Translations under genes and position numbers: made by a program
In this document: positions 1-64,000 of the stretch, piece after piece
Position numbering within the stretch: position 1 is the first letter of the stretch
How the letters are laid out: each line of letters begins with the position of its first letter
Sequence record: MK327931.1
DNA length: 64,000 nucleotides
From: Escherichia phage vB_EcoM_G17
Direction: 5' to 3' (one strand)
Notes under the pieces: generated by a model
Database searches by the model: none
What the model was told of the DNA's origin: nothing
Seen by the model: only the letters and a program-made list of their open reading frames with translations

Positions 1-8975: not shown

Positions 8976-9344
8976 CTAACCTCGTTTACGTTTTTTAATT
9001 GTACTGTGCATCTTTTCGAAATAGGGAACCAAAACATATTGAACAGTTTGCCAGATAACCATTAGATTATGCACTGCACCACCAAGGATACCAAACACTA
9101 GAACAATAATTGCCATAATAGGATCACCGTCTACCATACCCCATTTAAAGATATGTAAAATCCAAGCAATGACTAGACAAAATAAACTAAGCCAATACGT
9201 AATGAAAAATCCGGCTTGTAATTCATAATCATCAGCAATTTCATCGTATACCGTTTCTAAAAATGATACACAAAAGAATTTACCAATTATAACCACAGTA
9301 CTAATAAACAGCATAGCAGTTAAGATAATAAGAGCAATTTCCAT
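8976..9344 (-). CDS. small polytopic membrane protein
   Basis: 122 aa; hydrophobic; basic C-terminal tail KKRKRG. Confidence 0.6.
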   Translation of the reverse strand: MEIALIILTAMLFISTVVIIGKFFCVSFLETVYDEIADDYELQAGFFITYWLSLFCLVIAWILHIFKWGMVDGDPIMAIIVLVFGILGGAVHNLMVIWQTVQYVLVPYFEKMHSTIKKRKRG

Positions 9345-9658
9345 TACATCCCTCGTTTACGCTTTTGATTGCGTCTAAATTCTGTTAGTCCACGGCTAAT
9401 CGGCGGCATCAGACTACATAAAAAAGTAACAGTTGTTGGTAGTAACATCAAGTCAATCATTGCTGTATTATCAGGTGGATCACATACCAAATAATACAAA
9501 CAAGTAATACTAATAATGGTTGACCCAATAAAAGGAATACAAAATTCTTTTATCTGTTTTTCAACATAATCAAACATCTTCAGTACAAATAAAAATCCAA
9601 CCCAACACATAATGAAATAGAATGAATACAACGTGTAAATCAATGTTACGATATCCAT
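9344..9658 (-). CDS. small polytopic membrane protein
   Basis: 104 aa; hydrophobic; basic tail RRNQKRKRGM like neighbour. Confidence 0.6.
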   Translation of the reverse strand: MDIVTLIYTLYSFYFIMCWVGFLFVLKMFDYVEKQIKEFCIPFIGSTIISITCLYYLVCDPPDNTAMIDLMLLPTTVTFLCSLMPPISRGLTEFRRNQKRKRGM

Positions 9659-9996
9659 TAGTACCTCGCATCAGGAACTTTAGCACGTAATTTATGAACG
9701 ACTGGGAACAACAACAAACTTACATATGCAATAGTTGAACCCCAATAGAATACTAATACAATTGGTTCACCATTAGAACGGAAACCTCTACTAATCATTG
9801 AGTAGTGAATAATAGGCATAATCATCGCCATACCAAACCATGCGTGTAATTTTAATTGCAGCATGTTATCAGCGATGAATACTGAAATTGGTCGTTTGAA
9901 GAACCACATCAGAAAGTAGAATCCAGCACTAATAATATAGTACAAAGTACTAACTTTCATATACCACGGCAGTAAATCAATAAAGTACTCCATCAT
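9658..9996 (-). CDS. small polytopic membrane protein (paralogue family)
   Basis: 112 aa; WFFKRP after first TM; tail KVPDARY. Confidence 0.6.
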   Translation of the reverse strand: MMEYFIDLLPWYMKVSTLYYIISAGFYFLMWFFKRPISVFIADNMLQLKLHAWFGMAMIMPIIHYSMISRGFRSNGEPIVLVFYWGSTIAYVSLLLFPVVHKLRAKVPDARY

Positions 9997-10340
9997 TCCT
10001 CCGGTATCTTATTTCGAAGTTCAATCATAACACAACAAATTTTAATGGTCAATATAAAAGTTAAACATATCATCCCAAGTGTGCCGTAAACTGCGGAAAA
10101 AGCTGGTAGTACCTTTCCTGTGAGTGTTGCTACAATACATGCAATCAATGTTGATGCAAACAACGATTGATTAATGACAGAATTCATAAAATCTTCACCA
10201 TTACGTTTATAGAATTGTCGTTTAAAATACCATCCTAGAAACATAACTACCCAAAATGATACATAAGTTGTTAGAATAATCCCTGCAAGTGAATGTGCAA
10301 CTGGACTACTCCTTAAAAACTCAAGATAAGCTTCAAACAT
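9993..10340 (-). CDS. small polytopic membrane protein (paralogue family)
   Basis: 115 aa; WYFKRQ after first TM; tail RNKIPEE. Confidence 0.6.
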   Translation of the reverse strand: MFEAYLEFLRSSPVAHSLAGIILTTYVSFWVVMFLGWYFKRQFYKRNGEDFMNSVINQSLFASTLIACIVATLTGKVLPAFSAVYGTLGMICLTFILTIKICCVMIELRNKIPEE

Positions 10341-10678
10341 TAGAAGTCTCCGCGAATTTTATCTCTACCATGAATAATGAGATGGATTAAGTATACAACT
10401 AACCAAATGAACAACCCAAAGAATACAATATATTGTGAGATTGAGTTCAAGTGAGGATTAGCACAATAAATTAAGTGTGCCATAAGACCAACAATTGCAA
10501 ACAAACCTTGAACAAGTGTGTAAAGAACTAGTGATGAATTCCTCACTGGATACAGTTTAAAAACAATTTTCTTTTTAAAATACCATAGTACTACAACTAG
10601 TGCATGATAAAAGAAAAAACCAAACAGATAAATCAAAGTAATACTAATCATTGTATCTGATTTAAAAAATTCTAACAT
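10340..10678 (-). CDS. small polytopic membrane protein (paralogue family)
   Basis: Start at MLEFFKSD aligns with neighbour MREFFESN; WYFKKK motif. Confidence 0.6.
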   Translation of the reverse strand: MLEFFKSDTMISITLIYLFGFFFYHALVVVLWYFKKKIVFKLYPVRNSSLVLYTLVQGLFAIVGLMAHLIYCANPHLNSISQYIVFFGLFIWLVVYLIHLIIHGRDKIRGDF

Positions 10679-11019
10679 TAGAATCCCCATTTAAAGTTAT
10701 TACGAGCTTTAATAATAAAGTACATAGTACACACCAATAACCAGACGATTAGTCCTGAAAACACAACATATTGTGTAATGTGTGGTGTGTTATCAATTTG
10801 TAACATGTAAATCACATATGTCATCACACCAAATAAAATAAACCCACCTTGTATAATGCTATATACAACTAAGAATACATTATCATACGAATACAATTTA
10901 AAAACAACTTTCCTTTTAAAATACCAAAGACTAATTACAATTGAATGATAAAACAAGAATACAAACATGTATATCAGTGTAATACCAAGCATTATATTAG
11001 ATTCAAAAAACTCACGCAT
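10678..11019 (-). CDS. small polytopic membrane protein (paralogue family)
   Basis: 113 aa; clear paralogue of 10340..10678. Confidence 0.65.
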   Translation of the reverse strand: MREFFESNIMLGITLIYMFVFLFYHSIVISLWYFKRKVVFKLYSYDNVFLVVYSIIQGGFILFGVMTYVIYMLQIDNTPHITQYVVFSGLIVWLLVCTMYFIIKARNNFKWGF

Positions 11020-11084
11020 TGGGTGTCTCCAGTGATTAAACTTTTGTTATAGTACTACACATTGTTAGTACTGTCAATATTGAA

Positions 11085-11855
11085 TTAAATTTTCTCAAGG
11101 AACAAGTTTTCGCACTGTTCTTCCCAATCGTATGGGTTGTTGTTATATACTGCCGAAATCAACAGTGGCATACGCAGTGAAGGTGAACGAAGAGAATCTT
11201 CATGTTTTAACATCCAGTTCAGAATTGCTTTACTACCGTTACTGTTAACACCTTTAGATGCAAGGATATTAGTCTTAGTCATTACATTTTCAATATGAAT
11301 CATGATATCACTTTTAGTCTGAATCTGTAAATCCACGTACACAGAACGAGACATAAGAGCAGCATAATGAGCAGACATTTTAGTTTTAGCTTTAGCATCT
11401 AACGCTAAATCTTTGTTAGTAATGAATACGATGCGACCATTAAAATCAAAGCTATTAGGAATTCCGTTAGTGCTCAAGTACTTAGAGCTAGTCATATAAG
11501 ACACGGTACGCTTACCACTATCCAGTACTGCTTTGAGCAGGTTCATACCGTCTTCAGAATCAAAAATACTGTCCATATCGTCCAGTACTAACACGTTGGT
11601 GCTGTGACGATTCTTGTACAGAACTTCGTACAGAGCCAGTGTAGTCATCTTACCACTGATAGTAGCTACGTTCCATTCTGCTGCGTCATGAGCCTTCTGG
11701 AGACGTTGGGACAAGGTGTAAGTCTTACCAACACCAGGAGCACCACTGACAACCATACTTTTTACAGTACTGCTATCATCGAGCAAACACTCAAGAGCAA
11801 CCATCATGGAGTTGAAGTTTTTCTGAATTTGAATGCTGCGTGCTTCTCTGGTCAT
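11085..11855 (-). CDS. P-loop NTPase (AAA-like ATPase)
   Basis: Walker A GAPGVGKT; Walker B-like VLVLDDMD. Confidence 0.7.
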   Translation of the reverse strand: MTREARSIQIQKNFNSMMVALECLLDDSSTVKSMVVSGAPGVGKTYTLSQRLQKAHDAAEWNVATISGKMTTLALYEVLYKNRHSTNVLVLDDMDSIFDSEDGMNLLKAVLDSGKRTVSYMTSSKYLSTNGIPNSFDFNGRIVFITNKDLALDAKAKTKMSAHYAALMSRSVYVDLQIQTKSDIMIHIENVMTKTNILASKGVNSNGSKAILNWMLKHEDSLRSPSLRMPLLISAVYNNNPYDWEEQCENLFLEKI

Positions 11856-11883
11856 TTCTTTACCCTCTTCAGTTGATGAAATG

Positions 11884-11920
11884 ATTATAGCAAAAAGGGC
11901 TGACCGAAGTCAACCCTTTT
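11884..11920 (-). promoter_or_regulatory. Stem-loop embedded in sigma70-like promoter (PeSL-like) / terminator
   Basis: Minus strand reads aaaagGGTTGACttcgGTCAGCCCtttttgcTATAAT: TTGACT, 18-nt spacer containing hairpin, TATAAT; copy 1 of 8. Confidence 0.6.
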
Positions 11921-11923
11921 GTT

Positions 11924-13042
11924 TTAGATAATTTGTACTTCACCATAGATCTGCACGATTTGCTTTCCTGGATTCTCTTCAATGAGTTTAAGGAAAGATT
12001 TCAATGCTCCAATATGGTCTTCATAATACGCAATACGAATGAAGTTATATCCATTTTTTATTGCGTATTCTGTTTTGATTTTATCGTGTTTTTTCCTCAT
12101 AAGTCCGTTTCCCCATCCTGATTCACGTTCTTCAAAGTGATTACTACCATCATATTCAAATAACGTATTAATATCACGAATATAAAAATCATATGGAAGT
12201 TTTGATTTATTTTTTAAATCAGGAAATGTTTTCTCTCTTTCAGTAACAAACATTCCTCTCAAAAACTCTTTACAATCATTATGACCAAATGAGTGTGTTT
12301 CTAATTGGGAACAACATCCACACTTTTGTGCTTGTTTACTAGTAAACGCATAATAGTCTTGATTACACTCGTGTCCTTTATCACATATATATTTTACATA
12401 ATAACGACCATTTGATTTCTTGTAAACTTCTTTTAATGTATATCCTAGTTCATTACAGCGTGTGTTAGCAATTGTTTCACGCATTTCAGGTGTTATAAAA
12501 TATCTAACGTTCATTGATGTTTTTGTAATTATATCATTTATTCTTCGTGGTTGTGTAAATCCATCGGAATATGTGAATTTAATATATGACATTATCCCAT
12601 TGTCTAAATGTTCATTTTCATATATATAGCATCCTCTTTCCTCAAGAGAACCCAATTTGGTTACATAGTAATAATAATTTTCATCTGTATAGGTAAATGA
12701 TGGCTTGAATTTATTGTTTGTTATTTTTTCAAGCTTTGTTTTTAAACCAGTTATTTTATAATTATCATACAATACCCCATTATACATAATCAGTAAATTG
12801 TTATTACTATTTCCGTTTTTACCAAACTCACGTGATGATTTAACTGATAATCCAATAATAGTAATATTGTCAATATCTTTGTTTTTTAATTTTGCTTCTA
12901 TGTCATCAACATGATCCTTAGCAGTGAGTCCTTTTGAAACCCTTTTTATATCTTCAGGCTTCATCCATTCAAAACGCATACCAAGTTCTTCATGAAAATA
13001 AACTTTTTCACCATCTTCATTTAAATAATACTGTTCAAACAT
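11924..13042 (-). CDS. Putative endonuclease with C-terminal Vsr/DUF559-like PD-(D/E)XK domain (possible homing endonuclease)
   Basis: 372 aa; C-terminus PYDFYIRDINTLFEYDGSNHFE...NGYNFIRI matches DUF559 pattern; Cys cluster CDKGHEC...CGCC. Confidence 0.55.
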   Translation of the reverse strand: MFEQYYLNEDGEKVYFHEELGMRFEWMKPEDIKRVSKGLTAKDHVDDIEAKLKNKDIDNITIIGLSVKSSREFGKNGNSNNNLLIMYNGVLYDNYKITGLKTKLEKITNNKFKPSFTYTDENYYYYVTKLGSLEERGCYIYENEHLDNGIMSYIKFTYSDGFTQPRRINDIITKTSMNVRYFITPEMRETIANTRCNELGYTLKEVYKKSNGRYYVKYICDKGHECNQDYYAFTSKQAQKCGCCSQLETHSFGHNDCKEFLRGMFVTEREKTFPDLKNKSKLPYDFYIRDINTLFEYDGSNHFEERESGWGNGLMRKKHDKIKTEYAIKNGYNFIRIAYYEDHIGALKSFLKLIEENPGKQIVQIYGEVQII

Positions 13043-13271
13043 TACTTAATACTCCTTTCCAGTACTGAACCCGTCCAGCACCATTAATCTTAGCTTTAAT
13101 CTTATCTTTTTCGACAAGACCTTCTTTGAAATCGATGGAAGTATTATCGCACTGAATTACATCTAAGTCAAGTACTTCTTGTGTACTTAATGAAGTATTA
13201 TCTGCAATTTGTTGTAAAGTAATTACATCAGTACCGAAGAATTCAGCTAATCGTATAAAAGATAGTTTCAT
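13035..13271 (-). CDS. hypothetical protein (78 aa)
   Basis: ORF in co-oriented array. Confidence 0.5.
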   Translation of the reverse strand: MKLSFIRLAEFFGTDVITLQQIADNTSLSTQEVLDLDVIQCDNTSIDFKEGLVEKDKIKAKINGAGRVQYWKGVLSNV

Positions 13272-13297
13272 TTGTTACCTCTTGTGTTGATGAAATA

Positions 13298-13334
13298 ATT
13301 ATAGCAAAAAGGGCTGACCGAAGTCAACCCTTTA
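13298..13334 (-). promoter_or_regulatory. PeSL-like stem-loop/promoter (copy 2)
   Basis: Same 45-bp element as at 11884: gggctgaccgaagtcaaccc + attata. Confidence 0.6.
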
Positions 13335-13336
13335 TG

Positions 13337-13696
13337 TTATTCTAATTCACTCATAGTACTAATAGTTAATCCCATTTCTTCTGCAATGTTGCATAACATA
13401 CCAACTGCATTACGAAGAATATCAGTGTTGTCCACCGATAATGATGAGTTTTCATTTACAGTTGAAGACTCAATGTAGTACTCAAAATAACGAGAAGTTG
13501 AACGCACAACTTTAACACCTTCATAGTTCTGTAGTTCAGAGTTGATACGCTCGATGAGCGAATCTTCCAGTACTCGATAGTCACCATTCATTCCACGTTT
13601 CCATCCATCAGCAGGACGGAAATAAAAAGTTTTTGTACGTTGAATTGTTGAGATTGTTAGTGGGTTGTATTCTGCGATTTCACTTAAAGATGCCAT
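13337..13696 (-). CDS. hypothetical protein (119 aa)
   Basis: ORF after PeSL promoter; no motif. Confidence 0.55.
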   Translation of the reverse strand: MASLSEIAEYNPLTISTIQRTKTFYFRPADGWKRGMNGDYRVLEDSLIERINSELQNYEGVKVVRSTSRYFEYYIESSTVNENSSLSVDNTDILRNAVGMLCNIAEEMGLTISTMSELE

Positions 13697-13802
13697 GTTG
13701 TATTCCTCATTTGGTGATGTACATAATACAGAAAGATAGAACAGGTGTCAATGTTTATATATCAAATATCCAAATACTTTGGTGTATCACATACTACATC
13801 AA

Positions 13803-13997
13803 CTAATCCTCGCTGAAGACAACAAGAAGGAATGACACGAACAATGCCGCATAACAAGGAGCTATCTTCATGTACCACGGGACTTCATAATACCATGTAC
13901 CTAATTCATCCCACGAAAAGAGTATACTCAAACCGAAGCCGATTAGCGATAGTACAATAAAAGAAATCCAGAAACGCGTTGAATATACTAATAACAT
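13803..13997 (-). CDS. small membrane protein (64 aa)
   Basis: Two hydrophobic segments. Confidence 0.45.
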   Translation of the reverse strand: MLLVYSTRFWISFIVLSLIGFGLSILFSWDELGTWYYEVPWYMKIAPCYAALFVSFLLVVFSED

Positions 13998-14035
13998 GTT
14001 ATGTTCCTTTGTGTAACCGAAGTCAACCCTTTCCT

Positions 14036-14551
14036 TTAATAATTATTCATTTCATCTTTGATTTGTTCTTCAATTTCGTCGAACATATCAGTACTAGATT
14101 CGTTCTTACTACTTACGTTCTGCATATCTTTAACGTACTGTGGACATTCAACATCAGTAAACTTATACCACGTAGGCTTCATCTGGAGCTTCTCAATCAA
14201 ACGATCACGAGACATTTTAATCTCTGACTCCGTTGGTACGTAGTCATTACAAAACTCAGTAGGGAAGCCGCTAATGTCGTTTACTTCAGTGTTTTGAATC
14301 TTCATACCACGACGCAGACATTCGTTGACAATATCAATATGACGCTTCTGTAAGTACAATAACTTGTCGTAAAAGAATGTCACATGACCTGAACCTAACA
14401 GATAAGTACTATTAATTTTGAAATCACGTACACGCTTACGTGCTTGAACGTGTTTTTGTACAGCACCAAATACACGTGGGAGTTCACGATATTCAGCCAT
14501 CAGATGTTGGTCAGCAAGTTCTTTAACGTGTACTAAGTTAATGCGTGTCAT
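14036..14551 (-). CDS. denV: Endonuclease V (pyrimidine-dimer DNA glycosylase), T4 DenV-like
   Basis: N-terminus [31 protein letters not shown]...VRDFKI...[10 protein letters not shown] closely matches T4 endo V from memory; 171 aa, so C-terminus longer than T4's. Confidence 0.9.
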
Positions 14552-14579
14552 GTATTCATCCTCTCGTCTTGATGAAATA

Positions 14580-14616
14580 ATTATAGCAAAAAGGGCTGAC
14601 CGAAGTCAACCCTTTT
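14580..14616 (-). promoter_or_regulatory. PeSL-like stem-loop/promoter (copy 3)
   Basis: gatgaaataattatagcaaaaagggctgaccgaagtcaaccc, upstream of denV. Confidence 0.6.
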
Positions 14617-14618
14617 CT

Positions 14619-14888
14619 TTATTCAATGATCCCCAACTTCACAATCTCATACCCGTCCAGATAGCCGTAGGAACACTCAGGTGTTTCATAAGATGAACCA
14701 TCATGGATGCCCTGGCATTGACTTTTGGAATTCTCAAGCAATCGTTGCAGTACTGATACGTCATCAAGAACGTAATACAAGTTAGCATATAGGTCAGTTA
14801 CAATACAGTACTCCAACATATCAAATGTATCAATCGAAATTTCAACCTTAGCAAATCGTTTCTTTTCTTTATTATACAGTGCGTACAT
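14619..14888 (-). CDS. hypothetical protein (89 aa)
   Basis: Start MYALYNK placed directly after upstream stop (TAATATG). Confidence 0.5.
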   Translation of the reverse strand: MYALYNKEKKRFAKVEISIDTFDMLEYCIVTDLYANLYYVLDDVSVLQRLLENSKSQCQGIHDGSSYETPECSYGYLDGYEIVKLGIIE

Positions 14889-14889
14889 A

Positions 14890-15306
14890 TTAATCTCCAT
14901 AATCAAGTTTAACTAACTTACCACCCAGATACCCAAAGTTTTCTGGCTTCGCATCTGAATAGAAGAAGTCAGTACTTAACTCTGAATTCAATGCTAAAGC
15001 ACACAACTCCACCCAAAATAAACCCCTATGTTGAACTGGCTTACAACGTTTCTGTACAGTTACTAGTCCAGTACATGATGACCACAACGTAGGACAGATA
15101 CTACTATCACTACGATTGGAGTACTGCATCCACGAACGTTCATTGAGGTTAGCTATCATCCCTGTTAAGAATAGCTTCCAACTTTTAAAGGTTGGAATCT
15201 TGATAGCATATTCCCCAATGAGGATAACAGTTCGTGTTGCACCTTTCAAATCTATATTCATATTTTTAATTAGAAGAACACAAACCAAGTCCAGAACAAA
15301 TTCCAC
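14890..15306 (-). CDS. Protein-kinase-like mini protein (N-lobe plus catalytic loop only)
   Basis: LIGEYAIKIP (VAIK-like) and FYSDAKPENFGYLGGKLVKLDYGD (D-x-KPEN ... DFG-like); ORF ends right after DYG; start may be internal MNIDLKG at 15261. Confidence 0.5.
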   Translation of the reverse strand: MEFVLDLVCVLLIKNMNIDLKGATRTVILIGEYAIKIPTFKSWKLFLTGMIANLNERSWMQYSNRSDSSICPTLWSSCTGLVTVQKRCKPVQHRGLFWVELCALALNSELSTDFFYSDAKPENFGYLGGKLVKLDYGD

Positions 15307-15521
15307 ATTACAAATAAAGACATAGTGGTTTTATGTACAATATCAGCAGTACTGGTCCATCCTCCACCGTGTCCTATTCCATTTATGAATAGAACTAAGA
15401 ACAAGATACCATTTACTACAATAGTACATACTAAGTACACAAATACATTCCATGCAAGTCCAGGGGATACTAAAGTAAATGGTAAAACTATTAGTAGTAT
15501 TAGAACTAATAATATTTTCAT
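15270..15521 (-). CDS. small membrane protein (83 aa)
   Basis: Hydrophobic; overlaps upstream ORF start, so boundaries uncertain. Confidence 0.45.
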   Translation of the reverse strand: MKILLVLILLIVLPFTLVSPGLAWNVFVYLVCTIVVNGILFLVLFINGIGHGGGWTSTADIVHKTTMSLFVMWNLFWTWFVFF

Positions 15522-15560
15522 TTATCGCCTCACTTAATTAACGTGACATATCACGTAATA

Positions 15561-15737
15561 TTAGTACGAATCAGATTCCCAGTACTCGATTGCTTCTTTC
15601 AGCAATTCTTTAGCACGTTGTTTTGCAATGCGAGCGGGGAACTGATATGTGTACATTAACTGACGCTTCACTTCATTCAGTGAAAGCTGTTCATGGTACA
15701 GTGCATCCATCAGTCGATTACGAGTACGTAGTTTCAT
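15561..15737 (-). CDS. hypothetical small protein (58 aa), not in ORF track
   Basis: MKLRTRNRLMDALYHEQLSLNEVKRQLM...; RBS aaggataa upstream. Confidence 0.4.
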   Translation of the reverse strand: MKLRTRNRLMDALYHEQLSLNEVKRQLMYTYQFPARIAKQRAKELLKEAIEYWESDSY

Positions 15738-15748
15738 ATAAGTTATCC

Positions 15749-16303
15749 TTATTTCAAAGAATCATAGTAAGCAGTGTCAAAGATTGGAGTCATAATAACA
15801 TAGTCAATACGGTCAATGTAAGTTGAACTCCACATTTCTGGTTTGTCATATAACTGACGCTCGCGTTCATTCATACGAGTCAGTACTTCTTCCAATTTAC
15901 TACGTGAATCCATCAATGTATTACTCGAACCATAAGTGAAGTACTCAGTCCAATGATATTCATATTCAGTACTGATAGATTGAATAGTACCATCTTTGAA
16001 ATGAGCTAAGGCATAACCTTTCTCTACAAAGTTATCAGGTGGAAGAACACCATCTGGATTAGTTTTCAATGCTTGTGCTAACTTTTCTTTAATTTCATTT
16101 AACGTGCATACTGAACGAATGTTCTTCAGGTTTGATACTTGAAAATCACTGTACTTTCCAAAGAAAAAGACACGCCAATCTTTAGGTTCATTATCAGATA
16201 CGGTAGCATCAGGGTGATGGGCGAGTAAACGAAGAAGGCCAGCTTTGTGACCGTTAATGTAGATTTCATGGATGTGGTTAGCAGTTTTCTTAAAAGTAAT
16301 CAT
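15749..16303 (-). CDS. hypothetical protein (184 aa)
   Basis: ORF downstream of consensus promoter at 16351. Confidence 0.6.
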   Translation of the reverse strand: MITFKKTANHIHEIYINGHKAGLLRLLAHHPDATVSDNEPKDWRVFFFGKYSDFQVSNLKNIRSVCTLNEIKEKLAQALKTNPDGVLPPDNFVEKGYALAHFKDGTIQSISTEYEYHWTEYFTYGSSNTLMDSRSKLEEVLTRMNERERQLYDKPEMWSSTYIDRIDYVIMTPIFDTAYYDSLK

Positions 16304-16350
16304 GGTAGTTCCTCGATTGTAGGGATGAGAAGTTCATCCCCTTGATAAGC

Positions 16351-16378
16351 ATTATACAGTACTGAATGTGTTTGTCAA
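16351..16378 (-). promoter_or_regulatory. sigma70-like promoter TTGACA-N16-TATAAT with CAGTACTG abutting -10
   Basis: Minus strand: TTGACAaacacattCAGTACTGTATAAT. Confidence 0.6.
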
Positions 16379-16379
16379 C

Positions 16380-16775
16380 TCAAAATAAATTCATTTCATG
16401 TGCGTATTGTGGTTCAAGATAAGATAAGTTTTTGAAACTGTCTTTCAATTCTGCATCATCTACGTACACAGTACCAGGTACATTCCCCATAGTGAAGCCA
16501 ACCCAAACAGTCATGTTTCCAGTTCCTAAGCGGGGCATTGATAGCGTCCCGTCAGGTGAAACATCAAACGCTACACTAAAGTCATCCGTTACAACTTCCG
16601 AACCATTTTCCAGAATAATACAACCACGTTCTTTAAGCTTCTGAATGTGGATAGAAGCCTCTACTGCACGTTTAAAGTTATAGTAAGACTCTTTATCCTC
16701 AAACATAGATTGTTTAACCAGACGCTTGTTTAGCTCGGTTACTTTGTACATTTGTCGCATTACTTCAACTCCCAC
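16380..16775 (-). CDS. hypothetical protein (131 aa)
   Basis: ORF in array. Confidence 0.55.
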   Translation of the reverse strand: MGVEVMRQMYKVTELNKRLVKQSMFEDKESYYNFKRAVEASIHIQKLKERGCIILENGSEVVTDDFSVAFDVSPDGTLSMPRLGTGNMTVWVGFTMGNVPGTVYVDDAELKDSFKNLSYLEPQYAHEMNLF

Positions 16776-17014
16776 AGTTGTAGAATTTCATAAGAGCCTG
16801 GTGGTGCTGGATTGATAATCTCAGGGTATTCAGTACTGTTAGGATTACCACCAGCATTGAACTCAGCAAGTAATAATTCGAGTTCATTCCTATCATGTAC
16901 AACAAACACGCAATATCCAGTTCCTTCTTCAAGAACTGTAGTTGACCCCGCACAATCCCATACGGTATCAATACATAATAATTCTTTAGTGTTTTTATTA
17001 CGCAACGCAAACAT
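16760..17014 (-). CDS. hypothetical protein (84 aa)
   Basis: Balanced composition; preferred over overlapping 16765..17178 frame. Confidence 0.5.
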   Translation of the reverse strand: MFALRNKNTKELLCIDTVWDCAGSTTVLEEGTGYCVFVVHDRNELELLLAEFNAGGNPNSTEYPEIINPAPPGSYEILQLWELK

Positions 17015-17023
17015 ATTTGTCTC

Positions 17024-17392
17024 CTATCGATTCGGCATATTCTTTCGTAGTCGCAAGAGAAATTCAACCACTGACCATGTTGTAATGAAGGCAATATAAG
17101 TTGCAAGGAATCCAGTAAGAATAAATGCAACCAGCGTACTACCATTTGGGGAATCAGTTTTAATGCCGATGACACCATCGGCTACAGTGAAACATGTAGC
17201 CATTAATGTGTAACCTACGTACAACACAAAGAAAAACTCATTCTCCATTGAAGGATAGAAACGGTTAAACACTTTATAAAATTTAAAGTACAGTAGGATT
17301 ATACCAACAAAGGCATAGAATGTAAACAGTGTTGTTATAATATATGAGATTAGGTTCAAATTATACATATCAACGCTCCGGTAGATTATCAC
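17024..17392 (-). CDS. small polytopic membrane protein (paralogue family, tail NMPNR)
   Basis: Hydrophobic; paralogue of next two ORFs; start may be MYNLNL at 17368. Confidence 0.6.
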   Translation of the reverse strand: MIIYRSVDMYNLNLISYIITTLFTFYAFVGIILLYFKFYKVFNRFYPSMENEFFFVLYVGYTLMATCFTVADGVIGIKTDSPNGSTLVAFILTGFLATYIAFITTWSVVEFLLRLRKNMPNR

Positions 17393-17717
17393 GTAATGTT
17401 TTAATTCGATGATACATTTTCATACCAATATTACCAAAGATACCATATCCAAGTACTAAAATGTATGCGATAAGCATAGTAATAATTACTATAGTACCAA
17501 AACTATAATGTACACTACTGATACCCATTGTAGTTTCAACGATTATTTGAGAAACTGAAAGAATCAAAAGTACAACTACAATTGGATGATTTGGGTACAT
17601 TCGGTTGAACAACGTTTTGTACTTAAAGAAGCACAGTACTCCACCAAATAAGAAGTAAACAATGTAAATGCAAGCAACAGCATAGGCAAACATGTTAGTG
17701 TAATAAATCATTACCAA
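17370..17717 (-). CDS. small polytopic membrane protein (paralogue family, tail NLPER)
   Basis: 115 aa; hydrophobic. Confidence 0.6.
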   Translation of the reverse strand: MVMIYYTNMFAYAVACIYIVYFLFGGVLCFFKYKTLFNRMYPNHPIVVVLLILSVSQIIVETTMGISSVHYSFGTIVIITMLIAYILVLGYGIFGNIGMKMYHRIKTLRDNLPER

Positions 17718-17720
17718 TCC

Positions 17721-18059
17721 TTACTTTTCAGGGATATTAGAACGCCATATATCAATGCGATGAACTAGTCCAAAGAACAACCATACTGGAACGGCAGCTA
17801 TCATAACAACAAATGAAAACCCAGTCAAGACCGATACCAGATTTAATTCATCAGTACTATACCCACATATCAGTACTTCTAATATTCCCCACGTACATGC
17901 ACAAAACATCAAGAATGAAATTGGGGCATCATAGTAGATACGTTCATATAAAGTAGTGTATCGGAAGAATGCAATAATGTAGCAAAACATATAATACACC
18001 CAAACCAAAGATACTACATAAAATGATACTTTGTTTATTAATTCAAAATATTGTTCCAT
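17721..18059 (-). CDS. small polytopic membrane protein (paralogue family, tail NIPEK)
   Basis: 112 aa; hydrophobic. Confidence 0.6.
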   Translation of the reverse strand: MEQYFELINKVSFYVVSLVWVYYMFCYIIAFFRYTTLYERIYYDAPISFLMFCACTWGILEVLICGYSTDELNLVSVLTGFSFVVMIAAVPVWLFFGLVHRIDIWRSNIPEK

Positions 18060-18061
18060 TT

Positions 18062-18343
18062 TTACCCCAATATATATTCAGAGAGTAATGTATTAGCTTC
18101 ATCTTTGTTCTTAAGGTAATACATGTAATATAGATTCGGTTCACCATCTTTAGCACTCAAATCGAAGTACTTTAAACTATGTACTTTCATAGTAAAAACA
18201 AATAATGACTTAAAACCAATCTCACCGTACTTAATAAACAGTTCATCCAAATGAATGTAACTTTTTGATTTGGATAATTCTTTAACGTCTGCATCAATTT
18301 CAGATAAAAGATGCTTACCTATTAAGTTTTCAAATGAACGCAT
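18062..18343 (-). CDS. hypothetical protein (93 aa)
   Basis: ORF in array. Confidence 0.5.
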   Translation of the reverse strand: MRSFENLIGKHLLSEIDADVKELSKSKSYIHLDELFIKYGEIGFKSLFVFTMKVHSLKYFDLSAKDGEPNLYYMYYLKNKDEANTLLSEYILG

Positions 18344-18404
18344 GATTTTATCCTTTACCGCAATTTTTATGGTTTATTAAGAATACATCAGAACATCAGT
18401 TCTG

Positions 18405-19079
18405 TCAATAAAAAACTGGATCTTCTTCAGTAATTGGTATTTCTCTACGCACATCACACGAAAGAGGATCAGTAATGAATACATTCCCATCTTTATCCAT
18501 CATCACATTACTTGAATGAATGTCTGGTACAAAACGCCCGTGAAACTCTTTCATGATGTTAGCAGCGACCGTTGCAATAGCAATCTCTTCAGAATTTCCA
18601 CGCATATCATTCACTGAAGTTGCGTACTGACCAGCATGTGCATACGAATACAAATCTCCAATTTTAGTACTAACAAAGTCATCATAATTATTTTTTTGTT
18701 TAATTATAGGATAGTACTTGTCCATCTCATACCATCCAAAGTTTCCTTGTTCGTTTGCACTGTAGATCACAGGAAGAAACTTGGTTCCTGCGTTTTCAAT
18801 GCAGTACTTTGCATAAGCACGAAAACCATCCCAGCGTGAAGTGGTTACTTTAAATGCACTTCCAGGATAGTTTTTATGTTCAACTACTACAGAGTACATC
18901 CCCATTCCAAGCAAAGTAAGTCCAGCAGCTTTAACTTGTGGAAAGATTACGCGTTCAGCATAAGGAATATCAAACTCCATCGCACAACGAGTTTTTGATG
19001 GACGCAAAATGTCAATTAAAGTTTTGAATATTTCTTGCTTAGTCATTACTTTATCCTCTGTAGTTAATACCAACATCAT
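18405..19079 (-). CDS. Putative atypical kinase-like protein
   Basis: LGMGMYSVVV (Gly-loop-like), AFKV, and DIHSSNVMMDKDGNVFITDP (catalytic-loop/DFG-like); weak, by eye. Confidence 0.35.
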   Translation of the reverse strand: MMLVLTTEDKVMTKQEIFKTLIDILRPSKTRCAMEFDIPYAERVIFPQVKAAGLTLLGMGMYSVVVEHKNYPGSAFKVTTSRWDGFRAYAKYCIENAGTKFLPVIYSANEQGNFGWYEMDKYYPIIKQKNNYDDFVSTKIGDLYSYAHAGQYATSVNDMRGNSEEIAIATVAANIMKEFHGRFVPDIHSSNVMMDKDGNVFITDPLSCDVRREIPITEEDPVFY

Positions 19080-19081
19080 AA

Positions 19082-19112
19082 CAAAAAAGGCTGACCGAAG
19101 TCAACCCTTTTA
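19082..19112 (-). promoter_or_regulatory. PeSL-like stem-loop / terminator (copy 4)
   Basis: aaaaaaggctgaccgaagtcaacccttttatta. Confidence 0.55.
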
Positions 19113-19115
19113 TTA

Positions 19116-19535
19116 TCATTTACAGTTTTCTATAACTATTGCACGTTTTAGTATTTTACTTTCATAAACATACTTAAGATGACCTTCTTCACGAATACGA
19201 TTGAACACATATCCTAGTTTATCTTTTAGTACTGAAGCGGTATCAATGTCAAGATTAACTTCAACCCCTCCTGTTAATTTAACTTTATATGTAAAGCTAA
19301 AAGCATCACCAGATTCAACCAATGGGACTACTTGTTCATACGTATTCAACATAACTCGTTCATCATTAACTAAATTATATATTACTATATCACAAGTTTT
19401 TACCCCAATTTCCTCTAAGGTAGGAGCATTGTCTACTATAACATCTTTTACTGTATTAGCAACCTGTTTAGCATCTGCTGCATATACATTAAAACTAAAA
19501 AGTACTAAAATAATACTTAAAAAAATCTTTTTCAT
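19116..19535 (-). CDS. secreted protein (signal peptide)
   Basis: MKKIFLSIILVLFSFNVYAADA... Confidence 0.6.
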   Translation of the reverse strand: MKKIFLSIILVLFSFNVYAADAKQVANTVKDVIVDNAPTLEEIGVKTCDIVIYNLVNDERVMLNTYEQVVPLVESGDAFSFTYKVKLTGGVEVNLDIDTASVLKDKLGYVFNRIREEGHLKYVYESKILKRAIVIENCK

Positions 19536-19544
19536 TATATATCC

Positions 19545-19874
19545 TTATTTTATTTTACACGTCATATCGGGTTGTGCTGGTTTATTATTTTTAAACGGAT
19601 TAGGTTTTTTATCTTTCTTTTTATCTTTTAAAGGTTTTTTGTCTTCTTTTTTATCTTTATCTTTGTCTTTTTTATTTTTATCAGGTTCAGAGGGAGTATT
19701 ACATTGTGCTGGGGGTTGATTAGTTGGAGTACAGCTATTGTCTGATGGGAGTATTACTTCTTTACAATTGTAAAATAGTAAACTTTTATTTGTGGTTAAA
19801 TTATGAAAACGATAGTTACGTTCATTATTATAATAAATTGTTTTAGTACTTTCAATGTCATTACACATTGCCAC
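19545..19874 (-). CDS. hypothetical Lys/Asp-rich protein (109 aa)
   Basis: KDKDKDKKEDKK low-complexity tail. Confidence 0.5.
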   Translation of the reverse strand: MAMCNDIESTKTIYYNNERNYRFHNLTTNKSLLFYNCKEVILPSDNSCTPTNQPPAQCNTPSEPDKNKKDKDKDKKEDKKPLKDKKKDKKPNPFKNNKPAQPDMTCKIK

Positions 19875-19878
19875 GGAA

Positions 19879-20130
19879 TCACCGAAACTCTTTTTCTATT
19901 CCCATTACATCAGTCTTACGCTCAGATAGTATACCTGAAGTATATGAATCTTTGTTGTCAAACGCATTAAATCCAATAGTTCTGTCGGTGTCGTGTATTA
20001 TTCCTTTTGTGTATGAGGTAGTATAGAACTCCCCATTTCTGAAATCCTGCCTTGCTACGGAGCAATGATAATCTGCACCATAAGCAGTACTGGAAAATAA
20101 TACAATTCCAAATATAATATATTTTTTCAT
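19879..20130 (-). CDS. secreted protein (signal peptide)
   Basis: Start at MKKYIIFGIVLFSSTAYGA (RBS agaggg); the longer track ORF would run through the PeSL element. Confidence 0.55.
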   Translation of the reverse strand: MKKYIIFGIVLFSSTAYGADYHCSVARQDFRNGEFYTTSYTKGIIHDTDRTIGFNAFDNKDSYTSGILSERKTDVMGIEKEFR

Positions 20131-20164
20131 TGTAATCCCTCTTCTTAATTCCTCTTTTGTATTT

Positions 20165-20200
20165 ACAAAAAAAGGCTGACCGAAGTCAACCTTTAGTTTT
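20165..20200 (-). promoter_or_regulatory. PeSL-like stem-loop (copy 5)
   Basis: acaaaaaaaggctgaccgaagtcaaccttt. Confidence 0.55.
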
Positions 20201-20201
20201 A

Positions 20202-21746
20202 TCATTTACCGTATTTGCTCATGATGTCCTTTTCCCAATGAGTTACGTTACCGTTATCGTAATCTTTAAAGGAATTATCAAGAGTAGTTAATGCATATTC
20301 GTATGCTTCAGGTGATTCAATGTCAACATCATCAGCACCATTTACTAAATCAGTCCATGCTTTTTGTAGTTTACGAGCATTTTTACCAACATTACTTTTA
20401 ATCCAACTAATGTTTTTGTTGATACTCTTATTATCAGCACCAGCTTTTTTACCAATATCGGATATCCACATCATTAGCTTTTGGAGTTCATGAATGGAGT
20501 TGTCGTTCATTTCACGATCTTTAGCCAATTCTGCTTCCATGCCATCAGTATCAGTACCATCTTTAGAACCTACATCAATTCCATGTTTAGCTAATAGTTT
20601 ACCAAGTTCAAAGAATGCTGCCTCAGCAGGGAAGTCATAACCTTTGTCTTTGTAGTTGTTCCATGCACTATCAAACTCATCTACAAATCGGTTGGCATAA
20701 TCTGGATTGTCCACGAGAGCTTTGTACACTGCCATTGCATGTTCAAATCCTTCTTTGTCAGAACCAAACTCTCCCATTTCTGGACGATGAATGTAACCAT
20801 CCATATCAACAGTATCAGGTAAATCATCATGAGATGTTTCAGCATCTTTCTGGTCAACTGCACCTTCTTCATCTGCACGAACTAAGTAACCATCTTTTGA
20901 TACTTTCTCACCATGTTCAGCTTCATACTTTTTCATAGTATTGAATGCAGAATTCATAACAGTGATGAATCGAGACTTCTCACCTGGTGAGTAAGAATCT
21001 AATGCTGCTTTAATAGCATCATGTACTAATTGAATCTTATCATCTTTGCCTTCAAGACGATTTTCTAACTTAGCAAGAACATTCTTAACTTGCTGGGCGT
21101 TAGCACGGTCTTCTTTACCTATACGGTTAACAGTATGGAGGATGCTTTCAAGACTTGCTTCTTCAGCAGTCGCTTCTTCTTGTCCTTCAAGTGCACGCAT
21201 GATAGTACTGAATACTTCAGTTGGTTCAGTACTGGTATTTCCACTCATTGCATCAAGTACAGCTTGTGCTTTGACTTTTAATTCTTCTTTAGGTACAGAT
21301 TGCAATTCTTTCACAATACCTTGGATAAGTTGTGGTTTATTAGCAAAAATCTTACCTAACTTATCAGACAATTCTTTGACAGGGTTAACCGCCTTTGGTG
21401 CTTCTTGTTTTGGTTCTTCTTTCGCAGGAGAAGACTTTTCTTTTTCTTCACGTTCCATATCAGCTAGGCGTTGTTTTTGTGTAGCATTAAGAAGTCCCAA
21501 TGAATTAACATAACGTAGCTTTTCTAGCTCAGTCATGTTCTCAGTACTCTTAACTTCACCTGCTTCTGCGTTTGCTTTACCAGCTAGACCAGTTCCTTGG
21601 TTACGTGATCCACGTGAACCTTGACCTGCTTGATAACTATTTGGTCGGCGGTTGCGTTCACTCCATTTATCCGAGTGACCAGCCATGTTACCACCATTTT
21701 TATCAGTAAAATTACTTGGCATTTGATTTCTCTCCATAGATTTCAT
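20202..21746 (-). CDS. hypothetical Lys/Glu-rich protein (514 aa)
   Basis: Basic low-complexity N-terminus, YVNSLGLL motif shared with 21992..22375, acidic C-terminal half. Confidence 0.7.
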   Translation of the reverse strand: MKSMERNQMPSNFTDKNGGNMAGHSDKWSERNRRPNSYQAGQGSRGSRNQGTGLAGKANAEAGEVKSTENMTELEKLRYVNSLGLLNATQKQRLADMEREEKEKSSPAKEEPKQEAPKAVNPVKELSDKLGKIFANKPQLIQGIVKELQSVPKEELKVKAQAVLDAMSGNTSTEPTEVFSTIMRALEGQEEATAEEASLESILHTVNRIGKEDRANAQQVKNVLAKLENRLEGKDDKIQLVHDAIKAALDSYSPGEKSRFITVMNSAFNTMKKYEAEHGEKVSKDGYLVRADEEGAVDQKDAETSHDDLPDTVDMDGYIHRPEMGEFGSDKEGFEHAMAVYKALVDNPDYANRFVDEFDSAWNNYKDKGYDFPAEAAFFELGKLLAKHGIDVGSKDGTDTDGMEAELAKDREMNDNSIHELQKLMMWISDIGKKAGADNKSINKNISWIKSNVGKNARKLQKAWTDLVNGADDVDIESPEAYEYALTTLDNSFKDYDNGNVTHWEKDIMSKYGK

Positions 21747-21774
21747 TTTTTCTCTATGTCTATATTTATAGTAT

Positions 21775-21805
21775 AAAGAAAAGGCTGACCGAAGTCAACC
21801 TTATT
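21775..21805 (-). promoter_or_regulatory. PeSL-like stem-loop (copy 6)
   Basis: aaaaggctgaccgaagtcaacctta. Confidence 0.55.
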
Positions 21806-21808
21806 TTG

Positions 21809-21922
21809 TTACTTAGATTGTTCTTGTGCAGGTGGATTTACTTTTTGATCCACTACATAGAATACACCACCAACCAGTACTGCGGCGATGAGTGCAGCAA
21901 CTACAAATTTCAAACCTTGCAT
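21809..21922 (-). CDS. small membrane protein (37 aa), not in ORF track
   Basis: MQGLKFVVAALIAAVLVGGVFYVVDQK...; RBS gaggta. Confidence 0.35.
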   Translation of the reverse strand: MQGLKFVVAALIAAVLVGGVFYVVDQKVNPPAQEQSK

Positions 21923-21949
21923 ATATGATACCTCAGTTATATTGAGAAG

Positions 21950-21990
21950 TTATGATACAACAAAGGGCTGACCTTAGTCAACCCCTTTTT
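21950..21990 (-). promoter_or_regulatory. PeSL-like stem-loop (copy 7, loop variant)
   Basis: gggctgaccTTAGtcaacccc; minus strand TTGACT-N18-TATCAT. Confidence 0.5.
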
Positions 21991-21991
21991 A

Positions 21992-22375
21992 TTACTTCTT
22001 GAACTTATGTTTTTCACTTTCGATTGCATTCACGATTTCATCATGAATTTTACGAAGATTGTGAGTTTTCTTGAGAGAATCATGCAATGCACGGAATGCA
22101 GAGTGTACAGTTGCTTTAAAGTGCTCTTTAGGAGTTACTTTAAGTTTCTCGATAATATCACGTACATAGATTGGGTGATCTTCAAACACACGGTTTAGCT
22201 CGTGGCCTAGAGACTCTAGACTAAACGCTTTTTCACGTGAAGGACGATCATGTGCAAGACTTTGGTCAGGTTTTAGAAGACCTAGTGAATCTAGATATTT
22301 GTGCTTATGTGCATTGTCTAGACCAGAAATATCAACATCATGGGATGGATCTTTCTTATTCCATTTATCAACCAT
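21992..22375 (-). CDS. hypothetical protein (127 aa), N-terminal paralogue of 20202..21746
   Basis: Shares DKW...KYLDSLGLL motif. Confidence 0.6.
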   Translation of the reverse strand: MVDKWNKKDPSHDVDISGLDNAHKHKYLDSLGLLKPDQSLAHDRPSREKAFSLESLGHELNRVFEDHPIYVRDIIEKLKVTPKEHFKATVHSAFRALHDSLKKTHNLRKIHDEIVNAIESEKHKFKK

Positions 22376-22490
22376 TTTTATAACTCCTATAAGAGATAAA
22401 TTTTACTATAATATTTATAGTTCCTGTGTCATTTATATGAACTGACATAGAAAATTATATCATATTAAAAATGGTTGTCCCAAAGTTAAA

Positions 22491-22964
22491 TCAGTACTGA
22501 TCAAGTTCAGATGTAAAAATGAATGCATCCATGTCTTCCAACGTAAGTTTTAAGTCTGGTACGTACTTAAGAATAACGCACTCTGGCTTCTTAATAGCAG
22601 CTTGATAAGCAGCAATGGCAAGGGATTCCAACTGCTGTGCTGTATAATTTTTACGTTCTGCATTAAAAACTTTGTTTTTGATATCACCACCTGGGAGTTT
22701 TTCAAACTCACGCATAACTGCGGTAAGAACATCGTCAGCAGTGTTACTATATACCCATTGGGGTAATTGCATTACATTATAAATCACACCACTATCATCC
22801 ATCAAAGAGATCCATTTATATCCATCACTCGCACTAAACAAACGCCCTTTTAGTACTGTGTTATTAGTTAAATTTACAAATGCAAAAATATCTTGTTCGT
22901 TAAGTTCAATACTATTAACATTTACCCAACTCATTACGATTCCCCATTCATAAATCACGAACAA
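22491..22964 (-). CDS. hypothetical protein (157 aa)
   Basis: ORF in array. Confidence 0.55.
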   Translation of the reverse strand: MFVIYEWGIVMSWVNVNSIELNEQDIFAFVNLTNNTVLKGRLFSASDGYKWISLMDDSGVIYNVMQLPQWVYSNTADDVLTAVMREFEKLPGGDIKNKVFNAERKNYTAQQLESLAIAAYQAAIKKPECVILKYVPDLKLTLEDMDAFIFTSELDQY

Positions 22965-23544
22965 TATTCATTAAACACAATTTAGGTTTTATAGCATTCA
23001 ACACCCATATGCATTCTTTGTAAGTAGCTATTATATCATCTAAATGCTCAGTTACAATGCTTTCTTGAAAATATTCTTCATCATTGAGCTTTGCTAATTT
23101 AGTAACATCACACGTAGGCACTATAGGTCTGGATTGTACACCCATTCCATTATTGATATTAGTGAAATGTACAAAATGGTACTTCACAACACCTTTATCT
23201 AGATTTACTATACATGACAAGTTTTCCAACTCAGTTAGTTCTTTACTACAAGTAACATTAATGAAACCAGTATTATAGGCTCTATAATCATCTACTGATA
23301 TCTCAAAATCATTACGCTGAAATATAAGTGAAATGAGTTTGTCCAGTGGTTTTACATTCATATATTTTAATGAATTTACGTATGATACTTCAATCTTAGA
23401 TGAAATTATTTTTTTACTAAGTGCAGTCAATTCTTTATTAGATTTACCTGTTAATACTATAGGTTTAAACCTAGAACTCTTATTTTTCTTTGATACTTTA
23501 AAACGACCTTTACGATTCATATTTTCCTCAATTAATAATTTCAC
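22948..23544 (-). CDS. hypothetical protein (198 aa)
   Basis: ORF in array. Confidence 0.55.
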   Translation of the reverse strand: MKLLIEENMNRKGRFKVSKKNKSSRFKPIVLTGKSNKELTALSKKIISSKIEVSYVNSLKYMNVKPLDKLISLIFQRNDFEISVDDYRAYNTGFINVTCSKELTELENLSCIVNLDKGVVKYHFVHFTNINNGMGVQSRPIVPTCDVTKLAKLNDEEYFQESIVTEHLDDIIATYKECIWVLNAIKPKLCLMNIVRDL

Positions 23545-23749
23545 ATTTAACGTGTGGTTTATATAACATAATTAACCCATTTTTAAGTACAATGATTGTT
23601 CCTCGGTCAGTAATAGAAACGTTTTTAATTATACTTTTTTTATATGTTTCAACATATTTCTCTTCGTAATTTATACATTTAACATATTCTTTTTGTTTAG
23701 CACTTACAACAGTACTGAATAATATCAGTACAAGTACTATATATTTCAT
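23528..23749 (-). CDS. small secreted protein (73 aa)
   Basis: MKYIVLVLILFSTVVSA signal peptide. Confidence 0.55.
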   Translation of the reverse strand: MKYIVLVLILFSTVVSAKQKEYVKCINYEEKYVETYKKSIIKNVSITDRGTIIVLKNGLIMLYKPHVKCEIIN

Positions 23750-23801
23750 TACTATACCTTATAAACAAAAAGGAATTCATTTAAGAATTCCTATTTTACA
23801 A

Positions 23802-24095
23802 TCATTTATCTAACATACCATTGTGTAAACGTTCATATACTTCAGTTCGACGCAAATTCACAATATCTTCTGCGTATTTTAATGTAAATGCCCATGCTTT
23901 TGGATGTACGTTAAGCTTCATACGAATTCGATTTTTCATCAACTCTCCACTTAAACGAATAAATTCGTGTACACCACGACTACCGTATTCAGTAATTAAA
24001 TCATTAATGTACATATCACGAAGAGTTTCATCTGCACATTCTTTAACCATTTCTACGTCAGCGACGATGCTTTCATTAACTGAAGTACTGATCAT
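23802..24095 (-). CDS. hypothetical protein (97 aa)
   Basis: ORF in array. Confidence 0.5.
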   Translation of the reverse strand: MISTSVNESIVADVEMVKECADETLRDMYINDLITEYGSRGVHEFIRLSGELMKNRIRMKLNVHPKAWAFTLKYAEDIVNLRRTEVYERLHNGMLDK

Positions 24096-24106
24096 TTTAA
24101 TTTACC

Positions 24107-24373
24107 TTATTTAAATTCGACTGTAATTTTATCACCTTCAACTACGAACTTACAGTTGTAGCGACGTGCCATATCCATGTACATATGCTCAGAGTACCAG
24201 GGAACATCAATAATCGGATGCTCTGCGTATTGTAGAACTTCACGGTCGCCAACTGTAGTGATGACGAAAGAAATGTTCATCTCTCGTAAAAACAGTTCAG
24301 CACCAGGAGAACGATTAATAAATTCAGTATCATTACGTAAAGTAAATCCATTATATTGTAATTTAAGCTTCAT
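24107..24373 (-). CDS. hypothetical protein (88 aa)
   Basis: ORF in array. Confidence 0.5.
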   Translation of the reverse strand: MKLKLQYNGFTLRNDTEFINRSPGAELFLREMNISFVITTVGDREVLQYAEHPIIDVPWYSEHMYMDMARRYNCKFVVEGDKITVEFK

Positions 24374-24387
24374 ATGTTATCCTCTAT

Positions 24388-24732
24388 TCAATACCATTCT
24401 TTAAAACCATTAAGTTCGGCTATGTGAGTAATTATAACACATATAACATTCAGGTCAAGTATAATTTGATCATAATTTAATTTTATACGATCATCATTAT
24501 ATGCCCTAAAGACTACATCGTAATCAAAGAAATTTGCGTTTTCATCATTCATTGAAACGATTCGGTATCTACGTCTTCCATCTGTATTGAATATTGTTAA
24601 ACACTGTTGAAACTTTCTCATTAACTGTTTAGATAGGATATTATAATATTCAATATCTTTTTGTGAATTACGTGGGTCATCAGGAAGATAGAATGAAACA
24701 AATTTCTTTAATTCTATTTGAGTTTTATCCAT
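24388..24732 (-). CDS. hypothetical protein (114 aa)
   Basis: ORF in array. Confidence 0.5.
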   Translation of the reverse strand: MDKTQIELKKFVSFYLPDDPRNSQKDIEYYNILSKQLMRKFQQCLTIFNTDGRRRYRIVSMNDENANFFDYDVVFRAYNDDRIKLNYDQIILDLNVICVIITHIAELNGFKEWY

Positions 24733-25165
24733 ATATTACCTCATGTGTTTCTCTTTTACTTTGTCGGAACTCATCCTTTGCTTCCTTAACTGACATGATA
24801 CGAACTAATTTAGCACTACCGCAATAGTACTGAACCTGATTACGACCAATGTCTACATGGTGGTCTGGAACTTCATATACAGATATAGCAAACCCAGCAC
24901 GATGCAATTTACCTAAGTCCATAGTGAAGAATCTGAACAAATCTTTCAAACTTTGACAGCCAAATACCCATCCACTTTTGATTGAATAGATCCCATCCTC
25001 AGTTGGTTCAGGTTGGAATTGAGAAGGTGTAGTCATGAGCATACGGTCAAATCCATTTTTAGTACTGTATCTGGTTGAATACCGTGCAAACGGACCTACA
25101 GTTCGTGCAGGATCTAAGTTAGGTTCAATGTAACTAAATTTAAGTTCAAAACGATATACATACAT
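24725..25165 (-). CDS. hypothetical protein (146 aa)
   Basis: ORF in array. Confidence 0.55.
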   Translation of the reverse strand: MYVYRFELKFSYIEPNLDPARTVGPFARYSTRYSTKNGFDRMLMTTPSQFQPEPTEDGIYSIKSGWVFGCQSLKDLFRFFTMDLGKLHRAGFAISVYEVPDHHVDIGRNQVQYYCGSAKLVRIMSVKEAKDEFRQSKRETHEVIYG

Positions 25166-25193
25166 AATTAAAATCCTCTAATTTATTAAGAGA

Positions 25194-25230
25194 ATTATAA
25201 CAAAAAAGGCTGACCGAAGTCAACCTTTGT
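25194..25230 (-). promoter_or_regulatory. PeSL-like stem-loop/promoter (copy 8)
   Basis: attataacaaaaaaggctgaccgaagtcaaccttt; overlaps stop of 25220..25411. Confidence 0.55.
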
Positions 25231-25411
25231 TTTGAAGTTCTTGAACTAATTGTCGTACTTCGTTAATATTTTTACACTGCTTTACAGTGAAGTAATCATA
25301 CTTACGACCATAGGTTCTTGGGTCATCACCTTCCATATACTGCTGCACATCAAAGATTTGTAAGTAGGGATGCTGCATAACACGAATATTATCACTTTGA
25401 TAAATCAACAT
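25220..25411 (-). CDS. hypothetical protein (about 63 aa)
   Basis: Start chosen at MLIYQSD to avoid overlap with upstream gene; track gives 25220..25465. Confidence 0.45.
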   Translation of the reverse strand: MLIYQSDNIRVMQHPYLQIFDVQQYMEGDDPRTYGRKYDYFTVKQCKNINEVRQLVQELQNKG

Positions 25412-25415
25412 AATA

Positions 25416-25766
25416 TCAATCCTTATATTTACACAAGCCACCAAAACTAGTTTCTTTAGCACCACGACGCATCATAACTAATTTAGCATATTGTGTGCCA
25501 TTACTATCTTCATATACATCTACTTCAATAAACGCTAAGAAGTTAGGGTCTGTGTCGTTAGAAAACTCAGTGAAGCTAATGTCGCCTACTGTATGCTCTT
25601 TAACAAACGTATATGATTGTCCATCAATATATACAATATCTCGATCGTCACTATCACCTTGATAGATATGTTTAATATTACCATCGGTACAAACTAAACC
25701 TTCCAATGGTTCAGCATATGACAATCCACACATTAACATACATACAAAAAATAAAATAATTTTCAT
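25416..25766 (-). CDS. secreted protein (signal peptide)
   Basis: MKIILFFVCMLMCGLSYAEP. Confidence 0.6.
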   Translation of the reverse strand: MKIILFFVCMLMCGLSYAEPLEGLVCTDGNIKHIYQGDSDDRDIVYIDGQSYTFVKEHTVGDISFTEFSNDTDPNFLAFIEVDVYEDSNGTQYAKLVMMRRGAKETSFGGLCKYKD

Positions 25767-25768
25767 GA

Positions 25769-26146
25769 TTATTTTCCTCCAACGTTAAGTGATTTCTTGT
25801 ACTGATATTCTTTATAAGTACTATACCATATATCACCAACGTAAATCAAGTACCACGTAGCAGGATAAAGAGCCAATCCAGTACTGATATATACGAACTT
25901 TTGGTCAAGGACATCAAATACATACAGAAGGAAAGTTACTCCCATAATGCAAGAACAAATTAACCACAAGTTATAAGCAATCGAATCGCAAGCAAAAATA
26001 GAATCAAGCTTAGAAATTAGGACATATTTGTTTGTTAAAATGAAATGAATTACTGCAACTAAACAATATCCTGCCATAAAAATAGAAATTAAAAAAGACA
26101 GAATAATTGGAATATTCAACAACAAAAGTAAAATAGTGTTTACCAT
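25769..26146 (-). CDS. membrane protein (125 aa)
   Basis: Multiple hydrophobic segments. Confidence 0.55.
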   Translation of the reverse strand: MVNTILLLLLNIPIILSFLISIFMAGYCLVAVIHFILTNKYVLISKLDSIFACDSIAYNLWLICSCIMGVTFLLYVFDVLDQKFVYISTGLALYPATWYLIYVGDIWYSTYKEYQYKKSLNVGGK

Positions 26147-26157
26147 TTTTTTAAGTC

Positions 26158-26517
26158 CTATATTTCACAGTGTAAGTTCAATTTATCTATATCTAGGTCA
26201 CGGCGTACCGATGAGTCCAAGTAAATTACTATATAGATATCACCATTACCAGTTCTTGGGTCTACAATTAATATTACGTTTGCTAATGTACCAGAATCAT
26301 CTCTATAAGTCGAGATTTTTTTATTACCGATAATACTTTCTACTTTAAAACGATAAATCACACCATCAACAACTATATTTTTACCATTTCTAGGGTCGTT
26401 AGTCAATACATGCCACGTTCCCTTAGTACTACGACAATATGTTTCTGCTGCTGCACCATAACTAAAACATGAAAATAATGCACACACAAGTGCTATTAAT
26501 TTTATATAACTCTTCAT
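26158..26517 (-). CDS. secreted protein (signal peptide)
   Basis: MKSYIKLIALVCALFSCFSYGAAA. Confidence 0.6.
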   Translation of the reverse strand: MKSYIKLIALVCALFSCFSYGAAAETYCRSTKGTWHVLTNDPRNGKNIVVDGVIYRFKVESIIGNKKISTYRDDSGTLANVILIVDPRTGNGDIYIVIYLDSSVRRDLDIDKLNLHCEI

Positions 26518-26595
26518 AACAAACCTCTAACGAGAAATACTTCTGTACTATATATATGTACAGAAGTATTTAATACTATAGAGATATTTTCACTG

Positions 26596-26922
26596 TTACA
26601 TCTTATTCGTGAACTTGAATTTGATAATATCAATCCAAATTTTAACATTTCCTGCAAATAGTGCTTTGATTAGCCACATAATTGCAACAAAGTTCTCAAC
26701 TAAATCCAAAGTTTTAACTACTGCACCGAGTGGGAAGATAAAACTCAAAACCCATACAATTACTGAAACCACAACGACTGTATAGAAAATACGCACAATC
26801 GGTGAATCAAGCATAAACAACTCAGAGAACTCTTTTTTATCATTATCATCAGTAATAAAGCATTCGTAAACCAGAAGCCAAATCAGAATTAAAGACGGAA
26901 TTGAAATTAGTACTGATAGCAT
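26596..26922 (-). CDS. membrane protein (108 aa)
   Basis: Hydrophobic segments. Confidence 0.55.
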   Translation of the reverse strand: MLSVLISIPSLILIWLLVYECFITDDNDKKEFSELFMLDSPIVRIFYTVVVVSVIVWVLSFIFPLGAVVKTLDLVENFVAIMWLIKALFAGNVKIWIDIIKFKFTNKM

Positions 26923-26968
26923 ATTTTTTACCTCAAGTTTAAGTGTTAAGTTTCAGACTACAGGAACC

Positions 26969-26996
26969 ATTATACAGTACTACGAACGTTTGTCAA
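26969..26996 (-). promoter_or_regulatory. sigma70-like promoter TTGACA-N16-TATAAT
   Basis: Minus strand: TTGACAaacgttcgtagtactgTATAAT. Confidence 0.55.
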
Positions 26997-27222
26997 CATT
27001 TGTTTCTTCAATAAGCATAAGATAACTTAACACGAAGAGTAATACCGAAATAATATCAATAACTGTAAAGCTCACTGGAATGATAATAGACACCAGTACT
27101 AATGCCACGTTTAGCAAGAATACAGTAGTGAGATCTACCATCGTTCGTCTAGTGGCTAATGCCACTAGTGTAGGATAGAACATAAACAATAGTGCAACAA
27201 CAAAACTTAGTACTAGATACAT
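26980..27222 (-). CDS. small membrane protein (80 aa)
   Basis: Two hydrophobic segments. Confidence 0.5.
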   Translation of the reverse strand: MYLVLSFVVALLFMFYPTLVALATRRTMVDLTTVFLLNVALVLVSIIIPVSFTVIDIISVLLFVLSYLMLIEETNVDKRS

Positions 27223-27893
27223 TTCTTTTTCACCTTAATAAAATTATAACACAAAACCACATCAACATCTGGTTCATCATACAAGTACTCAAAACGTTCT
27301 TTACTTCGTTTAGTACCGATATACTCACCATTCTTATGCCAACGCCATCCACCATCCTTTGGTTGTTCAGACTTAAGTACTGGGTGATAGCACAGGACAA
27401 TTTCTTCTGGACCTTCAATTAGGTTCTTGTACTTATTCATAATCTGTTCAAGCGTATCTGCTACACCATAAGATGGATGCATAAGATAAGACTCAGGACG
27501 TGGACGTCCACTTGGTAGAATATCATCAGTACTATTAAAGATAGCACGGAAGTCTTCAGATGTGTATAGACTTCCATCTTCATGGATCATTGGGTATTCA
27601 TCCACTACATCGTAATCAGTGAAGTGTTCAATTGCATGTCCAGGTCGATAACCTGCAAGGATACCTGCATGTTTAGTCTGGACAATAGTCATAACAGATG
27701 TATTGTTGTTTACAGTTGGATCATGAATTTCAGCCCAGAACGGATGATTTGGGTCAAAAGTTGCATTTACCAATGTACACTCACCAATGTAATCAAACAT
27801 AGTTTCCTTGAAGTTTAAAGAAACCCCACGTAATGCCCAGTCAGGTGAAGTGATGAAATTAAGATTAACTAACATAAGTATCCTCAGATGCAA
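27213..27893 (-). CDS. hypothetical protein (226 aa)
   Basis: Long ORF; no motif recognised. Confidence 0.65.
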   Translation of the reverse strand: MHLRILMLVNLNFITSPDWALRGVSLNFKETMFDYIGECTLVNATFDPNHPFWAEIHDPTVNNNTSVMTIVQTKHAGILAGYRPGHAIEHFTDYDVVDEYPMIHEDGSLYTSEDFRAIFNSTDDILPSGRPRPESYLMHPSYGVADTLEQIMNKYKNLIEGPEEIVLCYHPVLKSEQPKDGGWRWHKNGEYIGTKRSKERFEYLYDEPDVDVVLCYNFIKVKKKCI

Positions 27894-27906
27894 TTTTTTG
27901 ATGTGG

Positions 27907-28122
27907 TTATTGTATCAAAGATGTATCTATTTGTACAACATTTATTGTAACTATTTCGTACATATAGTCAGGTGCATTGAACTCAGCATACCACTCAATG
28001 ATCTCACAGGCAGCATCAACTTGGTTGTTCGCATTAACACGTCTTGCATAGGTACTAGACATTTTATATCTACCATTTACATACACGTTATATACACCAT
28101 GACACCACCACATCTTAGTCAT
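27907..28122 (-). CDS. hypothetical protein (71 aa)
   Basis: ORF in array. Confidence 0.45.
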   Translation of the reverse strand: MTKMWWCHGVYNVYVNGRYKMSSTYARRVNANNQVDAACEIIEWYAEFNAPDYMYEIVTINVVQIDTSLIQ

Positions 28123-28333
28123 TTATGCTAGGCCATACTTTGTATTGTAAGTTCTGGTATTGAAATTTACCAATTTCATTTTTCTTACGGAATGATTCAT
28201 CTACTTGAATTTCCGCATCGTACTGACCATCAGCCTGTACAACGTACTTAAATTCTTCTACGTGTGAAAAACGTTGACCTTCACCTTCTGGTTTATAGAC
28301 TTGTACTAAACCTTCAACTAGATATAAATTCAT
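28115..28333 (-). CDS. hypothetical protein (72 aa)
   Basis: ORF in array. Confidence 0.5.
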   Translation of the reverse strand: MNLYLVEGLVQVYKPEGEGQRFSHVEEFKYVVQADGQYDAEIQVDESFRKKNEIGKFQYQNLQYKVWPSIND

Positions 28334-28336
28334 TTA

Positions 28337-28558
28337 TCATTCCTCATCACTTTCAGTTAGCATAATGCTATGTACAGTTTCCACATAGCGGTGTGTTTTG
28401 GGTGTGTTATACTTTGTAATTTCATCAAACAATTTAAACAGTGCATCTACTTCACTAAGAGCACGAATGAATACATCCATCTTGGTGACTACTCTGGAAA
28501 ACCCGCGTATGTTATTAAATTCAGAGACGTGTTCATACACAACATAGTATCTATTCAT
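28337..28558 (-). CDS. hypothetical protein (73 aa)
   Basis: ORF in array. Confidence 0.5.
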   Translation of the reverse strand: MNRYYVVYEHVSEFNNIRGFSRVVTKMDVFIRALSEVDALFKLFDEITKYNTPKTHRYVETVHSIMLTESDEE

Positions 28559-29073
28559 ATATTAAAAAGTTCCATGAATTCATTGAATAAAGAAGTTCTA
28601 ATGCACATAACAAATTCAAAGTCAACATCGATGGTGTCAAGTAGTTTGAACAACTTTGGTACTAATGGATCATTCACCTCAAAGTTATGAATCAAACTTT
28701 GTTGAAACACATTTTCTTCAGTACTATAATCAATAACAAAATATTCAGCAATACCAGGTGGTGTGTAAACATCATATAAAATATGGCGGTGATGATTTGT
28801 TTTAGAACTAGGGGAATATATAAGTTCTATTTCATAAGATTTATCAGCACTGCGTGCGTAACAAACAATATCAGTACTTGTTATTTCTGAACCATCACTT
28901 CTCTCTGAAAAACAAACATCAGCATAGCGTTTTCCAGAGAGATTCAAAAGATCATGAGTTGTTTTACCATAACAGAAATCAGTTTCAATGCGTATCACAT
29001 CTTGATATTCAATTGGTCTTGTATCGCGGCGTTCACGATTAAACACTAATTTCAACAACTCATTAATATCCAT
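28555..29073 (-). CDS. EE-FQ-S family small protein (outlying member)
   Basis: STEENVFQQSLIHNF matches the family signature seen at 43-63 kb. Confidence 0.55.
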   Translation of the reverse strand: MDINELLKLVFNRERRDTRPIEYQDVIRIETDFCYGKTTHDLLNLSGKRYADVCFSERSDGSEITSTDIVCYARSADKSYEIELIYSPSSKTNHHRHILYDVYTPPGIAEYFVIDYSTEENVFQQSLIHNFEVNDPLVPKLFKLLDTIDVDFEFVMCIRTSLFNEFMELFNI

Positions 29074-29273
29074 TACTTAGTCTCAATAACCTTTAGATTT
29101 ACAAAGTCACCTTTAACCTTCATACATTTGTATTCAGTGCGAGTTTCATCACCAGCATCACGAGGCCAATGAGTTGCAGAGTAACACTGATCAGGTGTTT
29201 TATATACACCTTCACCAACGGTGCGAGTGATTTCACCATTAGTTAGTACTACTGCAAGATATAAAGTAAACAT
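29073..29273 (-). CDS. hypothetical protein (66 aa)
   Basis: ORF in array. Confidence 0.45.
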   Translation of the reverse strand: MFTLYLAVVLTNGEITRTVGEGVYKTPDQCYSATHWPRDAGDETRTEYKCMKVKGDFVNLKVIETK

Positions 29274-29424
29274 ATTAGTCCTTAGAATAATTTATTAATA
29301 ATAATAGCACCCAAACCAAGTACTGCAATAATTGCAGATACCCACATTACCGCGTTCACTGCACCTGTGAGTTCTTTATCAAACTCTCGGCACTTCTTGC
29401 GGTAATCTTCCCACTCTTTGTTAT

Positions 29425-29640
29425 TCACACTACCACTCCTAATAGGTCGGTAGCTTTCTTGAGAACTACATCAATCGTTTCCAGTACTGCACCTTTGTGT
29501 TCAATTGATACAATATTATTATAAGTATCAAGGTCCAAGTACTCCATATATTCTGTTTTGAATACACGAACTTCAGTACTGGTGATTTTAATATCACAAC
29601 CTTTATCCCAAATAACCTGCATCATTTCATTGGTAGTCAT
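29425..29640 (-). CDS. hypothetical protein (71 aa)
   Basis: ORF in array. Confidence 0.5.
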   Translation of the reverse strand: MTTNEMMQVIWDKGCDIKITSTEVRVFKTEYMEYLDLDTYNNIVSIEHKGAVLETIDVVLKKATDLLGVVV

Positions 29641-29915
29641 TATTCAACCTTATCATAAACAAGTTTGTGTGTGCTTAGTACTTTGTTGTGATGTCCAGGG
29701 CATTCATATACATACAATCGCTCCTGACGTTTTTCCCAACCACCACAGATACGACCTGATTGTGTACATATTTCATACTCGTTAATAAAAGACTTGCCTG
29801 TGAATGTACAATCCTGACGAACTAAGTCTTTTGCACTAAACCTGCCGTCATCATTACATGCTGTAAGAAACATTGTACAGAATACAAAGACAACTGTCAA
29901 TAGTTTTTTAATCAT
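29640..29915 (-). CDS. putative lipoprotein
   Basis: MIKKLLTVVFVFCTMFLTAC lipobox-like. Confidence 0.6.
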   Translation of the reverse strand: MIKKLLTVVFVFCTMFLTACNDDGRFSAKDLVRQDCTFTGKSFINEYEICTQSGRICGGWEKRQERLYVYECPGHHNKVLSTHKLVYDKVE

Positions 29916-30280
29916 TGAATATCACCCCAACGGAAACCTTTCATATAATTCAAATTCACCTCAACTAGTTCATGTGTTTTTGTACACCAAATGGAGAGAG
30001 TTTTTGTAACATCACCAGGTTCAGATTCATAATTCACACAATAACCTTCAATGCGTAGAGTTTTGTTAGTCCAATGTTCCCACTCAATCCAAATTTCATT
30101 TGGATAATAAACCATATCTTCTTTGAACGTATGGAATTGATCCATTGGTAAATGACCTTTAACTTCAATTACTTCAGCACTTCGAGCCAGTTTTTCAAGC
30201 TTGTACTTTATTTCAGCAAGATATTCTTCATCATTCAGACGAGTGAATAAATCTGTTGCACGGGTTGTATCAAGGCTCAT
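29912..30280 (-). CDS. hypothetical protein (122 aa)
   Basis: ORF in array. Confidence 0.55.
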   Translation of the reverse strand: MSLDTTRATDLFTRLNDEEYLAEIKYKLEKLARSAEVIEVKGHLPMDQFHTFKEDMVYYPNEIWIEWEHWTNKTLRIEGYCVNYESEPGDVTKTLSIWCTKTHELVEVNLNYMKGFRWGDIQ

Positions 30281-30528
30281 TGTTGTACTCCATTAATCAC
30301 TGAAGTGTTGATTCGTGTTTTTCCGCTAGTGTATCCAGTACTGGTGTTTGCATTAGGACAATAAACTGTATACAACGTTGCACCAGCACCTTCCTGTTGC
30401 ATACGATAAATCTTACATCCTGCTTCTTTTAATTCAGTAGGGAGTTCAAAATCACTTGTGCGTTCTTTGGTTGAAGCATCACATGCAGTGAGTAAAAATG
30501 CGACGAGTACTGCTACAATGTATTTCAT
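30277..30528 (-). CDS. putative lipoprotein
   Basis: MKYIVAVLVAFLLTAC lipobox-like. Confidence 0.6.
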   Translation of the reverse strand: MKYIVAVLVAFLLTACDASTKERTSDFELPTELKEAGCKIYRMQQEGAGATLYTVYCPNANTSTGYTSGKTRINTSVINGVQQ

Positions 30529-30836
30529 TAACGAACCTCCACTTCTTGAGAAAGAGCATGAGTCAGTGCATTTGAGTTCGAACCATTCATTTCACGCTGA
30601 CATACAAACATAATGGCATCTTGTACTGAACCTGCGATTTCATACTCACGACCTTCTGGATCAGTTACCAGATGTTCAACGATACAACCACCTCTCAGTA
30701 CAGAAGCACCAGTACTTACACTAATTCTGTAACCTAAGAAATCAAACTGCATACATGCGTCAGTAGGTTTCATCCAATAACCGCTGTTTTGATTCAAATC
30801 GATGATTACAAAACCTTGAGTGTTAGTTTGAAACAT
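30528..30836 (-). CDS. hypothetical protein (102 aa)
   Basis: ORF downstream of promoter at 30930. Confidence 0.55.
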   Translation of the reverse strand: MFQTNTQGFVIIDLNQNSGYWMKPTDACMQFDFLGYRISVSTGASVLRGGCIVEHLVTDPEGREYEIAGSVQDAIMFVCQREMNGSNSNALTHALSQEVEVR

Positions 30837-30929
30837 AGTTAATTCCTCATTTAATTTAAAAGGGCGGGAACGCAGTGACGAGTACGATTATGCTGTCTTT
30901 CCTTTCACTGCATTCCCTTTGATATAAAC

Positions 30930-30958
30930 ATTATACTGCTATTATTCAGTACTGTCAA
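30930..30958 (-). promoter_or_regulatory. sigma70-like promoter TTGACA-N17-TATAAT
   Basis: Minus strand: TTGACAgtactgaataatagcagTATAAT; shares tttgatataaacattata block with 31279 promoter. Confidence 0.55.
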
Positions 30959-31248
30959 TCGATATAAGTACCTTTTTTAACATCACAGACTTCTTCCATC
31001 CAATGTGGATTTTCGTTTTTATCAGTGAAGATTTGTTCTGCTTCTTCTTTTGTTTCAGCTAGGACAATACGATCCCCTTCATCCAAATCACGGATACGAT
31101 ACACTTTCAGTTCTTGTTTCTTCTCAAGGATATTACACAGTTCACGTGCTTTTTCTTCATCGCACTTCCCTTCATTAGCATAAAACCAAATTGCTTTTTT
31201 AATAAGGTCACGTTCTTCTTTAGAAAAAGACATAATATTTCCTATCAT
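30955..31248 (-). CDS. hypothetical protein (97 aa)
   Basis: ORF in array. Confidence 0.55.
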   Translation of the reverse strand: MIGNIMSFSKEERDLIKKAIWFYANEGKCDEEKARELCNILEKKQELKVYRIRDLDEGDRIVLAETKEEAEQIFTDKNENPHWMEEVCDVKKGTYID

Positions 31249-31278
31249 TTGTTAAAGTGGATTTCGTTTGATATAAAC

Positions 31279-31306
31279 ATTATACAGTACTGATATCTTC
31301 TGTCAA
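31279..31306 (-). promoter_or_regulatory. sigma70-like promoter TTGACA-N16-TATAAT with CAGTACTG
   Basis: Minus strand: TTGACAgaagatatCAGTACTGTATAAT. Confidence 0.6.
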
Positions 31307-31403
31307 GTATTAATCACCAAAAATCATCATATACCCAAAGCAAGCAACACAGATGACTAAAACTAACAATACCAACGATAGCCTCTAACATCATTTTATA
31401 TCC

Positions 31404-31622
31404 TTAATCGATAATTTTATATTCACGATGACCATAGAAGCCAGCTTCAAGGATGCGATTACCATCAGCATCTTCCAAGTCCCAACCACGGGATGTTTCG
31501 GCAATAATAGTCATGATGTGACCTCTTGGGAAAATTCCACTCAGAGTGGATACATCCTCAAGTAATTGAACTTTCTTTCCAACATTGGAATTCGGTTTAA
31601 ACATTTTATGGCCCTTATTCAT
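31404..31622 (-). CDS. hypothetical protein (72 aa)
   Basis: ORF in array. Confidence 0.5.
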   Translation of the reverse strand: MNKGHKMFKPNSNVGKKVQLLEDVSTLSGIFPRGHIMTIIAETSRGWDLEDADGNRILEAGFYGHREYKIID

Positions 31623-31797
31623 TGATCACATCAAGTACTTTGTCCAGCTTTTTACCAATACTTTCCTTTGGTTTCTCACCATTCTGGAATACATTAGTAC
31701 TGCAATACTCAGGACGCGTATTAGGAAACTTCTCGTTCATCCAGGAGTGACCGTAAACACCCAGCATGATGCCAACGATAAGAATGATAATTTGCAT
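31615..31797 (-). CDS. small membrane protein (60 aa)
   Basis: N-terminal hydrophobic segment. Confidence 0.45.
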   Translation of the reverse strand: MQIIILIVGIMLGVYGHSWMNEKFPNTRPEYCSTNVFQNGEKPKESIGKKLDKVLDVINE

Positions 31798-31812
31798 GAT
31801 AATTTCCTCTGA

Positions 31813-32601
31813 TTAAATGTTAGTAGTATAGTACTTGATTTCGTTTTGAATTGCAAGTTCTATTTGTTTATTGAAAAGAATTCCAAACTCTTTAATTGAT
31901 TCACAATCGAATTCAATAGAAAAAGTATACTCTGGTACACGTACATTGTCAATACCCAAATACTCTTTTATGTAAATTTTAATGAGTTTACATAGTGCAG
32001 TACTAAGACATTGAATTTCAAAATGTTTTGCACCTTTGTCAAAATACTTGAATGCATCAATATCACCGACAATAAAACTATTCTTTAATGTAGTGAATAG
32101 GTTCTCAGGAAACACGGTAATAGGTGACATTGATTTAAGAATGTATGTATCTTTGGCATTCTTAATGTACTCAATGAAGCAGTAGTTAACGTCAGGCTCG
32201 ATTGAACGATCCGCGTTATGATACCAGTGTTTAAACTCACTGTACTCAGCAAACTTATGCTGGCGTAATGCGTTACAATCTTCACACAATGCAGTCATGT
32301 TCTCTTTATCATTACCGCCCTGAAGACAGTCCAGTATGTTATGGTCTAACGTCATGCGTACAAGACGTTTCCCTTTAAGTACATAAGGTCTGAATTTATA
32401 ACGTTCTTTAGTACTGTGCTTATGTAAAGTGAATACCACATTGGATTCACCACAACAATCACATTTAAAGCCATCACGTGACATTACATGAATGAGTTTG
32501 CGTGTGTTCGGTCCAAACTCAGATTTAGTAATGTTATCCACAATTTCTGATGGTTGGTAATATTTTGAATTCCGTTGAATCAGTTCATCGATAGTGCTCA
32601 T
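31813..32601 (-). CDS. HNH endonuclease (putative homing endonuclease)
   Basis: CDCCGESNV ... TLDHNILDCLQGGNDKENMTALCEDCNALRQHKF = HNH with flanking Cys pairs. Confidence 0.75.
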   Translation of the reverse strand: MSTIDELIQRNSKYYQPSEIVDNITKSEFGPNTRKLIHVMSRDGFKCDCCGESNVVFTLHKHSTKERYKFRPYVLKGKRLVRMTLDHNILDCLQGGNDKENMTALCEDCNALRQHKFAEYSEFKHWYHNADRSIEPDVNYCFIEYIKNAKDTYILKSMSPITVFPENLFTTLKNSFIVGDIDAFKYFDKGAKHFEIQCLSTALCKLIKIYIKEYLGIDNVRVPEYTFSIEFDCESIKEFGILFNKQIELAIQNEIKYYTTNI

Positions 32602-32832
32602 TTACATTATTCCTTCTATGCAACAACCAAGAATTACTTTTTTAACTTCAACAACTCGTACCAAATAGAATCCATTTGAAAAGTTAAAACTATACATTTG
32701 TACTAAGGCATCTGCTTCAGATTTCGCACGGATACATGATAGATAAATTTCACGTATATCATCATCCAACGATACTTGTTTCTCTGCATTGATGACAATA
32801 GAACGAATCTCAAAACTAACACCATAACTCAT
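32602..32832 (-). CDS. hypothetical protein (76 aa)
   Basis: ORF in array. Confidence 0.5.
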   Translation of the reverse strand: MSYGVSFEIRSIVINAEKQVSLDDDIREIYLSCIRAKSEADALVQMYSFNFSNGFYLVRVVEVKKVILGCCIEGIM

Positions 32833-33038
32833 TGAGTTTGTCCTACAATAAGCTTTGTGTTAGTATTACTATTGTAACACCACATTTGTTCTTTATTAAC
32901 TGTAATCCAAATATCTTTGTTTACTTGTTCGTATGTACTATCACGTACTGCTATGCATTGATTCATGGAATTCATTGGGGTTATTTGTATACCGGAATTA
33001 ACAGAGAAAGCGACTACTAAAAAGATTACTGAATTCAT
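32829..33038 (-). CDS. small secreted protein (69 aa)
   Basis: MNSVIFLVVAFSVNSG signal-like N-terminus. Confidence 0.5.
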   Translation of the reverse strand: MNSVIFLVVAFSVNSGIQITPMNSMNQCIAVRDSTYEQVNKDIWITVNKEQMWCYNSNTNTKLIVGQTQ

Positions 33039-33102
33039 TGGATATTCCTTAATGGTTAATCATCCATCTCTTCGAGATGTCTGTTCGCTTCTAATACTAC
33101 GT

Positions 33103-33131
33103 ATTCTACGCGAATGATTAATAACTGTCAA
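33103..33131 (-). promoter_or_regulatory. sigma70-like promoter TTGACA-N17-TAGAAT
   Basis: Minus strand: TTGACAgttattaatcattcgcgTAGAAT upstream of 32829..33038. Confidence 0.5.
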
Positions 33132-33655
33132 GGACTTTTAATATTGACGGGATTTGAGGAAGGGATTTTTCTTCCCCCCACAAGGAGGGAAATTTGACGC
33201 TGATGGTATCAGAGCTATTGCATTGAAGATTACTCATAACGAGTGCGAAAGCGGGTCATCCTGTTTCTCTCTACTTCAGTTTCATATGACGGTCTACACT
33301 TTTAAACATAGTGTATCTTCATTAAGTATCTATGCAATCAAATACTTAATGTGAGTACTCAAATTTTGGACGCAACTTTCCTGTACAAAATTCGATAACT
33401 CTCCCTTAGATAATTCGTAAGGTGTTATCCTTATATGTCTATCAAGGAACCACCAGCTATCCTAACGTGGTTCTTTATACAGCCGCATTGCCGTGAGGGG
33501 TTCAAACTATGCCCACATCTAACGGGTTTCTTTTGCTGTTCGCACTGTCGGACTGCTCAACTGCCCTCTACGTTTTCGAGTGGATCAGGTACATGAATAT
33601 CATGCCAACAGAATTGTACAAGATAATTATATCACAAACTTTTACTTCATCCCAT
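33132..33655. other. ORF-free island with raised GC; candidate structured non-coding RNA (strand undetermined)
   Basis: About 530 bp without credible ORF in a very dense genome; GC-rich stretches (cgcactgtcggactgctcaactgccctc); ends at a bidirectional terminator. Confidence 0.35.
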
Positions 33656-33690
33656 AAAAAAAGGTTGGCATAAGCCAACCTTTTTTCTTT
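33656..33690. terminator. bidirectional rho-independent terminator
   Basis: aaaaaaaGGTTGGCataaGCCAACCttttttcttt. Confidence 0.75.
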
Positions 33691-34654
33691 AGAAATCTTC
33701 GTATTCGTACCCTTTTGCAAGTACTAGCTTCTTAAGCTTTTGCATAGCTTCACTGTACTTTCGATGTATTGATGAACGGGATTTAACATATTTTCCATTA
33801 TCATCAACAAAACCATTATCAGCAATCTCACGAAGCGTTTCAGGTTCATATTCACCTAGACCATGAACACGCTGGATAATCTCACGTTCTTTAGTACTCA
33901 ATTCGTTAGTCAGTTCATTGATAGCATAACGTAAAGGTGCACGAATACTATCAACATTGAGGTTAAAATCAGAAGCAGGTGAATGAATAATGTCACCTAG
34001 TGTACCATCGGTAACACCGTCTAATGGTGCATCCAGAGAAGTGTATTCGCTTTGAAATAACAAACAGTTATTAACATGCTGAATCTCAATCCCAGTACCC
34101 TCTGAGATTATTTCAGGAGTTGGGCGAACACCATGTTTACGCATATATTCCTGGCAGAATCTTTTTACTTTGATCTTATGAACACTCATATAACGTGGGA
34201 AGTGTACCATATAGTTAGCGTCAGAACTTTCGTTATAAACTGTCATGTAAATACTAGAAGAAGCATAGGTAATGAACTTCACATTCTTATTAAGATCAAA
34301 GGTTTTTAGTGCTCTCATGAACCCCTCAACACCATATGAAATCTTATCTTCAAATGGGATATAACAAGTACATTTACTTGCTACATCAATAATAAGTCCA
34401 TAATTGTAACGAACTAACAGTTCAGTGTTTTTCTTTACATTGATACCAGCTTGAATATCACGAATTAGATCTTCATTGGAAACATTTGGTGGTCGCTTAA
34501 GTGTAATATTATATTTGAAACTGCTTTGTACTTTACCTTCATTTTCATCTTTATCTTCAACGAAATCTAAGGCTTCTAGTGTGTTGACTTCTTCATTAGC
34601 AAAACATTCATCCAGAACTTCTTCGGCAATTGTATTTAAATCAAGCTTTTTCAC
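33689..34654 (-). CDS. sigma-70 family sigma factor (regions 2 and 4 recognisable)
   Basis: YGVEGFMRALKTFDLNKNVKFITYA (region 2.2-like), VHFPRYMSV (2.4-like), C-terminal LSTKEREIIQRVHGLGEYEPETLREIA...KYSEAMQKLKK (region 4.2 HTH-like). Confidence 0.7.
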   Translation of the reverse strand: MKKLDLNTIAEEVLDECFANEEVNTLEALDFVEDKDENEGKVQSSFKYNITLKRPPNVSNEDLIRDIQAGINVKKNTELLVRYNYGLIIDVASKCTCYIPFEDKISYGVEGFMRALKTFDLNKNVKFITYASSSIYMTVYNESSDANYMVHFPRYMSVHKIKVKRFCQEYMRKHGVRPTPEIISEGTGIEIQHVNNCLLFQSEYTSLDAPLDGVTDGTLGDIIHSPASDFNLNVDSIRAPLRYAINELTNELSTKEREIIQRVHGLGEYEPETLREIADNGFVDDNGKYVKSRSSIHRKYSEAMQKLKKLVLAKGYEYEDF

Positions 34655-34675
34655 TTACATCTCCTAATGACGAAA

Positions 34676-35173
34676 TCAAAATCGATATACATTAATATTA
34701 TCATCTGTGAAGCAATCATGGTTATGCACATCCATGAAAGTACTAAACACTTTATCATATAAAGTTGTATGTTCTTCATGAATAGCAGCATCTAGCATGT
34801 ATTCTCCACCACTACCCATAAAGAAAGTGTAGTCTTCATGTAGATATTCAAGTTTTTTAATAAACTTTCCTTTAGTTAAAATCATATGAATAACATAATC
34901 TTTAGAAAGAAGCACACAATGGCAACTTAACTTTCTGTCAGGTATAACTGGTACTTTATTAATTAACCAATCCAGTACTTTATCAATTTCACTTACTGAC
35001 CCACTAGCACTGAATAAACGGTCATGTACATATAAAGTTTTTTGATTAACAACTCCATATTGATATTTTGGTCTTAGTGGGAAAAAACCAAATAAGTTTC
35101 GTGGTATAGTTGACGTAACTCTAGAATCGGTAATCAATAAATTTAATCGTTTATCAATATAAACAGTTGTCAT
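34676..35173 (-). CDS. hypothetical protein (165 aa), immediately downstream of sigma gene
   Basis: ORF in array. Confidence 0.55.
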   Translation of the reverse strand: MTTVYIDKRLNLLITDSRVTSTIPRNLFGFFPLRPKYQYGVVNQKTLYVHDRLFSASGSVSEIDKVLDWLINKVPVIPDRKLSCHCVLLSKDYVIHMILTKGKFIKKLEYLHEDYTFFMGSGGEYMLDAAIHEEHTTLYDKVFSTFMDVHNHDCFTDDNINVYRF

Positions 35174-35174
35174 A

Positions 35175-35594
35175 TTAAACCTTATCTAAGAATTTATCGT
35201 ATATATAAAATTCTTTATCGGTGAATACATTAATTCTAGTATCGAATCTTTGCATCGTGTTCATATACAATGAACTTTTTAAATAAAAATACAAAGCAAC
35301 AAATTCTGATATATGCATATTCTTTTTATTGTTACATAAATTCTTTAGCATTTTGATGCTATCAAATTCTTCTTTATCAAATCTGTACTGGTAAAAATTG
35401 TATCTATTGGAACGGCACTCATAGATACGAAGTGCCATTATATCAATACATTCTTTAGATTTACAGTACTTATTCAATACGTCATAATCACCCGTACATA
35501 ATGCTACAAAGATTTTATGTGCAAGCGTAGCTTTGCCCTCAATCGTATAATAGCCAAAGAATTTAATGATTAAGTACTGAATGAATGTAATCAT
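35175..35594 (-). CDS. hypothetical protein (139 aa)
   Basis: ORF in array. Confidence 0.55.
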   Translation of the reverse strand: MITFIQYLIIKFFGYYTIEGKATLAHKIFVALCTGDYDVLNKYCKSKECIDIMALRIYECRSNRYNFYQYRFDKEEFDSIKMLKNLCNNKKNMHISEFVALYFYLKSSLYMNTMQRFDTRINVFTDKEFYIYDKFLDKV

Positions 35595-35599
35595 TTGAT

Positions 35600-35860
35600 T
35601 TAGAATTTCTCCGAAATTACTAGAGTGTCATCATAATCTTCTGCAATCTCATGAAGAACTTTTAAGTTACTTTCACCAGAAACGCTTTGTACTTCGTTCA
35701 AAAGATAGTTTAGATCAACTTTAGTTACTTTTTCTGAATCAAATACACAGAAAGTCAATTCAGCGTTTGGACAGATCTTCTTCAGATTATCAGCAACAAC
35801 TTGTTTGAAGTTGAAAGATGGGGAAGCAACCAGGTTAACTGCAACGAGAATAGATTTCAT
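35600..35860 (-). CDS. hypothetical protein (86 aa)
   Basis: ORF in array. Confidence 0.5.
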   Translation of the reverse strand: MKSILVAVNLVASPSFNFKQVVADNLKKICPNAELTFCVFDSEKVTKVDLNYLLNEVQSVSGESNLKVLHEIAEDYDDTLVISEKF

Positions 35861-35934
35861 AATGTTTTCCTTTTTAGCTGATAATTAAATTAGGAGCACA
35901 TTGTACTCCATATTATTTGTTATGTAAAATACTT

Positions 35935-36186
35935 TTAGATACCAAGTGCAGTAGATAACTCTTTACGTTTGTTATATGAATCAGATTCAATCTTACTTTT
36001 CTTGTTGAAAAGGGATTCAATATCCTTATAGATTGCTTCGATAGATTTAGTTACTACCCATTCTGATTCTTGAAGCATACCTTGGAGTCGTGCGTACTCA
36101 ACTTTAATAGTACTGCGAAGTTCTTCACAAACTTCTTCATTCTTAATTAGTGCAGCACTAAGTTCTTTGACCTTATCGATGTTCAT
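35935..36186 (-). CDS. hypothetical protein (83 aa)
   Basis: ORF in array. Confidence 0.5.
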   Translation of the reverse strand: MNIDKVKELSAALIKNEEVCEELRSTIKVEYARLQGMLQESEWVVTKSIEAIYKDIESLFNKKSKIESDSYNKRKELSTALGI

Positions 36187-36245
36187 AAGTTCCTTACTCT
36201 AATTTGTTTTTAACAAAATAATTATATATAACATACTAAATTATG

Positions 36246-36671
36246 TCAAGTATTTTTAGTACCTTCTTCTGCCATTTTTGTGATATACCAATTAAGTACT
36301 GATTTGTGTACCATAAAAAATGTGAATGCAAATATAGCAATAGCTGCTGATGTAACACTATTAGATAATGACCCAAGTTGGATGTTAGTACCTAAAATAA
36401 CAATAAATGGATACAACACAATTAATCTACTGTAAGGTTCGTCTCCAGTATCACGGAGAAATACAAGCCTTTCATGATCAGTATCCATTGTGACAATTGA
36501 ACAGAACATAAGTGCAGACATAAGAGCAATACCAATTTGTGCTACATTAGAAATTGTAAACCACAAAGGATTTAAACCATATGAAATATTATTTTCTGTA
36601 CAGTAGTAACCAAACGAATTGAATGCACAAACTAAAAATACAAAAATACAAATCTTATTATAACCTCTCAT
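36246..36671 (-). CDS. polytopic membrane protein (141 aa)
   Basis: Multiple hydrophobic segments. Confidence 0.55.
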   Translation of the reverse strand: MRGYNKICIFVFLVCAFNSFGYYCTENNISYGLNPLWFTISNVAQIGIALMSALMFCSIVTMDTDHERLVFLRDTGDEPYSRLIVLYPFIVILGTNIQLGSLSNSVTSAAIAIFAFTFFMVHKSVLNWYITKMAEEGTKNT

Positions 36672-37090
36672 TTGTTTAGCTCCGTTAATTTTCGTTTAAC
36701 TTCTAGATCATGAAACTCATCTGCATATGAGTTTTGAACAGTTCTGATGTATTCCAACATAACAAACATAGTTCCACATACCCATAGATATGTATAGTAA
36801 TCAAATACAAATGCATATAACATACACGGTACTAAAATGAAAGTGTAAACAAAACTATATCGTGTAGTTCCAAATACTTTCAGATATAACAAACGTCTAT
36901 AATCACGGGCAAATGTATTGATGCACACTGAAAATGTAATTAATGTATACCATGAAATACCCTGAATTAAACCTGAAACATTTAAAAGTTTATGTTCATC
37001 GGAAAACCCCAGTGCATTTAGCACTGGAGCCATAACCCAACCAATAATACTAATAAGAAAAAGATATTTTGCATTACTTAGTGTGAACAT
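36668..37090 (-). CDS. polytopic membrane protein (140 aa)
   Basis: Multiple hydrophobic segments. Confidence 0.55.
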   Translation of the reverse strand: MFTLSNAKYLFLISIIGWVMAPVLNALGFSDEHKLLNVSGLIQGISWYTLITFSVCINTFARDYRRLLYLKVFGTTRYSFVYTFILVPCMLYAFVFDYYTYLWVCGTMFVMLEYIRTVQNSYADEFHDLEVKRKLTELNK

Positions 37091-37091
37091 A

Positions 37092-37550
37092 TTACTTTAG
37101 TCCCCATGCTTTTTTGATTGCATCAACAGAGTTTTGGTCCACTACTTCCTTTTTTTCTGATGTAGTTTGAAGTTTATTAATTACATATTCCTTTGCATCT
37201 TTTTCTATCATAAATTTACCATCAACCAACACACCAAAAACTTTAGAATTTCGGGCTGGATATGGATTAATTTCATCAAGAGTACGGACTTTCTTATCAA
37301 CTATAATGGCTTTGATGTAACCAGTTTCAAGTACTGTTGTAATCACAGTCATTTCAATTGCAACTGGTGAATCTTCCCAATACGCAATCCATTTAGTAAA
37401 GCTACGATCAGGTGAATCTTTTGTGCATTTTAATTTAATTGCACTATTAAAAATGTATTGTTTAAAATTGTCATCGACAACTTCACTAATACTAAAATAA
37501 CCTTCACGCTCTTCAACATTACGTTTGAAATTTGTAGCTAATACATCCAT
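37092..37550 (-). CDS. hypothetical protein (152 aa)
   Basis: ORF in array. Confidence 0.55.
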   Translation of the reverse strand: MDVLATNFKRNVEEREGYFSISEVVDDNFKQYIFNSAIKLKCTKDSPDRSFTKWIAYWEDSPVAIEMTVITTVLETGYIKAIIVDKKVRTLDEINPYPARNSKVFGVLVDGKFMIEKDAKEYVINKLQTTSEKKEVVDQNSVDAIKKAWGLK

Positions 37551-37591
37551 TTTCCATCCCCCTTGGGTTACTTGGTGTGTTAATTATAATA

Positions 37592-38068
37592 CTAAGAATC
37601 TTTGTTGTCAAACTTTTCCCTCAAATATTTTTCTATTAATCTAATTTGTGTTGGTGGTAAGATAAAGTAATCGTACATAGATTTACTACCATGTATCGAA
37701 CAACCTACACTAATACTATAATCATATGGATATAAGTATATTGGGTCTTGTATATCAGGTATGAAAACTATTCTTGATATATTACCATTTCCTATTCTTA
37801 CTTGGACGTTATCATTATTATTAAGATAATTTCTTATACAGTACTCAATTATACCATTTACTTTAGAATCATAACCATAATTTTTATATTCAGGAAAAAT
37901 GAAATAGCGTTCATGGTATAGATATGAGCATAGTAACGCTGGGAAAAAATTCCAAAATCCTTCATGTTTTGCAATTGTTTGTGCATATTTAAAATGATTA
38001 GCATTACTAAAAATATTATACAGCACAAAATACACAAATGGACTTACCAACAACACTATTGTTAACAT
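37592..38068 (-). CDS. hypothetical protein with N-terminal TM (158 aa)
   Basis: MLTIVLLVSPFVYFVLYNIF hydrophobic N-terminus. Confidence 0.55.
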   Translation of the reverse strand: MLTIVLLVSPFVYFVLYNIFSNANHFKYAQTIAKHEGFWNFFPALLCSYLYHERYFIFPEYKNYGYDSKVNGIIEYCIRNYLNNNDNVQVRIGNGNISRIVFIPDIQDPIYLYPYDYSISVGCSIHGSKSMYDYFILPPTQIRLIEKYLREKFDNKDS

Positions 38069-38529
38069 CAGAAGCCTCTGTATTTTTCATACACTTCAAC
38101 GCATTCCATGATTTTGTCATCGTCCATCATATCATAGCCTTGTAGAAATTCTTCTTTATCAACCTTCCCTGCCATCATGTCTGTGTCAGAAATTCTGGAG
38201 TCATAGAAGGAATACATATCTTTATAGTACTGGTTTTTGTGCTGCTCAATCTTTACTTTAGCATATCCAGCACAAAATGAAGGAGATTTAACAACTTCCC
38301 ATTTATGCTTCTTGATGGGTTTATCATTAGCATGTTTTTCTCTGTATGTCTGACGATAACGTTCACGCATTTCAGGCATGTATTCTTCAGCAGTACGTTT
38401 AGGGGGAGTTTTACCAGTCCCAATAGTTTTAATAGTTTGACGTTGTTCTTCTGCGTGTACTGGGGAAATAAAACATGATGTACCAAACAGTACTGCTACG
38501 ATAACCATAAAATTCTTAAACATAATCAA
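38068..38529 (-). CDS. secreted protein (signal peptide)
   Basis: MIMFKNFMVIVAVLFGTSCFISPVHA. Confidence 0.6.
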   Translation of the reverse strand: MIMFKNFMVIVAVLFGTSCFISPVHAEEQRQTIKTIGTGKTPPKRTAEEYMPEMRERYRQTYREKHANDKPIKKHKWEVVKSPSFCAGYAKVKIEQHKNQYYKDMYSFYDSRISDTDMMAGKVDKEEFLQGYDMMDDDKIMECVEVYEKYRGF

Positions 38530-38753
38530 ACCTCTTTTACAATAATATCGATTGATACTGGAATTGCAATTTCACTATTACATGAATATACATCAGCACA
38601 GTACTCAATATCTAGTACTTTATAATATTTCTCAAAACCACAAATGGTAAGATTCAACGTTGACCCAACTGCTGGGAGTTCAGGAAATGATAAGAACGCA
38701 ATTTTAGAATGAAATTCTTCATTGATATCTTGATATACAGTTGCAGTAATCAC
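38526..38753 (-). CDS. hypothetical protein (75 aa)
   Basis: ORF in array. Confidence 0.5.
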   Translation of the reverse strand: MITATVYQDINEEFHSKIAFLSFPELPAVGSTLNLTICGFEKYYKVLDIEYCADVYSCNSEIAIPVSIDIIVKEV

Positions 38754-39334
38754 AATGGTAACTCCTGTAGTGGTTTCATAATACCGAGTACTGGGTGATT
38801 TTCAATCATTGGTCGCCCTGGTACACCAGTGAGGATAACTGGGATAGAACTAATATCTTTTACATAGTTGAATCCCTCAAACGTGAACTCTTGTTTTTTC
38901 TCATTATACAATACCCATAGTATTACGTCAGCTTTTTTCTGGATATTTTTTAACTGTCGAGTACTAACACATGGTCCAAAGTCAGTCCATGATTTATACT
39001 TGATACCTTTTACTTCAATACGAAGGTTGTTTACCTTAATATCACATTCACCGTCACGTGCTTCATTTTGGAATGCTGGATCGATATTAAGTTTAATACC
39101 AGTATTGTTTTCAATTTCATTAAAAAGTACTAAAGATGCGTGCTCACATACCATACCAACAAAATGACTATGTGCATGATTAAAACCATATGGCGATTTA
39201 CTGGCTGGAGCCAAAAGTTTATATCGTTCTGATTTTTCAATCGCTTTTGCCATGAAAGAATCAGCTTCATCTTTATATAACTTAACAGTCATTTTTCCAT
39301 TTTTCAGTACTAATCTATTATCAATAACATTCAT
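38750..39334 (-). CDS. hypothetical protein (194 aa)
   Basis: ORF in array. Confidence 0.6.
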   Translation of the reverse strand: MNVIDNRLVLKNGKMTVKLYKDEADSFMAKAIEKSERYKLLAPASKSPYGFNHAHSHFVGMVCEHASLVLFNEIENNTGIKLNIDPAFQNEARDGECDIKVNNLRIEVKGIKYKSWTDFGPCVSTRQLKNIQKKADVILWVLYNEKKQEFTFEGFNYVKDISSIPVILTGVPGRPMIENHPVLGIMKPLQELPL

Positions 39335-39450
39335 AAAAACACCTCATTATTCATTCACTACATGATAACACCAAATCATACACCAGTCAAGCTCATTTTT
39401 TGGATATGCATAATAAATACGTTATAATAATTATACCAATGGAGGGATAA

Positions 39451-40605
39451 ATGTCAAGGTCAATTGCTGCGGCTGGACGCTATAAGTTTGGTGAATGTGG
39501 TTATGTTGTTGATGGTGCAATCCTCAACGATGGAACTAGACTAAAAAATATTAGAATCTATCGCCAAAGAAGCCATAGATTATATGATTTAGTTGATCCC
39601 AGAACTAATATAATATATCGTAAAGTACAAATAACAACTAAAGATAATAAAGGTTATCTATTAAATTACAATAAAACTAATGACCAACTATTAAGTGAAA
39701 TTAATAAAAATTGTTTCTTTGTTCGTGGATATTCCGAAGAGCCACAAGAAACTGATACTGGATTTGTATATAAATTCATGCTACATAAAACAATTTTAGG
39801 TAGTTCACAAACCTTGTATCATATGTATACACCTGAATGTGGTATTATAGATCGTGATATAGATAATATTCTCATTTCACCAGTATTTGTTGGTAATGAC
39901 TCAATTAGTGGTAAATTATTCAACACTGGTTCAGAAATTGATACTAACGGTATGGTAATAACAATCGTATTACCAGACGGGACAGAATACTTTACTACCC
40001 AATTTGTTAATGATGCATTTACAATTCCAGTTGATGTTATCACACAATCAGGGAAAGGTACTGCTACGCTCACTTCTCCATATTATAACACTAAAGTGGT
40101 GGAATTTGATGTTCTTGAAAGTGGTGAGGATATTGATTTTGTTACATCAGTTCTTCTATCCCAATTTGAACCTGTTTCGGAAGGTGTATTTTCTGCGGTT
40201 GTTCCATTTGATGTTCATGATCGTGGACAGTACTTAGCACTTCAAGCATACAGTGGTGACTTATATCAAGTTGGTGTAGATCTTTCTGTAGACGCAGAAG
40301 GTAATATTACTGTGTATCAAACTGATAATTTACCTGTTTCTTTGAGTATAATCGGAAAAACACTGCATACTACTCCTTTCCATAAAGAATATACTTTAAG
40401 TGAGTGGGTTCTCGGTGAAGACTCTATGTACTCTATCTCAGTTCCAGTAACTGAACATGGTAAAGCACTACCACAAGTTCAATTATATTCTTCAGACAAT
40501 CATGTAGTTCATAGTGAAATACAAGTGGATGAAGATGATAATGTAATTCTTAAAGTAGTAGAACCGCTTGACTGCTCAGTCGTAATAGTTGGTTACAACG
40601 CATAA
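39451..40605 (+). CDS. hypothetical protein (384 aa), lone plus-strand gene
   Basis: RBS ggaggg before ATG; beta-rich composition; followed by terminator. Confidence 0.7.
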   Translation: MSRSIAAAGRYKFGECGYVVDGAILNDGTRLKNIRIYRQRSHRLYDLVDPRTNIIYRKVQITTKDNKGYLLNYNKTNDQLLSEINKNCFFVRGYSEEPQETDTGFVYKFMLHKTILGSSQTLYHMYTPECGIIDRDIDNILISPVFVGNDSISGKLFNTGSEIDTNGMVITIVLPDGTEYFTTQFVNDAFTIPVDVITQSGKGTATLTSPYYNTKVVEFDVLESGEDIDFVTSVLLSQFEPVSEGVFSAVVPFDVHDRGQYLALQAYSGDLYQVGVDLSVDAEGNITVYQTDNLPVSLSIIGKTLHTTPFHKEYTLSEWVLGEDSMYSISVPVTEHGKALPQVQLYSSDNHVVHSEIQVDEDDNVILKVVEPLDCSVVIVGYNA

Positions 40606-40640
40606 TAAAAAAGCCACTACATTGTAGTGGCTTTAATTTT
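40605..40640. terminator. bidirectional rho-independent terminator
   Basis: aaaaaaGCCACTACattGTAGTGGCtttaatttt between convergent genes. Confidence 0.75.
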
Positions 40641-40646
40641 ATCTAA

Positions 40647-41459
40647 TTATTTGAAATTGTCACGTAGAACTTCTTCAAGTGTTTTATCTGGATTGCTAAT
40701 GGCTACATTATAAATCAATTCTTTAAATGCAGTTAGTGCCTGCTCAGTTGCTTCTGGACCAAAGTTCTCACTAATGCTTTTAAACATACTTTGTGCACGT
40801 TCTGATTTGATACAACTAGTTACAAACTTGTCAATTTCATTACGAAGCTGCTTAGTTGTCATGTCACCAATGAGCATCTCACTAATTTCTTTTGGTTCAT
40901 CTGCACTTGTTCGGTCATTCGTAAAACCAAACACATCATCACCTGAGCCAAAGCTACGTTTTTCTTTTTTAGTTTCTTTTACTGGTTCTTCTTCAACTTC
41001 TTGTTCGTATTCTTTAGTAAAGAGATGAGATAGTACATCATCAAGATTTTTAACCATACCGTCAATACGAGATTCAGCATTCTTGGATACATGTTTGAAT
41101 GCTTGCTCTAGTGCTTTTTCTTGAATCTGGTCACGAACATTATTAACTACATTACGAAGTTTTTCATTACAGTTGTCTAAAATTTCTAATACTTCACCAG
41201 TTTTGATTTTTTCCAAAAGTACATCTAAATCAGATTTTACATGTTGTTTTTGACTTACTTCACCATTAAGAATTGAATTCAATTCTTTAGCACCTTCAAC
41301 TGCTTCTTCATGTGTTTTAAATTCAACTGGTACGTCAACACCATCCAGTACAATATTAAGCACTTTACCATCAACGTAGGCGTAGGAGTAAGATGCTTTT
41401 TTGAAAGAAATAGTTTTGAAGAAAATGTTGCTCATATTGATATACTCCTTAATGCCCAC
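40647..41459 (-). CDS. hypothetical acidic protein (270 aa)
   Basis: Long ORF. Confidence 0.65.
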   Translation of the reverse strand: MGIKEYINMSNIFFKTISFKKASYSYAYVDGKVLNIVLDGVDVPVEFKTHEEAVEGAKELNSILNGEVSQKQHVKSDLDVLLEKIKTGEVLEILDNCNEKLRNVVNNVRDQIQEKALEQAFKHVSKNAESRIDGMVKNLDDVLSHLFTKEYEQEVEEEPVKETKKEKRSFGSGDDVFGFTNDRTSADEPKEISEMLIGDMTTKQLRNEIDKFVTSCIKSERAQSMFKSISENFGPEATEQALTAFKELIYNVAISNPDKTLEEVLRDNFK

Positions 41460-41790
41460 TAGCTGGGAAGGTTTTAAACATATAGTGACATTGTACTAAA
41501 TCATCGAACTTCAAGCCGAAGTCTTTAGTACCCATCAGTGTGTGGTAAAAATAATGCGAAATTGTATTAGTTTCAGCGTCTTTAATATAGATACCAAATT
41601 CGGTACAGCAAAACTGAACAACTTCATTATAACTTTCTAACTTGGAAATTACAAGTACTTGATCATAAGAATTTTTATCAAATCCAATGATGTACATTTC
41701 CTCTGTTTCTGGGTGTACAATCATCCCACCGCGAGAAATAATTTTCTCGAAGTTACTGCTCAAGTACTGAATTGTTGAACTTAAGTTCAT
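41449..41790 (-). CDS. hypothetical protein (113 aa)
   Basis: ORF in array. Confidence 0.55.
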   Translation of the reverse strand: MNLSSTIQYLSSNFEKIISRGGMIVHPETEEMYIIGFDKNSYDQVLVISKLESYNEVVQFCCTEFGIYIKDAETNTISHYFYHTLMGTKDFGLKFDDLVQCHYMFKTFPASGH

Positions 41791-42003
41791 TTACAACTCC
41801 TTACGTATTACTCGTCCGGTAAGATGTTCATCTGTACAGAACTTCATTATAAATGCTTTTAGATGGAAGTCTTCTAAAATTCTATATGCTTGCTTTTTCA
41901 TAACGACTTCCTTCTTCTCCACATCAACAATTATATCATGTTTCTCGTGAAGTTCCTGGATCATTTGATATGAATTCAAACTTAGTACGCTCATAACCAC
42001 CAA
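41791..42003 (-). CDS. hypothetical protein (70 aa)
   Basis: ORF; overlaps next ORF, so start uncertain. Confidence 0.4.
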   Translation of the reverse strand: MVVMSVLSLNSYQMIQELHEKHDIIVDVEKKEVVMKKQAYRILEDFHLKAFIMKFCTDEHLTGRVIRKEL

Positions 42004-42310
42004 TGTCCTCCATCTCCCACAAAATTTGAACTGCCACTTCTAATTCGTGGTGAATTTGAAAATAACCATTACTTGCAGTATAGATGTAGCCATTTTTAGT
42101 AATTGCATAACCCCACTTTTTACTTTGAGAATGCATCTCACGTTTCAACCCATAAGGTGATGGTGGCTTCTTGACTGGTTCTGGTTCTCGGTTTTCGTTG
42201 TAAATCTCTTGTTCGATTCGCAACGCTTTATAATATGAGTATACATGAATCAGGCGACAAAGTACAATAGTAATGCAACAAATAATTGTAAATGTTATCA
42301 AGCTCATCAA
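41936..42310 (-). CDS. hypothetical protein with N-terminal TM (124 aa)
   Basis: MMSLITFTIICCITIVLC hydrophobic start. Confidence 0.5.
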   Translation of the reverse strand: MMSLITFTIICCITIVLCRLIHVYSYYKALRIEQEIYNENREPEPVKKPPSPYGLKREMHSQSKKWGYAITKNGYIYTASNGYFQIHHELEVAVQILWEMEDIGGYERTKFEFISNDPGTSRET

Positions 42311-42726
42311 TTTGCCCTCTGCCTAGATACATATTCATTAATTGCATCTTCCAAATCATACCCTGACATTTTTACATTATCAATTGAAACATGATATTTT
42401 TTCAGCACTTTTTGTCCAGCAGTGTTCTCCCATATAGACCCATCAGGCTCAATATGAACTTTATGGTTCAGGATGAAATCGAACATTTCTTCTTTTGATA
42501 AGTTTGCTTTACGGGTTTCAATGTGATTAGTATTAAGTAATTCACGAGTATGTTTAATGCCATATTCAGTGTGCACACCAACACTACGATGCAAAACTTT
42601 TAACTGCTCGGAAGCAGTCTCTTCATCATAAACATGAATAGTTTCAGTACTATATAAAATATCCTGAATATTACCAGTACTTACTTCTGTCCAAGTGTCT
42701 TTGAAATGAATTTTGATTGTTTTCAT
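42307..42726 (-). CDS. hypothetical protein (139 aa)
   Basis: ORF in array. Confidence 0.55.
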   Translation of the reverse strand: MKTIKIHFKDTWTEVSTGNIQDILYSTETIHVYDEETASEQLKVLHRSVGVHTEYGIKHTRELLNTNHIETRKANLSKEEMFDFILNHKVHIEPDGSIWENTAGQKVLKKYHVSIDNVKMSGYDLEDAINEYVSRQRAN

Positions 42727-42737
42727 GGAAGCTCGTA

Positions 42738-43184
42738 TTAGTTATATGCTGTGAATAGGTCAATGTTTTTATCATCTACACTGATTAATTTACCAGTTGA
42801 ACTAACAAACACAATATTACCACCAGGGGTGATTTGAACACGCTGGTTTACTGAATATTGATCACTAAGGTTATAATTAGCCCATTCAACTACATAACGC
42901 TGTTCAACACCGTTAGTATCATATAGATAAACGTGTGTAACGTCACGCATTTTTAAACGGTCTAACAGTGTAGAGTTGTCCATGAAATCCGATGGTGTAT
43001 TGCTGCGTAATGCAATACCGAACTCACCGATAACAGTACTAATTGTCAGACCGTTTGAAAAACGGCTACAAAGAGTCTTCTCATCAGCAATATGCATCCA
43101 TAAAACATTCTTTACATCAATATCAACAAATTCACAGTTTTCAAAAACCAAACCTACTTTGGAAACTTTACCATTAAATTGCAT
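42738..43184 (-). CDS. hypothetical protein (148 aa)
   Basis: ORF in array. Confidence 0.55.
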   Translation of the reverse strand: MQFNGKVSKVGLVFENCEFVDIDVKNVLWMHIADEKTLCSRFSNGLTISTVIGEFGIALRSNTPSDFMDNSTLLDRLKMRDVTHVYLYDTNGVEQRYVVEWANYNLSDQYSVNQRVQITPGGNIVFVSSTGKLISVDDKNIDLFTAYN

Positions 43185-43629
43185 TAGTAACTCCTATTTT
43201 TTTATATTTTAAAATTAAATCACTCACTGCTTTCATTAGCTTATATGGAATAGCTAACTCTTGAACAGTACTTTCCATAAAATGTTCTTCTTCTGTATCA
43301 TAAAATGTTGAACTACAGTGTTCACAATCATCTATACTATCATAAAAAGAAGACGTAAGTTTATCAACAATGACAGTGATTTGTTTGTCAGTTTTGGTAC
43401 ATCCTACCTGAACGGTTAATCCAATATCATCAGCCTCTACACGAATTATAAACGAATTATTAGTATAGTTCAGCCAACAATCTTCACCAAAGTATACAAC
43501 ACTGTGTTTCTTCTGAAATGAAGTTGCGGTGTTAAGAACACCAATAACAACATCAACTGTTTTTTCATTTAAAATATTAGACATTTTTATTCCTGCTTCG
43601 TATGTTTCGTGAAATCTCAAATATTCCAT
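43174..43629 (-). CDS. EE-FQ-S family small protein
   Basis: DTEEEHFMESTVQEL. Confidence 0.55.
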   Translation of the reverse strand: MEYLRFHETYEAGIKMSNILNEKTVDVVIGVLNTATSFQKKHSVVYFGEDCWLNYTNNSFIIRVEADDIGLTVQVGCTKTDKQITVIVDKLTSSFYDSIDDCEHCSSTFYDTEEEHFMESTVQELAIPYKLMKAVSDLILKYKKIGVTNAI

Positions 43630-43993
43630 TCAACTGCTCAACAGTTAAACCCTGTAAATCGTAAACTGTTGATAGTTGAAAGAACATCTCTGAATCTATA
43701 GTATCATGTTCAATTGGAAGACTCAAGAGGTCTTTATTAATAAAATAATCATATGTTCGAATTGTCAAAGAATCACCAAAGATATCAATGTAAAATTTCG
43801 GAACATTATGTAACGAAACATCTATTAATATGTTTTCAGCATATCTACAAGAAATTTTAGAATTATTTTTATAAGATTGGTATGAAAAATTATAAGGTTC
43901 ATCGACCAATGTGTATGATGAGGTATCACCTTCGGAAAATATTACACCACATTCAATAAGATGTGTTAACGACTTAGGTGGAATTTTTAACAT
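43577..43993 (-). CDS. EE-FQ-S family small protein
   Basis: DSEMFFQLSTVYDLQGLTVEQL. Confidence 0.6.
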   Translation of the reverse strand: MLKIPPKSLTHLIECGVIFSEGDTSSYTLVDEPYNFSYQSYKNNSKISCRYAENILIDVSLHNVPKFYIDIFGDSLTIRTYDYFINKDLLSLPIEHDTIDSEMFFQLSTVYDLQGLTVEQLNGIFEISRNIRSRNKNV

Positions 43994-43994
43994 T

Positions 43995-44423
43995 TCACTT
44001 CCTATCCTTACTCATATTACTACGGATCACCCCACTAAGAAAACATATTTTCCTTAATGTATCATAACTGATATTTGTAAGATCATGTACAAAATTCAAC
44101 TGCAAGTACATTTCTTCAGTTAATTGATTAAATGTATCATCAACATGAATGTTAGTATGTTCCGTTATATCTATTTCTATATTATTTTCCCAAATATCAA
44201 TGTTAACAGCATAGTCTGATGTATGTCTGGATTGAACTGAAATAAAAATATTATTACTGTTGTATAATGTCTCGGTGTATCCATTCAAAAATGATCCAAC
44301 GACAACATCAAAAATGCCATCTCTAATTGGATTTTTTGTTTCAAACGTATCACTACAAACTTGACGGTATACAATGTCAACATACTTATCAATTAAAGTA
44401 AACAAATAACTCATTGCATTCAC
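43995..44423 (-). CDS. EE-FQ-S family small protein
   Basis: LTEEMYLQLNFVHDLTNISYDTL. Confidence 0.55.
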   Translation of the reverse strand: MNAMSYLFTLIDKYVDIVYRQVCSDTFETKNPIRDGIFDVVVGSFLNGYTETLYNSNNIFISVQSRHTSDYAVNIDIWENNIEIDITEHTNIHVDDTFNQLTEEMYLQLNFVHDLTNISYDTLRKICFLSGVIRSNMSKDRK

Positions 44424-44435
44424 CTATATAAGAAA

Positions 44436-44462
44436 AAAGGCCGATTCATCGAATCAGCCTTA
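44436..44462 (-). terminator. rho-independent terminator
   Basis: Minus strand aaGGCTGATTCgatGAATCGGCCttttttc. Confidence 0.6.
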
Positions 44463-44648
44463 AGTATAACACAGTAGAAGTTAAAAAGTCAACTTCTAAA
44501 TTACAGCATCCAAGAGGAATAAAAAGATACTGTTAGAGGGTAACGAATATAATGAATTTGAGGGTAATATCATTATACGTAAAAAAGTGATAGCTTCTAT
44601 ACATAAGGAGGAATCAGTACTGACTAGAAGCTATCGGGTTAAACGATT

Positions 44649-44933
44649 TCAGTACTGAGTGTTTAGTTTAGGATGAGTATTTCCATCTTCGATTTGTTTT
44701 AGAATCGAGTCACGAATTTCTACTGCCCCTTGATAACTATATTTATCTTTTGGGATCACCCATGTATATTCGCCATCAGTGGTTTTAAAATCAATACATG
44801 GATTATCCCTGTATTCAGATGCAATGATTGCAATAACATGTAATGAATTCAATGAATGATTTGTATAAGGATAATTGTTATTATCTCTGAACGTGAATGT
44901 TTTAAGTTCATCAGGTGCAACAATGAATTCCAT
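44649..44933 (-). CDS. hypothetical protein (94 aa)
   Basis: ORF in array. Confidence 0.5.
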   Translation of the reverse strand: MEFIVAPDELKTFTFRDNNNYPYTNHSLNSLHVIAIIASEYRDNPCIDFKTTDGEYTWVIPKDKYSYQGAVEIRDSILKQIEDGNTHPKLNTQY

Positions 44934-45124
44934 TATTCATCCTCGTACTTCTTGAATGGTGGAACATCTACCTTGAAGTCTTTGCACATCTTAGTTGTAC
45001 GAACTTCAGTATTGTTGTGATAATTTTTCTTAAATTCATAAGAAACATAATTACGAATACCAGGTGTATGAATAATAGCAAGAACCAATGTACGACCAAA
45101 CAAGCATAATAAATTCCAGAACAT
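44933..45124 (-). CDS. hypothetical protein (63 aa)
   Basis: ORF in array. Confidence 0.45.
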   Translation of the reverse strand: MFWNLLCLFGRTLVLAIIHTPGIRNYVSYEFKKNYHNNTEVRTTKMCKDFKVDVPPFKKYEDE

Positions 45125-45133
45125 ATGAATCTC

Positions 45134-45499
45134 CTAATTGTGGGTTTTAACCAAACGTGAGACAGCTAGTATAGCATTAACCTCATCCAATGTCAACCCA
45201 CCAATGTCATTAATCATTGAGTACTGAAATAGTGATTCTTCAGTGTAATGGTAATCATGAGAAGCAATAAAGATTGCTGGTTTAGAGGCATCCAAAATTA
45301 TCTTTGTCATTGTACTATATATATCAAATTGATATAATAGATTTTCACCTGTATATGCTACGTAGATATTATTTGAATAGGCTGGATGTACCATTGTAAA
45401 ACCATCATAACATAATATTTTTATGTTCGGATCGTCAAAATTGCCTGTATAAAGGTTATTACAAACATCTTGCATTATACGTACTATTAGACTAGTCAT
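45134..45499 (-). CDS. EE-FQ-S family small protein
   Basis: YTEESLFQYSMINDIGGLTLDEVNAIL. Confidence 0.6.
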   Translation of the reverse strand: MTSLIVRIMQDVCNNLYTGNFDDPNIKILCYDGFTMVHPAYSNNIYVAYTGENLLYQFDIYSTMTKIILDASKPAIFIASHDYHYTEESLFQYSMINDIGGLTLDEVNAILAVSRLVKTHN

Positions 45500-45917
45500 T
45501 TAATGGATTTAGTACCTCTTCTGGAATCAACTTTTGAACTTTAAGTATAGCTTTAATGTCCTCAAATGTTAATCCTAATATGTCGTTAAGGAGGCAGTAC
45601 TGGAAGAATTTTTCTTCAGTATCAATATCGTTAACATTCAATTCAATTGATTCATCATCATAATCATAATCTTCATTATCACATTCATAACTTCTGAATA
45701 TAACTTTTTCAAAATACACATCAAATGAATAAAAATGATTATTGAATTCATAACCAAGAAAAATATTAAAACATTTACTCAAATCTGTGGTTTGATTCAA
45801 ATCTGGATCATAGCAAAATACTCTAACTTCACCAATATCTTCTAATTGTACATCATGCAGTGACCATGCGTTGTTTTTTAATACATAGTTCACCATTTTA
45901 ACAATGTTGTATGTCAT
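45492..45917 (-). CDS. EE-FQ-S family small protein
   Basis: DTEEKFFQYCLLNDILGLTFEDIKAIL. Confidence 0.6.
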   Translation of the reverse strand: MTYNIVKMVNYVLKNNAWSLHDVQLEDIGEVRVFCYDPDLNQTTDLSKCFNIFLGYEFNNHFYSFDVYFEKVIFRSYECDNEDYDYDDESIELNVNDIDTEEKFFQYCLLNDILGLTFEDIKAILKVQKLIPEEVLNPLND

Positions 45918-45923
45918 AGTGTA

Positions 45924-46013
<90 letters not shown>

Positions 46014-46025
46014 AGAAGTAAGATA

Positions 46026-46126
<101 letters not shown>

Positions 46127-46178
46127 GCCAAGAGTCGGCATAGGTGCAGCACTACAAAGTTCTTCAAGCTGCTTGGTA

Positions 46179-46210
<32 letters not shown>

Positions 46211-46211
46211 T

Positions 46212-46268
<57 letters not shown>

Positions 46269-46270
46269 TA

Positions 46271-46398
<128 letters not shown>

Positions 46399-46417
46399 GC
46401 ATACTCGAAGTACCTCT

Positions 46418-46455
<38 letters not shown>

Positions 46456-46456
46456 A

Positions 46457-46821
<365 letters not shown>

Positions 46822-46830
46822 TAATACCCG

Positions 46831-47232
46831 CTAGTAGTTTAAGTCTGCGGCGTTGAATACACCAAGTGAAGTCTTACCACGTAGTTTAGGTGAAAGGACA
46901 TACTTTGTCAATTTCTTTTTACCGTACCAGCGATTGAATTCGTCTTCAGTGACATATGGGTTCTGGAAATCGTATTCGCGTTTCTTATGCAGTTCTTTAG
47001 CACGTTCTGCAATCTTGGTTCGTTGGTCTTCTGGAATGTCGAATGTATTGTTACGTTCACACCATTCGTGCTCTAATGCACCCTGAAGAAACTGTTCGGT
47101 TTCTTTGACTAGAGTGATTTTAGTCAAGCCTTTTTCGATGTTCATATAATCATCGACGTATCCATTCCAAATAACAATCTCTGGATTGCCGTCAATTTCT
47201 TGAAGCATTTTGATCAAGTCATTCTTTTTCAT
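46831..47232 (-). CDS. hypothetical protein (133 aa)
   Basis: Shares N-terminus with 46603..46818. Confidence 0.6.
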   Translation of the reverse strand: MKKNDLIKMLQEIDGNPEIVIWNGYVDDYMNIEKGLTKITLVKETEQFLQGALEHEWCERNNTFDIPEDQRTKIAERAKELHKKREYDFQNPYVTEDEFNRWYGKKKLTKYVLSPKLRGKTSLGVFNAADLNY

Positions 47233-47240
47233 TTAAATTC

Positions 47241-47498
<258 letters not shown>

Positions 47499-47519
47499 TT
47501 ATACCTCTCATTGTTTATG

Positions 47520-47591
<72 letters not shown>

Positions 47592-47595
47592 TAAT

Positions 47596-48203
<608 letters not shown>

Positions 48204-48254
48204 ATAAACCTCACTATACGTAACTTACACCATATACGTCTGATTGTGGAATTC

Positions 48255-48279
48255 ATTATATCAGTACTGAACTATTTAG

Positions 48280-48284
<5 letters not shown>
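48255..48284 (-). promoter_or_regulatory. sigma70 consensus promoter TTGACT-N17-TATAAT with CAGTACTG
   Basis: Minus strand: TTGACTaaatagttCAGTACTGATATAAT. Confidence 0.65.
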
Positions 48285-48693
<409 letters not shown>

Positions 48694-48702
48694 CTTTTTT
48701 TT

Positions 48703-48864
<162 letters not shown>

Positions 48865-48868
<4 letters not shown>

Positions 48869-49029
48869 AATCGTACCAGTAGTTCAATTAAGTACATTTC
48901 ATATGCTGGATCGTTGATAAGTTTATCATACAGATGTGGCTCTGAAATGAATTCCCAATGATACTTTAGCCATCTACCGATACCCGAATATCTAAAATTA
49001 ATGTCATTCATCCATTCTTCATGTGTCAT
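48865..49029 (-). CDS. MTHEEWM small protein (54 aa), tandem copy 2
   Basis: MTHEEWMNDINFRYSGIGRWLKYHWEFISEP...; ATGA overlap with neighbours; not in ORF track (<60 aa). Confidence 0.55.
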
Positions 49030-49190
49030 AATCGTACCATTATTTCAATAAAGAACCACGGATACACTTCATGATTCATAAGTTTATCGTATTCTGCTGG
49101 GTCTGATATGATTTCCCAATGATACTTTAGCCAACTACCGATACCCGAATATCTAAAATTAATGTCATTCATCCATTCTTCATGCGTCAT
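49026..49190 (-). CDS. MTHEEWM small protein (54 aa), tandem copy 3
   Basis: MTHEEWMNDINFRYSGIGSWLKYHWEIISDP...; about 70 bp nearly identical to copy 2. Confidence 0.55.
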   Translation of the reverse strand: MTHEEWMNDINFRYSGIGSWLKYHWEIISDPAEYDKLMNHEVYPWFFIEIMVRL

Positions 49191-49213
49191 GGTTTTTAAC
49201 CTTTAATTAAAAT

Positions 49214-49290
49214 TGGCCGAGGTAGAGGGACTTGAACCCCCAACCTAGAGATTAGAATTCTCTTGCACTATCCAATTGTGCTATACCCCG
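49214..49290 (-). tRNA. tRNA-Arg (anticodon UCU), CCA encoded
   Basis: Acceptor CGGGGTA/TACCTCG, D-arm GCAC-AATTGGATA-GTGC, anticodon arm AGAGA-ATTCTAA-TCTCT, T-arm GGGGG-TTCAAGT-CCCTC. Confidence 0.8.
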
Positions 49291-49294
49291 TATT

Positions 49295-49410
<116 letters not shown>

Positions 49411-49443
49411 ATGTTATGTCCCATTATATAATGAATTAATGAT

Positions 49444-49659
49444 TTATGCAAGTGCTTTAGATACACCGACACCAATAATTCCAGTGATATCGATATGGAT
49501 ATTGGCAAGTTGATTACTATCATATGGGTTTGTTTCTGTAATAACCAATGTTGTATCATTGACTAAAACCACAGTACCTTTTACACGATAACCATGTAGT
49601 AGTACTTGAACCTCATCTTCAGGTTTTAATGATTGAATAACTTCAAATAAAGTTGTTTC
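49444..49659 (-). CDS. hypothetical protein (71 aa)
   Basis: Start taken at internal METTLFEV with RBS aaggaa; longer track ORF (to 49770) would overlap neighbour. Confidence 0.45.
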   Translation of the reverse strand, partial: ETTLFEVIQSLKPEDEVQVLLHGYRVKGTVVLVNDTTLVITETNPYDSNQLANIHIDITGIIGVGVSKALA

Positions 49660-49678
49660 CATTTTTTGTATTCCTTGT

Positions 49679-49861
49679 TTAGTTTTGATTATTTGACTTT
49701 CTAAATGCCAGTTCGCATATAAACCAGGGTTTTCTGGTATCCAAAACATATGACCTGAAAAGATTTTCATCTCTTAATATATCATAATGTACCTGACGAA
49801 TGCCATTCCCAAAGCAGTCATGTTCTTTATGCTGTTTGGACATCCATTCTTCGTGTGTCAT
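49679..49861 (-). CDS. MTHEEW small protein, subfamily 2
   Basis: MTHEEWMSKQHKEHDCFGNGIRQVHYDILRDENLF...; track extends start to 49879. Confidence 0.55.
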   Translation of the reverse strand: MTHEEWMSKQHKEHDCFGNGIRQVHYDILRDENLFRSYVLDTRKPWFICELAFRKSNNQN

Positions 49862-49862
49862 T

Positions 49863-50198
<336 letters not shown>

Positions 50199-50203
50199 TC
50201 TTA

Positions 50204-50380
50204 CTATTTTTTATCTCTAATAGCAAGCTCGTAGATGAACCAGTGGTTGGAATCTTCGTCCAAAACCAATGATTCGAACGTTTTTTTATCGTTCAAAACA
50301 TCATAATGGCCTTGGCGTATACCAAATCCAAAATGATCATGTTTATATTTTAGTGACTCTATCCATTCTTCATGTGTCAT
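50204..50380 (-). CDS. MTHEEW small protein, subfamily 2
   Basis: MTHEEWIESLKYKHDHFGFGIRQGHYDVLNDKKTF... Confidence 0.55.
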   Translation of the reverse strand: MTHEEWIESLKYKHDHFGFGIRQGHYDVLNDKKTFESLVLDEDSNHWFIYELAIRDKK

Positions 50381-50458
50381 TTTATGTATCCAGTTCAATT
50401 AAGTGTTTCATTTATTCTTCTGTAAAGAAAGCATTGCAATGGACAATGGAAAAGGTTA

Positions 50459-50638
50459 TTATATTTTTTTGTCTCTAACCGCAAGCTCATAGATGAACCA
50501 ACGATTTCCATTCTCATCTAGTACATATGATTCGAACTTATATTTGTCTCGTAAAATATCGAAATGACCATCAATAAATCCATTTCCAAACTGGTCATAA
50601 CGTTTTTTCATCATTGCCATCCATTCTTCATGTGTCAT
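50459..50638 (-). CDS. MTHEEW small protein, subfamily 2 (59 aa, not in ORF track)
   Basis: MTHEEWMAMMKKRYDQFGNGFIDGHFDILRDKYKF... Confidence 0.5.
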   Translation of the reverse strand: MTHEEWMAMMKKRYDQFGNGFIDGHFDILRDKYKFESYVLDENGNRWFIYELAVRDKKI

Positions 50639-50820
50639 CTCTTAATATCCATAACGGCTATACTAAAATATGTACCAAAATCATCACAATTGATAATGTT
50701 GTTATAGTACTCAATTGGGTTACGCAATGATATATACAATTCAAGCTTAAAATAGTATATATCTGCTGCATTTATATTATAGTGTAGATTAAACCACTCA
50801 TCAAATGTCTTAGGCTGCAT
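50635..50820 (-). CDS. hypothetical protein (61 aa)
   Basis: ORF in array. Confidence 0.45.
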   Translation of the reverse strand: MQPKTFDEWFNLHYNINAADIYYFKLELYISLRNPIEYYNNIINCDDFGTYFSIAVMDIKR

Positions 50821-51214
50821 TATATTTATCTTTATAAAAATCCATGATTTTAGTCAACAGTACTGCAATCGTATAATCTAAATCAGGATAAAGTAAATTG
50901 TACTGAAATTCTTCCTCAACACTATAGTTAGTGGTACAGTACTGGTAATCTTTATAACCTATTGAAAAATAATTCGGATACAATGTACAACGAAAGCGAT
51001 AAGCTTCATCTGTCATATAATCATTGTATTCAACACAGAAGTATAGTGATTTTGAATTTAATTCGATAAGCTCAACGAATCCATCAGGTAATGAATGGTT
51101 ATAAATTACTGAATCTTCATTAAACCATTCATAGTATTTTTCCAAAAAATCACTAATGGATACATCCAGACTTTGTATAGGTGGAGTTATGATAATTTGA
51201 ACTTCTTTATTCAT
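50810..51214 (-). CDS. EE-FQ-S family small protein (divergent)
   Basis: YSVEEEFQYNLLYPDLDYT. Confidence 0.5.
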   Translation of the reverse strand: MNKEVQIIITPPIQSLDVSISDFLEKYYEWFNEDSVIYNHSLPDGFVELIELNSKSLYFCVEYNDYMTDEAYRFRCTLYPNYFSIGYKDYQYCTTNYSVEEEFQYNLLYPDLDYTIAVLLTKIMDFYKDKYNAA

Positions 51215-51714
51215 TTCGACCCCTTACTATATTTCACGTATGGGTTATCATACAGATCATAACTTTTTTGTGCACGTTCTTTTCGGCGTTCATACATGAT
51301 TCTATCATACTCTTTAGCTTTCTGATTTGCTTCATTATACAATTTTAAAATTAGCAAAAATGCATCAAGATCGGGATAGTTTGCCGGATTGATAGTACTC
51401 AGCATAAATCGTTCTTCTTCAGTTCTAGCTAAGTCAAATTCATACTTAATAGTTTTATACCCACTCCATTTATATATATGCGTTACTTTATTAGTAAGTA
51501 CATTATATTCAACGAAGTCAGTACTACCATCAAGTACACGAGTAATCTTAATAGATGTACCAATGACAATCTGCACAGAACTCATTTCTGAAGTTTTAAA
51601 GTAATAAATGTTATTACGGCGAAGATTAACTTCTCGATCTCCAATGCGAACATGCTTAATAACTTCCATTAATGGTTCTGGGACACCACGAATCGGCATG
51701 TTAGTATTCCTCAA
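51211..51714 (-). CDS. EE-FQ-S family small protein
   Basis: RTEEERFMLSTINPANYPDLDAFL. Confidence 0.55.
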   Translation of the reverse strand: MRNTNMPIRGVPEPLMEVIKHVRIGDREVNLRRNNIYYFKTSEMSSVQIVIGTSIKITRVLDGSTDFVEYNVLTNKVTHIYKWSGYKTIKYEFDLARTEEERFMLSTINPANYPDLDAFLLILKLYNEANQKAKEYDRIMYERRKERAQKSYDLYDNPYVKYSKGSK

Positions 51715-52270
51715 TAACGGTTAGGAATCTATCCCAACCAGTATAAGTGAAATGATCAAAGTATTGTTTTTCGCCACCTACCATATATACTTCAATTAAA
51801 CCGTGGTCGAAATAATTTTTTGGTTTTTTAACTTCAGTTACGATTGCTTTATGTCTGAAACCATTATAATCAGTATATGTTACAATATCGTGAATTTTGA
51901 TATTATCAGGTGTATAAGTGTTGGCGTTATTATTGAGAACATGAAGATGATGGTCTACGATTTCTTTACTGGAAATTACTCCAAATATGTTACCAGAAAA
52001 TACTTTATTACCATTACAGGTCAATGCCCAGCCATCACCAACTTCAATAGATTCAAATACATAATGTGTGCAAATTTTAGATACATCTGACGTATCCCAG
52101 TAATCACCATCAAGATTGGTGAATTTATAAACAGTTTTGAGTTTTTCGCCATCAAATGAAAGCAATGATACTCCGATAACAACCGTTCCGTCTTTAAGAA
52201 TAATATTAAATTTATTATTTGTATTAAAATATGCTTCTGACTCATATGTGTTGAATTTAATAAAGTTCAT
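51701..52270 (-). CDS. hypothetical protein (189 aa)
   Basis: ORF in array. Confidence 0.6.
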   Translation of the reverse strand: MNFIKFNTYESEAYFNTNNKFNIILKDGTVVIGVSLLSFDGEKLKTVYKFTNLDGDYWDTSDVSKICTHYVFESIEVGDGWALTCNGNKVFSGNIFGVISSKEIVDHHLHVLNNNANTYTPDNIKIHDIVTYTDYNGFRHKAIVTEVKKPKNYFDHGLIEVYMVGGEKQYFDHFTYTGWDRFLTVIEEY

Positions 52271-52317
52271 ATGTTCTCCTTAGTAAGTCATAGTATTATA
52301 TCAGAGTTTCATTGCAC

Positions 52318-52710
52318 TTACCAGCATGTTTTCATAACTTCTGTGATGTAAATCATTTTATCTTTAAGTTCGTGAGGGATGCAAATTTCACCTGGGTTTA
52401 ACGTTGTGTTCTTTTGAAACTCATCTTCTTCGGAATCAGCCAGGTAAAATGGGTGTGTCACAAAGGTATCATCAACTGTACGCTTATTTGGTTTCATTAA
52501 TGCATCATGATTTATAAAATAATAGGCATCAATATCAGGACGGTAATACAAACAATCAACCTTGAAGTTCGGGTGTAACCATAAAGACAACGAATAGGTC
52601 ATTTGGTTACCAATTTGTCTTGGTCCAGTAGTAATTGTATTGATGTTATTTTTATCTTGCACCATTTCATAAATGAAATCTATCATTTCGTGTAGTTCTG
52701 ATTCAGTCAT
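52318..52710 (-). CDS. EE-FQ-S family small protein
   Basis: DSEEDEFQKNTTLNPGE. Confidence 0.55.
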   Translation of the reverse strand: MTESELHEMIDFIYEMVQDKNNINTITTGPRQIGNQMTYSLSLWLHPNFKVDCLYYRPDIDAYYFINHDALMKPNKRTVDDTFVTHPFYLADSEEDEFQKNTTLNPGEICIPHELKDKMIYITEVMKTCW

Positions 52711-52764
52711 TTTATTTCCTTAAAAAAATACCCAGTACTTGACTGGGTATTTACAAAGTAACGT

Positions 52765-52914
52765 TTAATCAGATTTCTTTTCGTAATCTGTAAAAACAGT
52801 CAGGATTGTTGCACATAGTGAATCAACTACTGATGCACGTGTGTTATCAAGGTCTTTAGCTAGTGCTTGAATCTCTTGAAGTTTTACTACTAAGTCGATT
52901 TTTTGATTACTCAT
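52765..52914 (-). CDS. hypothetical small protein (49 aa), not in ORF track
   Basis: MSNQKIDLVVKLQEIQALAKDLDN...; RBS aggag. Confidence 0.45.
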   Translation of the reverse strand: MSNQKIDLVVKLQEIQALAKDLDNTRASVVDSLCATILTVFTDYEKKSD

Positions 52915-52936
52915 TACTTCTCCTATTGGATGTTTT

Positions 52937-53227
52937 TTAGATATTAATTTTTATACCACTAAGGTCTAGAACTTTTTTATTAGATACTGTTTCTGATTCT
53001 AATTTAGTTTCTTTTACCTCAGTGTTAATATTTACGTCATCTTTGAGAATATCAGGGATAATACCATGTTGAATATCATCGTACATAGAAACAACGGTTT
53101 CGGCACAAGATAACATTTCACGAACTTTGTACTGATAACCCTGTGGTAACTCATTGATGATTTCCATAATATCTAGTAATTTAGTTTGGACATCAATAAG
53201 AATTTTTCTTGATTTTTCTGGTTCCAT
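52937..53227 (-). CDS. hypothetical protein (96 aa)
   Basis: ORF in array. Confidence 0.5.
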   Translation of the reverse strand: MEPEKSRKILIDVQTKLLDIMEIINELPQGYQYKVREMLSCAETVVSMYDDIQHGIIPDILKDDVNINTEVKETKLESETVSNKKVLDLSGIKINI

Positions 53228-53733
53228 TACTCCAACTCCACAACATTACTTTTTTTGGATTTAATCACTGATGGTGGCTCATTAACGCTTGTTTGACCAC
53301 GAAGTGATTTTTCCAACGCAATGATGCGTTTTAAAGTTTTTATTGATGGTCGCTTCTTCGTCAACTCAGCTTTTGCTTCTGAATAATATTTTCTTACATA
53401 TCCATAGGCATAATATTTTGAACCAATGAAAATTTCAGCAACTACTGGATTTGAGTATTGTGTATCAATTCCATCTAGATCCGTGTCTACCGAGTAGAAT
53501 GAAATATTTGTATCACATGCTGAAATTTTAGCCACCAAAAGATTTGCATCGAACTTATCTAAAATTAGAGAAATTGTTTTTTCGGCATCAGCACTATATG
53601 GCATAGCAGACATTAAAAGTTGGAATGTCTTAAAGTACTTACTTCCACTAATCATGGTATTGAAAATCAATCCAATGGTGATTAATGCAAGTGTACCAAT
53701 ACACACAAACAAAAACCAATATTCAACACTCAT
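53227..53733 (-). CDS. membrane-anchored protein (168 aa)
   Basis: N-terminal TM FLFVCIGTLALITIGLIFNTMI. Confidence 0.6.
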   Translation of the reverse strand: MSVEYWFLFVCIGTLALITIGLIFNTMISGSKYFKTFQLLMSAMPYSADAEKTISLILDKFDANLLVAKISACDTNISFYSVDTDLDGIDTQYSNPVVAEIFIGSKYYAYGYVRKYYSEAKAELTKKRPSIKTLKRIIALEKSLRGQTSVNEPPSVIKSKKSNVVELE

Positions 53734-53798
53734 TTATAAATCCTCTTACTTTATATGATTAAAATGCCCCATCAAAAATGATGAGGCGGTAAGATAAA

Positions 53799-54008
53799 TT
53801 ACTTACGATTTGCTTTACGCAGTTCAGATAGTTCTTCTTGAAGACTTTTCTTCCATGCAATCAAGTGAGCAAAACGGATTGGCCTTGCACCAGTACCGTG
53901 GAATACTGCTAGAGCTTCTTCTGCTTGATGAATCTGGAATTGAATGTAGTTCACAGTGCGGTCGAAGTCGGTGATATCTAGTACTTGTGCGTTAGTTTCT
54001 TTAGCCAT
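53799..54008 (-). CDS. hypothetical protein (69 aa)
   Basis: ORF in array. Confidence 0.5.
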   Translation of the reverse strand: MAKETNAQVLDITDFDRTVNYIQFQIHQAEEALAVFHGTGARPIRFAHLIAWKKSLQEELSELRKANRK

Positions 54009-54123
54009 TTTAATACCCTTTTATTTCTTTTTTATGAAAAACCCTCATCATTGAGGAATGGTTTGCATTTTAATATCTGCCGATAACAAACATTATATCA
54101 CAATATCTGTTCTTGTCCAATTT

Positions 54124-54420
54124 TTAATTATTAGAAAGAACAATTTTTGAAACTGGTAAATCTGTATTATTTACACGTTGTTCATTATATCCATTCTGTA
54201 CAAGAATGTCAATAACTTTAGACTTATCAATTGTAAATGATTCTAACATATCATATCGGTAATAACCAATAGTCTGACTGAACTCATATTTTCCTGGCTG
54301 TTGACGACAACACGTATTTGTTTCAGCCATAATCTTATTGATTAGGTAATATGTTTCAGTACTATCAATATTTGGAATATAGATCTTATCATCAAAATGA
54401 ATTACTTCATGTTTATTCAT
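54124..54420 (-). CDS. hypothetical protein
   Basis: Start taken at MNKHEVIHF to limit overlap; track gives 54124..54483. Confidence 0.45.
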   Translation of the reverse strand: MNKHEVIHFDDKIYIPNIDSTETYYLINKIMAETNTCCRQQPGKYEFSQTIGYYRYDMLESFTIDKSKVIDILVQNGYNEQRVNNTDLPVSKIVLSNN

Positions 54421-54682
54421 AGAGTGATTCAATCTCCGCTTTAAGAATGGAAATAATCTCTTTCTGAAGGCCAGTAATTTCACTGTTCAAAGATGATAGT
54501 CGCTTCGATAATGCCATGAATTGCTTTGCATCTTCTTTAGAACGGTCATTTCGTACTTTATCAGAACTCCAGTTAGCATATGATTGCTCATCTTTCCTGT
54601 TAAGGATATCCCAGTCTAAACGTACTAGTTTACGTTCTTTCTTCAGTTCGCTTAAGCGAGATTTCATTTCTTCTTTAGTCAT
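54413..54682 (-). CDS. hypothetical protein (89 aa)
   Basis: ORF in array. Confidence 0.5.
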   Translation of the reverse strand: MTKEEMKSRLSELKKERKLVRLDWDILNRKDEQSYANWSSDKVRNDRSKEDAKQFMALSKRLSSLNSEITGLQKEIISILKAEIESLYE

Positions 54683-54972
54683 TAAATTGTTCCTTTCATG
54701 AAGTCTGGAATAACGATTACGATAGGAGGATTATACTCTACATAACCATTTTTTGTCAATAGACTTTTAATATCTGAAATCACATTATCATGCTGTTCAA
54801 TATCTTTATCACAAAAGATTTCCAATTCTTTCTGAAACGGTTTTTTAACCGAGATGTTTTGAGTCAGTGTTTGGATTCTCTGTAACATATCAATTGGATC
54901 TGGACTGAACTCATTACCAACATAAAGAGTACCAGATGCATCTTTTTCTAGCAAGACTTCTAAAATTTTCAT
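54682..54972 (-). CDS. hypothetical protein (96 aa)
   Basis: ORF in array. Confidence 0.5.
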   Translation of the reverse strand: MKILEVLLEKDASGTLYVGNEFSPDPIDMLQRIQTLTQNISVKKPFQKELEIFCDKDIEQHDNVISDIKSLLTKNGYVEYNPPIVIVIPDFMKGTI

Positions 54973-55805
54973 TTCGTATCCTTCAATTTACTAAAGTTTT
55001 CTCGTGTAAATCCAGGAACTGGAAAATATACATCACAGTCAACATCAGGATTCATAATTACCATGTCATTACATATTATATCACGAATTTTACTGCCGTC
55101 CACGATTTTTTGCATTAAATCATTCCATTTTTTACGAGAAATAACGAATGTACTAATTATACATAAATCATGTCCACGTTTTGAAATATATCCTAGTACT
55201 TCATTATCGTAAACAACACGTATGGTAACTTTTCCAATTGTAACCCCTCTTACTGGATTAATACTAGTATCTTCAAAAATTAATTCTAATTTAAGTTTAC
55301 CATTCGAAATAAGTGATGAAGTATATTTAGAAACCATTTTATCAATTTCTTGAGTTAAATCATCTCTACCTAGATATTCAAATACAGAATAAGTTAATTC
55401 GTCTGCACCTAACTGTTGGATAGTTGGAAGCTGTGCAACCATATCTAAAGATACAGGTTCGATATATATTCTTTCAATATCAGAAGATTGTACAAATAGA
55501 CAACCATCAGGTGTCGTATCTCTAACAATTTCGGCATAATATGTATAAAGATAAAAAACATTAGACTCGGATGAGTCAGTTTCTACCCAAATCTCAGATT
55601 GTTTCATTTCATCTTTATGAAGAATTCGTTGAGTAAATCCTATGTAAAAACCAAGATATAAATCATCATCAGTTTCAAACGGATTAAACATCAAATACGG
55701 ATATTTGTCAAGGTACTCATTGAACTTACGCTGTACATCTCTATCACAATCCATGATATACTTTCGGAATTCAGAAATGATTATTTTTTCTAATGACATA
55801 ATCAA
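54969..55805 (-). CDS. hypothetical protein (278 aa)
   Basis: Long ORF. Confidence 0.65.
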   Translation of the reverse strand: MIMSLEKIIISEFRKYIMDCDRDVQRKFNEYLDKYPYLMFNPFETDDDLYLGFYIGFTQRILHKDEMKQSEIWVETDSSESNVFYLYTYYAEIVRDTTPDGCLFVQSSDIERIYIEPVSLDMVAQLPTIQQLGADELTYSVFEYLGRDDLTQEIDKMVSKYTSSLISNGKLKLELIFEDTSINPVRGVTIGKVTIRVVYDNEVLGYISKRGHDLCIISTFVISRKKWNDLMQKIVDGSKIRDIICNDMVIMNPDVDCDVYFPVPGFTRENFSKLKDTK

Positions 55806-55999
55806 TCCTCAAGATGCATGTAGTACATAAACATCGCCAACCATATAAAAAACCCGAAACAACGAAGTAAAATATCAATTGTTGGATCTGTCCCACCATT
55901 AACTTGGTAAACGATTACTGGGATTAAAGCAATAGTAATAGACACAGCACATAAGATGAATGCAACAAACACCTCAAACATAAACTTAATCGTTTCCAT
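55802..55999 (-). CDS. small membrane protein (65 aa)
   Basis: Two hydrophobic segments. Confidence 0.5.
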   Translation of the reverse strand: METIKFMFEVFVAFILCAVSITIALIPVIVYQVNGGTDPTIDILLRCFGFFIWLAMFMYYMHLED

Positions 56000-56558
56000 T
56001 ATTATCCTTCAATGTGTAGTGTAGTACATCTAAAAAGTTATACATTGATTCATTACGCATAACCTTGATTGTTAAATTACGACAACCCAACATACGTTTG
56101 AGGCGACGCTTCACCGCAGTTAAATCATGTGTACTATTCGTATACAGACCATTAACCTGACCTGGAACAGTTGGCACATGAAGAATGTAATCATAATTCA
56201 TTAGTAAGCGTTGATTATATTTCTTTAATGCTTGCTTGTATTCTGAAATATTTTCAAAGAATGTACAATAACGGTCGTAACGATTCATTTTATTCAAAAT
56301 TGAAATACGAAAAGCGTTACCACTATTCCAATCATCTTCAGTTGGGTTTGGGTTGATATGTGCCATGTTAGCTGTACTGTACCCACCACTTGTGAAAACT
56401 TCAGAATATCCATTCTCAAAAACATACAATGTTGCTTTGTGGCCTCGGAATTCTTTACGGTACTTTGACAGTACTTGAATGTGATTACGCTTGGACTTGT
56501 ACATCTCGTAACCTTCATAATCTGAACTGAATTCACAAATTTTATCAACACCAGCCAT
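55986..56558 (-). CDS. hypothetical protein (190 aa)
   Basis: Long ORF; no motif assigned. Confidence 0.6.
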   Translation of the reverse strand: MAGVDKICEFSSDYEGYEMYKSKRNHIQVLSKYRKEFRGHKATLYVFENGYSEVFTSGGYSTANMAHINPNPTEDDWNSGNAFRISILNKMNRYDRYCTFFENISEYKQALKKYNQRLLMNYDYILHVPTVPGQVNGLYTNSTHDLTAVKRRLKRMLGCRNLTIKVMRNESMYNFLDVLHYTLKDNNGND

Positions 56559-56758
56559 TTCGTATATCCTCGTTTAATTAATATAGGAGTATTATATATA
56601 CTCCATTTTCATGTGTCAAGCTTTATAATACGGAAGACTTTTTACTAAAGATTCAGACGTATTATTTTTTACCCATGTACTACCGTTATCATTAGATACG
56701 TATCCAGTACCATTAATAAATTTACGCATAATACCAGTAAAAATATTAGTATACACCA

Positions 56759-56956
56759 TTACTCAGTATCCTTTGGTTTAGAATGTAAACCATACTTTTC
56801 ATCATAACGATCATAGGTAGTACCATTAGTACTAGCTTTGATGCTTTCAGTACGATTGATTGGTTCAATCTTAACACCACGATAACCAATCTCTTCTTTA
56901 AATTGTTCCCATGATTCACGTAAACTCATTTTAGCCCCTTTTGTTATTTCATACAC
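56759..56956 (-). CDS. hypothetical protein (65 aa)
   Basis: ORF in array. Confidence 0.45.
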   Translation of the reverse strand: MYEITKGAKMSLRESWEQFKEEIGYRGVKIEPINRTESIKASTNGTTYDRYDEKYGLHSKPKDTE

Positions 56957-57087
56957 TCACGTAGGTCAATCTTTTCTACTGACCCACCGAGCACTAGATA
57001 GTGAAAATTAGAATCTTTGTTTGCCATATTCAAAAGATCTGCTTTCTGTTGAAGCGTAAAGCGTGAAGTACTGTTACGTACTGGCAT
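56944..57087 (-). CDS. hypothetical small protein (47 aa), not in ORF track
   Basis: MPVRNSTSRFTLQQKADLLNMANKD...; RBS aaggag. Confidence 0.4.
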   Translation of the reverse strand: MPVRNSTSRFTLQQKADLLNMANKDSNFHYLVLGGSVEKIDLRECMK

Positions 57088-57089
57088 AG

Positions 57090-57533
57090 TTACTCCTTAA
57101 AGTAGATATCACGAATTTGTTTAATCATCTCTAACTCTTGAAGTCCTATCATACCAAAGTCTTCTTGTATTGTCAACTGCTGAAAGTACATTTCCTCTAA
57201 ATTATCATAAGGAATATCCACTAATGATAAAGGAACACGTTCACCACGGTATAGCAGATCTTCAACTAAAAGTTTTAAAATCATGATAGAAAATGAATCT
57301 TTTTGGATATGAAATTTGTAAAATGTCTGGTTAGTACTGAACATTGTATTTGATGGATTGAAACCCATTTCAACAAATACTGTATCTTTATCATTATGTG
57401 TGACATATGTACATCTTGAATTCGCAAGAACTTTAGATTTTGGGAAATAAAAATCACCCATCAACTTCTGTCGTTTCCAATCCTCGTATACAACTGGATG
57501 CTTAACCTTCTTCAATTGGTGCAGTACTGTCAT
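57090..57533 (-). CDS. EE-FQ-S family small protein
   Basis: NLEEMYFQQLTIQEDFGMIGLQEL. Confidence 0.6.
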   Translation of the reverse strand: MTVLHQLKKVKHPVVYEDWKRQKLMGDFYFPKSKVLANSRCTYVTHNDKDTVFVEMGFNPSNTMFSTNQTFYKFHIQKDSFSIMILKLLVEDLLYRGERVPLSLVDIPYDNLEEMYFQQLTIQEDFGMIGLQELEMIKQIRDIYFKE

Positions 57534-57913
57534 AGTTTTTTCCAGTCCAATGAATCGAAATCGATTTGCTCAGGATTATCAACAGCGACAACTCGTGCAT
57601 TATGAAGAGTTTCAAAGTAGCCGTTCCACGGTGTTCGTAATGGAACTGTCACATCGCCAACTTTAACCAAGAATGAATATTCTGGTGATATTGGGTCAAA
57701 CCACTCTTTTTGTTTAGCATTTTCAACGATAGTTTCGTGTTCTTTAGTATAGCAATTATCTTGCTTCATATAAAACACCCAATGCTCTTTTAGGCACTGT
57801 AAAGCAGCAACTGCTTCCTCTTTAGAAGACCATTGAATATCAATTGTATTAAGAACGTCATAACAATTTTCAGTGTCCCCTGTAGTATAATGTACTTCAA
57901 TGCTGTATTTCAT
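57530..57913 (-). CDS. hypothetical protein (127 aa)
   Basis: ORF in array. Confidence 0.55.
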   Translation of the reverse strand: MKYSIEVHYTTGDTENCYDVLNTIDIQWSSKEEAVAALQCLKEHWVFYMKQDNCYTKEHETIVENAKQKEWFDPISPEYSFLVKVGDVTVPLRTPWNGYFETLHNARVVAVDNPEQIDFDSLDWKKL

Positions 57914-58368
57914 TAATCATCGCCTTTTAGTAATTTACAAATTTCAATCATATGATAATAACATGTATTCCAAAATTGTCCATTAGTACTTCCAACATCA
58001 TGCACAGTACTTTGCTGGAACACATATTCATCGTTGAACATCATTTTAATATCATCAATGTAAAATTCTGGTTTTGAATCATTATTGTATTCAATACTCG
58101 TTTCACCATCTGGATCAAGTGAAATTGATGATATGTCGTGAATTCCTCTCGGATTTGTTGGATAAATTCTCAACGTAAGAGGATAGAAGTCTGGATCGGT
58201 TTCATAGGTATATTCGATTATGTAATAACCATCACCAGTAATTGATTGATATTTAAATGTAGTTTCAATTGAATTTGAGATGTTATATCCCAGTTTCTTT
58301 ATCTCATGTAGATGTGATAATATTTTATGTAAAGATCCTAAAACATGAATCAAATTATCAATTTTCAT
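57913..58368 (-). CDS. EE-FQ-S family small protein
   Basis: NDEYVFQQSTVHDVGS. Confidence 0.6.
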   Translation of the reverse strand: MKIDNLIHVLGSLHKILSHLHEIKKLGYNISNSIETTFKYQSITGDGYYIIEYTYETDPDFYPLTLRIYPTNPRGIHDISSISLDPDGETSIEYNNDSKPEFYIDDIKMMFNDEYVFQQSTVHDVGSTNGQFWNTCYYHMIEICKLLKGDD

Positions 58369-58907
58369 TTACGATCCTTTGAAAAGTTCAGTTTAAAAGT
58401 TTTACCAAATTCCATTGTAGCTTTACCCAGATTGTTAATATTTTCTTTCAACATTTCTTGCATCTTCCTAATACTTTCAATCCAGGCTTCTTCTTCGATA
58501 CGAAGAATTGGTCGCAATCGTTCCTGAATATCGTTAAAACGTGTATTGAGTTCAACCAATGATTCATATGTGAAATCTTTCATATCGATAATAGTACTTC
58601 TTTGAAAGAATTCTTCTTCAGACAAATTACTTAAAATGATTTTATCACGACCAATAGATAATGTCAATTCATCATCTTTATTTTTTTTAATTACAATACT
58701 AATAGGTGTTTTTAATGTAATACAAATATCATGATTATTAAATGTTTCAGTTTGGTTTGACATTCTGAATTGAAGTTTCCCAGATAAAGCATGTACTGGT
58801 GATGGTTTCTTTTTACCAGTAATAACATCTTCCCATGAATCGAGAATATTATTAATAATTTTAACATAAGGAATTGGCATATATGCACCTATGAAAAATC
58901 CACGCAA
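58365..58907 (-). CDS. EE-FQ-S family small protein (extended C-terminus)
   Basis: LSEEEFFQRSTIIDMKDFTYESL. Confidence 0.6.
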   Translation of the reverse strand: MRGFFIGAYMPIPYVKIINNILDSWEDVITGKKKPSPVHALSGKLQFRMSNQTETFNNHDICITLKTPISIVIKKNKDDELTLSIGRDKIILSNLSEEEFFQRSTIIDMKDFTYESLVELNTRFNDIQERLRPILRIEEEAWIESIRKMQEMLKENINNLGKATMEFGKTFKLNFSKDRK

Positions 58908-58922
58908 TGCGTGGATTTGTAA

Positions 58923-59453
58923 TTATTCAAGTATAGTAATTTCAATTAAACGAATTTCGATAAACTCGTTTTCAGTTTCCCATGACGTGCCAAATTTCTT
59001 TTCAAGTTCAGATTTCACATCACTTTTAAATTTTCCCATAGTATTAGGAATAATTTGTTTGGTTAATTTGTCGTAACCACAATAAAACATAGGTTTCTCC
59101 CTTCGAGATATTAGCTGAACAAAATCTTTTGGATATGCAGGTATGTTATGCATCACTTCATGAATACACTCAGTACTTGAATCTTGTACTTTGTACATTA
59201 CATTAAGTTTACCTCTGAAATTTGCGGTCATATCAACAATAGTTCCTTTACCCGATTTAAGTAAAGTTCCATTCTTTGAATGAGAGCAATAAAATACCTC
59301 ATCACCAATATTAGGATAATACAAATTAAATTCTAATTCAGATTTTACAGCCAGCCGTTTGAAACTTTCTGTACGTTTTATATAAGTTTGGTATTTGTTT
59401 ATGTTCAAAAGAATATCTCTCTTAGTAAATGTGATATAACTGGCATAGTCCAT
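58923..59453 (-). CDS. hypothetical protein (176 aa)
   Basis: ORF; N-terminus overlaps end of methyltransferase gene. Confidence 0.55.
   Translation of the reverse strand: MDYASYITFTKRDILLNINKYQTYIKRTESFKRLAVKSELEFNLYYPNIGDEVFYCSHSKNGTLLKSGKGTIVDMTANFRGKLNVMYKVQDSSTECIHEVMHNIPAYPKDFVQLISRREKPMFYCGYDKLTKQIIPNTMGKFKSDVKSELEKKFGTSWETENEFIEIRLIEITILE

Positions 59454-64000: not shown

What the first reader, a model, noticed from the sequence alone, without database searches (positions are those of the whole stretch)
11085..13042. Vsr/DUF559-type nuclease with N-terminal extension next to a P-loop ATPase
The 372-aa ORF ends with a PD-(D/E)XK signature of the Vsr/DUF559 type (PYDFYIRD...LFEYDGSNHFE...NGYNFIRI), preceded by a Cys cluster and a roughly 230-aa N-terminal region of unknown function. 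It sits between two PeSL elements, as expected for a mobile cassette. The adjacent 256-aa protein has Walker A GAPGVGKT and Walker B-like VLVLDDMD. The pair could be a homing endonuclease plus an unrelated ATPase, or a two-gene nuclease/ATPase module.
Basis: partly seen in the sequence, partly recalled or inferred. Interest (0 to 1): 0.45.

Follow-up and report, generated by a model that had tools for sequence, protein, structure and literature searches.

The report
Free-standing homing endonuclease gene hotspot
The 372-aa gene is a selfish, mobile "homing" nuclease of a known family, sitting in a slot where related giant coliphages carry other nucleases or nothing, and the ATPase next door is an unrelated conserved phage gene, so the finding is real but ordinary.

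Summary
The window is Escherichia phage Sharanji, a 350-kb Asteriusvirus.

Across 13 related phages the flanking genes stay conserved: gp130 is 94-98% identical in the six genomes compared, and the ATPase 96-99.6% in all but UE-S1 (59%). The slot between them varies. It holds this gene, a chimera with the same nuclease and another N-terminus, T5orf172-like nucleases, a frameshifted copy, unrelated ORFs, or nothing.

The ATPase is the homolog of T4 NrdC.10, found in about 1,300 phage genomes. It is present whatever occupies the slot, so the two-gene module idea is rejected.

The two flanking PeSL promoter/stem-loop repeats bracket gp130 plus the nuclease gene. Two phages lack that whole unit.

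In passing: the palindrome CAGTACTG occurs 40 times in the window against about 0.8 expected.

The parts
11924..13042 (-). Free-standing homing endonuclease gene (Sharanji gp129, 372 aa) of the Vsr-like/EDxHD family.
11927..12307 (-). C-terminal part of the protein. Residues 246-340 form the Vsr-fold nuclease core, with candidate catalytic residues E270, D285, (E296/D298), H302 and D320. Residues 341-372 form a helix plus beta-hairpin tail that is nearly invariant among homologs.
12308..13042 (-). N-terminal extension, residues 1-245. It comprises a beta-hairpin module (1-35), an α/β module A (36-110), a degenerate zinc-ribbon module B (111-180) and an intact zinc-ribbon module C (181-245; C220, H224, C241, C244). 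It is the presumed DNA-binding and targeting region.
13035..13271 (-). gp130, a 78-aa ORF of unknown function. It is the upstream partner in the PeSL-bounded unit. Its last codons carry the nuclease gene's Shine-Dalgarno sequence (AAGGAG, 13052-13057), and its stop codon overlaps the nuclease ATG.
   Evidence: It is 94-98% identical in the six genomes compared pairwise and is absent from SP27 and UE-S1.
13058..13070 (-). The 13-mer GTTCAGTACTGGA, which contains the palindrome CAGTACTG. It lies 16 nt upstream of the nuclease ATG. It is invariant in all aligned alleles, including a homolog in an unrelated genomic context. It is a candidate recognition element or a co-mobilised flank, and neither role is proven.
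13272..13336 (-). Upstream PeSL. A sigma70-like promoter (TTGACT, 18 nt, TATAAT, with TG) is embedded in an 11-12-bp stem-loop with a UUCG loop followed by a U-run.
   Evidence: fold -21.1 kcal/mol, z -4.9.
11856..11923 (-). Downstream PeSL. It is the likely terminator for the gp130-nuclease transcript and the likely promoter for the ATPase gene. It also marks the right boundary of the insertion.
   Evidence: fold -20 kcal/mol, z -3.4. The element is shared at the nucleotide level with Vibrio, Erwinia and Klebsiella phages.
11085..11855 (-). Conserved AAA-type P-loop ATPase (gp128, 256 aa), the homolog of T4 NrdC.10. It is a neighbour of the nuclease and not its partner. It is a possible homing target.
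   Evidence: Pfam AAA PF00004 scores 24 bits against a cut-off of 21.2. PHROG 1250 at 2e-103. tblastn finds 1,308 phage records, including genes annotated nrdC.10. It is 96-99.6% identical across 12 of the 13 Asteriusvirus loci.

Best explanation
gp129 is a free-standing homing endonuclease gene of the Vsr-like EDxHD family. The experimentally studied members are I-Bth0305I and the T-even phage U5 protein Hef.

Shown by the sequence and comparisons:
- The gene is inserted precisely between the last codons of the small gene gp130 and a PeSL promoter/terminator element, upstream of the conserved NrdC.10-like ATPase gene.
- It uses a Shine-Dalgarno sequence that lies inside gp130.
- The two PeSL repeats bracket gp130 plus the nuclease gene as a unit, and that whole unit is absent from two relatives.
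- The ATPase is a conserved bystander.

Inferred:
- The gene is transcribed from the upstream PeSL promoter as the second gene of a two-gene early transcript, which ends at the downstream PeSL hairpin.
- Its N-terminal string of CapR/DUF723-type modules binds a long DNA site.
- Its C-terminal Vsr-fold domain cuts both strands, probably as a dimer.
- During mixed infection with a related phage that lacks this allele, the cut would be repaired by copying from the nuclease-carrying genome. That spreads the gene together with flanking sequence (intronless homing, or marker exclusion).
- The whole bracketed unit can be lost or gained by recombination between the two direct PeSL repeats.
For: Fold and residues:
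- E270, D285, H302 and D320 are invariant or nearly invariant in 16-23 homologs.
- They align with the same residues of an annotated group I intron VSR homing endonuclease.
- The D285-to-H302 spacing of 17 equals the D196-to-H213 spacing in I-Bth0305I (PMC3239194).

Family:
- tblastn of the domain hits 369 phage records, including intron-borne VSR homing endonucleases that interrupt terminase genes.
- PHROG 9084 'homing endonuclease' matches.

Mobility signature:
- In 13 Asteriusvirus loci the flanks are conserved while the slot varies.
- The slot holds this gene (Sharanji, JP4, and vB_Ec-M-J at 60% aa identity).
- It holds a chimera with the same nuclease and tail and a different N-terminus (ELP-22).
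- It holds T5orf172-like nucleases (PBECO4, 121Q, UB, phAPEC6), a frameshifted copy (E9.1) or unrelated ORFs (BF17).
- SD-15_S21 has no nuclease gene. SP27 and UE-S1 lack both gp130 and the nuclease gene.
- The insertion boundaries are ORF-precise.
- The gene is 99.7% identical between Sharanji and JP4, while the adjacent gp130 is 92-97% identical at the nucleotide level.
- GC is 29% against 40% for the ATPase gene.
- The same gp130|nuclease|ATPase arrangement recurs in metagenomic relatives whose gp130 is 64-78% identical to Sharanji's. In one of them the ATPase on a same-length contig is 60% identical.
- The ATPase gene shows raised, mostly silent nucleotide divergence (86-96% per 150 nt) beside neighbours at 97-100%. 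That is what co-conversion of flanks would produce.

PeSL:
-.
- The element matches the A3-4G3-loop-C3T3-4 type described for nt-1/KVP40 (PMC4122927).
Against: - No cleavage activity, target site or homing has been shown for this protein or any close relative.
- Catalytic residues were mapped by alignment and spacing, not by structural superposition at residue level.
- No Pfam model (Vsr, DUF559) matches the protein, and no PDB sequence matches it even with a profile.
- The only nuclease-free allele that keeps gp130 (SD-15_S21) has lost the gp130 stop codon. It could therefore be a deletion derivative rather than a naive target.
- In 10 of 13 loci the slot holds some ORF, so long-term vertical descent with fast divergence and domain swapping cannot be fully separated from repeated invasion.
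Confidence: 0.8

Rival explanations
1. The nuclease and the ATPase form a two-gene functional module, such as an ATP-dependent nuclease, a defence system or a counter-defence system.
For: The genes are adjacent, on the same strand and 68 nt apart. ATPase-plus-nuclease pairs are common in defence systems; this is general knowledge and was not tested here.
Against: - The ATPase is 96-99.6% identical next to six or more unrelated slot occupants and next to empty slots in SP27 and SD-15_S21.
- It is the homolog of T4 NrdC.10 in 1,308 phage records that mostly lack this nuclease.
- A PeSL terminator/promoter separates the two genes.
- The nuclease homolog P0004 sits in a neighbourhood with no 78-aa or roughly 256-aa neighbouring gene.
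- PADLOC gives no match for the nuclease and only generic P-loop noise for the ATPase.
Confidence: 0.03
2. gp129 is a Vsr-fold nuclease kept for a phage function, such as exclusion of competing phages, host or satellite DNA attack, or gene regulation like the domesticated CapR. It would not be an actively homing element.
For: Some nuclease-like ORF occupies the slot in 10 of 13 relatives. CapR-type DNA-binding modules have been domesticated as repressors in PLE satellites (PMC10448857). The ORF is intact, and the JP4 copy differs by a single residue.
Against: - The gene is dispensable, because three relatives lack any nuclease in the slot.
- One relative carries a frameshifted copy.
- Occupants belong to different nuclease families. 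That fits serial invasion better than a conserved function.
- The catalytic residues are intact, unlike in pure repressors.
Confidence: 0.1
3. gp130 and the nuclease are a functional pair, with gp130 acting for example as a specificity, regulatory or immunity factor. Together they would form the true mobile cassette bounded by the PeSLs.
For: The stop and start codons overlap and the Shine-Dalgarno sequence lies inside gp130. Both genes lie between the two PeSL repeats and are jointly absent from SP27 and UE-S1. The overlap is conserved in relatives whose gp130 is only 64-78% identical.
Against: - gp130 stays 94-98% identical while the downstream gene is replaced by unrelated nucleases.
- gp130 occurs without any nuclease in SD-15_S21.
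- The homolog P0004 has no gp130-sized gene upstream.
- gp130 has no recognisable domain.
Confidence: 0.07

Closest known systems
I-Bth0305I, the prototype of the EDxHD (Vsr-like) homing endonuclease family (PDB 3R3P; PMC3239194)
   Different: I-Bth0305I is encoded inside a group I intron in recA and uses NUMOD2/HTH-type N-terminal motifs. gp129 is free-standing between genes and uses CapR/DUF723/DUF4379-type zinc-ribbon modules, plus an extra conserved 32-aa C-terminal tail. Sequence similarity is too low for HMMER to detect.
Hef of T-even phage U5, a free-standing Vsr-like homing endonuclease that replaces mobE next to nrdB (Sandegren et al. 2005, cited in PMC3239194 and PMC2988022)
   Same: Both are free-standing Vsr-like nuclease genes in a T4-related or large myovirus genome. 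Each occupies an intergenic slot where other phages carry a homing endonuclease gene of a different family.
   Different: The locus and phage lineage differ.
T5orf172 homing endonucleases with CapR/DUF723/DUF4397 'beads-on-a-string' DNA-binding repeats, which show domain swapping (Barth et al. 2023, PMC10448857)
   Same: They use the same kind of zinc-ribbon targeting modules. They show the same modular recombination: Sharanji and PBECO4 share the N-terminal module but have different nuclease domains, while Sharanji and ELP-22 share the nuclease and tail but have different N-termini. In both cases the nuclease genes sit at boundaries of genetic exchange.
   Different: The catalytic domain here is Vsr/EDxHD and not GIY-YIG/T5orf172.
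PeSL (promoter-early stem-loop) mobile regulatory cassettes of T4-type phages (Arbiol et al. 2010, PMC2839356; Comeau et al. 2014, PMC4122927)
   Same: Both combine a sigma70-type promoter with a stem-loop. The stem is of the A3-4G3-loop-C3T3-4 type. Copies are repeated between small genes, and gene gain or loss occurs exactly between copies.
   Different: PeSLs were described in T4-like phages (RB49/phi1, T4/PST, KVP40/nt-1). Here they are in a 350-kb Asteriusvirus jumbo phage. Neither '121Q' nor 'jumbo' occurs in the 2014 PeSL paper. Here the -35 hexamer lies inside the stem.
T4 NrdC.10 ('uncharacterized 36.7 kDa protein in nrdC-mobD intergenic region')
   Same: The 256-aa ATPase is about 40% identical over about 80% of its length to genes annotated nrdC.10 in T4-like phages. 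The Walker A and B motifs are conserved.
   Different: The Asteriusvirus protein is shorter, 256 aa against about 320 aa. The function of the family is unknown.

Membership tests
EDxHD / Vsr-like homing endonucleases (I-Bth0305I, Hef) | Catalytic domain with the Vsr endonuclease fold. | tested here: met
EDxHD / Vsr-like homing endonucleases (I-Bth0305I, Hef) | Conserved composite catalytic motif E-D-x-H-D. | tested here: met
   E270 is nearly invariant, and D285, H302 and D320 are invariant. All four align with E, D, H and D of the KSAP7 intron VSR homing endonuclease. The D-to-H spacing of 17 matches I-Bth0305I. The mapping rests on alignment, not on atomic superposition.
EDxHD / Vsr-like homing endonucleases (I-Bth0305I, Hef) | Separate N-terminal DNA-binding region. 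| tested here: inconclusive
   A confidently folded 245-aa N-terminal region exists. It includes one intact zinc ribbon of the CapR/DUF723/DUF4379 type. It is not the NUMOD2/HTH type of I-Bth0305I, and DNA binding is inferred only.
EDxHD / Vsr-like homing endonucleases (I-Bth0305I, Hef) | Sporadic presence at a fixed site between or within conserved genes in close relatives. | tested here: met
   Across 13 Asteriusvirus loci the slot is empty, occupied by this gene, or occupied by other nuclease genes, and the flanks are conserved.
EDxHD / Vsr-like homing endonucleases (I-Bth0305I, Hef) | Site-specific double-strand cleavage of the allele that lacks the gene, and biased inheritance. | not testable with these tools
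   This needs in vitro cleavage assays and phage crosses.
Vsr mismatch-repair endonuclease / DUF559 (Pfam PF03852, PF04480) | Match to the family's sequence model. | tested here: not met
   No Pfam hit to either model at E up to 1. A relative, Yersinia phage g123, has only a sub-threshold DUF559 hit at E 0.043. The protein shares the fold but is not a member of these sequence families.
PeSL promoter/stem-loop cassettes | A sigma70-type -35/-10 pair combined with a stable stem-loop, repeated in intergenic regions. | tested here: met
   TTGACT, 18 nt, TATAAT with an extended-10 TG. An 11-12-bp stem with a UUCG loop, z -3.4 to -5.0. Three exact copies and at least four diverged copies in the window.
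PeSL promoter/stem-loop cassettes | Gene insertions, deletions or replacements between close relatives that are bounded by the elements. | tested here: met
   SP27 and UE-S1 have a single PeSL where Sharanji has PeSL-gp130-nuclease-PeSL. JP4 has an extra 203-aa ORF between gp131 and gp130.
PeSL promoter/stem-loop cassettes | Early transcription start and termination in vivo. | not testable with these tools
   This needs 5'/3' end mapping of transcripts.
T4 NrdC.10-like AAA ATPase | Sequence homology to nrdC.10 of T4-type phages, with intact Walker A and B motifs. | tested here: met
   38-44% identity over 73-85% of the query to genes annotated nrdC.10 or as the T4 36.7 kDa protein. GAPGVGKT and VLVLDDMD are present. 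PHROG 1250 at 2e-103.
ATPase-nuclease two-gene defence or anti-defence module | The two genes co-occur and co-vary across genomes. | tested here: not met
   The ATPase is constant while the nuclease is variable or absent. The nuclease homolog P0004 lacks such an ATPase neighbour. PADLOC finds no system.

The most novel reading that the evidence does not exclude
This slot may be a natural domain-swap series. One shared N-terminal targeting module (MFEQYYLNEDGEKVYFHEE...) is fused in different phages either to a Vsr/EDxHD nuclease or to a T5orf172-like nuclease. Both kinds would be aimed at a site that includes the pseudo-palindromic 13-mer GTTCAGTACTGGA, 16 nt upstream of the insertion point. 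That 13-mer also lies upstream of a homolog in an unrelated genomic context. It contains CAGTACTG, a palindrome about 50-fold over-represented throughout this phage lineage. If the nuclease family really recognises this genome-wide motif, the motif and the nucleases could be functionally linked. The motif could, for example, be a landing-pad system for homing endonuclease genes, or the nucleases could be co-opted to act at motif sites.
Probability: 0.07. Interest if true: 0.7.

Novelty: new member of a known kind. Interest (0 to 1): 0.27.

Why it matters
The work assigns a function to a gene annotated as hypothetical in the Sharanji record. The paper describing the phage does not mention homing endonucleases. 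It also removes a tempting but wrong 'nuclease plus ATPase system' reading.

The locus is a compact, well-sampled example of the homing endonuclease life cycle in jumbo coliphages. It shows invasion, replacement by other families, domain swapping, frameshift decay and loss. It also extends PeSL-bounded gene shuffling from T4-like phages to the Asteriusvirus lineage.

None of this changes current understanding. The enzyme family, the targeting modules and the PeSL mechanism are all published.

The unexplained genome-wide CAGTACTG palindrome, seen in passing, is probably the more interesting lead.

Tried and rejected
1. Sequence searches of the PDB, with the protein and with a profile of the nuclease domain, gave nothing meaningful. 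Only fold comparison linked the protein to Vsr and I-Bth0305I.

2. Pfam and NCBIfam gave no significant hit for the nuclease.

3. I suspected that the conserved C-terminal tail (residues 341-372) is shared with the T5orf172-type nucleases of PBECO4 and 121Q, because MAFFT aligned them. An HMM of the tail does not hit those proteins at E up to 10, so this is not supported. The HMM is narrow, so the negative result is weak.

4. I tested whether N-terminal modules A, B and C are sequence repeats of one another. hhalign probabilities are below 5%. Only the alignment with homolog P0004, where module B keeps its zinc ligands, supports module B as a degenerate zinc ribbon.

6. I first read the invariant 13-mer upstream of the ectopic homolog (L018) as proof of a co-mobilised flank. 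That inference weakened once CAGTACTG turned out to be very frequent in that contig, at 3.1 per kb.

7. PADLOC was searched for a defence-system assignment and found none.

8. A literature search for the palindrome returned only unrelated primer sequences among the 15 best-ranked papers shown.
Full report
**Source and observation**

The window is 100% identical to Escherichia phage Sharanji (OR545507.1), a 350-kb jumbo myovirus of the genus Asteriusvirus. The two ORFs of the finding are gp129 (372 aa, window 11924-13042, minus strand) and gp128 (256 aa, 11085-11855, minus strand). Both are annotated 'hypothetical protein'.

These are the PYDFYIRD / LFEYDGSNHFE / NGYNFIRI motif, the Cys cluster, Walker A GAPGVGKT and Walker B VLVLDDMD.

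The flanking 'PeSL' elements are real. A 36-nt sequence, AAAGGGTTGACTTCGGTCAGCCCTTTTTGCTATAAT, occurs three times exactly (11884-11919, 13298-13333, 14580-14615) and once with three mismatches. None is expected by chance. A looser scan finds further diverged copies at about 21.8, 22.0 and 25.2 kb and possibly 20.2 kb.

Each copy combines a near-consensus sigma70 promoter (TTGACT, 18 nt, TATAAT, with an extended-10 TG) with an 11-12-bp stem. The stem is closed by a UUCG loop and followed by a U-run (-20 to -24 kcal/mol, z -3.4 to -5.0).

The two elements bracket the 78-aa gene gp130 plus the nuclease gene. The nuclease ATG overlaps the gp130 stop codon, and its Shine-Dalgarno sequence AAGGAG lies inside gp130.

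**What the 372-aa protein is**

Pfam, NCBIfam and sequence searches of the PDB gave nothing significant. PHROGs places the protein in family 559 (7e-24) and in family 9084, 'homing endonuclease' (4e-16).

tblastn with the last 128 residues finds 369 phage records. Many are group I intron ORFs of Staphylococcus Twort-like phages, annotated for example 'group I intron-associated VSR homing endonuclease' and interrupting the terminase gene. Pairwise BLASTP to that KSAP7 protein gives 33% identity over 123 residues, E 3e-12.

The family was defined by Taylor et al. (PMC3239194) as the 'EDxHD' homing endonucleases. It has catalytic D196, H213 and D222 and a further acidic residue, and it includes the free-standing Hef proteins of T-even phages. 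In gp129 the corresponding E270, D285, H302 and D320 are invariant or nearly invariant across homologs. D285 to H302 is 17 residues, the same as D196 to H213.

**The N-terminal extension**

A separate model of residues 1-245 is confident (pLDDT 86, pTM 0.67). It shows four parts:
- a beta-hairpin module (1-35);
- an α/β module A (36-110);
- an α/β module B (111-180);
- an α/β module C (181-245) with an intact zinc ribbon (C220, H224, C241, C244).

Homologs carry Pfam CapR (PF21817), DUF723 (PF05265) and DUF4379 (PF14311) in this region. In homolog P0004 module B retains its zinc ligands, so module B in gp129 is a degenerate copy. Sequence-level repeat detection among the modules failed.

Barth et al. 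(PMC10448857) describe exactly such CapR/DUF723 zinc-finger 'beads on a string' as the DNA-binding part of T5orf172 homing endonucleases. They also report frequent domain swapping.

**The slot in relatives**

I fetched the region from 12 further Asteriusvirus genomes and located the anchor genes by tblastn.

The flanks are conserved. In the six genomes compared pairwise, gp130 is 94-98% and the ATPase 96-99.6% identical at the protein level. tblastn gives the same picture for the other genomes. The exception is UE-S1, whose ATPase is only 59% identical.

The gene between the flanks is not conserved:

| Phage(s) | Slot content |
|---|---|
| Sharanji, JP4 | This gene (99.7% nt identity between the two) |
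| vB_Ec-M-J | Homolog of this gene, 60% aa identity |
| ELP-22 (SHEFM2K probably the same; only its nuclease 3' end was seen) | 474-aa protein with the same nuclease core and an identical tail but an unrelated N-terminus |
| PBECO4 | 379-aa protein with gp129's N-terminal module and a PHROG 681 / T5orf172-like C-terminus |
| 121Q, UB | 487-aa protein with CapR domains and the same PHROG 681-type C-terminus |
| phAPEC6 | 628-aa protein |
| E9.1 | The phAPEC6 gene, broken by a 77-nt duplication in its internal repeats |
| BF17 | Two unrelated ORFs |
| SD-15_S21 | gp130 followed directly by the PeSL; no nuclease gene |
| SP27, UE-S1 | gp131, one PeSL, then the ATPase; no gp130 and no nuclease gene |

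At the nucleotide level the insertion is ORF-precise...GGAGTATTAAGTAA | TGTTTGAACAG ... ATTATCTAAAAC | AAAAGGGTTGAC....

Several further observations fit mobility:
- Between Sharanji and JP4, identity is 99-100% over the nuclease gene and the start of the ATPase gene. It drops to 92-97% in gp130.
- The ATPase gene shows 86-96% nucleotide identity per 150 nt between phages whose neighbouring genes are 97-100% identical, while its protein stays at 96% or more. This pattern is expected from co-conversion of flanks.
- The nuclease gene has 29.1% GC, against 39.8% for the ATPase gene and 33.6% for the window.
- Metagenomic relatives show the same gp130 | nuclease | ATPase order, with the same overlapping start. 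Their gp130 is 64% and 78% identical to Sharanji's. In one, a 60%-identical ATPase homolog has the same longest-contig length as the nuclease homolog (30,521 nt) and is probably the adjacent 254-aa gene. The other carries a second Vsr-type nuclease gene on the opposite strand.
- Homolog P0004 (44% identity, full length) lies in a different neighbourhood.

**The ATPase**

gp128 matches AAA-type P-loop models (PF00004 above its cut-off) and PHROG 1250 (2e-103, function unknown). tblastn finds it in 1,308 phage records, including essentially all T4-like genera. There the gene is annotated nrdC.10, or 'uncharacterized 36.7 kDa protein in nrdC-mobD intergenic region [T4]'.

It is therefore a conserved large-myovirus gene of unknown function. 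It is present regardless of what sits upstream. A PeSL hairpin and promoter separate it from the nuclease gene. PADLOC finds no defence-system match. The 'two-gene nuclease/ATPase module' reading is rejected. As the conserved gene next to the slot, the ATPase is a plausible homing target, but that is inference.

**Mechanism**

Shown:
- the gene structure;
- the promoter- and terminator-like elements;
- the nuclease fold and conserved catalytic residues;
- the replacement and absence polymorphism with conserved flanks.

Inferred:
- gp130 and gp129 are co-transcribed early from the upstream PeSL, and the transcript ends at the downstream PeSL.
- The protein binds a long site through its N-terminal modules. 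It cuts both strands as a dimer, like I-Bth0305I, which gives 2-nt 5' overhangs at a 14-bp pseudo-palindrome.
- In mixed infections the break in a genome lacking this allele is repaired from the Sharanji copy. That transfers the gene and its flanks, as in the intronless homing and marker exclusion described for T4 seg and mob genes.
- Recombination between the two direct PeSL repeats can delete or insert the whole gp130-nuclease unit. This is the mechanism proposed for PeSLs in T4-type phages.

The target site is unknown. A candidate is the pseudo-palindromic 13-mer GTTCAGTACTGGA (13058-13070), 16 nt upstream of the ATG. It is invariant in all aligned alleles and also lies upstream of the ectopic homolog in L018. 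That could equally be a co-mobilised flank, or partly chance, given how common its core is (see below).

**Comparison and novelty**

The closest known systems are:
- the EDxHD homing endonucleases I-Bth0305I (intron-borne) and Hef (free-standing in T-even phages), for the nuclease;
- the T5orf172 homing endonucleases of ICP1-like phages, for the targeting modules and the domain swapping;
- the PeSLs of T4-type phages, for the flanking repeats;
- T4 NrdC.10, for the ATPase.

The combination of CapR/DUF723-type modules with an EDxHD nuclease is already present in public annotation, in PHROG 559 and in the Staphylococcus intron ORFs. JP4's identical gene is already labelled 'homing endonuclease'.

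This is a new member of a known kind, in a nicely polymorphic slot. The paper describing Sharanji does not mention it.

**Side observation**

The 8-bp palindrome CAGTACTG occurs 40 times in the window, against 0.81 expected and a maximum of 3 in 100 shuffles. It is the most over-represented 8-mer in the window, and its core AGTACT occurs 180 times against about 22 expected.

By a crude ORF map, 28 of the 40 sites lie in coding sequence, in all three reading phases, and 12 lie between ORFs. Several of the intergenic sites sit in the spacer just before the -10 box of sigma70-like promoters.

Density is 0.4-1.1 per kb in all Asteriusvirus loci and 1.2-3.1 per kb in the metagenomic relatives. It is zero in the T4-like, Aeromonas, Yersinia (Eneladusvirus) and Staphylococcus phage loci fetched.

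Positions in the ATPase orthologs are partly conserved and partly turned over. A text search for the sequence returned only unrelated papers among the 15 best-ranked shown. I have no explanation for the motif.

Noticed in passing
Whole window, e.g. 1517, 6894, 11523, 11765, 13060, 16357, 31285, 48262, 48671; also loci L001-L013 and L016-L020: The palindrome CAGTACTG occurs 40 times in 64 kb against 0.81 expected, and is the top over-represented 8-mer. Its core AGTACT occurs 180 times against about 22 expected. By a crude ORF map, 28 sites are in coding sequence in all three phases and 12 are intergenic. Some lie in promoter spacers just before the -10 box. Density is 0.4-3.1 per kb in Asteriusvirus-like loci and zero in the T4-like, Aeromonas, Yersinia and Staphylococcus phage loci. 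The function is unknown, and a text search gave only unrelated papers among those shown.
   Followed up: partly
window 8239-11019 (minus strand): A tandem array of eight small (104-141 aa) predicted membrane proteins, gp120-gp127. The last two are clear paralogs; blastn finds about 78-80% nucleotide cross-matches between neighbouring genes. Copy number differs between relatives. For example gp127 is missing in phAPEC6, PBECO4 and E9.1, and a similar array follows the ATPase gene in metagenomic relatives.
   Followed up: no
window 288-324, 1548-1584, 2357-2392, 4696-4737: A repeated block, AAAGGAGGGAAT(T)ATGTTACCTTTT, is a Shine-Dalgarno sequence plus the first codons of plus-strand genes. Three of the four copies are preceded by CCAGTACT...AGTACTGG hairpin terminators. 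This suggests a family of paralogous genes with conserved 5' ends. The neighbouring genes are annotated RCC1-like in relatives.
   Followed up: no
L012 (UE-S1) 3074-3847; JNE01 record OR670491.1 288819-289586: The NrdC.10-like ATPase exists as a second allele only 59% identical at the protein level, within otherwise 93-97% identical surroundings. It occurs both without a nuclease gene (UE-S1) and next to a Vsr-type nuclease gene (JNE01). This suggests allelic replacement of the gene that flanks the nuclease slot.
   Followed up: partly
L002 (JP4) 5845-6456 and 7772-8185; L009 (vB_Ec-M-J) 6412-6825; L007 (UB) 6364-6558: Other cassette polymorphisms lie nearby. JP4 has an extra 203-aa ORF between gp131 and gp130. 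An HNH endonuclease gene lies just downstream of denV in JP4 and vB_Ec-M-J, with a shorter ORF under the same annotation in UB. It is absent from Sharanji at window about 13998-14035.
   Followed up: no
L016 5320-5360; L012 around 3884-3908; window 21952-21989: PeSL copies keep the stem but change the loop. UUCG becomes GAAA in a metagenomic relative, UUUA in UE-S1 and UAAG in a window copy. This is consistent with selection on the hairpin and not on its sequence.
   Followed up: partly
L019 3552-4529 (opposite strand) and L010 (E9.1) 2533-4496: A metagenomic relative carries a second Vsr-type nuclease gene on the opposite strand, between the first nuclease gene and the ATPase gene. It has three zinc-ribbon repeats plus a nuclease domain. 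In E9.1 the phAPEC6-type nuclease gene is split by a 77-nt duplication inside its internal repeats.
   Followed up: partly

Follow-up and report, generated by a model that had tools for sequence, protein, structure and literature searches.

Eight copies of a 37-nt element lie across 14 kb of the window, a 64,000-nt stretch from the genome of the Escherichia phage to which we refer as Sharanji, a jumbo coliphage (Asteriusvirus, 350 kb) without an assigned family. Every copy sits between the stop codon of one gene and the ribosome-binding site of the next, in the orientation of these genes, and on the minus strand the consensus reads AAAA-GGGTTGAC-TTCG-GTCAGCCC-TTTTTG(n)-TATAAT. Allowing up to 3 mismatches to GGGTTGACTTCGGTCAGCCC, we found eight matches in the window, every one of them minus-strand, compared with none in 100 dinucleotide-preserving shuffles; their stems occupy 11897-11916, 13311-13330, 14593-14612, 19088-19107, 20173-20192, 21782-21801, 21965-21984 and 25207-25226. 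An earlier sequence-only reading had reported eight minus-strand copies at coordinates consistent with these matches (at or near the low end of each −10 hexamer), and these eight full copies are confirmed; it had missed a truncated ninth at 14010-14029. Genome-wide, Sharanji carries 12 full copies and this one half copy, all on the minus strand between genome positions 17 and 73 kb, the four further variant copies beyond the window lying at genome positions 17239, 19991, 23260 and 26548, and a scan of the remaining 277 kb returned no copy.

On the sense strand each copy is shaped like an intrinsic terminator, with a T-run behind an 8-bp hairpin, and at the DNA level the 5′ arm and the first loop base together spell a −35 box, TTGACT, in all eight copies. 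The sequence-only reading had put TTGACT within the 5′ arm, which is right but for the loop base, and had put the stem-loop between the −35 box and the −10 box, which is not the case, as the stem-loop covers the −35 box plus the initial 14 nt of the spacer. The TTCG loop that it described is present in seven of the eight copies, the copy at 21965 having TAAG instead, and the sigma70-like promoter that it assigned to every copy has a credible −10 in seven, located 17–18 nt downstream of TTGACT, and none in copy 5. This −10 box is TATAAT at 18 nt in copies 1, 2, 3 and 8, TATGAT (18 nt) in copy 4, TATCAT (18 nt) in copy 7 and TATACT (17 nt) in copy 6. A TGn motif (extended −10) precedes it in five of the eight copies (1, 2, 3, 4 and 8); copies 6 and 7 have no TG motif, and their −10 boxes match at 4–5 of 6 positions. 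A further string common to three copies, previously given as 25 bp, is real and spans 22 nt, exact at 13289-13310 and 14571-14592 and with one mismatch at 11875-11896. Between the upstream stop codon and the stem start there are 6–9 nt, except in copy 8, where the stop lies inside the stem, and the predicted +1 precedes the ATG, with its Shine-Dalgarno sequence, by 17–25 nt.

Copy 1 (11884..11920, minus strand, as are all that follow) consists of an A-tract (11920-11917), the stem-loop (11916-11897) with −35 TTGACT at 11913-11908, and a T-run and TGc leading to −10 TATAAT at 11889-11884, with a predicted +1 at ~11877, and separates the homing-endonuclease-like gp129 (stop 11924) from the AAA-ATPase-like gp128 (ATG 11855). 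Copy 2 (13298..13334; stem-loop 13330-13311, −35 13327-13322, −10 TATAAT 13303-13298, predicted +1 ~13291) lies between gp131 (stop 13337) and gp130 (ATG 13271), and copy 3 (14580..14616; stem-loop 14612-14593, −10 TATAAT 14585-14580, predicted +1 ~14573) between gp133 (stop 14619) and denV, which encodes a pyrimidine-dimer glycosylase (ATG 14551). The half copy (14010..14029), GGGTTGACTTCGGTtacaca, follows the denV stop and neighbors an unannotated 64-aa ORF (13803-13997); it retains the 5′ arm and the loop but only 2 nt of the 3′ arm, with no T-run and no −10. Copy 4 (19075..19111) has a GGG...CCT stem whose outermost pair is G·U and a −10 TATGAT (19080-19075) after TGt, with a predicted +1 at ~19068, and follows gp145 (stop 19116); the annotated ATG of the downstream protein kinase gene gp144 (19079) falls within this −10, and the true start is likely the ATG at ~19046. 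Copy 5 (20162..20196), between the structural protein gene gp148 (stop 20202) and gp147, has an AGG...CCT stem whose outer A-U pair is compensatory, then T7, and because it offers only TAAATA/TGTAAA and no credible −10, it is probably terminator-only. The annotated gp147 start at 20205 would read through the copy 5 hairpin; a more plausible start is the ATG at 20130 with its Shine-Dalgarno sequence, and this shorter gene is the version annotated in phage 121Q. Copy 6 (21763..21805; stem AGG...CCT, −10 TATACT 21775-21770, predicted +1 ~21763) separates the 37-aa gp149 from the virion structural protein gene gp148 (ATG 21746), its −10 being overlapped by TATAAATA (21770-21763), a match to the T4-type late-promoter consensus. 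Copy 7 (21952..21988; −10 TATCAT 21957-21952, predicted +1 ~21945) lies between gp150 (stop 21992) and gp149 (ATG 21922), so that copies 7 and 6, 183 bp apart, flank a one-ORF cassette. In copy 8 (25194..25230; stem AGG...CCT, −10 TATAAT 25199-25194 after TGt, predicted +1 ~25187), the TGA stop of gp158 lies inside the −35 TTGACT, and the downstream gene is gp157 (ATG 25165).

The predicted sense RNA hairpin has a core of −11 to −12.8 kcal/mol, or −12.4 to −18.8 kcal/mol with flanks (z ~ −5 to −5.8), whereas the antisense core reaches only −5.2 to −7.5 kcal/mol because the T4·G17 wobble turns into a C·A mismatch. In the stem alignment 98.2% of cells are paired, with outer pair types GGG/CCC, AGG/CCT, GGA/TCC, TGG/CCA, GCC/GGC, AGC/GCT and GAG/CTC, and 23 cells show double changes compared with 4.7 in shuffles, none of 500 shuffles reaching the observed number. 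The 5′ arm TTGAC is invariant and the 3′ arm variable, the 3′-arm changes in relatives (G17 to A, A16 to G, C20 to T) all being pair-preserving transitions. This pairing pattern bears on a reading at the level of DNA, in which the inverted repeat TTGAC-N4-GTCA(G/A) is the operator of a dimeric regulator that silences early promoters, the RNA hairpin being secondary; candidates for such a regulator would be a host protein of the FNR/CRP family and a phage repressor. TTGACttcgGTCAA appears among the FnrL sites of Rhodobacter (PMC2908626), the overlap of the repeat with the −35 box is a position typical of repression, and the element is confined to one gene-expression region of the genome. We nevertheless find an operator hardly credible: in seven of the eight Sharanji copies and in 53 of 63 elsewhere the second half-site ends in G (GTCAG) rather than A (GTCAA), which spoils the DNA palindrome but keeps RNA pairing, and the complementarity, in which compensatory and G·U intermediates occur, runs 3 bp past the half-sites and leads on to a T-run, neither of which a protein site needs. 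The palindrome center, by our own reckoning at about −29.5, is not at an activating FNR position, and the same element is found in phages of Vibrio, Aeromonas, Klebsiella and the Gram-positive Brochothrix. It is also very unlikely that the hairpin is mainly an RNA 3′-end stabilizer or processing signal, guarding the upstream mRNA from 3′ exonucleases instead of marking a termination site. The very stable cUUCGg tetraloop hairpin 6–9 nt past stop codons and the short U-tract would suit such a role, but U4–5 directly after the stem is conserved in nearly all composite instances, the symmetry of A-tract and U-tract is typical of terminators, and protection would be compatible with termination without replacing it.

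The hairpin and the −10 box are statistically linked across viral contigs. The inner core has 102 unique matches in IMG/VR; all three outer pairs are present in 59 of the 63 with a −10 at 16–18 nt, compared with 8 of the 39 without (Fisher p = 1.5e-14), and this linkage, together with the stem covariation and the sense-only T·G wobble, shows that the two functions are coupled. If the copies were no more than intrinsic terminators, their likeness to −35 and −10 boxes would be incidental in AT-rich phage DNA, and the downstream genes would be expressed by read-through or from other promoters. This fits the supplement to the phage CBB paper, which lists these hairpins only as rho-independent terminators, the matches in UE-S1 and Muenster, which lie beneath features annotated as terminators, the missing −10 of copy 5 and the nearly identical stem of the ordinary E. 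coli yciU/oppF terminator. It also fits a consensus promoter scan of the region, which gave 81 promoter-like sites compared with 86.7 in shuffles, no excess, so the hexamers alone are no evidence and the case is built on the fixed register that they keep with the hairpin. Read-through operon expression would be feasible without these promoters since the flanking genes are co-oriented and tightly packed. However, plain terminators would not account for the co-occurrence of hairpin and −10 beyond independence, for an invariant TTGAC opposite a variable 3′ arm, for the retention of the weaker T·G wobble where a C, as in the host terminator, would destroy TTGAC, for TGn ahead of the −10 in five of eight copies, or for a start codon at a constant 27–35 nt in most instances, and we judge that reading rather improbable. 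We instead consider it likely that each copy is a signal of the promoter-early stem-loop (PeSL) type, its ~37 bp doing double duty as intrinsic terminator and sigma70 early promoter, and that the copies also serve as recombination substrates. Counting against this combined reading are the short U-tract (4–5 U, then G) and, for the promoter, an 18-bp spacer one over the optimum, the unusable −10 region of copy 5 and the weaker −10 boxes of copies 6 and 7.

Comparison with related phages showed that genes have been exchanged at these elements. Where Sharanji has the adjacent pairs c2/c1, c5/c4 and c7/c6, UE-S1 has three single chimeric elements, each with the upstream flank of one parent and the downstream flank of the other, and lacks the intervening segments of 1414, 1085 and 183 bp; single chimeric elements with missing genes are the signature of PeSL recombination. 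UE-S1 has no gene in the slot between copies 7 and 6, Sharanji has one and vB_Ec-M-J three, and copy 6 is one border of a variable slot in CMSTMSU and vB_Ec-M-J. Overall, 7 of 22 distinct rearrangement breakpoint clusters lie within 30 nt of an element, compared with 4.3% expected by length (p = 2.5e-5). The modular gene shuffling that the sequence-only reading associated with such cassettes is thus supported, as related phages have gained and lost gene cassettes through recombination between copies. An alternative is that free-standing homing endonuclease genes inserted just upstream of terminators, the elements themselves having no role in plasticity. The upstream edge of copy 1 is a breakpoint in 121Q, PBECO4, phAPEC6 and UE-S1, and the variable genes above it (Sharanji/JP4, 121Q, phAPEC6, PBECO4) match the HNH/homing-endonuclease PHROGs phrog_559, phrog_681 and phrog_9084; at copy 3, JP4 and vB_Ec-M-J carry an HNH endonuclease gene (phrog_2255 in JP4) between the stop codon and the A-tract, of which phAPEC6 retains an 87-bp remnant. 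Such inserts have a single boundary at the element, and endonuclease genes beside elements could move by themselves. We nonetheless regard endonuclease insertion as an unlikely explanation for the gene-content differences as a whole, since the three UE-S1 events have both boundaries inside elements and left one chimeric copy each, one of them (gp147-gp145) removed no endonuclease gene, and the genes in the copies 7–6 slot, varying in number by phage, are not endonucleases; several other element-adjacent indels are homing-endonuclease insertions and not element-to-element exchange. JP4 and vB_Ec-M-J have an additional gene at the upstream edge of copy 2, and the half copy, kept in 121Q, JP4 and vB_Ec-M-J, lies within a 391-bp segment absent from phAPEC6 and PBECO4. 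All seven relatives examined retain copy 8, which coincides with no breakpoint. In more distant phages the element is retained before denV, kinase and gp128 orthologs at only 59–67% protein identity, including denV of CBB (67% amino-acid identity) and a kinase ortholog in a metagenomic jumbo phage (63%), and elsewhere stands before unrelated genes; this retention upstream of diverged orthologs suggests that the element itself is under selection.

With recombining terminator-promoter copies as the preferred reading, their function can be outlined as follows. The transcript of the upstream gene would fold into an 8-bp hairpin, GGGUUGAC-UUCG-GUCAGCCC, which A-U pairs between the flanking A- and U-tracts could lengthen to ~12 bp, and given the U4–5 that follows, the transcript would be expected to end a few bases past the stem. 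In double-stranded DNA, the 5′ arm and first loop base would act as the −35 box, the 3′ arm and T-run as a 17–18-bp spacer ending in the TG of the extended −10 ahead of TATAAT, and the upstream A-tract as an AT-rich, UP-like element. From this anatomy, host RNA polymerase would restart ~15–19 nt past the termination point, near CA(+1)T, producing a 17–25-nt leader with a GAGG Shine-Dalgarno sequence for the downstream gene. The net effect would be to insulate single early genes or small gene groups as separate transcription units. As the copies are nearly identical over 37–50 nt, they also lend themselves to homologous recombination, by which genes between two of them are deleted, inserted or swapped, a role needing no special property of the element because any 40–50-nt repeat would do. 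Our literature search, its dedicated query too loose to retrieve relevant papers, found no transcript 5′ or 3′ ends for Sharanji or any Asteriusvirus, so we infer promoter and terminator activity, including initiation by the sigma70 holoenzyme and early timing, from the sequence.

By definition, a PeSL is an intergenic cassette in which a sigma70-like promoter occurs together with an AT-rich upstream tract and a stem-loop, and the stem-loop can overlap the −35 box; such cassettes are concentrated in hyperplastic regions and linked to indels (PMC2839356, PMC4122927). The sequence-only reading likened the eight copies to PeSLs, and direct comparison with those published for Vibrio phages nt-1 and KVP40 (Comeau, Arbiol and Krisch 2014; PMC4122927) supports this assignment. 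The nt-1 PeSL between ORF109 and ORF110, a site of PeSL-mediated ORF deletion according to the Fig. 6B legend of that paper, reads aaaaaGGGTTGAC-agat-GTCAGCCCttttttgTATCAT and has the Sharanji architecture, T·G wobble included, and a KVP40 PeSL reads GGGTTGAC-tacg-GTCAGCCC...TATTAT. Shared features are A3–4, GGG, TTGAC, a 4-nt loop, GTCAG, CCC, a T-run, a −10 TAWWAT and the wobble, as well as an intergenic location among small ORFs with indels between close relatives. Unlike these Straboviridae phages, the jumbo phage Sharanji mostly has a UUCG loop (AGAT, ATAT, UACG and UGCG in nt-1 and KVP40) and a −10 nearer consensus with TGn, and in this comparison we saw no middle-promoter (PmSL) variants in Sharanji. 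The PeSLs of RB49 and phi1 (Arbiol et al. 2010; PMC2839356) likewise combine a strong sigma70-like promoter, a stem-loop terminator and an AT-rich upstream tract, spanning the stop codon to the next SD/ATG; in one subclass the stem-loop overlaps the −35 box, and recombination of neighboring PeSLs cuts out the ORFs between them. RB49 stem-loops differ in being polyG/polyC and heterogeneous in position, and their promoter and terminator activity and mini-circles were shown experimentally. Closer to Sharanji, an independent prediction in its relative vB_PcaM_CBB assigned the same hairpin to rho-independent terminators: Torf515, Torf518 and Torf520 in the supplementary table of Buttimer et al. 2017 (PMC5259590; −16.8 kcal/mol) are identical to it, with GGGTTGACTTCGGTCAGCCC followed by T-runs and, in Torf518 and Torf520, by the start of a −10-like TATA. 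Their composite nature and any recombination role went unremarked there, and the RpoD-like promoters listed in that paper are other sequences. The bidirectional intrinsic terminator of host yciU/oppF, AAAAAGGGCTGAC-agct-GTCAGCCCTTTTT, resembles the Sharanji element in A-tract, clamp, 3′ arm and T-run, but has CTGAC with a perfect C-G pair in place of TTGAC and no −10 after it; a single C-to-T change could make such a hairpin a −35 box with a G·U pair kept, a possible evolutionary route. Judged by its anatomy, the element is thus of the already known PeSL kind, here outside the T4-like family in which PeSLs were described.

The 15-kb stretch around the elements is 100% identical to Escherichia phage Sharanji (OR545507.1, genus Asteriusvirus, 350,079 bp), with each window coordinate equal to the Sharanji genome coordinate minus 47,777, and relatives at 85–98% nucleotide identity include JP4, 121Q, PBECO4, phAPEC6, UE-S1, CMSTMSU and vB_Ec-M-J. 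Genes run on the minus strand from ~8 kb to the window end and are nearly all annotated as hypothetical. A search with GGGTTGACTTCGGTCAGCCC at up to three mismatches gave eight matches in the window, all on the minus strand, and none in shuffled sequence. These are the eight copies listed in the sequence-only reading, each found where it had been placed, and we number them by rising coordinate (copies 1–8, stems at 11897–11916, 13311–13330, 14593–14612, 19088–19107, 20173–20192, 21782–21801, 21965–21984 and 25207–25226). The string which that reading saw in three copies is indeed shared, exactly in two and with one mismatch in the third, but is 22 nt rather than 25 bp long; copies 2 and 3 have a 47-nt exact run in common. 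Scanning the whole Sharanji genome revealed four further full copies at genome 17,239, 19,991, 23,260 and 26,548, giving 12 full copies and one half copy, all within genome positions 17–73 kb amid small hypothetical genes, and no element in the other 277 kb, the part with the replication and virion genes. Such concentration in hyperplastic regions of small genes of unknown function is a mark of PeSLs (promoter-early stem-loops), the cassette type published for T4-like phages. The four copies outside the window (genome 17239–26567) are variants, three reading GGATTGACTCCGGTCAGTCC and one TGGTTGACTTCGGTCAGCCA, with TATTAT as -10; they have a longer leader in common (attgagagata... / gcatagaaac...), lie among small genes at ~3 kb spacing and look like a repeated larger unit. 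A truncated element, GGGTTGACTTCGGTtacaca at 14010–14029 (minus strand), lies directly 3′ of the denV stop without a T-run or a -10; it is kept in 121Q, JP4 and vB_Ec-M-J, falls within a 391-bp segment missing from phAPEC6 and PBECO4, and looks like the decayed ‘half PeSLs’ known from nt-1 and PST. A built-in terminator scanner reports three of the eight copies, probably because, on our reading of its stated rules, the flanking A/T tracts extend the stem into the T-run, and was therefore not taken as a census. Rfam at gathering thresholds had no match at the elements, its only hits in the window being six tRNAs.

Every copy has the same layout on the minus strand, in which an A-rich tract is followed by an 8-nt arm, a 4-nt loop, a second 8-nt arm, a T-run and a -10-like hexamer. 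The A-rich run (aaaacaaaa, aacataaa, aaagaaaa and so on) directly abuts the 5′ side of the stem in all copies. The -35 TTGACT, which takes five bases from the end of the 5′ arm and its sixth from the start of the loop, is present in 8/8 copies. Six copies have an 18-bp spacer and copy 6 has one of 17 bp. Four copies carry TATAAT as the -10 box, and TATGAT, TATCAT and TATACT occur once each. Seven of the eight copies accordingly carry a -10 scoring 5–6/6 at 17–18 bp, as in a sigma70-like promoter, and TGn precedes the -10 in five. The exception is copy 5 (20173–20192), which has no acceptable -10 and, going by its sequence, is probably a terminator only. The stem itself is 8 bp long and is followed by T4–7. 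Folding energies are -11 to -12.8 kcal/mol for the sense RNA core (-12.4 to -18.8 with flanks, z ~ -5 to -5.8) against only -5.2 to -7.5 kcal/mol for the antisense core, because the T at stem position 4 stands opposite a G; the two pair as G·U in sense RNA, whereas antisense RNA has C·A mismatched there. A GC-rich hairpin with a direct U-run, lying 3′ of a stop codon on the transcribed strand, has the form of an intrinsic terminator. Of the window copies, four have G-C as the outermost stem pair, three have A-U and one has G·U; double compensatory changes, to GGA...TCC or TGG...CCA, are seen in the four copies outside the window, and in the relatives’ copies every 3′-arm change is a pairing-preserving transition with the 5′-arm TTGAC invariant. 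When 42 distinct versions from Sharanji, nt-1 and viral contigs were aligned, 98.2% of cells were paired, two-sided changes occupied 23 cells compared with 4.7 in column shuffles (0/500 shuffles reached the observed value), and sliding the partner by one column lowered pairing to 46–58%; this covariation evidence comes from the outer three pairs only, because the inner five were fixed by the search pattern. These comparisons speak for a genuine hairpin that works on the sense strand.

The stem starts 6–9 nt past the upstream stop codon, except that copy 8 overlaps the stop, the TGA of gp158 (25220; gp denotes Sharanji gene products) being the TGA of its -35 TTGACT. The predicted +1 falls ~7 nt past the -10, usually on the A of CAT, and 17–25 nt ahead of an ATG with a GAGG-type Shine-Dalgarno. 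All copies sit on the coding strand and span the interval from a stop codon to the next Shine-Dalgarno and ATG, the placement expected of a PeSL. The annotated start of the kinase gp144 (ATG 19079, inside the copy 4 -10) is probably too long, an ATG with a Shine-Dalgarno at ~19046 fitting better, and the annotated start of gp147 (20205), whose frame crosses the copy 5 hairpin, is probably also too long, with 20130 as the better candidate; shorter genes are annotated in relatives for both. Together with gp158, this corrects three likely start or stop mis-annotations in the Sharanji record. At 21763–21770 (minus strand) the sequence TATAAATA equals the T4-type late-promoter consensus and overlaps the last base of the copy 6 -10, the gene after copy 6, gp148, is a virion structural protein by relatives’ annotation, and copy 5, 3′ of gp148, has TAAATA in place of a -10. 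Given the overlap with TATAAATA and the structural gene downstream, copy 6 may serve two transcription phases.

Promoter-like hexamer matches alone are as common in this region as in shuffled DNA, and we therefore looked to the association between hairpin and -10 as the main reason to reject the possibility that the element is a terminator only. IMG/VR was scanned with TTGACTNCGGTCARNNNTTT, a pattern in which the inner stem is held constant but the outer stem and all downstream sequence can vary. Among 102 unique matches, a -10-like hexamer stands at 16–18 nt in 63, and all three outer pairs form in 59 of these 63 but in only 8 of the 39 lacking a -10 (Fisher p = 1.5e-14), which look like mostly chance matches inside coding sequence. 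This coupling, which like the anatomy and the covariation is a direct observation, contradicts a terminator-only function, as does the T·G wobble. The E. coli host genome holds no exact copy of the element; its best match, an ordinary terminator at yciU/oppF, has nearly the same hairpin but with CTGAC forming a perfect pair and no -10 after it, whereas the phage element keeps the weaker T·G pair exactly where C would destroy the -35. The coupling suggests that hairpin and promoter form one unit, and the wobble points the same way. We also considered an FNR-like or repressor operator, since the element core equals a Rhodobacter FnrL site (PMC2908626) and TTGAC fits the first half-site. A box of this family (TTGAT-N4-ATCAA type) would have two symmetric 5-bp half-sites 4 bp apart and need nothing beyond them. 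The second half-site, however, is GTCAG in 7/8 copies and thus asymmetric, and a protein site would explain neither the T-run nor the additional 3 bp of covarying complementarity; because of this asymmetry and a covarying stem that reaches past the half-sites, we judge an FNR box unlikely. A role in stabilizing RNA 3′ ends is compatible with termination and is not an alternative to it. We are fairly confident in reading the element as a composite terminator-promoter, in which the transcript of the upstream gene would terminate at the hairpin and T-run, and host sigma70 polymerase would initiate, with early timing, for the next gene. The weak points of the composite reading are a short U-tract, an 18-bp spacer, and three -10 boxes that are imperfect or missing. 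This reading supplies testable predicted transcription-unit boundaries for an early region made up almost wholly of genes of unknown function, and the 37-bp unit, joining a terminator to a strong promoter, would represent a natural and very compact insulator that might find use in synthetic biology.

Comparison of window positions 9,000–28,000 with seven relatives revealed chimeric elements whose junctions can be seen directly. In UE-S1, one element stands in place of copy 2, gp130, gp129 and copy 1, with the upstream flank of copy 2 and the leader of copy 1; another stands in place of copy 5, the genes gp147 to gp145 and copy 4, with the flank and AGG arm of copy 5 and the leader of copy 4; and a third stands in place of copy 7, gp149 and copy 6, with the flank and GGG arm of copy 7 and the TTCG loop, CCT arm and leader of copy 6. 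The three events are independent exchanges inside the element, which remove, or conversely add, 1,414, 1,085 and 183 bp. In vB_Ec-M-J and CMSTMSU, three genes occupy the slot between copies 7 and 6, one of them annotated as superinfection immunity. Overall, 7/22 distinct breakpoint clusters lie within 30 nt of an element, a zone that accounts for 4.3% of the sequence (binomial p = 2.5e-5), and 7/8 elements are involved. Since an indel of a whole gene is bound to end between genes, this is a lenient baseline, and against gene junctions alone the enrichment would be weaker. Relatives thus differ by indels and replacements with exchange points inside the elements, as is characteristic of PeSLs, and the gene shuffling proposed in the sequence-only reading is supported by the UE-S1 chimeras, the copy 7/6 slot and the breakpoint enrichment. 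Other events are insertions of homing-endonuclease genes. Upstream of copy 1, Sharanji/JP4, 121Q, phAPEC6 and PBECO4 each have an endonuclease-like gene of their own, and an HNH endonuclease gene lies between the stop codon and the copy 3 A-tract in JP4 and vB_Ec-M-J, with an 87-bp internally deleted remnant in phAPEC6. These free-standing HNH/homing-endonuclease-like genes upstream of copies 1 and 3 map to window 11924–13042 (minus strand) and, in loci used for comparison, to L004 7270–7683, L005 3479–4942, L006 1892–3778 and L007 1715–2854; Pfam returned nothing for most of the variable genes, whose endonuclease-like nature came from PHROGs. Homing can account for the endonuclease events, in which a single boundary lies at an element, and the elements therefore mark preferred insertion points, yet not every event is an element-to-element exchange. 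That homing endonucleases are the sole cause of the plasticity is contradicted by the chimeric elements. These comparisons identify slots of gene gain and loss, including superinfection-immunity-like genes and homing endonucleases, in phages that are therapeutic candidates.

Several other features were observed in the same region. At the JP4 insertion upstream of copy 2, cAAGGaTTcACTTCc could be a degraded half element but was too weak to call, and in phAPEC6 there is apparent gene conversion between the copy 2 and copy 3 leaders, which have atcgaaacgagagg in common. The tandem paralogs gp125–gp127 (10340–11019, minus strand; ~340 nt each, 77–79% identical to each other) vary in copy number among relatives via paralog recombination, with breakpoints at 10678/10891. 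A second recurrent promoter family, hairpin-less and also on the minus strand, consists of TTGACA or TTGACT, ~10 nt, CAGTACTG and then TATAAT, and occurs in intergenic regions at ~11019–11084, 16303–16379, 26922–26996, 30836–30954, 31248–31403, 47498–47819, 48203–48279 and 48633–48703. In this family the palindrome AGTACT abuts the -10 and several copies match the consensus at 11–12/12; it could be a second early-promoter class or an operator. Inverted repeats containing AGTACT are found also at 8197–8238, 44414–44648 and 46301–46602. The six tRNA genes (RF00005; 45935–49384, minus strand) lie in gaps among small ORFs, some directly 3′ of CAGTACTG-type promoters. Two long non-coding gaps on the minus strand, 33237–33688 (raw folding ~ -122 kcal/mol over 451 nt) and 46301–46602 (-75 over 301 nt), gave no Rfam match at the gathering threshold, and the former opens with a terminator-like hairpin, aaaaaaggttggcttatgccaaccttttttt.

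A 37-nt query found the element in 310 phage records. Asteriusvirus genomes carry 6–10 copies each among the matches listed, and other Rak2-like jumbo phages with the element include RaK2 (13 places), Muenster (9), Salmonella phage 7t3 (11), Serratia phage BF, Yersinia phage fHe-Yen9-04 and Erwinia phages. Composite copies, defined by the hairpin plus a -10 at 16–18 nt, occur in Asteriusvirus, RaK2, GAP32, CBB, Serratia phage BF and Yersinia phage fHe-Yen9-04 among the Rak2-like phages, as well as in Straboviridae of Vibrio (KVP40-like) and of Aeromonas and in the Gram-positive Brochothrix phage A9. Near-matches to the query sequence occur in ~145-kb Pectobacterium and Enterobacter phages. The sequence-only reading had proposed looking for the element beside different genes in related phages, and this is what we observed, most genes downstream of other phages’ copies having no Sharanji homolog. 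It had also made its case depend on conservation in relatives, and the element is kept ahead of the denV ortholog in CBB, at 67% amino-acid identity, and ahead of kinase and gp128 orthologs at 63% and 59%. At such divergence neutral intergenic DNA would be unrecognizable, which indicates purifying selection. An identical 32-mer is common to RaK2 and Brochothrix phage A9, and the initial transcribed sequence CATCGAAAC(A/G)A, 5–6 nt past the -10, recurs in 9/63 composites (IMG/VR loci L015, L036, L048, L071, L085 and L107, and copy 3 of relatives), with sources in KVP40, metagenomic jumbo phages and Asteriusvirus copy 3; this recurrence across lineages is not accounted for by constraints on promoter or terminator function. 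We raise tentatively, and with some doubt, the idea that TTGAC-(4-nt loop)-GTCAG, far from being a peculiarity of the T4 family, is a minimal pan-phage design whereby a generic terminator hairpin gains a -35 box through one C-to-T change. The RaK2/A9 identity and the CATCGAAAC leader are suggestive of such a design, be it horizontally mobile or repeatedly evolved. The cross-family pattern would reflect either horizontal movement between unrelated phage families or repeated evolution of the same optimal overlap, convergence being possible because nearly every position of the 37-mer is functionally constrained. If true, by either route, the shuffling of cassettes through such elements would be a general way in which the early regions of large lytic phages change.

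The term PeSL was not found applied to a Rak2-like or Asteriusvirus phage in the portions of the literature covered by our search, the Sharanji genome paper makes no mention of promoters, terminators or these repeats, and a loosely set dedicated search returned no Asteriusvirus transcript data. A jumbo-phage paper on N1M2 proved irrelevant, as it concerns phiKZ-like promoters. The supplement of the CBB paper lists an identical hairpin among predicted rho-independent terminators and not among promoters (PMC5259590). The PeSLs of RB49 and phi1 are small intergenic cassettes in which a strong sigma70-like promoter comes together with an AT-rich upstream tract and a stem-loop, which may sit between the promoter boxes or overlap them; reporter assays demonstrated promoter and terminator activity, and recombination between copies yields mini-circles (PMC2839356). 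In nt-1 and KVP40 the PeSL consensus is A3-4 G3-loop-C3 T3-4 with TTGYVH-N17-TAWWAT, and the legend of Fig. 6B places a PeSL-mediated ORF deletion in the nt-1 ORF109/ORF110 intergenic space (PMC4122927). Between these two ORFs the nt-1 sequence reads aaaaaGGGTTGACagatGTCAGCCCttttttgTATCAT, and the same stem is present in KVP40 and in Vibrio phage 6E35.1a, the latter with an identical 20-mer. The Sharanji element therefore belongs to the same class as the published PeSL, wobble pair included, in agreement with the PeSL assignment made in the sequence-only reading. It is a known kind of element recognized in a lineage where it had not previously been described as a PeSL, since in Rak2-like jumbo phages the same hairpins had been listed only as terminators, and it extends PeSL-type cassettes and cassette shuffling from T4-like phages to the 350-kb Asteriusvirus and other Rak2-like jumbo phages.

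Follow-up and report, generated by a model that had tools for sequence, protein, structure and literature searches.

Two predicted pared-down protein-kinase-fold proteins encoded near denV in an Asteriusvirus jumbo phage

Two reading frames with kinase-like motifs near denV raise the question of whether they encode kinase-fold proteins, and whether the shorter of them is a truncated gene. They lie in a window of 64,000 nucleotides (the whole stretch of DNA analysed here) from an Asteriusvirus jumbo phage with 99.9% identity to Escherichia phage Sharanji and 99.2% to 121Q. A preliminary description had placed the two kinase-like ORFs, close to denV, at 14890..15306 and 18405..19079, and both are present there as genuine genes on the minus strand, referred to here as ORF1 and ORF2. 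The ORF at 14890..15306 holds VILIGEYAIKIP and FFYSDAKPENFGYLGGKLVKLDYGD, followed immediately by TAA, and denV was confirmed at 14036-14551 (Pfam PF03013, E 5.9e-15). HMM or structure searches recovered a kinase fold for both, and each is, judging from its predicted model, a pared-down protein-kinase-fold protein.

ORF2 as a T7K-like kinase domain

ORF2 (18405..19046, minus strand, 213 aa) is a stand-alone T7K (gp0.7)-like kinase domain, corresponding to 121Q gp205 and Sharanji gp144 (WNN14432.1), which databases annotate as 18405-19079 (224 aa). The most likely start is ATG 19046, with AGAGGA as a Shine-Dalgarno sequence 7 nt before it. The majority of homologues have the same length of 213 aa, and all aligned ones start at the Met matching this ATG. 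The database start, ATG 19079, lies in TATGAT, the -10 hexamer of a cassette that combines promoter and hairpin.

In the numbering of the 224-aa ORF, the motifs on the minus strand comprise a Gly-rich loop G58-M-G60-M-Y-S-V-V-V (18882..18908), the invariant beta3 lysine K77 in F-K-V (18849..18851), which aligns with I-K-V of T7 gp0.7, the catalytic loop D186-I-H188-S-S-N191 (18507..18524), aligning with D-M-H-S-G-N, and D204-P-L (18462..18470), the equivalent of the DFG-like DPV of T7K, with just 20 residues after it. ORF2 thus shares with T7K and its homologues such as JSS1_004 the Gly-loop, the F/IKV lysine, DxHxxN and a DPx in place of DFG. It matches phrog_15752 at 1e-97 and phrog_2828, labelled 'serine-threonine kinase', at 7e-16, and alignment of its family with T7 gp0.7 (hhalign, 98.7%, E 3e-16) spanned residues 61-230 of gp0.7 and brought the Gly-loop, F/IKV, DxHxxN and ITDP motifs into register. 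The AF2 model (pLDDT 90.4) retrieved 198 PDB matches at E<=1e-3 with Foldseek, and all 50 of those listed were kinases or aminoglycoside phosphotransferases. ORF2 differs from T7K in having DPL rather than DPV and in lacking the C-terminal shutoff/DNA-binding domain. T7K homologues have been reported in jumbophage G17, of the same group as the window phage, and those of G17 and Munch no longer carry the SO domain (PMC13645617). Because WNN14432.1 has also been named as a T7K homologue (PMC11895373) and the 121Q counterpart carries a kinase annotation, ORF2 is already known. The preliminary description was right to call it kinase-like, but ranked its motifs as the weaker of the two, while it is the well-established, published one. 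Its homology to T7K makes it most likely that ORF2, like T7K, acts on host proteins as a Ser/Thr/Tyr kinase at an early stage of infection.

Fold, motifs and family of ORF1

ORF1 (14890..15261, minus strand) encodes a predicted kinase-fold protein of 123 aa, 13.9 kDa and pI 8.7, equivalent to 121Q gp215 and Sharanji gp134 (WNN14422.1, annotated 'hypothetical protein'). Its start is most likely ATG 15261, since this agrees with the annotations of both counterparts and with the N-termini of all homologues; the GTG at 15306, which would give the longer form, falls within the upstream gene.

The protein lacks a GxGxxG loop and has G-x-T-R in its place, within a beta1-beta2 turn G7-A-T9-R10-T-V12 (15226..15243). 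Further along the same strand are A-I-K21-I-P (15193..15207), the predicted beta3 strand with the ATP-anchoring lysine, the alphaC glutamate E41 (15139..15141), and D103-A-K105-P-E-N108-FGYLGGKLVKL-D120-Y-G122 (14896..14955), which comprises the catalytic loop, beta7-beta8 and the DFG equivalent. The spacings (K21 to E41, 20; D103 to N108, 5; N108 to D120, 12) are what we take to be canonical by PKA numbering. The C-terminus lies three residues past the DFG aspartate D120, with one residue between G122 and the stop codon.

The AF2 model of ORF1 (pLDDT 90.3, pTM 0.80) has a secondary structure that fits beta1-3, alphaC, beta4-5, alphaE and beta7-8, and its best Foldseek matches were the Lpg2603 and TTK kinases. 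No significant sequence match was found in Pfam, NCBIfam, PADLOC or the PDB, and the Pkinase HMM gave no match; the only consistent sub-threshold PDB sequence matches were to TTK, aligned from the catalytic loop through DFG. The kinase assignment of ORF1 therefore rests on predicted structure and motif conservation.

ORF1 matches phrog_4301 at 2e-44 (PHROGs v4, labelled 'unknown function'), as do related proteins from JS10, PaMx11, OBP and a Salmonella prophage; no model in Pfam or NCBIfam covers the family. A family HMM searched against 1.84 billion representatives gave 1,206 matches at E<=1e-3, 639 of them at <=1e-10. Among aligned representatives the candidate catalytic residues vary little or not at all (K21 in 157/159, E41 in 159/159, D120 in 155/159, D/E103 and N/S108 each in 153/159, K105 in 135/159), and the turn that replaces the Gly-rich loop is likewise conserved (G7 and R10 each in 155/159, T9 in 132/159). 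Together with the canonical spacing, this places the motif resemblance proposed for ORF1 well beyond chance. Part of the family may nevertheless not catalyse phosphotransfer, because 42 of 155 representatives, about 30%, carry an E-K-S catalytic loop (E/S for D103/N108) and some long variants have lost K105. In three GenBank records the matching CDS is named as a kinase, of Ser/Thr type or of the 'STE family'; of these, Kc263 was examined and proved to be a long variant.

No sequence relation was detected between ORF1 and T7K or ORF2, and two features of the T7K-type domain are missing from ORF1, an N-terminal helical extension of about 50 residues and a set of additional helices. Hanks-type Ser/Thr kinases (TTK/MPS1, PknB) and HopBF1 share its fold over the first 120 residues and its K...E...D-x-K-P-x-N...D-[FY]-G motifs at equal spacing. 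ORF1 differs from them in the absence of GxGxxG and subdomains VIII-XI; it is roughly half as large as a canonical domain and is shorter than HopBF1 (176 residues in 6pwd) by 50 or more residues. The effector kinases OspG and NleH (PDB 4q5h, 4lrj), also described as 'minimal', are 160-196 aa long and keep C-lobe helices after DFG, where ORF1 ends three residues past the Asp; they are bacterial type III effectors working in eukaryotic cells, whereas ORF1 is a phage protein with 12-15% identity to them. The archaeal RNA kinase ArkI keeps C-lobe subdomains IX and XI (PMC9095486), which ORF1 lacks in comparison with ArkI/Ark1 (PDB 7vnx, 8yv5).

Promoters and neighbouring genes

Directly upstream of ORF2 is a PeSL-like cassette (19075..19110, minus strand) with a UUCG-loop hairpin (-14.8 kcal/mol), in which the -35 TTGACT lies in the 5' arm of the hairpin, after which come a T-run, a spacer of 18 nt and the -10 TATGAT; it would serve as the host-sigma70 (early) promoter of ORF2. 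A perfect sigma70 consensus, TTGACA-16 nt-TATAAT (16351..16378, minus strand), occupies the intergenic gap upstream of the gene at 15749-16303 and appears to be the promoter of the five-gene run containing ORF1. The block from ORF2 through ORF1 is closed by another PeSL-like hairpin (-18.8 kcal/mol) with promoter (14580..14615, minus strand), just past the 89-aa gene downstream of ORF1. Judging from these consensus elements, sigma70-type promoters probably drive early expression of both genes, and ORF2 would then be an early, promoter-proximal gene like T7K.

The 89-aa gene, a phrog_8563 member, begins 1 nt past the ORF1 stop; it was not found beside ORF1 homologues in other phages. Across 17 lineages no protein family besides the kinase itself recurs as a conserved partner, and the genes downstream vary from lineage to lineage. 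Contexts are mixed, ranging from a moron locus by lysis/terminase genes and a head-tail module to DNA/RNA repair genes and early clusters, and offer no clear lead to a function. RNA ligase 2 lies directly downstream of the homologue in JS10, RtcB two genes upstream in L030, and a DNA ligase and an exonuclease near that in PaMx11; denV directly follows the homologue in PaMx11-like contigs and lies two genes past ORF1 in the window.

Possible activities of ORF1

That the motifs of ORF1 and ORF2 arose by chance in ORFs unrelated to kinases would fit the failure of Pfam to detect a kinase domain in either, and the lack of a significant PDB sequence match for ORF1. Fold and profile searches refute this: confident models of both retrieve kinases almost exclusively, the homology of ORF2 to T7 gp0.7 is significant, and the motif residues are the best-conserved columns in both families. 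Taken in isolation, a stop codon one residue past DYG looks like truncation, and ORF1 spans only positions 37-167 of the 225-position phrog_4301 profile, as expected of a decaying remnant or of the first half of a frameshift-split gene; the preliminary description had indeed called it a truncated mini-kinase. The ending is instead the native, conserved architecture. The C-terminus lies 2-3 residues past the DFG Asp in 115 of 155 aligned representatives, almost all of the top 150 among 1,206 cluster representatives measure 110-135 aa, and the 14 complete close homologues (14/14) are 118-127 aa and end in KLD[YFA]G plus one residue. Long variants (OBP_197, Kc263) account for the greater length of the profile; their tails have neither post-DFG kinase motifs nor Pfam matches. 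Furthermore, the gene is 93-100% conserved among Asteriusvirus genomes, and a check for a C-lobe in another frame found none downstream, where the phrog_8563 gene is independent and has a paralogue at 16760-17014 in the window. A remnant or split gene is effectively refuted.

Two other readings carry more weight. ORF1 could be a non-catalytic nucleotide binder (a pseudokinase, an ATP or signal-nucleotide binder, or a decoy) whose N-lobe pocket holds a ligand or host protein, in line with the absence of alphaF, of the whole substrate-binding half and of a canonical Gly-rich loop, and with the E-K-S subtype and K105 losses. Small nucleotide sponges are encoded by phages, and Tad2-like and Acb2/Tad1-like genes occur in two of the family's neighbourhoods. 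We consider this unlikely, though worth keeping in view: a protein that only binds usually no longer has the catalytic Asp or the Asn/Asp that bind Mg, but ORF1 and the majority subtype keep D103, K105, N108 and D120, which are catalytic and not merely binding residues, and the D-to-E and N-to-S changes are conservative and could still support catalysis. Conservation thus favours an active enzyme over a pseudokinase or decoy. Somewhat less likely again, ORF1 could phosphorylate something other than protein, for instance a nucleic-acid end, a 2'-OH (in repair alongside ligases) or a small molecule. The model lacks peptide-binding elements, most members of the family are basic (median pI 9.0; pI > 8 in 101/139), and the ligases, exonuclease and denV noted above are neighbours in unrelated lineages. 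However, repair genes are neighbours in just about 4 of 17 lineages, not clearly above chance (roughly one ligase neighbour expected against 3 observed, in phage genomes rich in nucleic-acid enzymes), and the remaining contexts are lysis/terminase morons or head-tail modules. D-x-K-P-E-N, moreover, is a Ser/Thr protein-kinase signature, and APH-type enzymes have another loop.

The explanation we favour, with some confidence, is that the locus encodes two stripped-down kinase-fold enzymes, ORF2 being T7K-like and ORF1 an ultra-minimal Ser/Thr-type phosphotransferase made, like the rest of its family, of subdomains I-VII only. ORF1 would have a five-stranded N-lobe with the K21-E41 pair, a hinge, a single alphaE-like helix, the Ser/Thr-type catalytic loop, beta7-beta8 and the Mg-binding D120-Y-G before the stop codon; the absence of an activation segment, of a P+1 loop and an APE motif, and of the helices from alphaF to alphaI is by design and not a result of truncation. 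In all characterised kinases, to our knowledge, the catalytic loop and both hydrophobic spines are held in place by alphaF, and a unit of this kind may therefore be unstable or inactive when it stands alone. Mg-ATP would bind in the usual cleft and the gamma-phosphate would be transferred from a fully open active site; with such a site, ORF1 would either act constitutively and promiscuously or need self-association or a host protein as C-lobe support. The dependence of OspG on E2~Ub is a precedent for such a partner (PMC5364150). Host proteins are our first guess for its substrate and nucleic-acid ends the second. ORF1 would be smaller than every solved kinase-fold protein matched in this analysis, and its family is very large, uncurated and almost wholly phage-borne.

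The ORF1 gene and its family

The preliminary description had placed two kinase-like ORFs near denV (14036-14551, minus strand; Pfam PF03013, E 5.9e-15), and both were found as described when the sequence was re-read. The 5.6-kb stretch around them shares 99.9% identity with Escherichia phage Sharanji and 99.2% with phage 121Q, both Asteriusvirus jumbo phages of about 350 kb, and all genes of the region lie on the minus strand. The sequence of ORF1 (14890-15261, minus strand) includes ...VILIGEYAIKIP... and ends in ...FFYSDAKPENFGYLGGKLVKLDYGD, with TAA as the stop codon. Its true start is most likely ATG 15261, which gives a protein of 123 aa (13.9 kDa) in agreement with GenBank 121Q gp215, Sharanji gp134 and all homologues.

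A word-indexed search recovered 15 ORF1 relatives, 14 of them complete; these have lengths of 118-127 aa, and every one ends in KLD[YFA]G plus one residue. An HMM scan of 1.84 billion representatives with the ORF1 family gave 1,206 matches at E<=1e-3, counted as clusters at 50% identity, with 639 of them at E<=1e-10; the best 150 of the 1,206 are nearly all 110-135 aa in size. The C-terminus falls 2-3 residues past the DFG-equivalent Asp in 115 of 155 aligned family representatives. ORF1 had been called a truncated mini-kinase, a claim that we reject: the early end is native to a large family of proteins of about 120 aa. With a second profile, too, the search gave only 'hypothetical proteins' of 100-151 aa, including Acinetobacter and Aquimarina prophage copies, none with a Pfam domain on record. 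A tblastn search placed the family in 117 phage records, from jumbo phages, the T4-like Dhakavirus and siphoviruses of Pseudomonas and Xanthomonas; the hosts of phages carrying it comprise Escherichia, Salmonella, Pseudomonas, Aeromonas, Acinetobacter, Aquimarina, Rhizobium and others. The matching CDS is named a Ser/Thr or 'STE family' kinase in 3 of the 117 records, and the one looked at, Kc263, is a long variant. Kc263 and a second long member, OBP_197, were considered as full-length kinases and rejected, since their tails contain no post-DFG kinase motifs and match no Pfam family. P0060 (1,073 aa), another candidate long member, was a repeat artefact, and the label 'putative virion structural protein' at the SXP01 homologue belongs to the neighbouring CDS.

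ORF1 matched phrog_4301, annotated as 'unknown function', with E 2.2e-44 over positions 37-167 of the 225-position profile, and ORF1 homologues from four other phage lineages matched the same profile. Pfam, NCBIfam and PADLOC scans of ORF1 and of the second ORF, ORF2, returned no kinase family, and at E<=1 the Pkinase HMM matched neither ORF1 nor any of 113 family members. Across these 113, Pfam yielded scattered noise only, including two weak FAM69 kinase matches and one weak ABC1 match. Neither Pfam nor NCBIfam has a model for the family, whose members are labelled 'hypothetical protein' almost everywhere. The pattern DxKPEN[FY]GY, run against GTDB species genomes, yielded no confirmed relative, the Salmonella-prophage variant was not found in complete E. 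coli genomes, and no description of the family was found in the literature on mini- or smallest kinases or in phage kinase surveys.

Fold, catalytic residues and genomic contexts of ORF1

The AF2 model of ORF1 (pLDDT 90.3, pTM 0.80) presents, in kinase order, beta1-beta3 (residues 2-23), alphaC (28-43), beta4-beta5 (58-71) and an alphaE-like helix (79-92), followed by a short helix and then beta7-beta8 (109-118). For this model Foldseek ranked highest the atypical kinase Lpg2603 and numerous structures of TTK/MPS1. When ORF1 was assessed for the PK-like fold superfamily, the N-lobe sheet with alphaC, alphaE, the catalytic loop and beta7-beta8 could be superposed on solved kinases. Sequence searches of the PDB with ORF1, a 14-sequence profile and a 113-sequence profile found nothing significant; TTK alone appeared, below threshold (E 0.4-1.2), with the D-A-K-P-E-N segment of ORF1 aligned to D-L-K-P-A-N...D-F-G.

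The beta3 lysine K21 is kept in 157/159 family representatives and the alphaC glutamate E41 in all 159. ORF1 has a catalytic loop of the Ser/Thr type, D103-A-K105-P-E-N108, and a Mg-binding motif, D120-Y-G122; conservation across the 159 is 153 for D/E103, 135 for K105, 153 for N/S108 and 155 for D120. With 20 residues from K21 to E41, 5 from D103 to N108 and 12 from N108 to D120, the spacings are close to those of PKA. The beta1-beta2 turn likewise has conserved positions, namely G7, T9 and R10. The Gly-rich loop GxGxxG is absent, with G7-A-T9-R10-T-V12 in its place, which keeps just the initial Gly and the Val of beta2. Two catalytic-loop subtypes occur in the family, D-x-K-P-E-N (82/155) and E-N-K-x-D-S (42/155), and the beta3 Lys, alphaC Glu and D-Y-G are kept in both; the E-N-K-x-D-S subtype may have a shifted or altered catalytic arrangement. 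In Hanks terms ORF1 is subdomains I-VII. It has no counterpart of subdomains VIII-XI (activation segment/APE, alphaF and alphaG-alphaI), and the chain ends 3 residues past the DFG Asp. ORF1 is a new, radically shortened form of the kinase fold, outside every curated library.

A C-lobe encoded downstream or in another frame, raised in the preliminary description as something to look for, was rejected. The next gene (14619-14888, minus strand, 89 aa), which starts 1 nt past the ORF1 stop, is an independent member of phrog_8563, a family of unknown function, with a paralogous small gene of the same family at 16760-17014 (minus strand, 84 aa), and unrelated genes occupy this position in other lineages. 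All-against-all BLAST of the ORFs within about 3-5 kb of 41 loci (17 lineages) revealed no recurrent family travelling with ORF1 homologues, apart from synteny internal to a lineage and denV, which recurs in 2 lineages.

Viral contigs were searched with a closer ORF1 alignment (A1), and the contexts of ORF1 homologues were seen to vary widely among lineages. In lambdoid prophages of Salmonella the homologue occupies a typical moron locus flanked by Rz and Nu1; it lies upstream of terminase genes at other loci and within the head-tail module in Acinetobacter prophages. In an Acinetobacter prophage and related metagenome contigs (L045-L047), the gene at 4001-4360 encodes a 119-aa family member with a canonical D-K-K-P-E-N ... 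D-F-G and sits in the operon for head-tail morphogenesis, after or before the genes for major capsid and tail tube, which flank it, an odd spot for an enzyme; in some phages the protein may be expressed late or packaged in the virion. Elsewhere the homologue adjoins rnlB (RNA ligase 2) in JS10, lies two genes downstream of RtcB in viral contig L030, and is near DNA ligase and exonuclease genes in PaMx11. The denV gene is directly downstream of the mini-kinase in five PaMx11-like siphovirus contigs (L032:3501-3989, L035:495-980, L036:2888-3436, L037:3264-3830 and L039:3500-3994) and two genes downstream in the window's unrelated jumbo phage. These repair-gene neighbours could reflect a link to nucleic-acid repair or coincidence, and the association is suggestive and statistically unconvincing.

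ORF2 and the putative promoters of both genes

ORF2 (minus strand) is placed at 18405-19079 in databases, as a protein of 224 aa whose residue numbering is used here. A start at ATG 19046 gives 213 aa, the length of most homologues, and all aligned homologues begin at the equivalent Met. A Shine-Dalgarno sequence, AGAGGA, lies 7 nt upstream of this codon, and the ATG 19079 of the 121Q and Sharanji annotations falls within the -10 hexamer of a promoter cassette. By these sequence features ATG 19046 is probably the true start.

ORF2 matched phrog_15752 (1e-97) and phrog_2828, 'serine-threonine kinase' (7e-16). A profile of 17 ORF2 homologues aligned by hhalign with residues 61-230 of the phage T7 kinase gp0.7 (T7K) at 98.7% probability and E 3e-16 over 168 columns, with the Gly-loop, F/IKV lysine, D-x-H-x-x-N and ITDP motifs in register. 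The AF2 model (pLDDT 90.4) gave 198 Foldseek PDB matches at E<=1e-3, and all 50 listed were kinases or aminoglycoside phosphotransferases. The kinase reading of the preliminary description is supported for both ORFs. At the DFG place, where T7K has DPV, ORF2 has D204-P-L, in which D204 never varies and the conservation of P205 and L206 is 90% or more. The alignment ends at residue 230 of the 359 of gp0.7, and only 20 residues follow D204-P-L in ORF2, which therefore lacks the C-terminal shutoff/DNA-binding (SO) domain that T7K has, consistent with the loss reported for jumbophages. Diverged T7K homologues without SO, in which the Val of DPV is not conserved, have been described in jumbophages including Escherichia phage G17 (PMC13645617). 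The gene is annotated as a protein kinase in 121Q, and its product WNN14432.1 was named a T7K homologue in the Sharanji paper (PMC11895373). ORF2 is a known, already published protein, and the only novelty is the corrected start codon.

A sequence search of the PDB with T7 gp0.7 found no solved relative. Homology of ORF1 to T7K or ORF2 was not detected by hhalign (probability 0.3% against gp0.7, 0.7% against the ORF2 alignment) or by BLASTP. The Sharanji paper lists a further 'protein kinase of unknown function', WNN14351.1 (PMC11895373), which is encoded outside the window and is distinct from both ORF1 and ORF2; with it, the kinase-like proteins of this phage group may number three. The stretch between ORF1 and ORF2 holds a tandem array of three minus-strand genes (17024-17392, 17370-17717 and 17721-18059), whose products of 112-122 aa are apparently similar and hydrophobic, with a common F..Y...F.R.YP-like segment and a C-terminal ...NxPxR/K. 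The three resemble a paralogous set of small membrane proteins; the one array ORF scanned, 17721-18059, had no Pfam match.

A composite hairpin-promoter cassette, AAAGGGTTGACTTCGGTCAGCCYTTTTTG..TATRAT, whose putative promoter spans 19104-19075 (minus strand), precedes ORF2, the first gene downstream of it. The intergenic cassette AAAGGGTTGACTTCGGTCAGCCCTTTTTG(c)TATAAT has 8 copies in the window against 0 expected, all reading on the minus strand (11897-11916, 13311-13330, 14593-14612, 19088-19107, 20173-20192, 21782-21801, 21965-21984 and 25207-25226). It forms a UUCG-loop hairpin of -15 to -19 kcal/mol with the -35 TTGACT in its 5' arm; a T-run and then a TG-extended -10 come after the hairpin. 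PeSL promoter-terminator cassettes and motifs are known from T4-like phages (PMC2839356, PMC4122927); the window cassette resembles them and occurs here in an Asteriusvirus jumbo phage. The five-gene run that includes ORF1 lies behind a putative promoter with a perfect TTGACA-16 nt-TATAAT (16378-16351, minus strand) and is ended by a cassette at 14612-14580 (minus strand). We infer that the cassettes mark early transcription units, and because of these promoters both ORF1 and ORF2 would be transcribed early by the host RNA polymerase.

Possible roles of the mini-kinase

ORF2 would carry out T7K-like early Ser/Thr/Tyr phosphorylation of host proteins, without DNA-binding targeting. On the reading we favour, ORF1 would be a phosphotransferase that uses Mg-ATP and has an entirely open active site. 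It would act promiscuously at all times, or else be completed when it self-associates or binds a host protein, much as OspG requires E2~Ub (PMC5364150). Tentatively, we suggest that ORF1 may be a self-sufficient, active 14-kDa kinase of subdomains I-VII, lacking the activation segment and alphaF scaffold, smaller than any solved kinase-fold protein matched here and present in thousands of phages. Always on and promiscuous, it would act against host proteins (e.g., defence systems) or nucleic-acid ends, alongside a T7K-type kinase.

The weak points of an enzymatic role are the missing alphaF, the missing GxGxxG and the E-K-S loop of about 30% of the family. The same features would suit a non-catalytic binder or decoy; the conserved D103, K105, N108 and D120 point to catalysis, and we consider such a role rather unlikely. 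A kinase of nucleic acids or small molecules would be in keeping with the repair-gene neighbours; the catalytic loop, of the Ser/Thr protein-kinase type, speaks against it, and it appears less probable again. Taken by itself, the early end of ORF1 might suggest a pseudogene, which is highly improbable beside so many relatives ending at the same point. Chance resemblance of the motifs would fit the sequence searches that returned no kinase family; with the predicted fold and its Foldseek matches it is hardly credible.

The alphaF helix and C-lobe are regarded as the indispensable scaffold for the catalytic and regulatory spines of kinases. A widespread family with every catalytic residue that nevertheless ends right after DFG challenges this view. 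If active, the ORF1 family would represent the minimal kinase unit and a 14-kDa scaffold for engineering. The phage kinases T7K and JSS1_004 were recently shown to disarm bacterial defences broadly (PMC13645617, PMC12345140), and a second, unrelated and far more widespread mini-kinase family would widen this anti-defence theme. With both kinase types within 4 kb, the window's phage is a natural test case.

What the first reader, a model, noticed from the sequence alone, without database searches (positions are those of the whole stretch)
19116..38529. Dense cluster of small secreted and lipoprotein ORFs
At least nine ORFs (19116, 19879, 23528, 25416, 26158, 29640, 30277, 32829, 38068) begin with signal-peptide-like sequences, two with a lipobox-like LTAC. 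They are interleaved with small membrane proteins. This implies an envelope-directed accessory repertoire and a Gram-negative host.
Basis: partly seen in the sequence, partly recalled or inferred. Interest (0 to 1): 0.5.

Follow-up and report, generated by a model that had tools for sequence, protein, structure and literature searches.

The report
Early exported-protein cluster in jumbo coliphage
A 19-kb stretch of the early region of the 350-kb E. coli phage Sharanji really does encode at least eight small proteins that are sent to the periplasm or lipid-anchored to a membrane, plus about nine tiny membrane proteins. Their function is untested; the best guess is that they alter the infected cell's envelope, for example to keep out other phages.

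Summary
The window is Escherichia phage Sharanji (Asteriusvirus, 100% identity), host E. coli K-12.

Of the nine ORFs named:
- Eight carry canonical export signals. gp145, gp147, gp153, gp159, gp161 and gp191 look like signal peptidase I substrates. gp172 and gp174 are lipoproteins with LTAC.
- The ninth, gp181, is ambiguous.

The signals persist in homologues only 31-51% identical. The mature parts have paired cysteines. Chance expectation is under 0.5 per 47 ORFs; nine were flagged (p about 1e-6 genome-wide).

The block lies in the host-RNA-polymerase early region and contains five perfect sigma-70 promoters. The phage's spanin pair is elsewhere.

- gp174 belongs to a lipoprotein family found in 584 phage records, mostly with Asp at +2 (inner-membrane retention). 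It is not Cor; that label is a signal-peptide artefact.

The likeliest role is early envelope modification or superinfection exclusion, by the logic of T4 Spackle/Imm and T5 Llp. This is inferred, not shown.

The parts
38068..38523 (-). gp191, 151 aa. Secreted protein; predicted cleavage ...SPVHA|EEQRQ; 2 Cys in the mature part.
   Evidence: Signal-peptide scan. Signal conserved in UE-S1 and vB_Ec-M-J. Restricted to Asteriusvirus relatives. Weak syntenic similarity to the signal-bearing GAP32_477.
37592..38068 (-). gp190, 158 aa, with an N-terminal membrane anchor.
   Evidence: Hydropathy. Only 42% identity in vB_Ec-M-J.
36246..37090 (-). gp188 and gp187, two small polytopic membrane proteins (140 and 141 aa).
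   Evidence: Hydropathy. gp188 matches phrog_15839 'membrane protein'. Both are conserved to RaK2.
32829..33038 (-). gp181, 69 aa. Possible but atypical export signal (no Lys/Arg); 2 Cys.
   Evidence: An 11/12 sigma-70 promoter lies at 33131-33103 just upstream.
31615..31797 (-). gp178, 60 aa, N-terminal transmembrane helix.
30930..30958 (-). Perfect sigma-70 promoter (TTGACA-17-TATAAT) ahead of the gp175-gp169 gene string, which contains both lipoprotein genes.
30277..30528 (-). gp174, 83 aa lipoprotein. Lipobox LTAC, Asp at +2; 2 further conserved Cys.
   Evidence: Lipobox. Family present in 584 phage records. Lipobox Cys in 62/62 and Asp+2 in 40/62 relatives. Not Cor. No PDB fold match.
29640..29915 (-). 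gp172, 91 aa lipoprotein. Lipobox LTAC, then NDD; 4 further Cys.
   Evidence: Found in Asteriusvirus and Munch-like Salmonella jumbo phages only.
29282..29428 (-). gp170, 48 aa, C-terminal transmembrane helix.
25416..27222 (-). Conserved five-gene block gp163 (2 hydrophobic segments, about 2-3 TM), gp162 (3 TM), gp161 (secreted barrel), gp160 (about 3 TM), gp159 (secreted barrel). A perfect sigma-70 promoter lies at 26996-26969, overlapping the 3' end of gp163 and so driving gp162-gp158. A terminator lies at 25228-25205, just past gp158.
23528..23749 (-). gp153, 73 aa. Secreted; cleavage ...VVSA|KQKE; Cys near both ends of the mature part.
   Evidence: Absent from UE-S1; 51% identity in vB_Ec-M-J.
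21809..21922 (-). gp149, 37-aa single-pass membrane peptide.
19879..20130 (-). gp147 with corrected start, 83 aa. Secreted; cleavage ...TAYG|ADYH.
19116..19535 (-). gp145, 139 aa. Secreted; cleavage near ...NVYA|ADAK; 2 Cys, one next to the C-terminus.
   Evidence: Two allelic forms among relatives, at least 99% or about 41% identical, both with a signal peptide.

Best explanation
The region is part of the early, host-RNA-polymerase-transcribed arm of jumbo coliphage Sharanji.

Soon after infection it makes at least eight small proteins that leave the cytoplasm through Sec:
- Six appear to be cleaved by signal peptidase I and released into the periplasm, probably stapled by one disulfide each (gp147, with a single Cys, is the exception).
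- Two (gp172, gp174) appear to be lipid-modified at the lipobox Cys. gp174's Asp at +2 should keep it on the periplasmic face of the inner membrane.
- About nine co-transcribed mini membrane proteins sit alongside them.

Together they form a fast-evolving, dispensable envelope module. I judge its most likely job to be changing the infected cell's envelope so that later-arriving phages cannot enter, and so that the wall is protected until programmed lysis. That is the logic of T4 Spackle/Imm and T5 Llp.

Within this picture, the gp159/gp161 beta-barrels, each paired with a small 3-TM protein, are the best candidates for periplasmic binders or inhibitors of a wall-degrading enzyme such as a tail lysozyme.

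Shown here: the export signals, their conservation, the clustering, the early-promoter context and the barrel fold. Inferred: actual export, timing of expression, the targets and the exclusion phenotype.
For: Identity and host.

Export signals:
- Rule-based scan with 8/8 positive controls and a 0.3-0.9% false-positive rate.
- Signals and cleavage motifs kept in homologues of 31-51% identity, and the lipobox kept in the 87-100% identical relatives of gp172 and gp174.
- Lipobox Cys in 62/62 and Asp+2 in 40/62 gp174 relatives.
- Two or four Cys in the mature part of 7 of 8 proteins, invariant in the barrel family.

Clustering: p = 1.3e-6 genome-wide.

Early context:
- Five 12/12 sigma-70 promoters on the coding strand within the region.
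- 31 such promoters in the genome, all on that strand and most of them in the left 120 kb, against about 1 expected.
- The equivalent sigma-factor region of relative CBB was proposed to be early (PMC5259590).

Not lysis genes: the Rz-like i-spanin gp447 and the lipoprotein gp446 lie at record 272-273 kb.

Fast evolution: envelope proteins have median 76% identity to vB_Ec-M-J against 88% for cytoplasmic neighbours (p = 0.009), with presence/absence variation.

Barrel fold:
- pLDDT 80.5.
- The pairing of a TM gene with a barrel gene occurs three times.
- The phage has its own tail lysozyme, gp372/gp373.

Precedent: T4 Spackle is an early, signal-cleaved, disulfide-bonded 75-aa periplasmic inhibitor of the gp5 lysozyme (PMC7677548).
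Against: - No dedicated predictor (SignalP/LipoP) and no experiment.
- No protein here has sequence homology to any characterised exclusion protein. PHROG, Pfam and NCBIfam give only unknown-function families or sub-threshold hits.
- The Cor hint is an artefact.
- The PliC resemblance is at fold level only. hhalign probability is 0.1%, Foldseek ranks a lipocalin-like protein first at E = 0.04, and 8-stranded barrels are common and serve many functions.
- The MliC SGxxY/KG motifs are not present in register.
- The gp174 model is mediocre (pLDDT 72) and matches nothing.
- Early timing rests on promoter consensus alone.
- Sharanji's receptor is unknown (PMC11895373).
Confidence: 0.5

Rival explanations
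1. Lysis-timing control. Some of the secreted or membrane proteins act like T4 RI/RIII antiholins, or restrain the membrane-tethered (SAR-type) endolysin described for Rak2-like phages. They would set when and where the wall is breached rather than excluding other phages.
For: - The Rak2-like endolysin has an N-terminal TM domain (PMC5259590).
- The PliC-like barrel fold would suit a lysozyme binder.
- Sharanji-infected cells filament and bulge before bursting (PMC11895373).
Against: - The genes sit behind consensus sigma-70 promoters in the early arm. They are far from the spanin pair at record 272-273 kb and from the lysozymes at 200-203 kb.
- There is no homology to RI, holins or antiholins.
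Confidence: 0.15
2. Host-envelope takeover or counter-defence unrelated to other phages. The exported proteins would inhibit or re-purpose host periplasmic or membrane factors (proteases, envelope-stress sensors, cell-division or wall synthesis, membrane-bound abortive-infection effectors). Alternatively they would mask receptors on debris so that progeny are not lost.
For: - Rapid divergence and presence/absence variation are typical of host-interaction genes.
- Barrel folds of this type include T6SS immunity and protease-inhibitor proteins (BtaiB, staphostatin).
- Infected cells filament and bulge (PMC11895373).
Against: Nothing links any member to a specific host target. The same data fit superinfection exclusion equally well. 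The only characterised precedents I compared against (T4 Spackle and Imm, T5 Llp, T1 Cor) all act in exclusion.
Confidence: 0.25
3. Chance or annotation artefact. The hydrophobic N-termini arise from AT-rich codon usage or from wrongly chosen start codons.
For: - The genome is 31-37% G+C.
- Two annotated starts are doubtful (gp147 and gp181), and other annotators truncated gp159, gp161 and gp181.
Against: - False-positive rate under 1% on shadow ORFs of the same genome.
- Shine-Dalgarno motifs lie ahead of the signal-bearing starts.
- Signals are conserved where the sequence is not.
- Conserved Cys pairs.
- No hit among the 94 other genes of the window.
Confidence: 0.03

Closest known systems
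T4 Spackle (gp61.3)
   Same: A small early phage protein with a cleaved export signal and a disulfide. It acts in the periplasm by binding the tail lysozyme of incoming phages (PMC7677548). That matches the size, the promoter-inferred early timing, the export and the Cys pairing of gp145, gp153, gp159, gp161 and gp191.
   Different: Spackle is an alpha-helical bundle, whereas gp159 is modelled as an all-beta barrel. No sequence similarity appeared in any PHROG or Pfam search. No lysozyme binding was tested.
MliC/PliC periplasmic lysozyme inhibitors (Pfam MliC family)
   Same: - Size of about 90-100 aa.
- Periplasmic location.
- 8-stranded beta-barrel.
- A Cys near each end.
   Different: - No profile similarity (hhalign 0.1%; Pfam none; PDB profile search none).
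- The lysozyme-inserting SGxxY and KG motifs do not align.
- Foldseek does not rank them first.
- The bacterial proteins target animal c-type lysozymes.
T5 Llp and T1/phi80/N15 Cor exclusion lipoproteins
   Same: Small (about 60-aa mature) phage lipoproteins with an internal disulfide. T5 Llp is made shortly after infection (bioRxiv 10.64898/2026.03.26.714494). This is the same general architecture as gp174 and gp172.
   Different: [quoted passage not shown] T1 Cor has Ser at +2, the usual outer-membrane sorting residue.
- gp174 has Asp at +2, the inner-membrane retention signal.
- hhalign of the gp174 family against T1 Cor aligns only the 22-residue signal peptide.
- gp174 is not next to a receptor-binding gene.
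T4 Imm (Pfam PF14373, Imm_superinfect)
   Same: A small polytopic inner-membrane protein made early, like gp160, gp162, gp163, gp187 and gp188. Annotators of vB_Ec-M-J labelled two extra small membrane genes in this same region 'immunity to superinfection'.
   Different: No Sharanji protein matches the family. Even EcMJ_535 scores E = 0.014, below the Pfam cut-off.

Membership tests
Sec signal peptide, signal peptidase I type | Positively charged n-region, uncharged hydrophobic core of about 7-15 residues, small residues at -3/-1, and no further TM segment. | tested here: met
   Met by gp145, gp147 (from the internal start), gp153, gp159, gp161 and gp191. The feature is conserved in divergent homologues. 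gp181 lacks the positive charge. SignalP itself could not be run.
Bacterial lipoprotein (PROSITE PS51257 lipobox) | [LVI][ASTVI][GAS]C at the end of a signal peptide, with the Cys conserved. | tested here: met
   gp172 and gp174 both have LTAC. The Cys is present in 62/62 gp174 relatives, mostly within L(A/V/S/T)GC. The Cys residues of gp161 and gp191 that fit the pattern are not conserved, so those two are not lipoproteins.
Inner-membrane-retained lipoprotein (Lol avoidance) | Asp at position +2 of the mature lipoprotein. | tested here: met
   gp174 reads C-D-A-S. Asp+2 occurs in 40/62 relatives and Asn in 11. gp172 has Asn+2 then Asp+3, which is indeterminate. Actual localisation is not testable here.
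Cor superinfection exclusion protein (phrog_1119) | Homology of the mature domain to Cor. | tested here: not met
   The PHROG hit is E = 0.0046 over residues 1-48 only. hhalign against T1 Cor aligns only the signal peptide, 22 columns. T1 Cor has Ser+2 and lies beside tail genes.
T5 Llp | Fold or sequence similarity to the solved Llp structure. | tested here: inconclusive
MliC/PliC lysozyme inhibitor | Sequence membership: Pfam MliC model and the SGxxY / KGxE motifs. | tested here: not met
   - Pfam: no hit at E <= 1.
- hhalign against an MliC/PliC alignment: probability 0.1%.
- Exhaustive profile search: only about 12 small orphan clusters, plus repeat-protein hits that I judge spurious.
MliC/PliC lysozyme inhibitor | 8-stranded antiparallel beta-barrel with a Cys near each end. 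| tested here: met
MliC/PliC lysozyme inhibitor | Inhibition of a lysozyme. | not testable with these tools
   Needs an enzyme assay with hen egg-white lysozyme and with the gp372/gp373 lysozyme domains.
Two-component spanin (o-spanin lipoprotein) | A lipoprotein gene adjacent to or embedded in an i-spanin gene with an N-terminal TM helix. | tested here: not met
   The upstream neighbours gp173 and gp175 have no TM segment. The real pair is elsewhere: gp447 (Rz-like spanin, phrog_1152, E = 6.6e-29) with lipoprotein gp446.
T4 Spackle / T4 Imm | Sequence homology to the T4 proteins. | tested here: not met
   No PHROG, Pfam or NCBIfam match for any Sharanji protein of the region.

The most novel reading that the evidence does not exclude
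Rak2-like jumbo phages carry a previously undescribed two-part exclusion module: a small 3-TM inner-membrane protein paired with a PliC-like periplasmic beta-barrel. It is duplicated two to three times per genome. It would neutralise the peptidoglycan-cutting tail enzymes, or another periplasmic step, of incoming phages. In parallel, the gp174 family would be a widespread inner-membrane-anchored lipoprotein of virulent enterobacterial and Vibrio phages that blocks genome entry at the inner membrane. That would be a new class of exclusion factor, distinct from the outer-membrane receptor blockers Cor and Llp.
Probability: 0.2. Interest if true: 0.75.

Novelty: new variant of a known kind. Interest (0 to 1): 0.5.

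Why it matters
Jumbo phages are mostly 'hypothetical proteins'. This work assigns a cellular destination, and from promoter context a likely expression time, to 17 or so of them. It also narrows them to a testable role.

If the barrel-plus-membrane pairs or the gp174 lipoprotein family exclude other phages, several things follow:
- They would be new exclusion mechanisms.
- gp174 relatives occur in 584 phage records, including Felixounavirus and rV5-like phages.
- They would bear on how phages behave when combined in cocktails.

The work also corrects annotations: the start of gp147, the 'Cor' label, and the lipobox look-alikes in gp161 and gp191.

Tried and rejected
- **gp185 as a tenth secreted protein.** Rejected. 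Its RaK2 homologue has a charged, non-hydrophobic N-terminus (MKDILIAVDGS...), which to my eye resembles a universal stress protein.
- **gp161 and gp191 as lipoproteins.** Rejected. The Cys is not conserved and a better AXA site follows it.
- **Motif echo between gp159 (SNGTQY...RRGAKET) and MliC (SGARY...SKGDEAT).** Rejected by hhalign.
- **Cor membership of gp174.** Rejected.
- **Spanin role.** Rejected.
- **'Immunity to superinfection' labels in vB_Ec-M-J.** Sub-threshold.
- **Giant cadherin, Big_11 and FG-GAP proteins hit by the barrel profile.** Many short partial stretches per protein, which I judge to be repeat-driven rather than homology.
- **The Pfam label PF16225 attached to gp174 relatives in the protein database.** My own Pfam scans could not reproduce it.
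- **Length-greedy ORF caller.** It lost gp145 to a shadow ORF and was replaced by a codon-likelihood version.
- **AFDB50 fold library.** Unavailable.
- **Papers on Sharanji, phAPEC6, fEgEco12, and the Iyer et al. jumbo-phage review.** None discusses these genes.
Full report
**Identity and context**

The 20 kb around the finding is 100% identical to Escherichia phage Sharanji. This is OR545507.1, a 350,079-bp Asteriusvirus isolated on E. coli K-12 MG1655. The region is about 97% identical to 121Q, PBECO4 and slurp01. Window coordinate equals record coordinate minus 47,777. The finding spans gp145 to gp191, which is 47 annotated genes, all on the minus strand. All are 'hypothetical' except the sigma factor gp182.

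**Are the signal peptides real?**

SignalP and LipoP were not available. I wrote a rule-based scan with these criteria:
- Lys/Arg in the n-region.
- An uncharged hydrophobic core.
- Small residues at -3/-1.
- No later TM segment.
- A PROSITE-type lipobox, for lipoproteins.

The scan found all eight E. coli control signal peptides. Applied to the 141 annotated proteins of the window, it flagged classical cleavable signals only inside the finding: gp145, gp153, gp159, gp161, gp172, gp174 and gp191, plus gp147 when read from an internal ATG.

The internal start of gp147 (window 20130) is supported by three things:
- The PHROG profile is 83 aa long.
- vB_Ec-M-J has no start codon upstream.
- A terminator hairpin sits inside the annotated N-terminal extension, followed by a Shine-Dalgarno motif and the ATG.

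Three further calls on individual proteins:
- gp181 has only a 10-residue hydrophobic stretch and no positive charge, so I call it ambiguous.
- gp185 scored weakly but is rejected, because its RaK2 homologue starts MKDILIAVDGS.
- The lipobox-like Cys of gp161 and gp191 is not conserved, and a better AXA site follows it. These two are therefore signal peptidase I substrates.

**Independent support for export**
- The signals survive where the sequence does not. gp145 at 41% identity, gp153 at 51%, gp159 at 42% (RaK2) and gp161 at 31% (RaK2) all keep an n-h-c signal with an AXA-type site.
- All 22 database relatives of the gp159/gp161 family have such a signal.
- Seven of the eight have two or four Cys in the mature part. 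In gp145, gp153, gp159 and gp161, one Cys lies towards the N-terminal end (positions 4-8; position 29 of 120 in gp145) and one within five residues of the C-terminus. This is as expected for proteins that fold in the oxidising periplasm.
- Hydrophobic cores are 8-13 residues long, which is signal-peptide length rather than membrane-anchor length.

**Is the clustering more than chance?**
- Within the window the count is 8 of 47 against 0 of 94, p about 1e-4.
- I assembled the whole genome from seven fetched pieces and called 566 ORFs with a codon-likelihood model. Of those, 17 were flagged, and 9 lie in the region's 47 ORFs (hypergeometric p = 1.3e-6).
- After curation I count eight true exported proteins in the region (5.5% of the genome) and about four elsewhere: gp091, gp446, gp472 and gp488.
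- The scan's false-positive rate is 2/566 on reversed sequences, 8/2830 on shuffled sequences and 2/233 on shadow ORFs of the same AT-rich genome. Fewer than 0.5 hits were therefore expected.

**Expression context**

Five perfect TTGACA-N16/17-TATAAT promoters lie on the coding strand inside the region, in or next to intergenic spacers. Their window positions are 37611, 36249, 31306, 30958 and 26996. Several 11/12 sites are also present.

Genome-wide there are 31 perfect sites. All are on the minus strand, and most lie in the left 120 kb. About one was expected in shuffles. For the relative CBB, RpoD-like promoters concentrated around the sigma-factor gene were likewise read as marking the early region (PMC5259590).

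The promoter at 30958 precedes the string gp175-gp169, which holds both lipoproteins. The promoter at 26996 precedes gp162-gp158. Early timing is inferred from these promoters, not measured.

**What the proteins are**

PHROG places every member in unknown-function families. Pfam and NCBIfam give nothing above threshold.

*The gp159/gp161 family*
- gp159 and gp161 are paralogues. vB_Ec-M-J carries a third copy (EcMJ_541).
- The family occurs only in Rak2-like jumbo phages: 22 clusters in the word-indexed search, and about a dozen small proteins in an exhaustive profile search of 1.84 billion representatives.
- The other hits in that search were cadherin, Big_11 and FG-GAP giants matched by many short partial stretches. 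I judge these repeat-driven rather than homologous.
- An AlphaFold2 model of mature gp159 has pLDDT 80.5 and pTM 0.69. It is an eight-stranded all-beta protein.
- Foldseek is weak and ranks a lipocalin-like protein first.
- hhalign against an MliC/PliC alignment finds nothing.

The family therefore works like a small periplasmic barrel of the PliC/lipocalin type. It is not a demonstrable member of MliC/PliC.

Each barrel gene directly follows a small membrane-protein gene with about three predicted TM segments. The block gp163-162-161-160-159 keeps its order in RaK2 (ORF263-267). The extra barrel of vB_Ec-M-J overlaps its membrane partner by 4 nt. This points to a two-part membrane-and-periplasm module.

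*The gp174 family*
- gp174 belongs to a lipoprotein family detected by tblastn in 584 phage records. These include other Rak2-like phages, Felixounavirus, rV5-like Vequintavirinae, about 114-kb Vibrio phages and Acinetobacter phages. In every record listed the match is annotated 'hypothetical', 'Phage protein' or not at all.
- In 62 relatives the lipobox Cys is invariant. Two further Cys and an LPxE...C(K/Q)IY...VVxCP pattern are conserved. Position +2 is Asp in 40 and Asn in 11.
- Asp at +2 is the E. coli Lol-avoidance signal (established knowledge). Most members should therefore stay on the outer face of the inner membrane.
- The 'Cor' label given to the vB_Ec-M-J homologue and the weak PHROG hit come from the signal peptide alone. 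hhalign against T1 Cor aligns only 22 signal-peptide columns, and T1 Cor has Ser at +2.

*The remaining members*
- gp145, gp172 and gp191 are confined to Asteriusvirus and a few neighbours.
- gp145 exists as two allelic forms, at least 99% or about 41% identical to the Sharanji copy.

**What they are not**

The phage's spanin pair is at record 272-273 kb. It consists of gp447 (Rz-like, E = 6.6e-29) and the lipoprotein gp446. The neighbours of gp172 and gp174 have no TM helix. The lysozyme genes are at record 200-203 kb.

**Evolution**

Envelope-directed genes are more divergent from vB_Ec-M-J than their cytoplasmic neighbours: median 76% against 88% identity, Mann-Whitney p = 0.009. Four of them (gp145, gp147, gp149, gp153) are missing from UE-S1. 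Relatives carry other signal-bearing genes at the same locus. This is the pattern of accessory genes under conflict.

**Mechanism**

*Shown*
- Export signals.
- Their conservation across divergent homologues.
- The clustering.
- The consensus early promoters.
- The barrel fold.
- The pairing of membrane genes with barrel genes.

*Inferred*
- Soon after infection the proteins are exported by Sec.
- Six are released into the periplasm and two are lipid-anchored.
- Together with the mini membrane proteins they alter the envelope.

The closest characterised precedents are:
- T4 Spackle, which is early, signal-cleaved, disulfide-bonded and inhibits the incoming tail lysozyme (PMC7677548).
- T4 Imm.
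- T5 Llp.

I therefore favour superinfection exclusion and wall protection, at about 0.5. Host-envelope takeover or counter-defence (0.25) and lysis-timing control (0.15) are live rivals.

**Known or new?**

The papers I read on Sharanji, phAPEC6 and fEgEco12 and one jumbo-phage review do not mention these genes. The CBB paper only counts lipoproteins and membrane proteins.

**Verdict**

This is a new variant of a known kind of system and is moderately interesting.

Noticed in passing
window 11917, 13331, 14613, 19108, 20193, 21802, 25227 (minus strand); also record position 26568: A repeated terminator-promoter cassette. The hairpin (A/G)GGTTGACTTCGGTCAGCC(C/T)T has a UUCG loop, and its stem contains TTGACT as a -35 box. 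It is followed by TTTTG(C/T)TATAAT at promoter spacing. There are eight copies, all on the coding strand.
   Followed up: partly
whole genome (record 1-350079); window sites 16378, 26996, 30958, 31306, 36249, 37611, 39457, 46327, 54212, 54759, 56619: There are 31 perfect sigma-70 consensus promoters, all on the minus strand and most of them in the left 120 kb. About one was expected by chance. They outline the early arm of the genome.
   Followed up: partly
window 313-7283 (+): Seven tandem paralogues, gp112-gp118, share the N-terminus MLPF(A/G)RM(V/I)KYGN. One is annotated as an RCC1-repeat protein. The preceding plus-strand genes gp106-gp111 (left of the window) are of similar size but were not compared.
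   Followed up: no
window 48704-50638 (-): A family of 54-59-aa mini-proteins starting MTHEEW(M/I) (gp218-220, gp226, gp227), interspersed with the tRNA genes.
   Followed up: no
window 8239-11019 and 17024-18059 (-): Two arrays of small (about 105-125 aa, one of 141) membrane proteins with mostly three predicted TM segments: gp120-127 and gp140-142. Sequence paralogy was detected only for gp126/gp127 and gp140/gp141/gp142. Similar arrays of 3-TM proteins are annotated in GAP32 (GAP32_522-526).
   Followed up: no
window 33039-33688: A 650-nt gene-free gap between the sigma-factor gene and gp181. UE-S1 annotates a terminator and a repeat region just after its sigma gene, at the start of the corresponding gap. 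No Rfam family matches.
   Followed up: partly
window 18405-19079 (-): gp144 is labelled a protein kinase in the SHEFM2K, CRJP21 and UE-S1 records. A terminator-promoter cassette and Shine-Dalgarno motif suggest that its true start is the downstream ATG (MTKQEIF...), as annotated in SHEFM2K.
   Followed up: no
window 19545-19868 (-): gp146 is a Cys- and Lys/Asp-rich low-complexity protein with no export signal. It is present or absent together with the secreted gp145 and gp147: all three are missing from UE-S1.
   Followed up: no
L006 31221-31457, 33246-33509 and 33506-33802 (vB_Ec-M-J): This relative has extra small membrane genes labelled 'immunity to superinfection' (Pfam Imm_superinfect only E = 0.014). 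It also has a third barrel paralogue at the same locus. None of these was found in the Sharanji window.
   Followed up: partly
proteins P0001-P0093 (gp174 relatives): The protein database tags nearly all gp174 relatives with Pfam PF16225. My own Pfam scans of gp174 and seven relatives at E <= 10 do not return that family.
   Followed up: partly
window 47693-47784 (-): ARAGORN and the GenBank record call a tRNA-Ser with anticodon ACT, which is unusual. The corresponding tRNA in vB_Ec-M-J is annotated Ser(GCT).
   Followed up: no
L008 13518-13820 (GAP32_477) versus window 38068-38523: A signal-bearing 100-aa GAP32 protein lies at the syntenic position, just after the gp193 homologue. It shares a C(S/A)GYA motif region with gp191 (27% over 33 aa, E = 3e-4 pairwise). 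It may be a distant homologue.
   Followed up: partly
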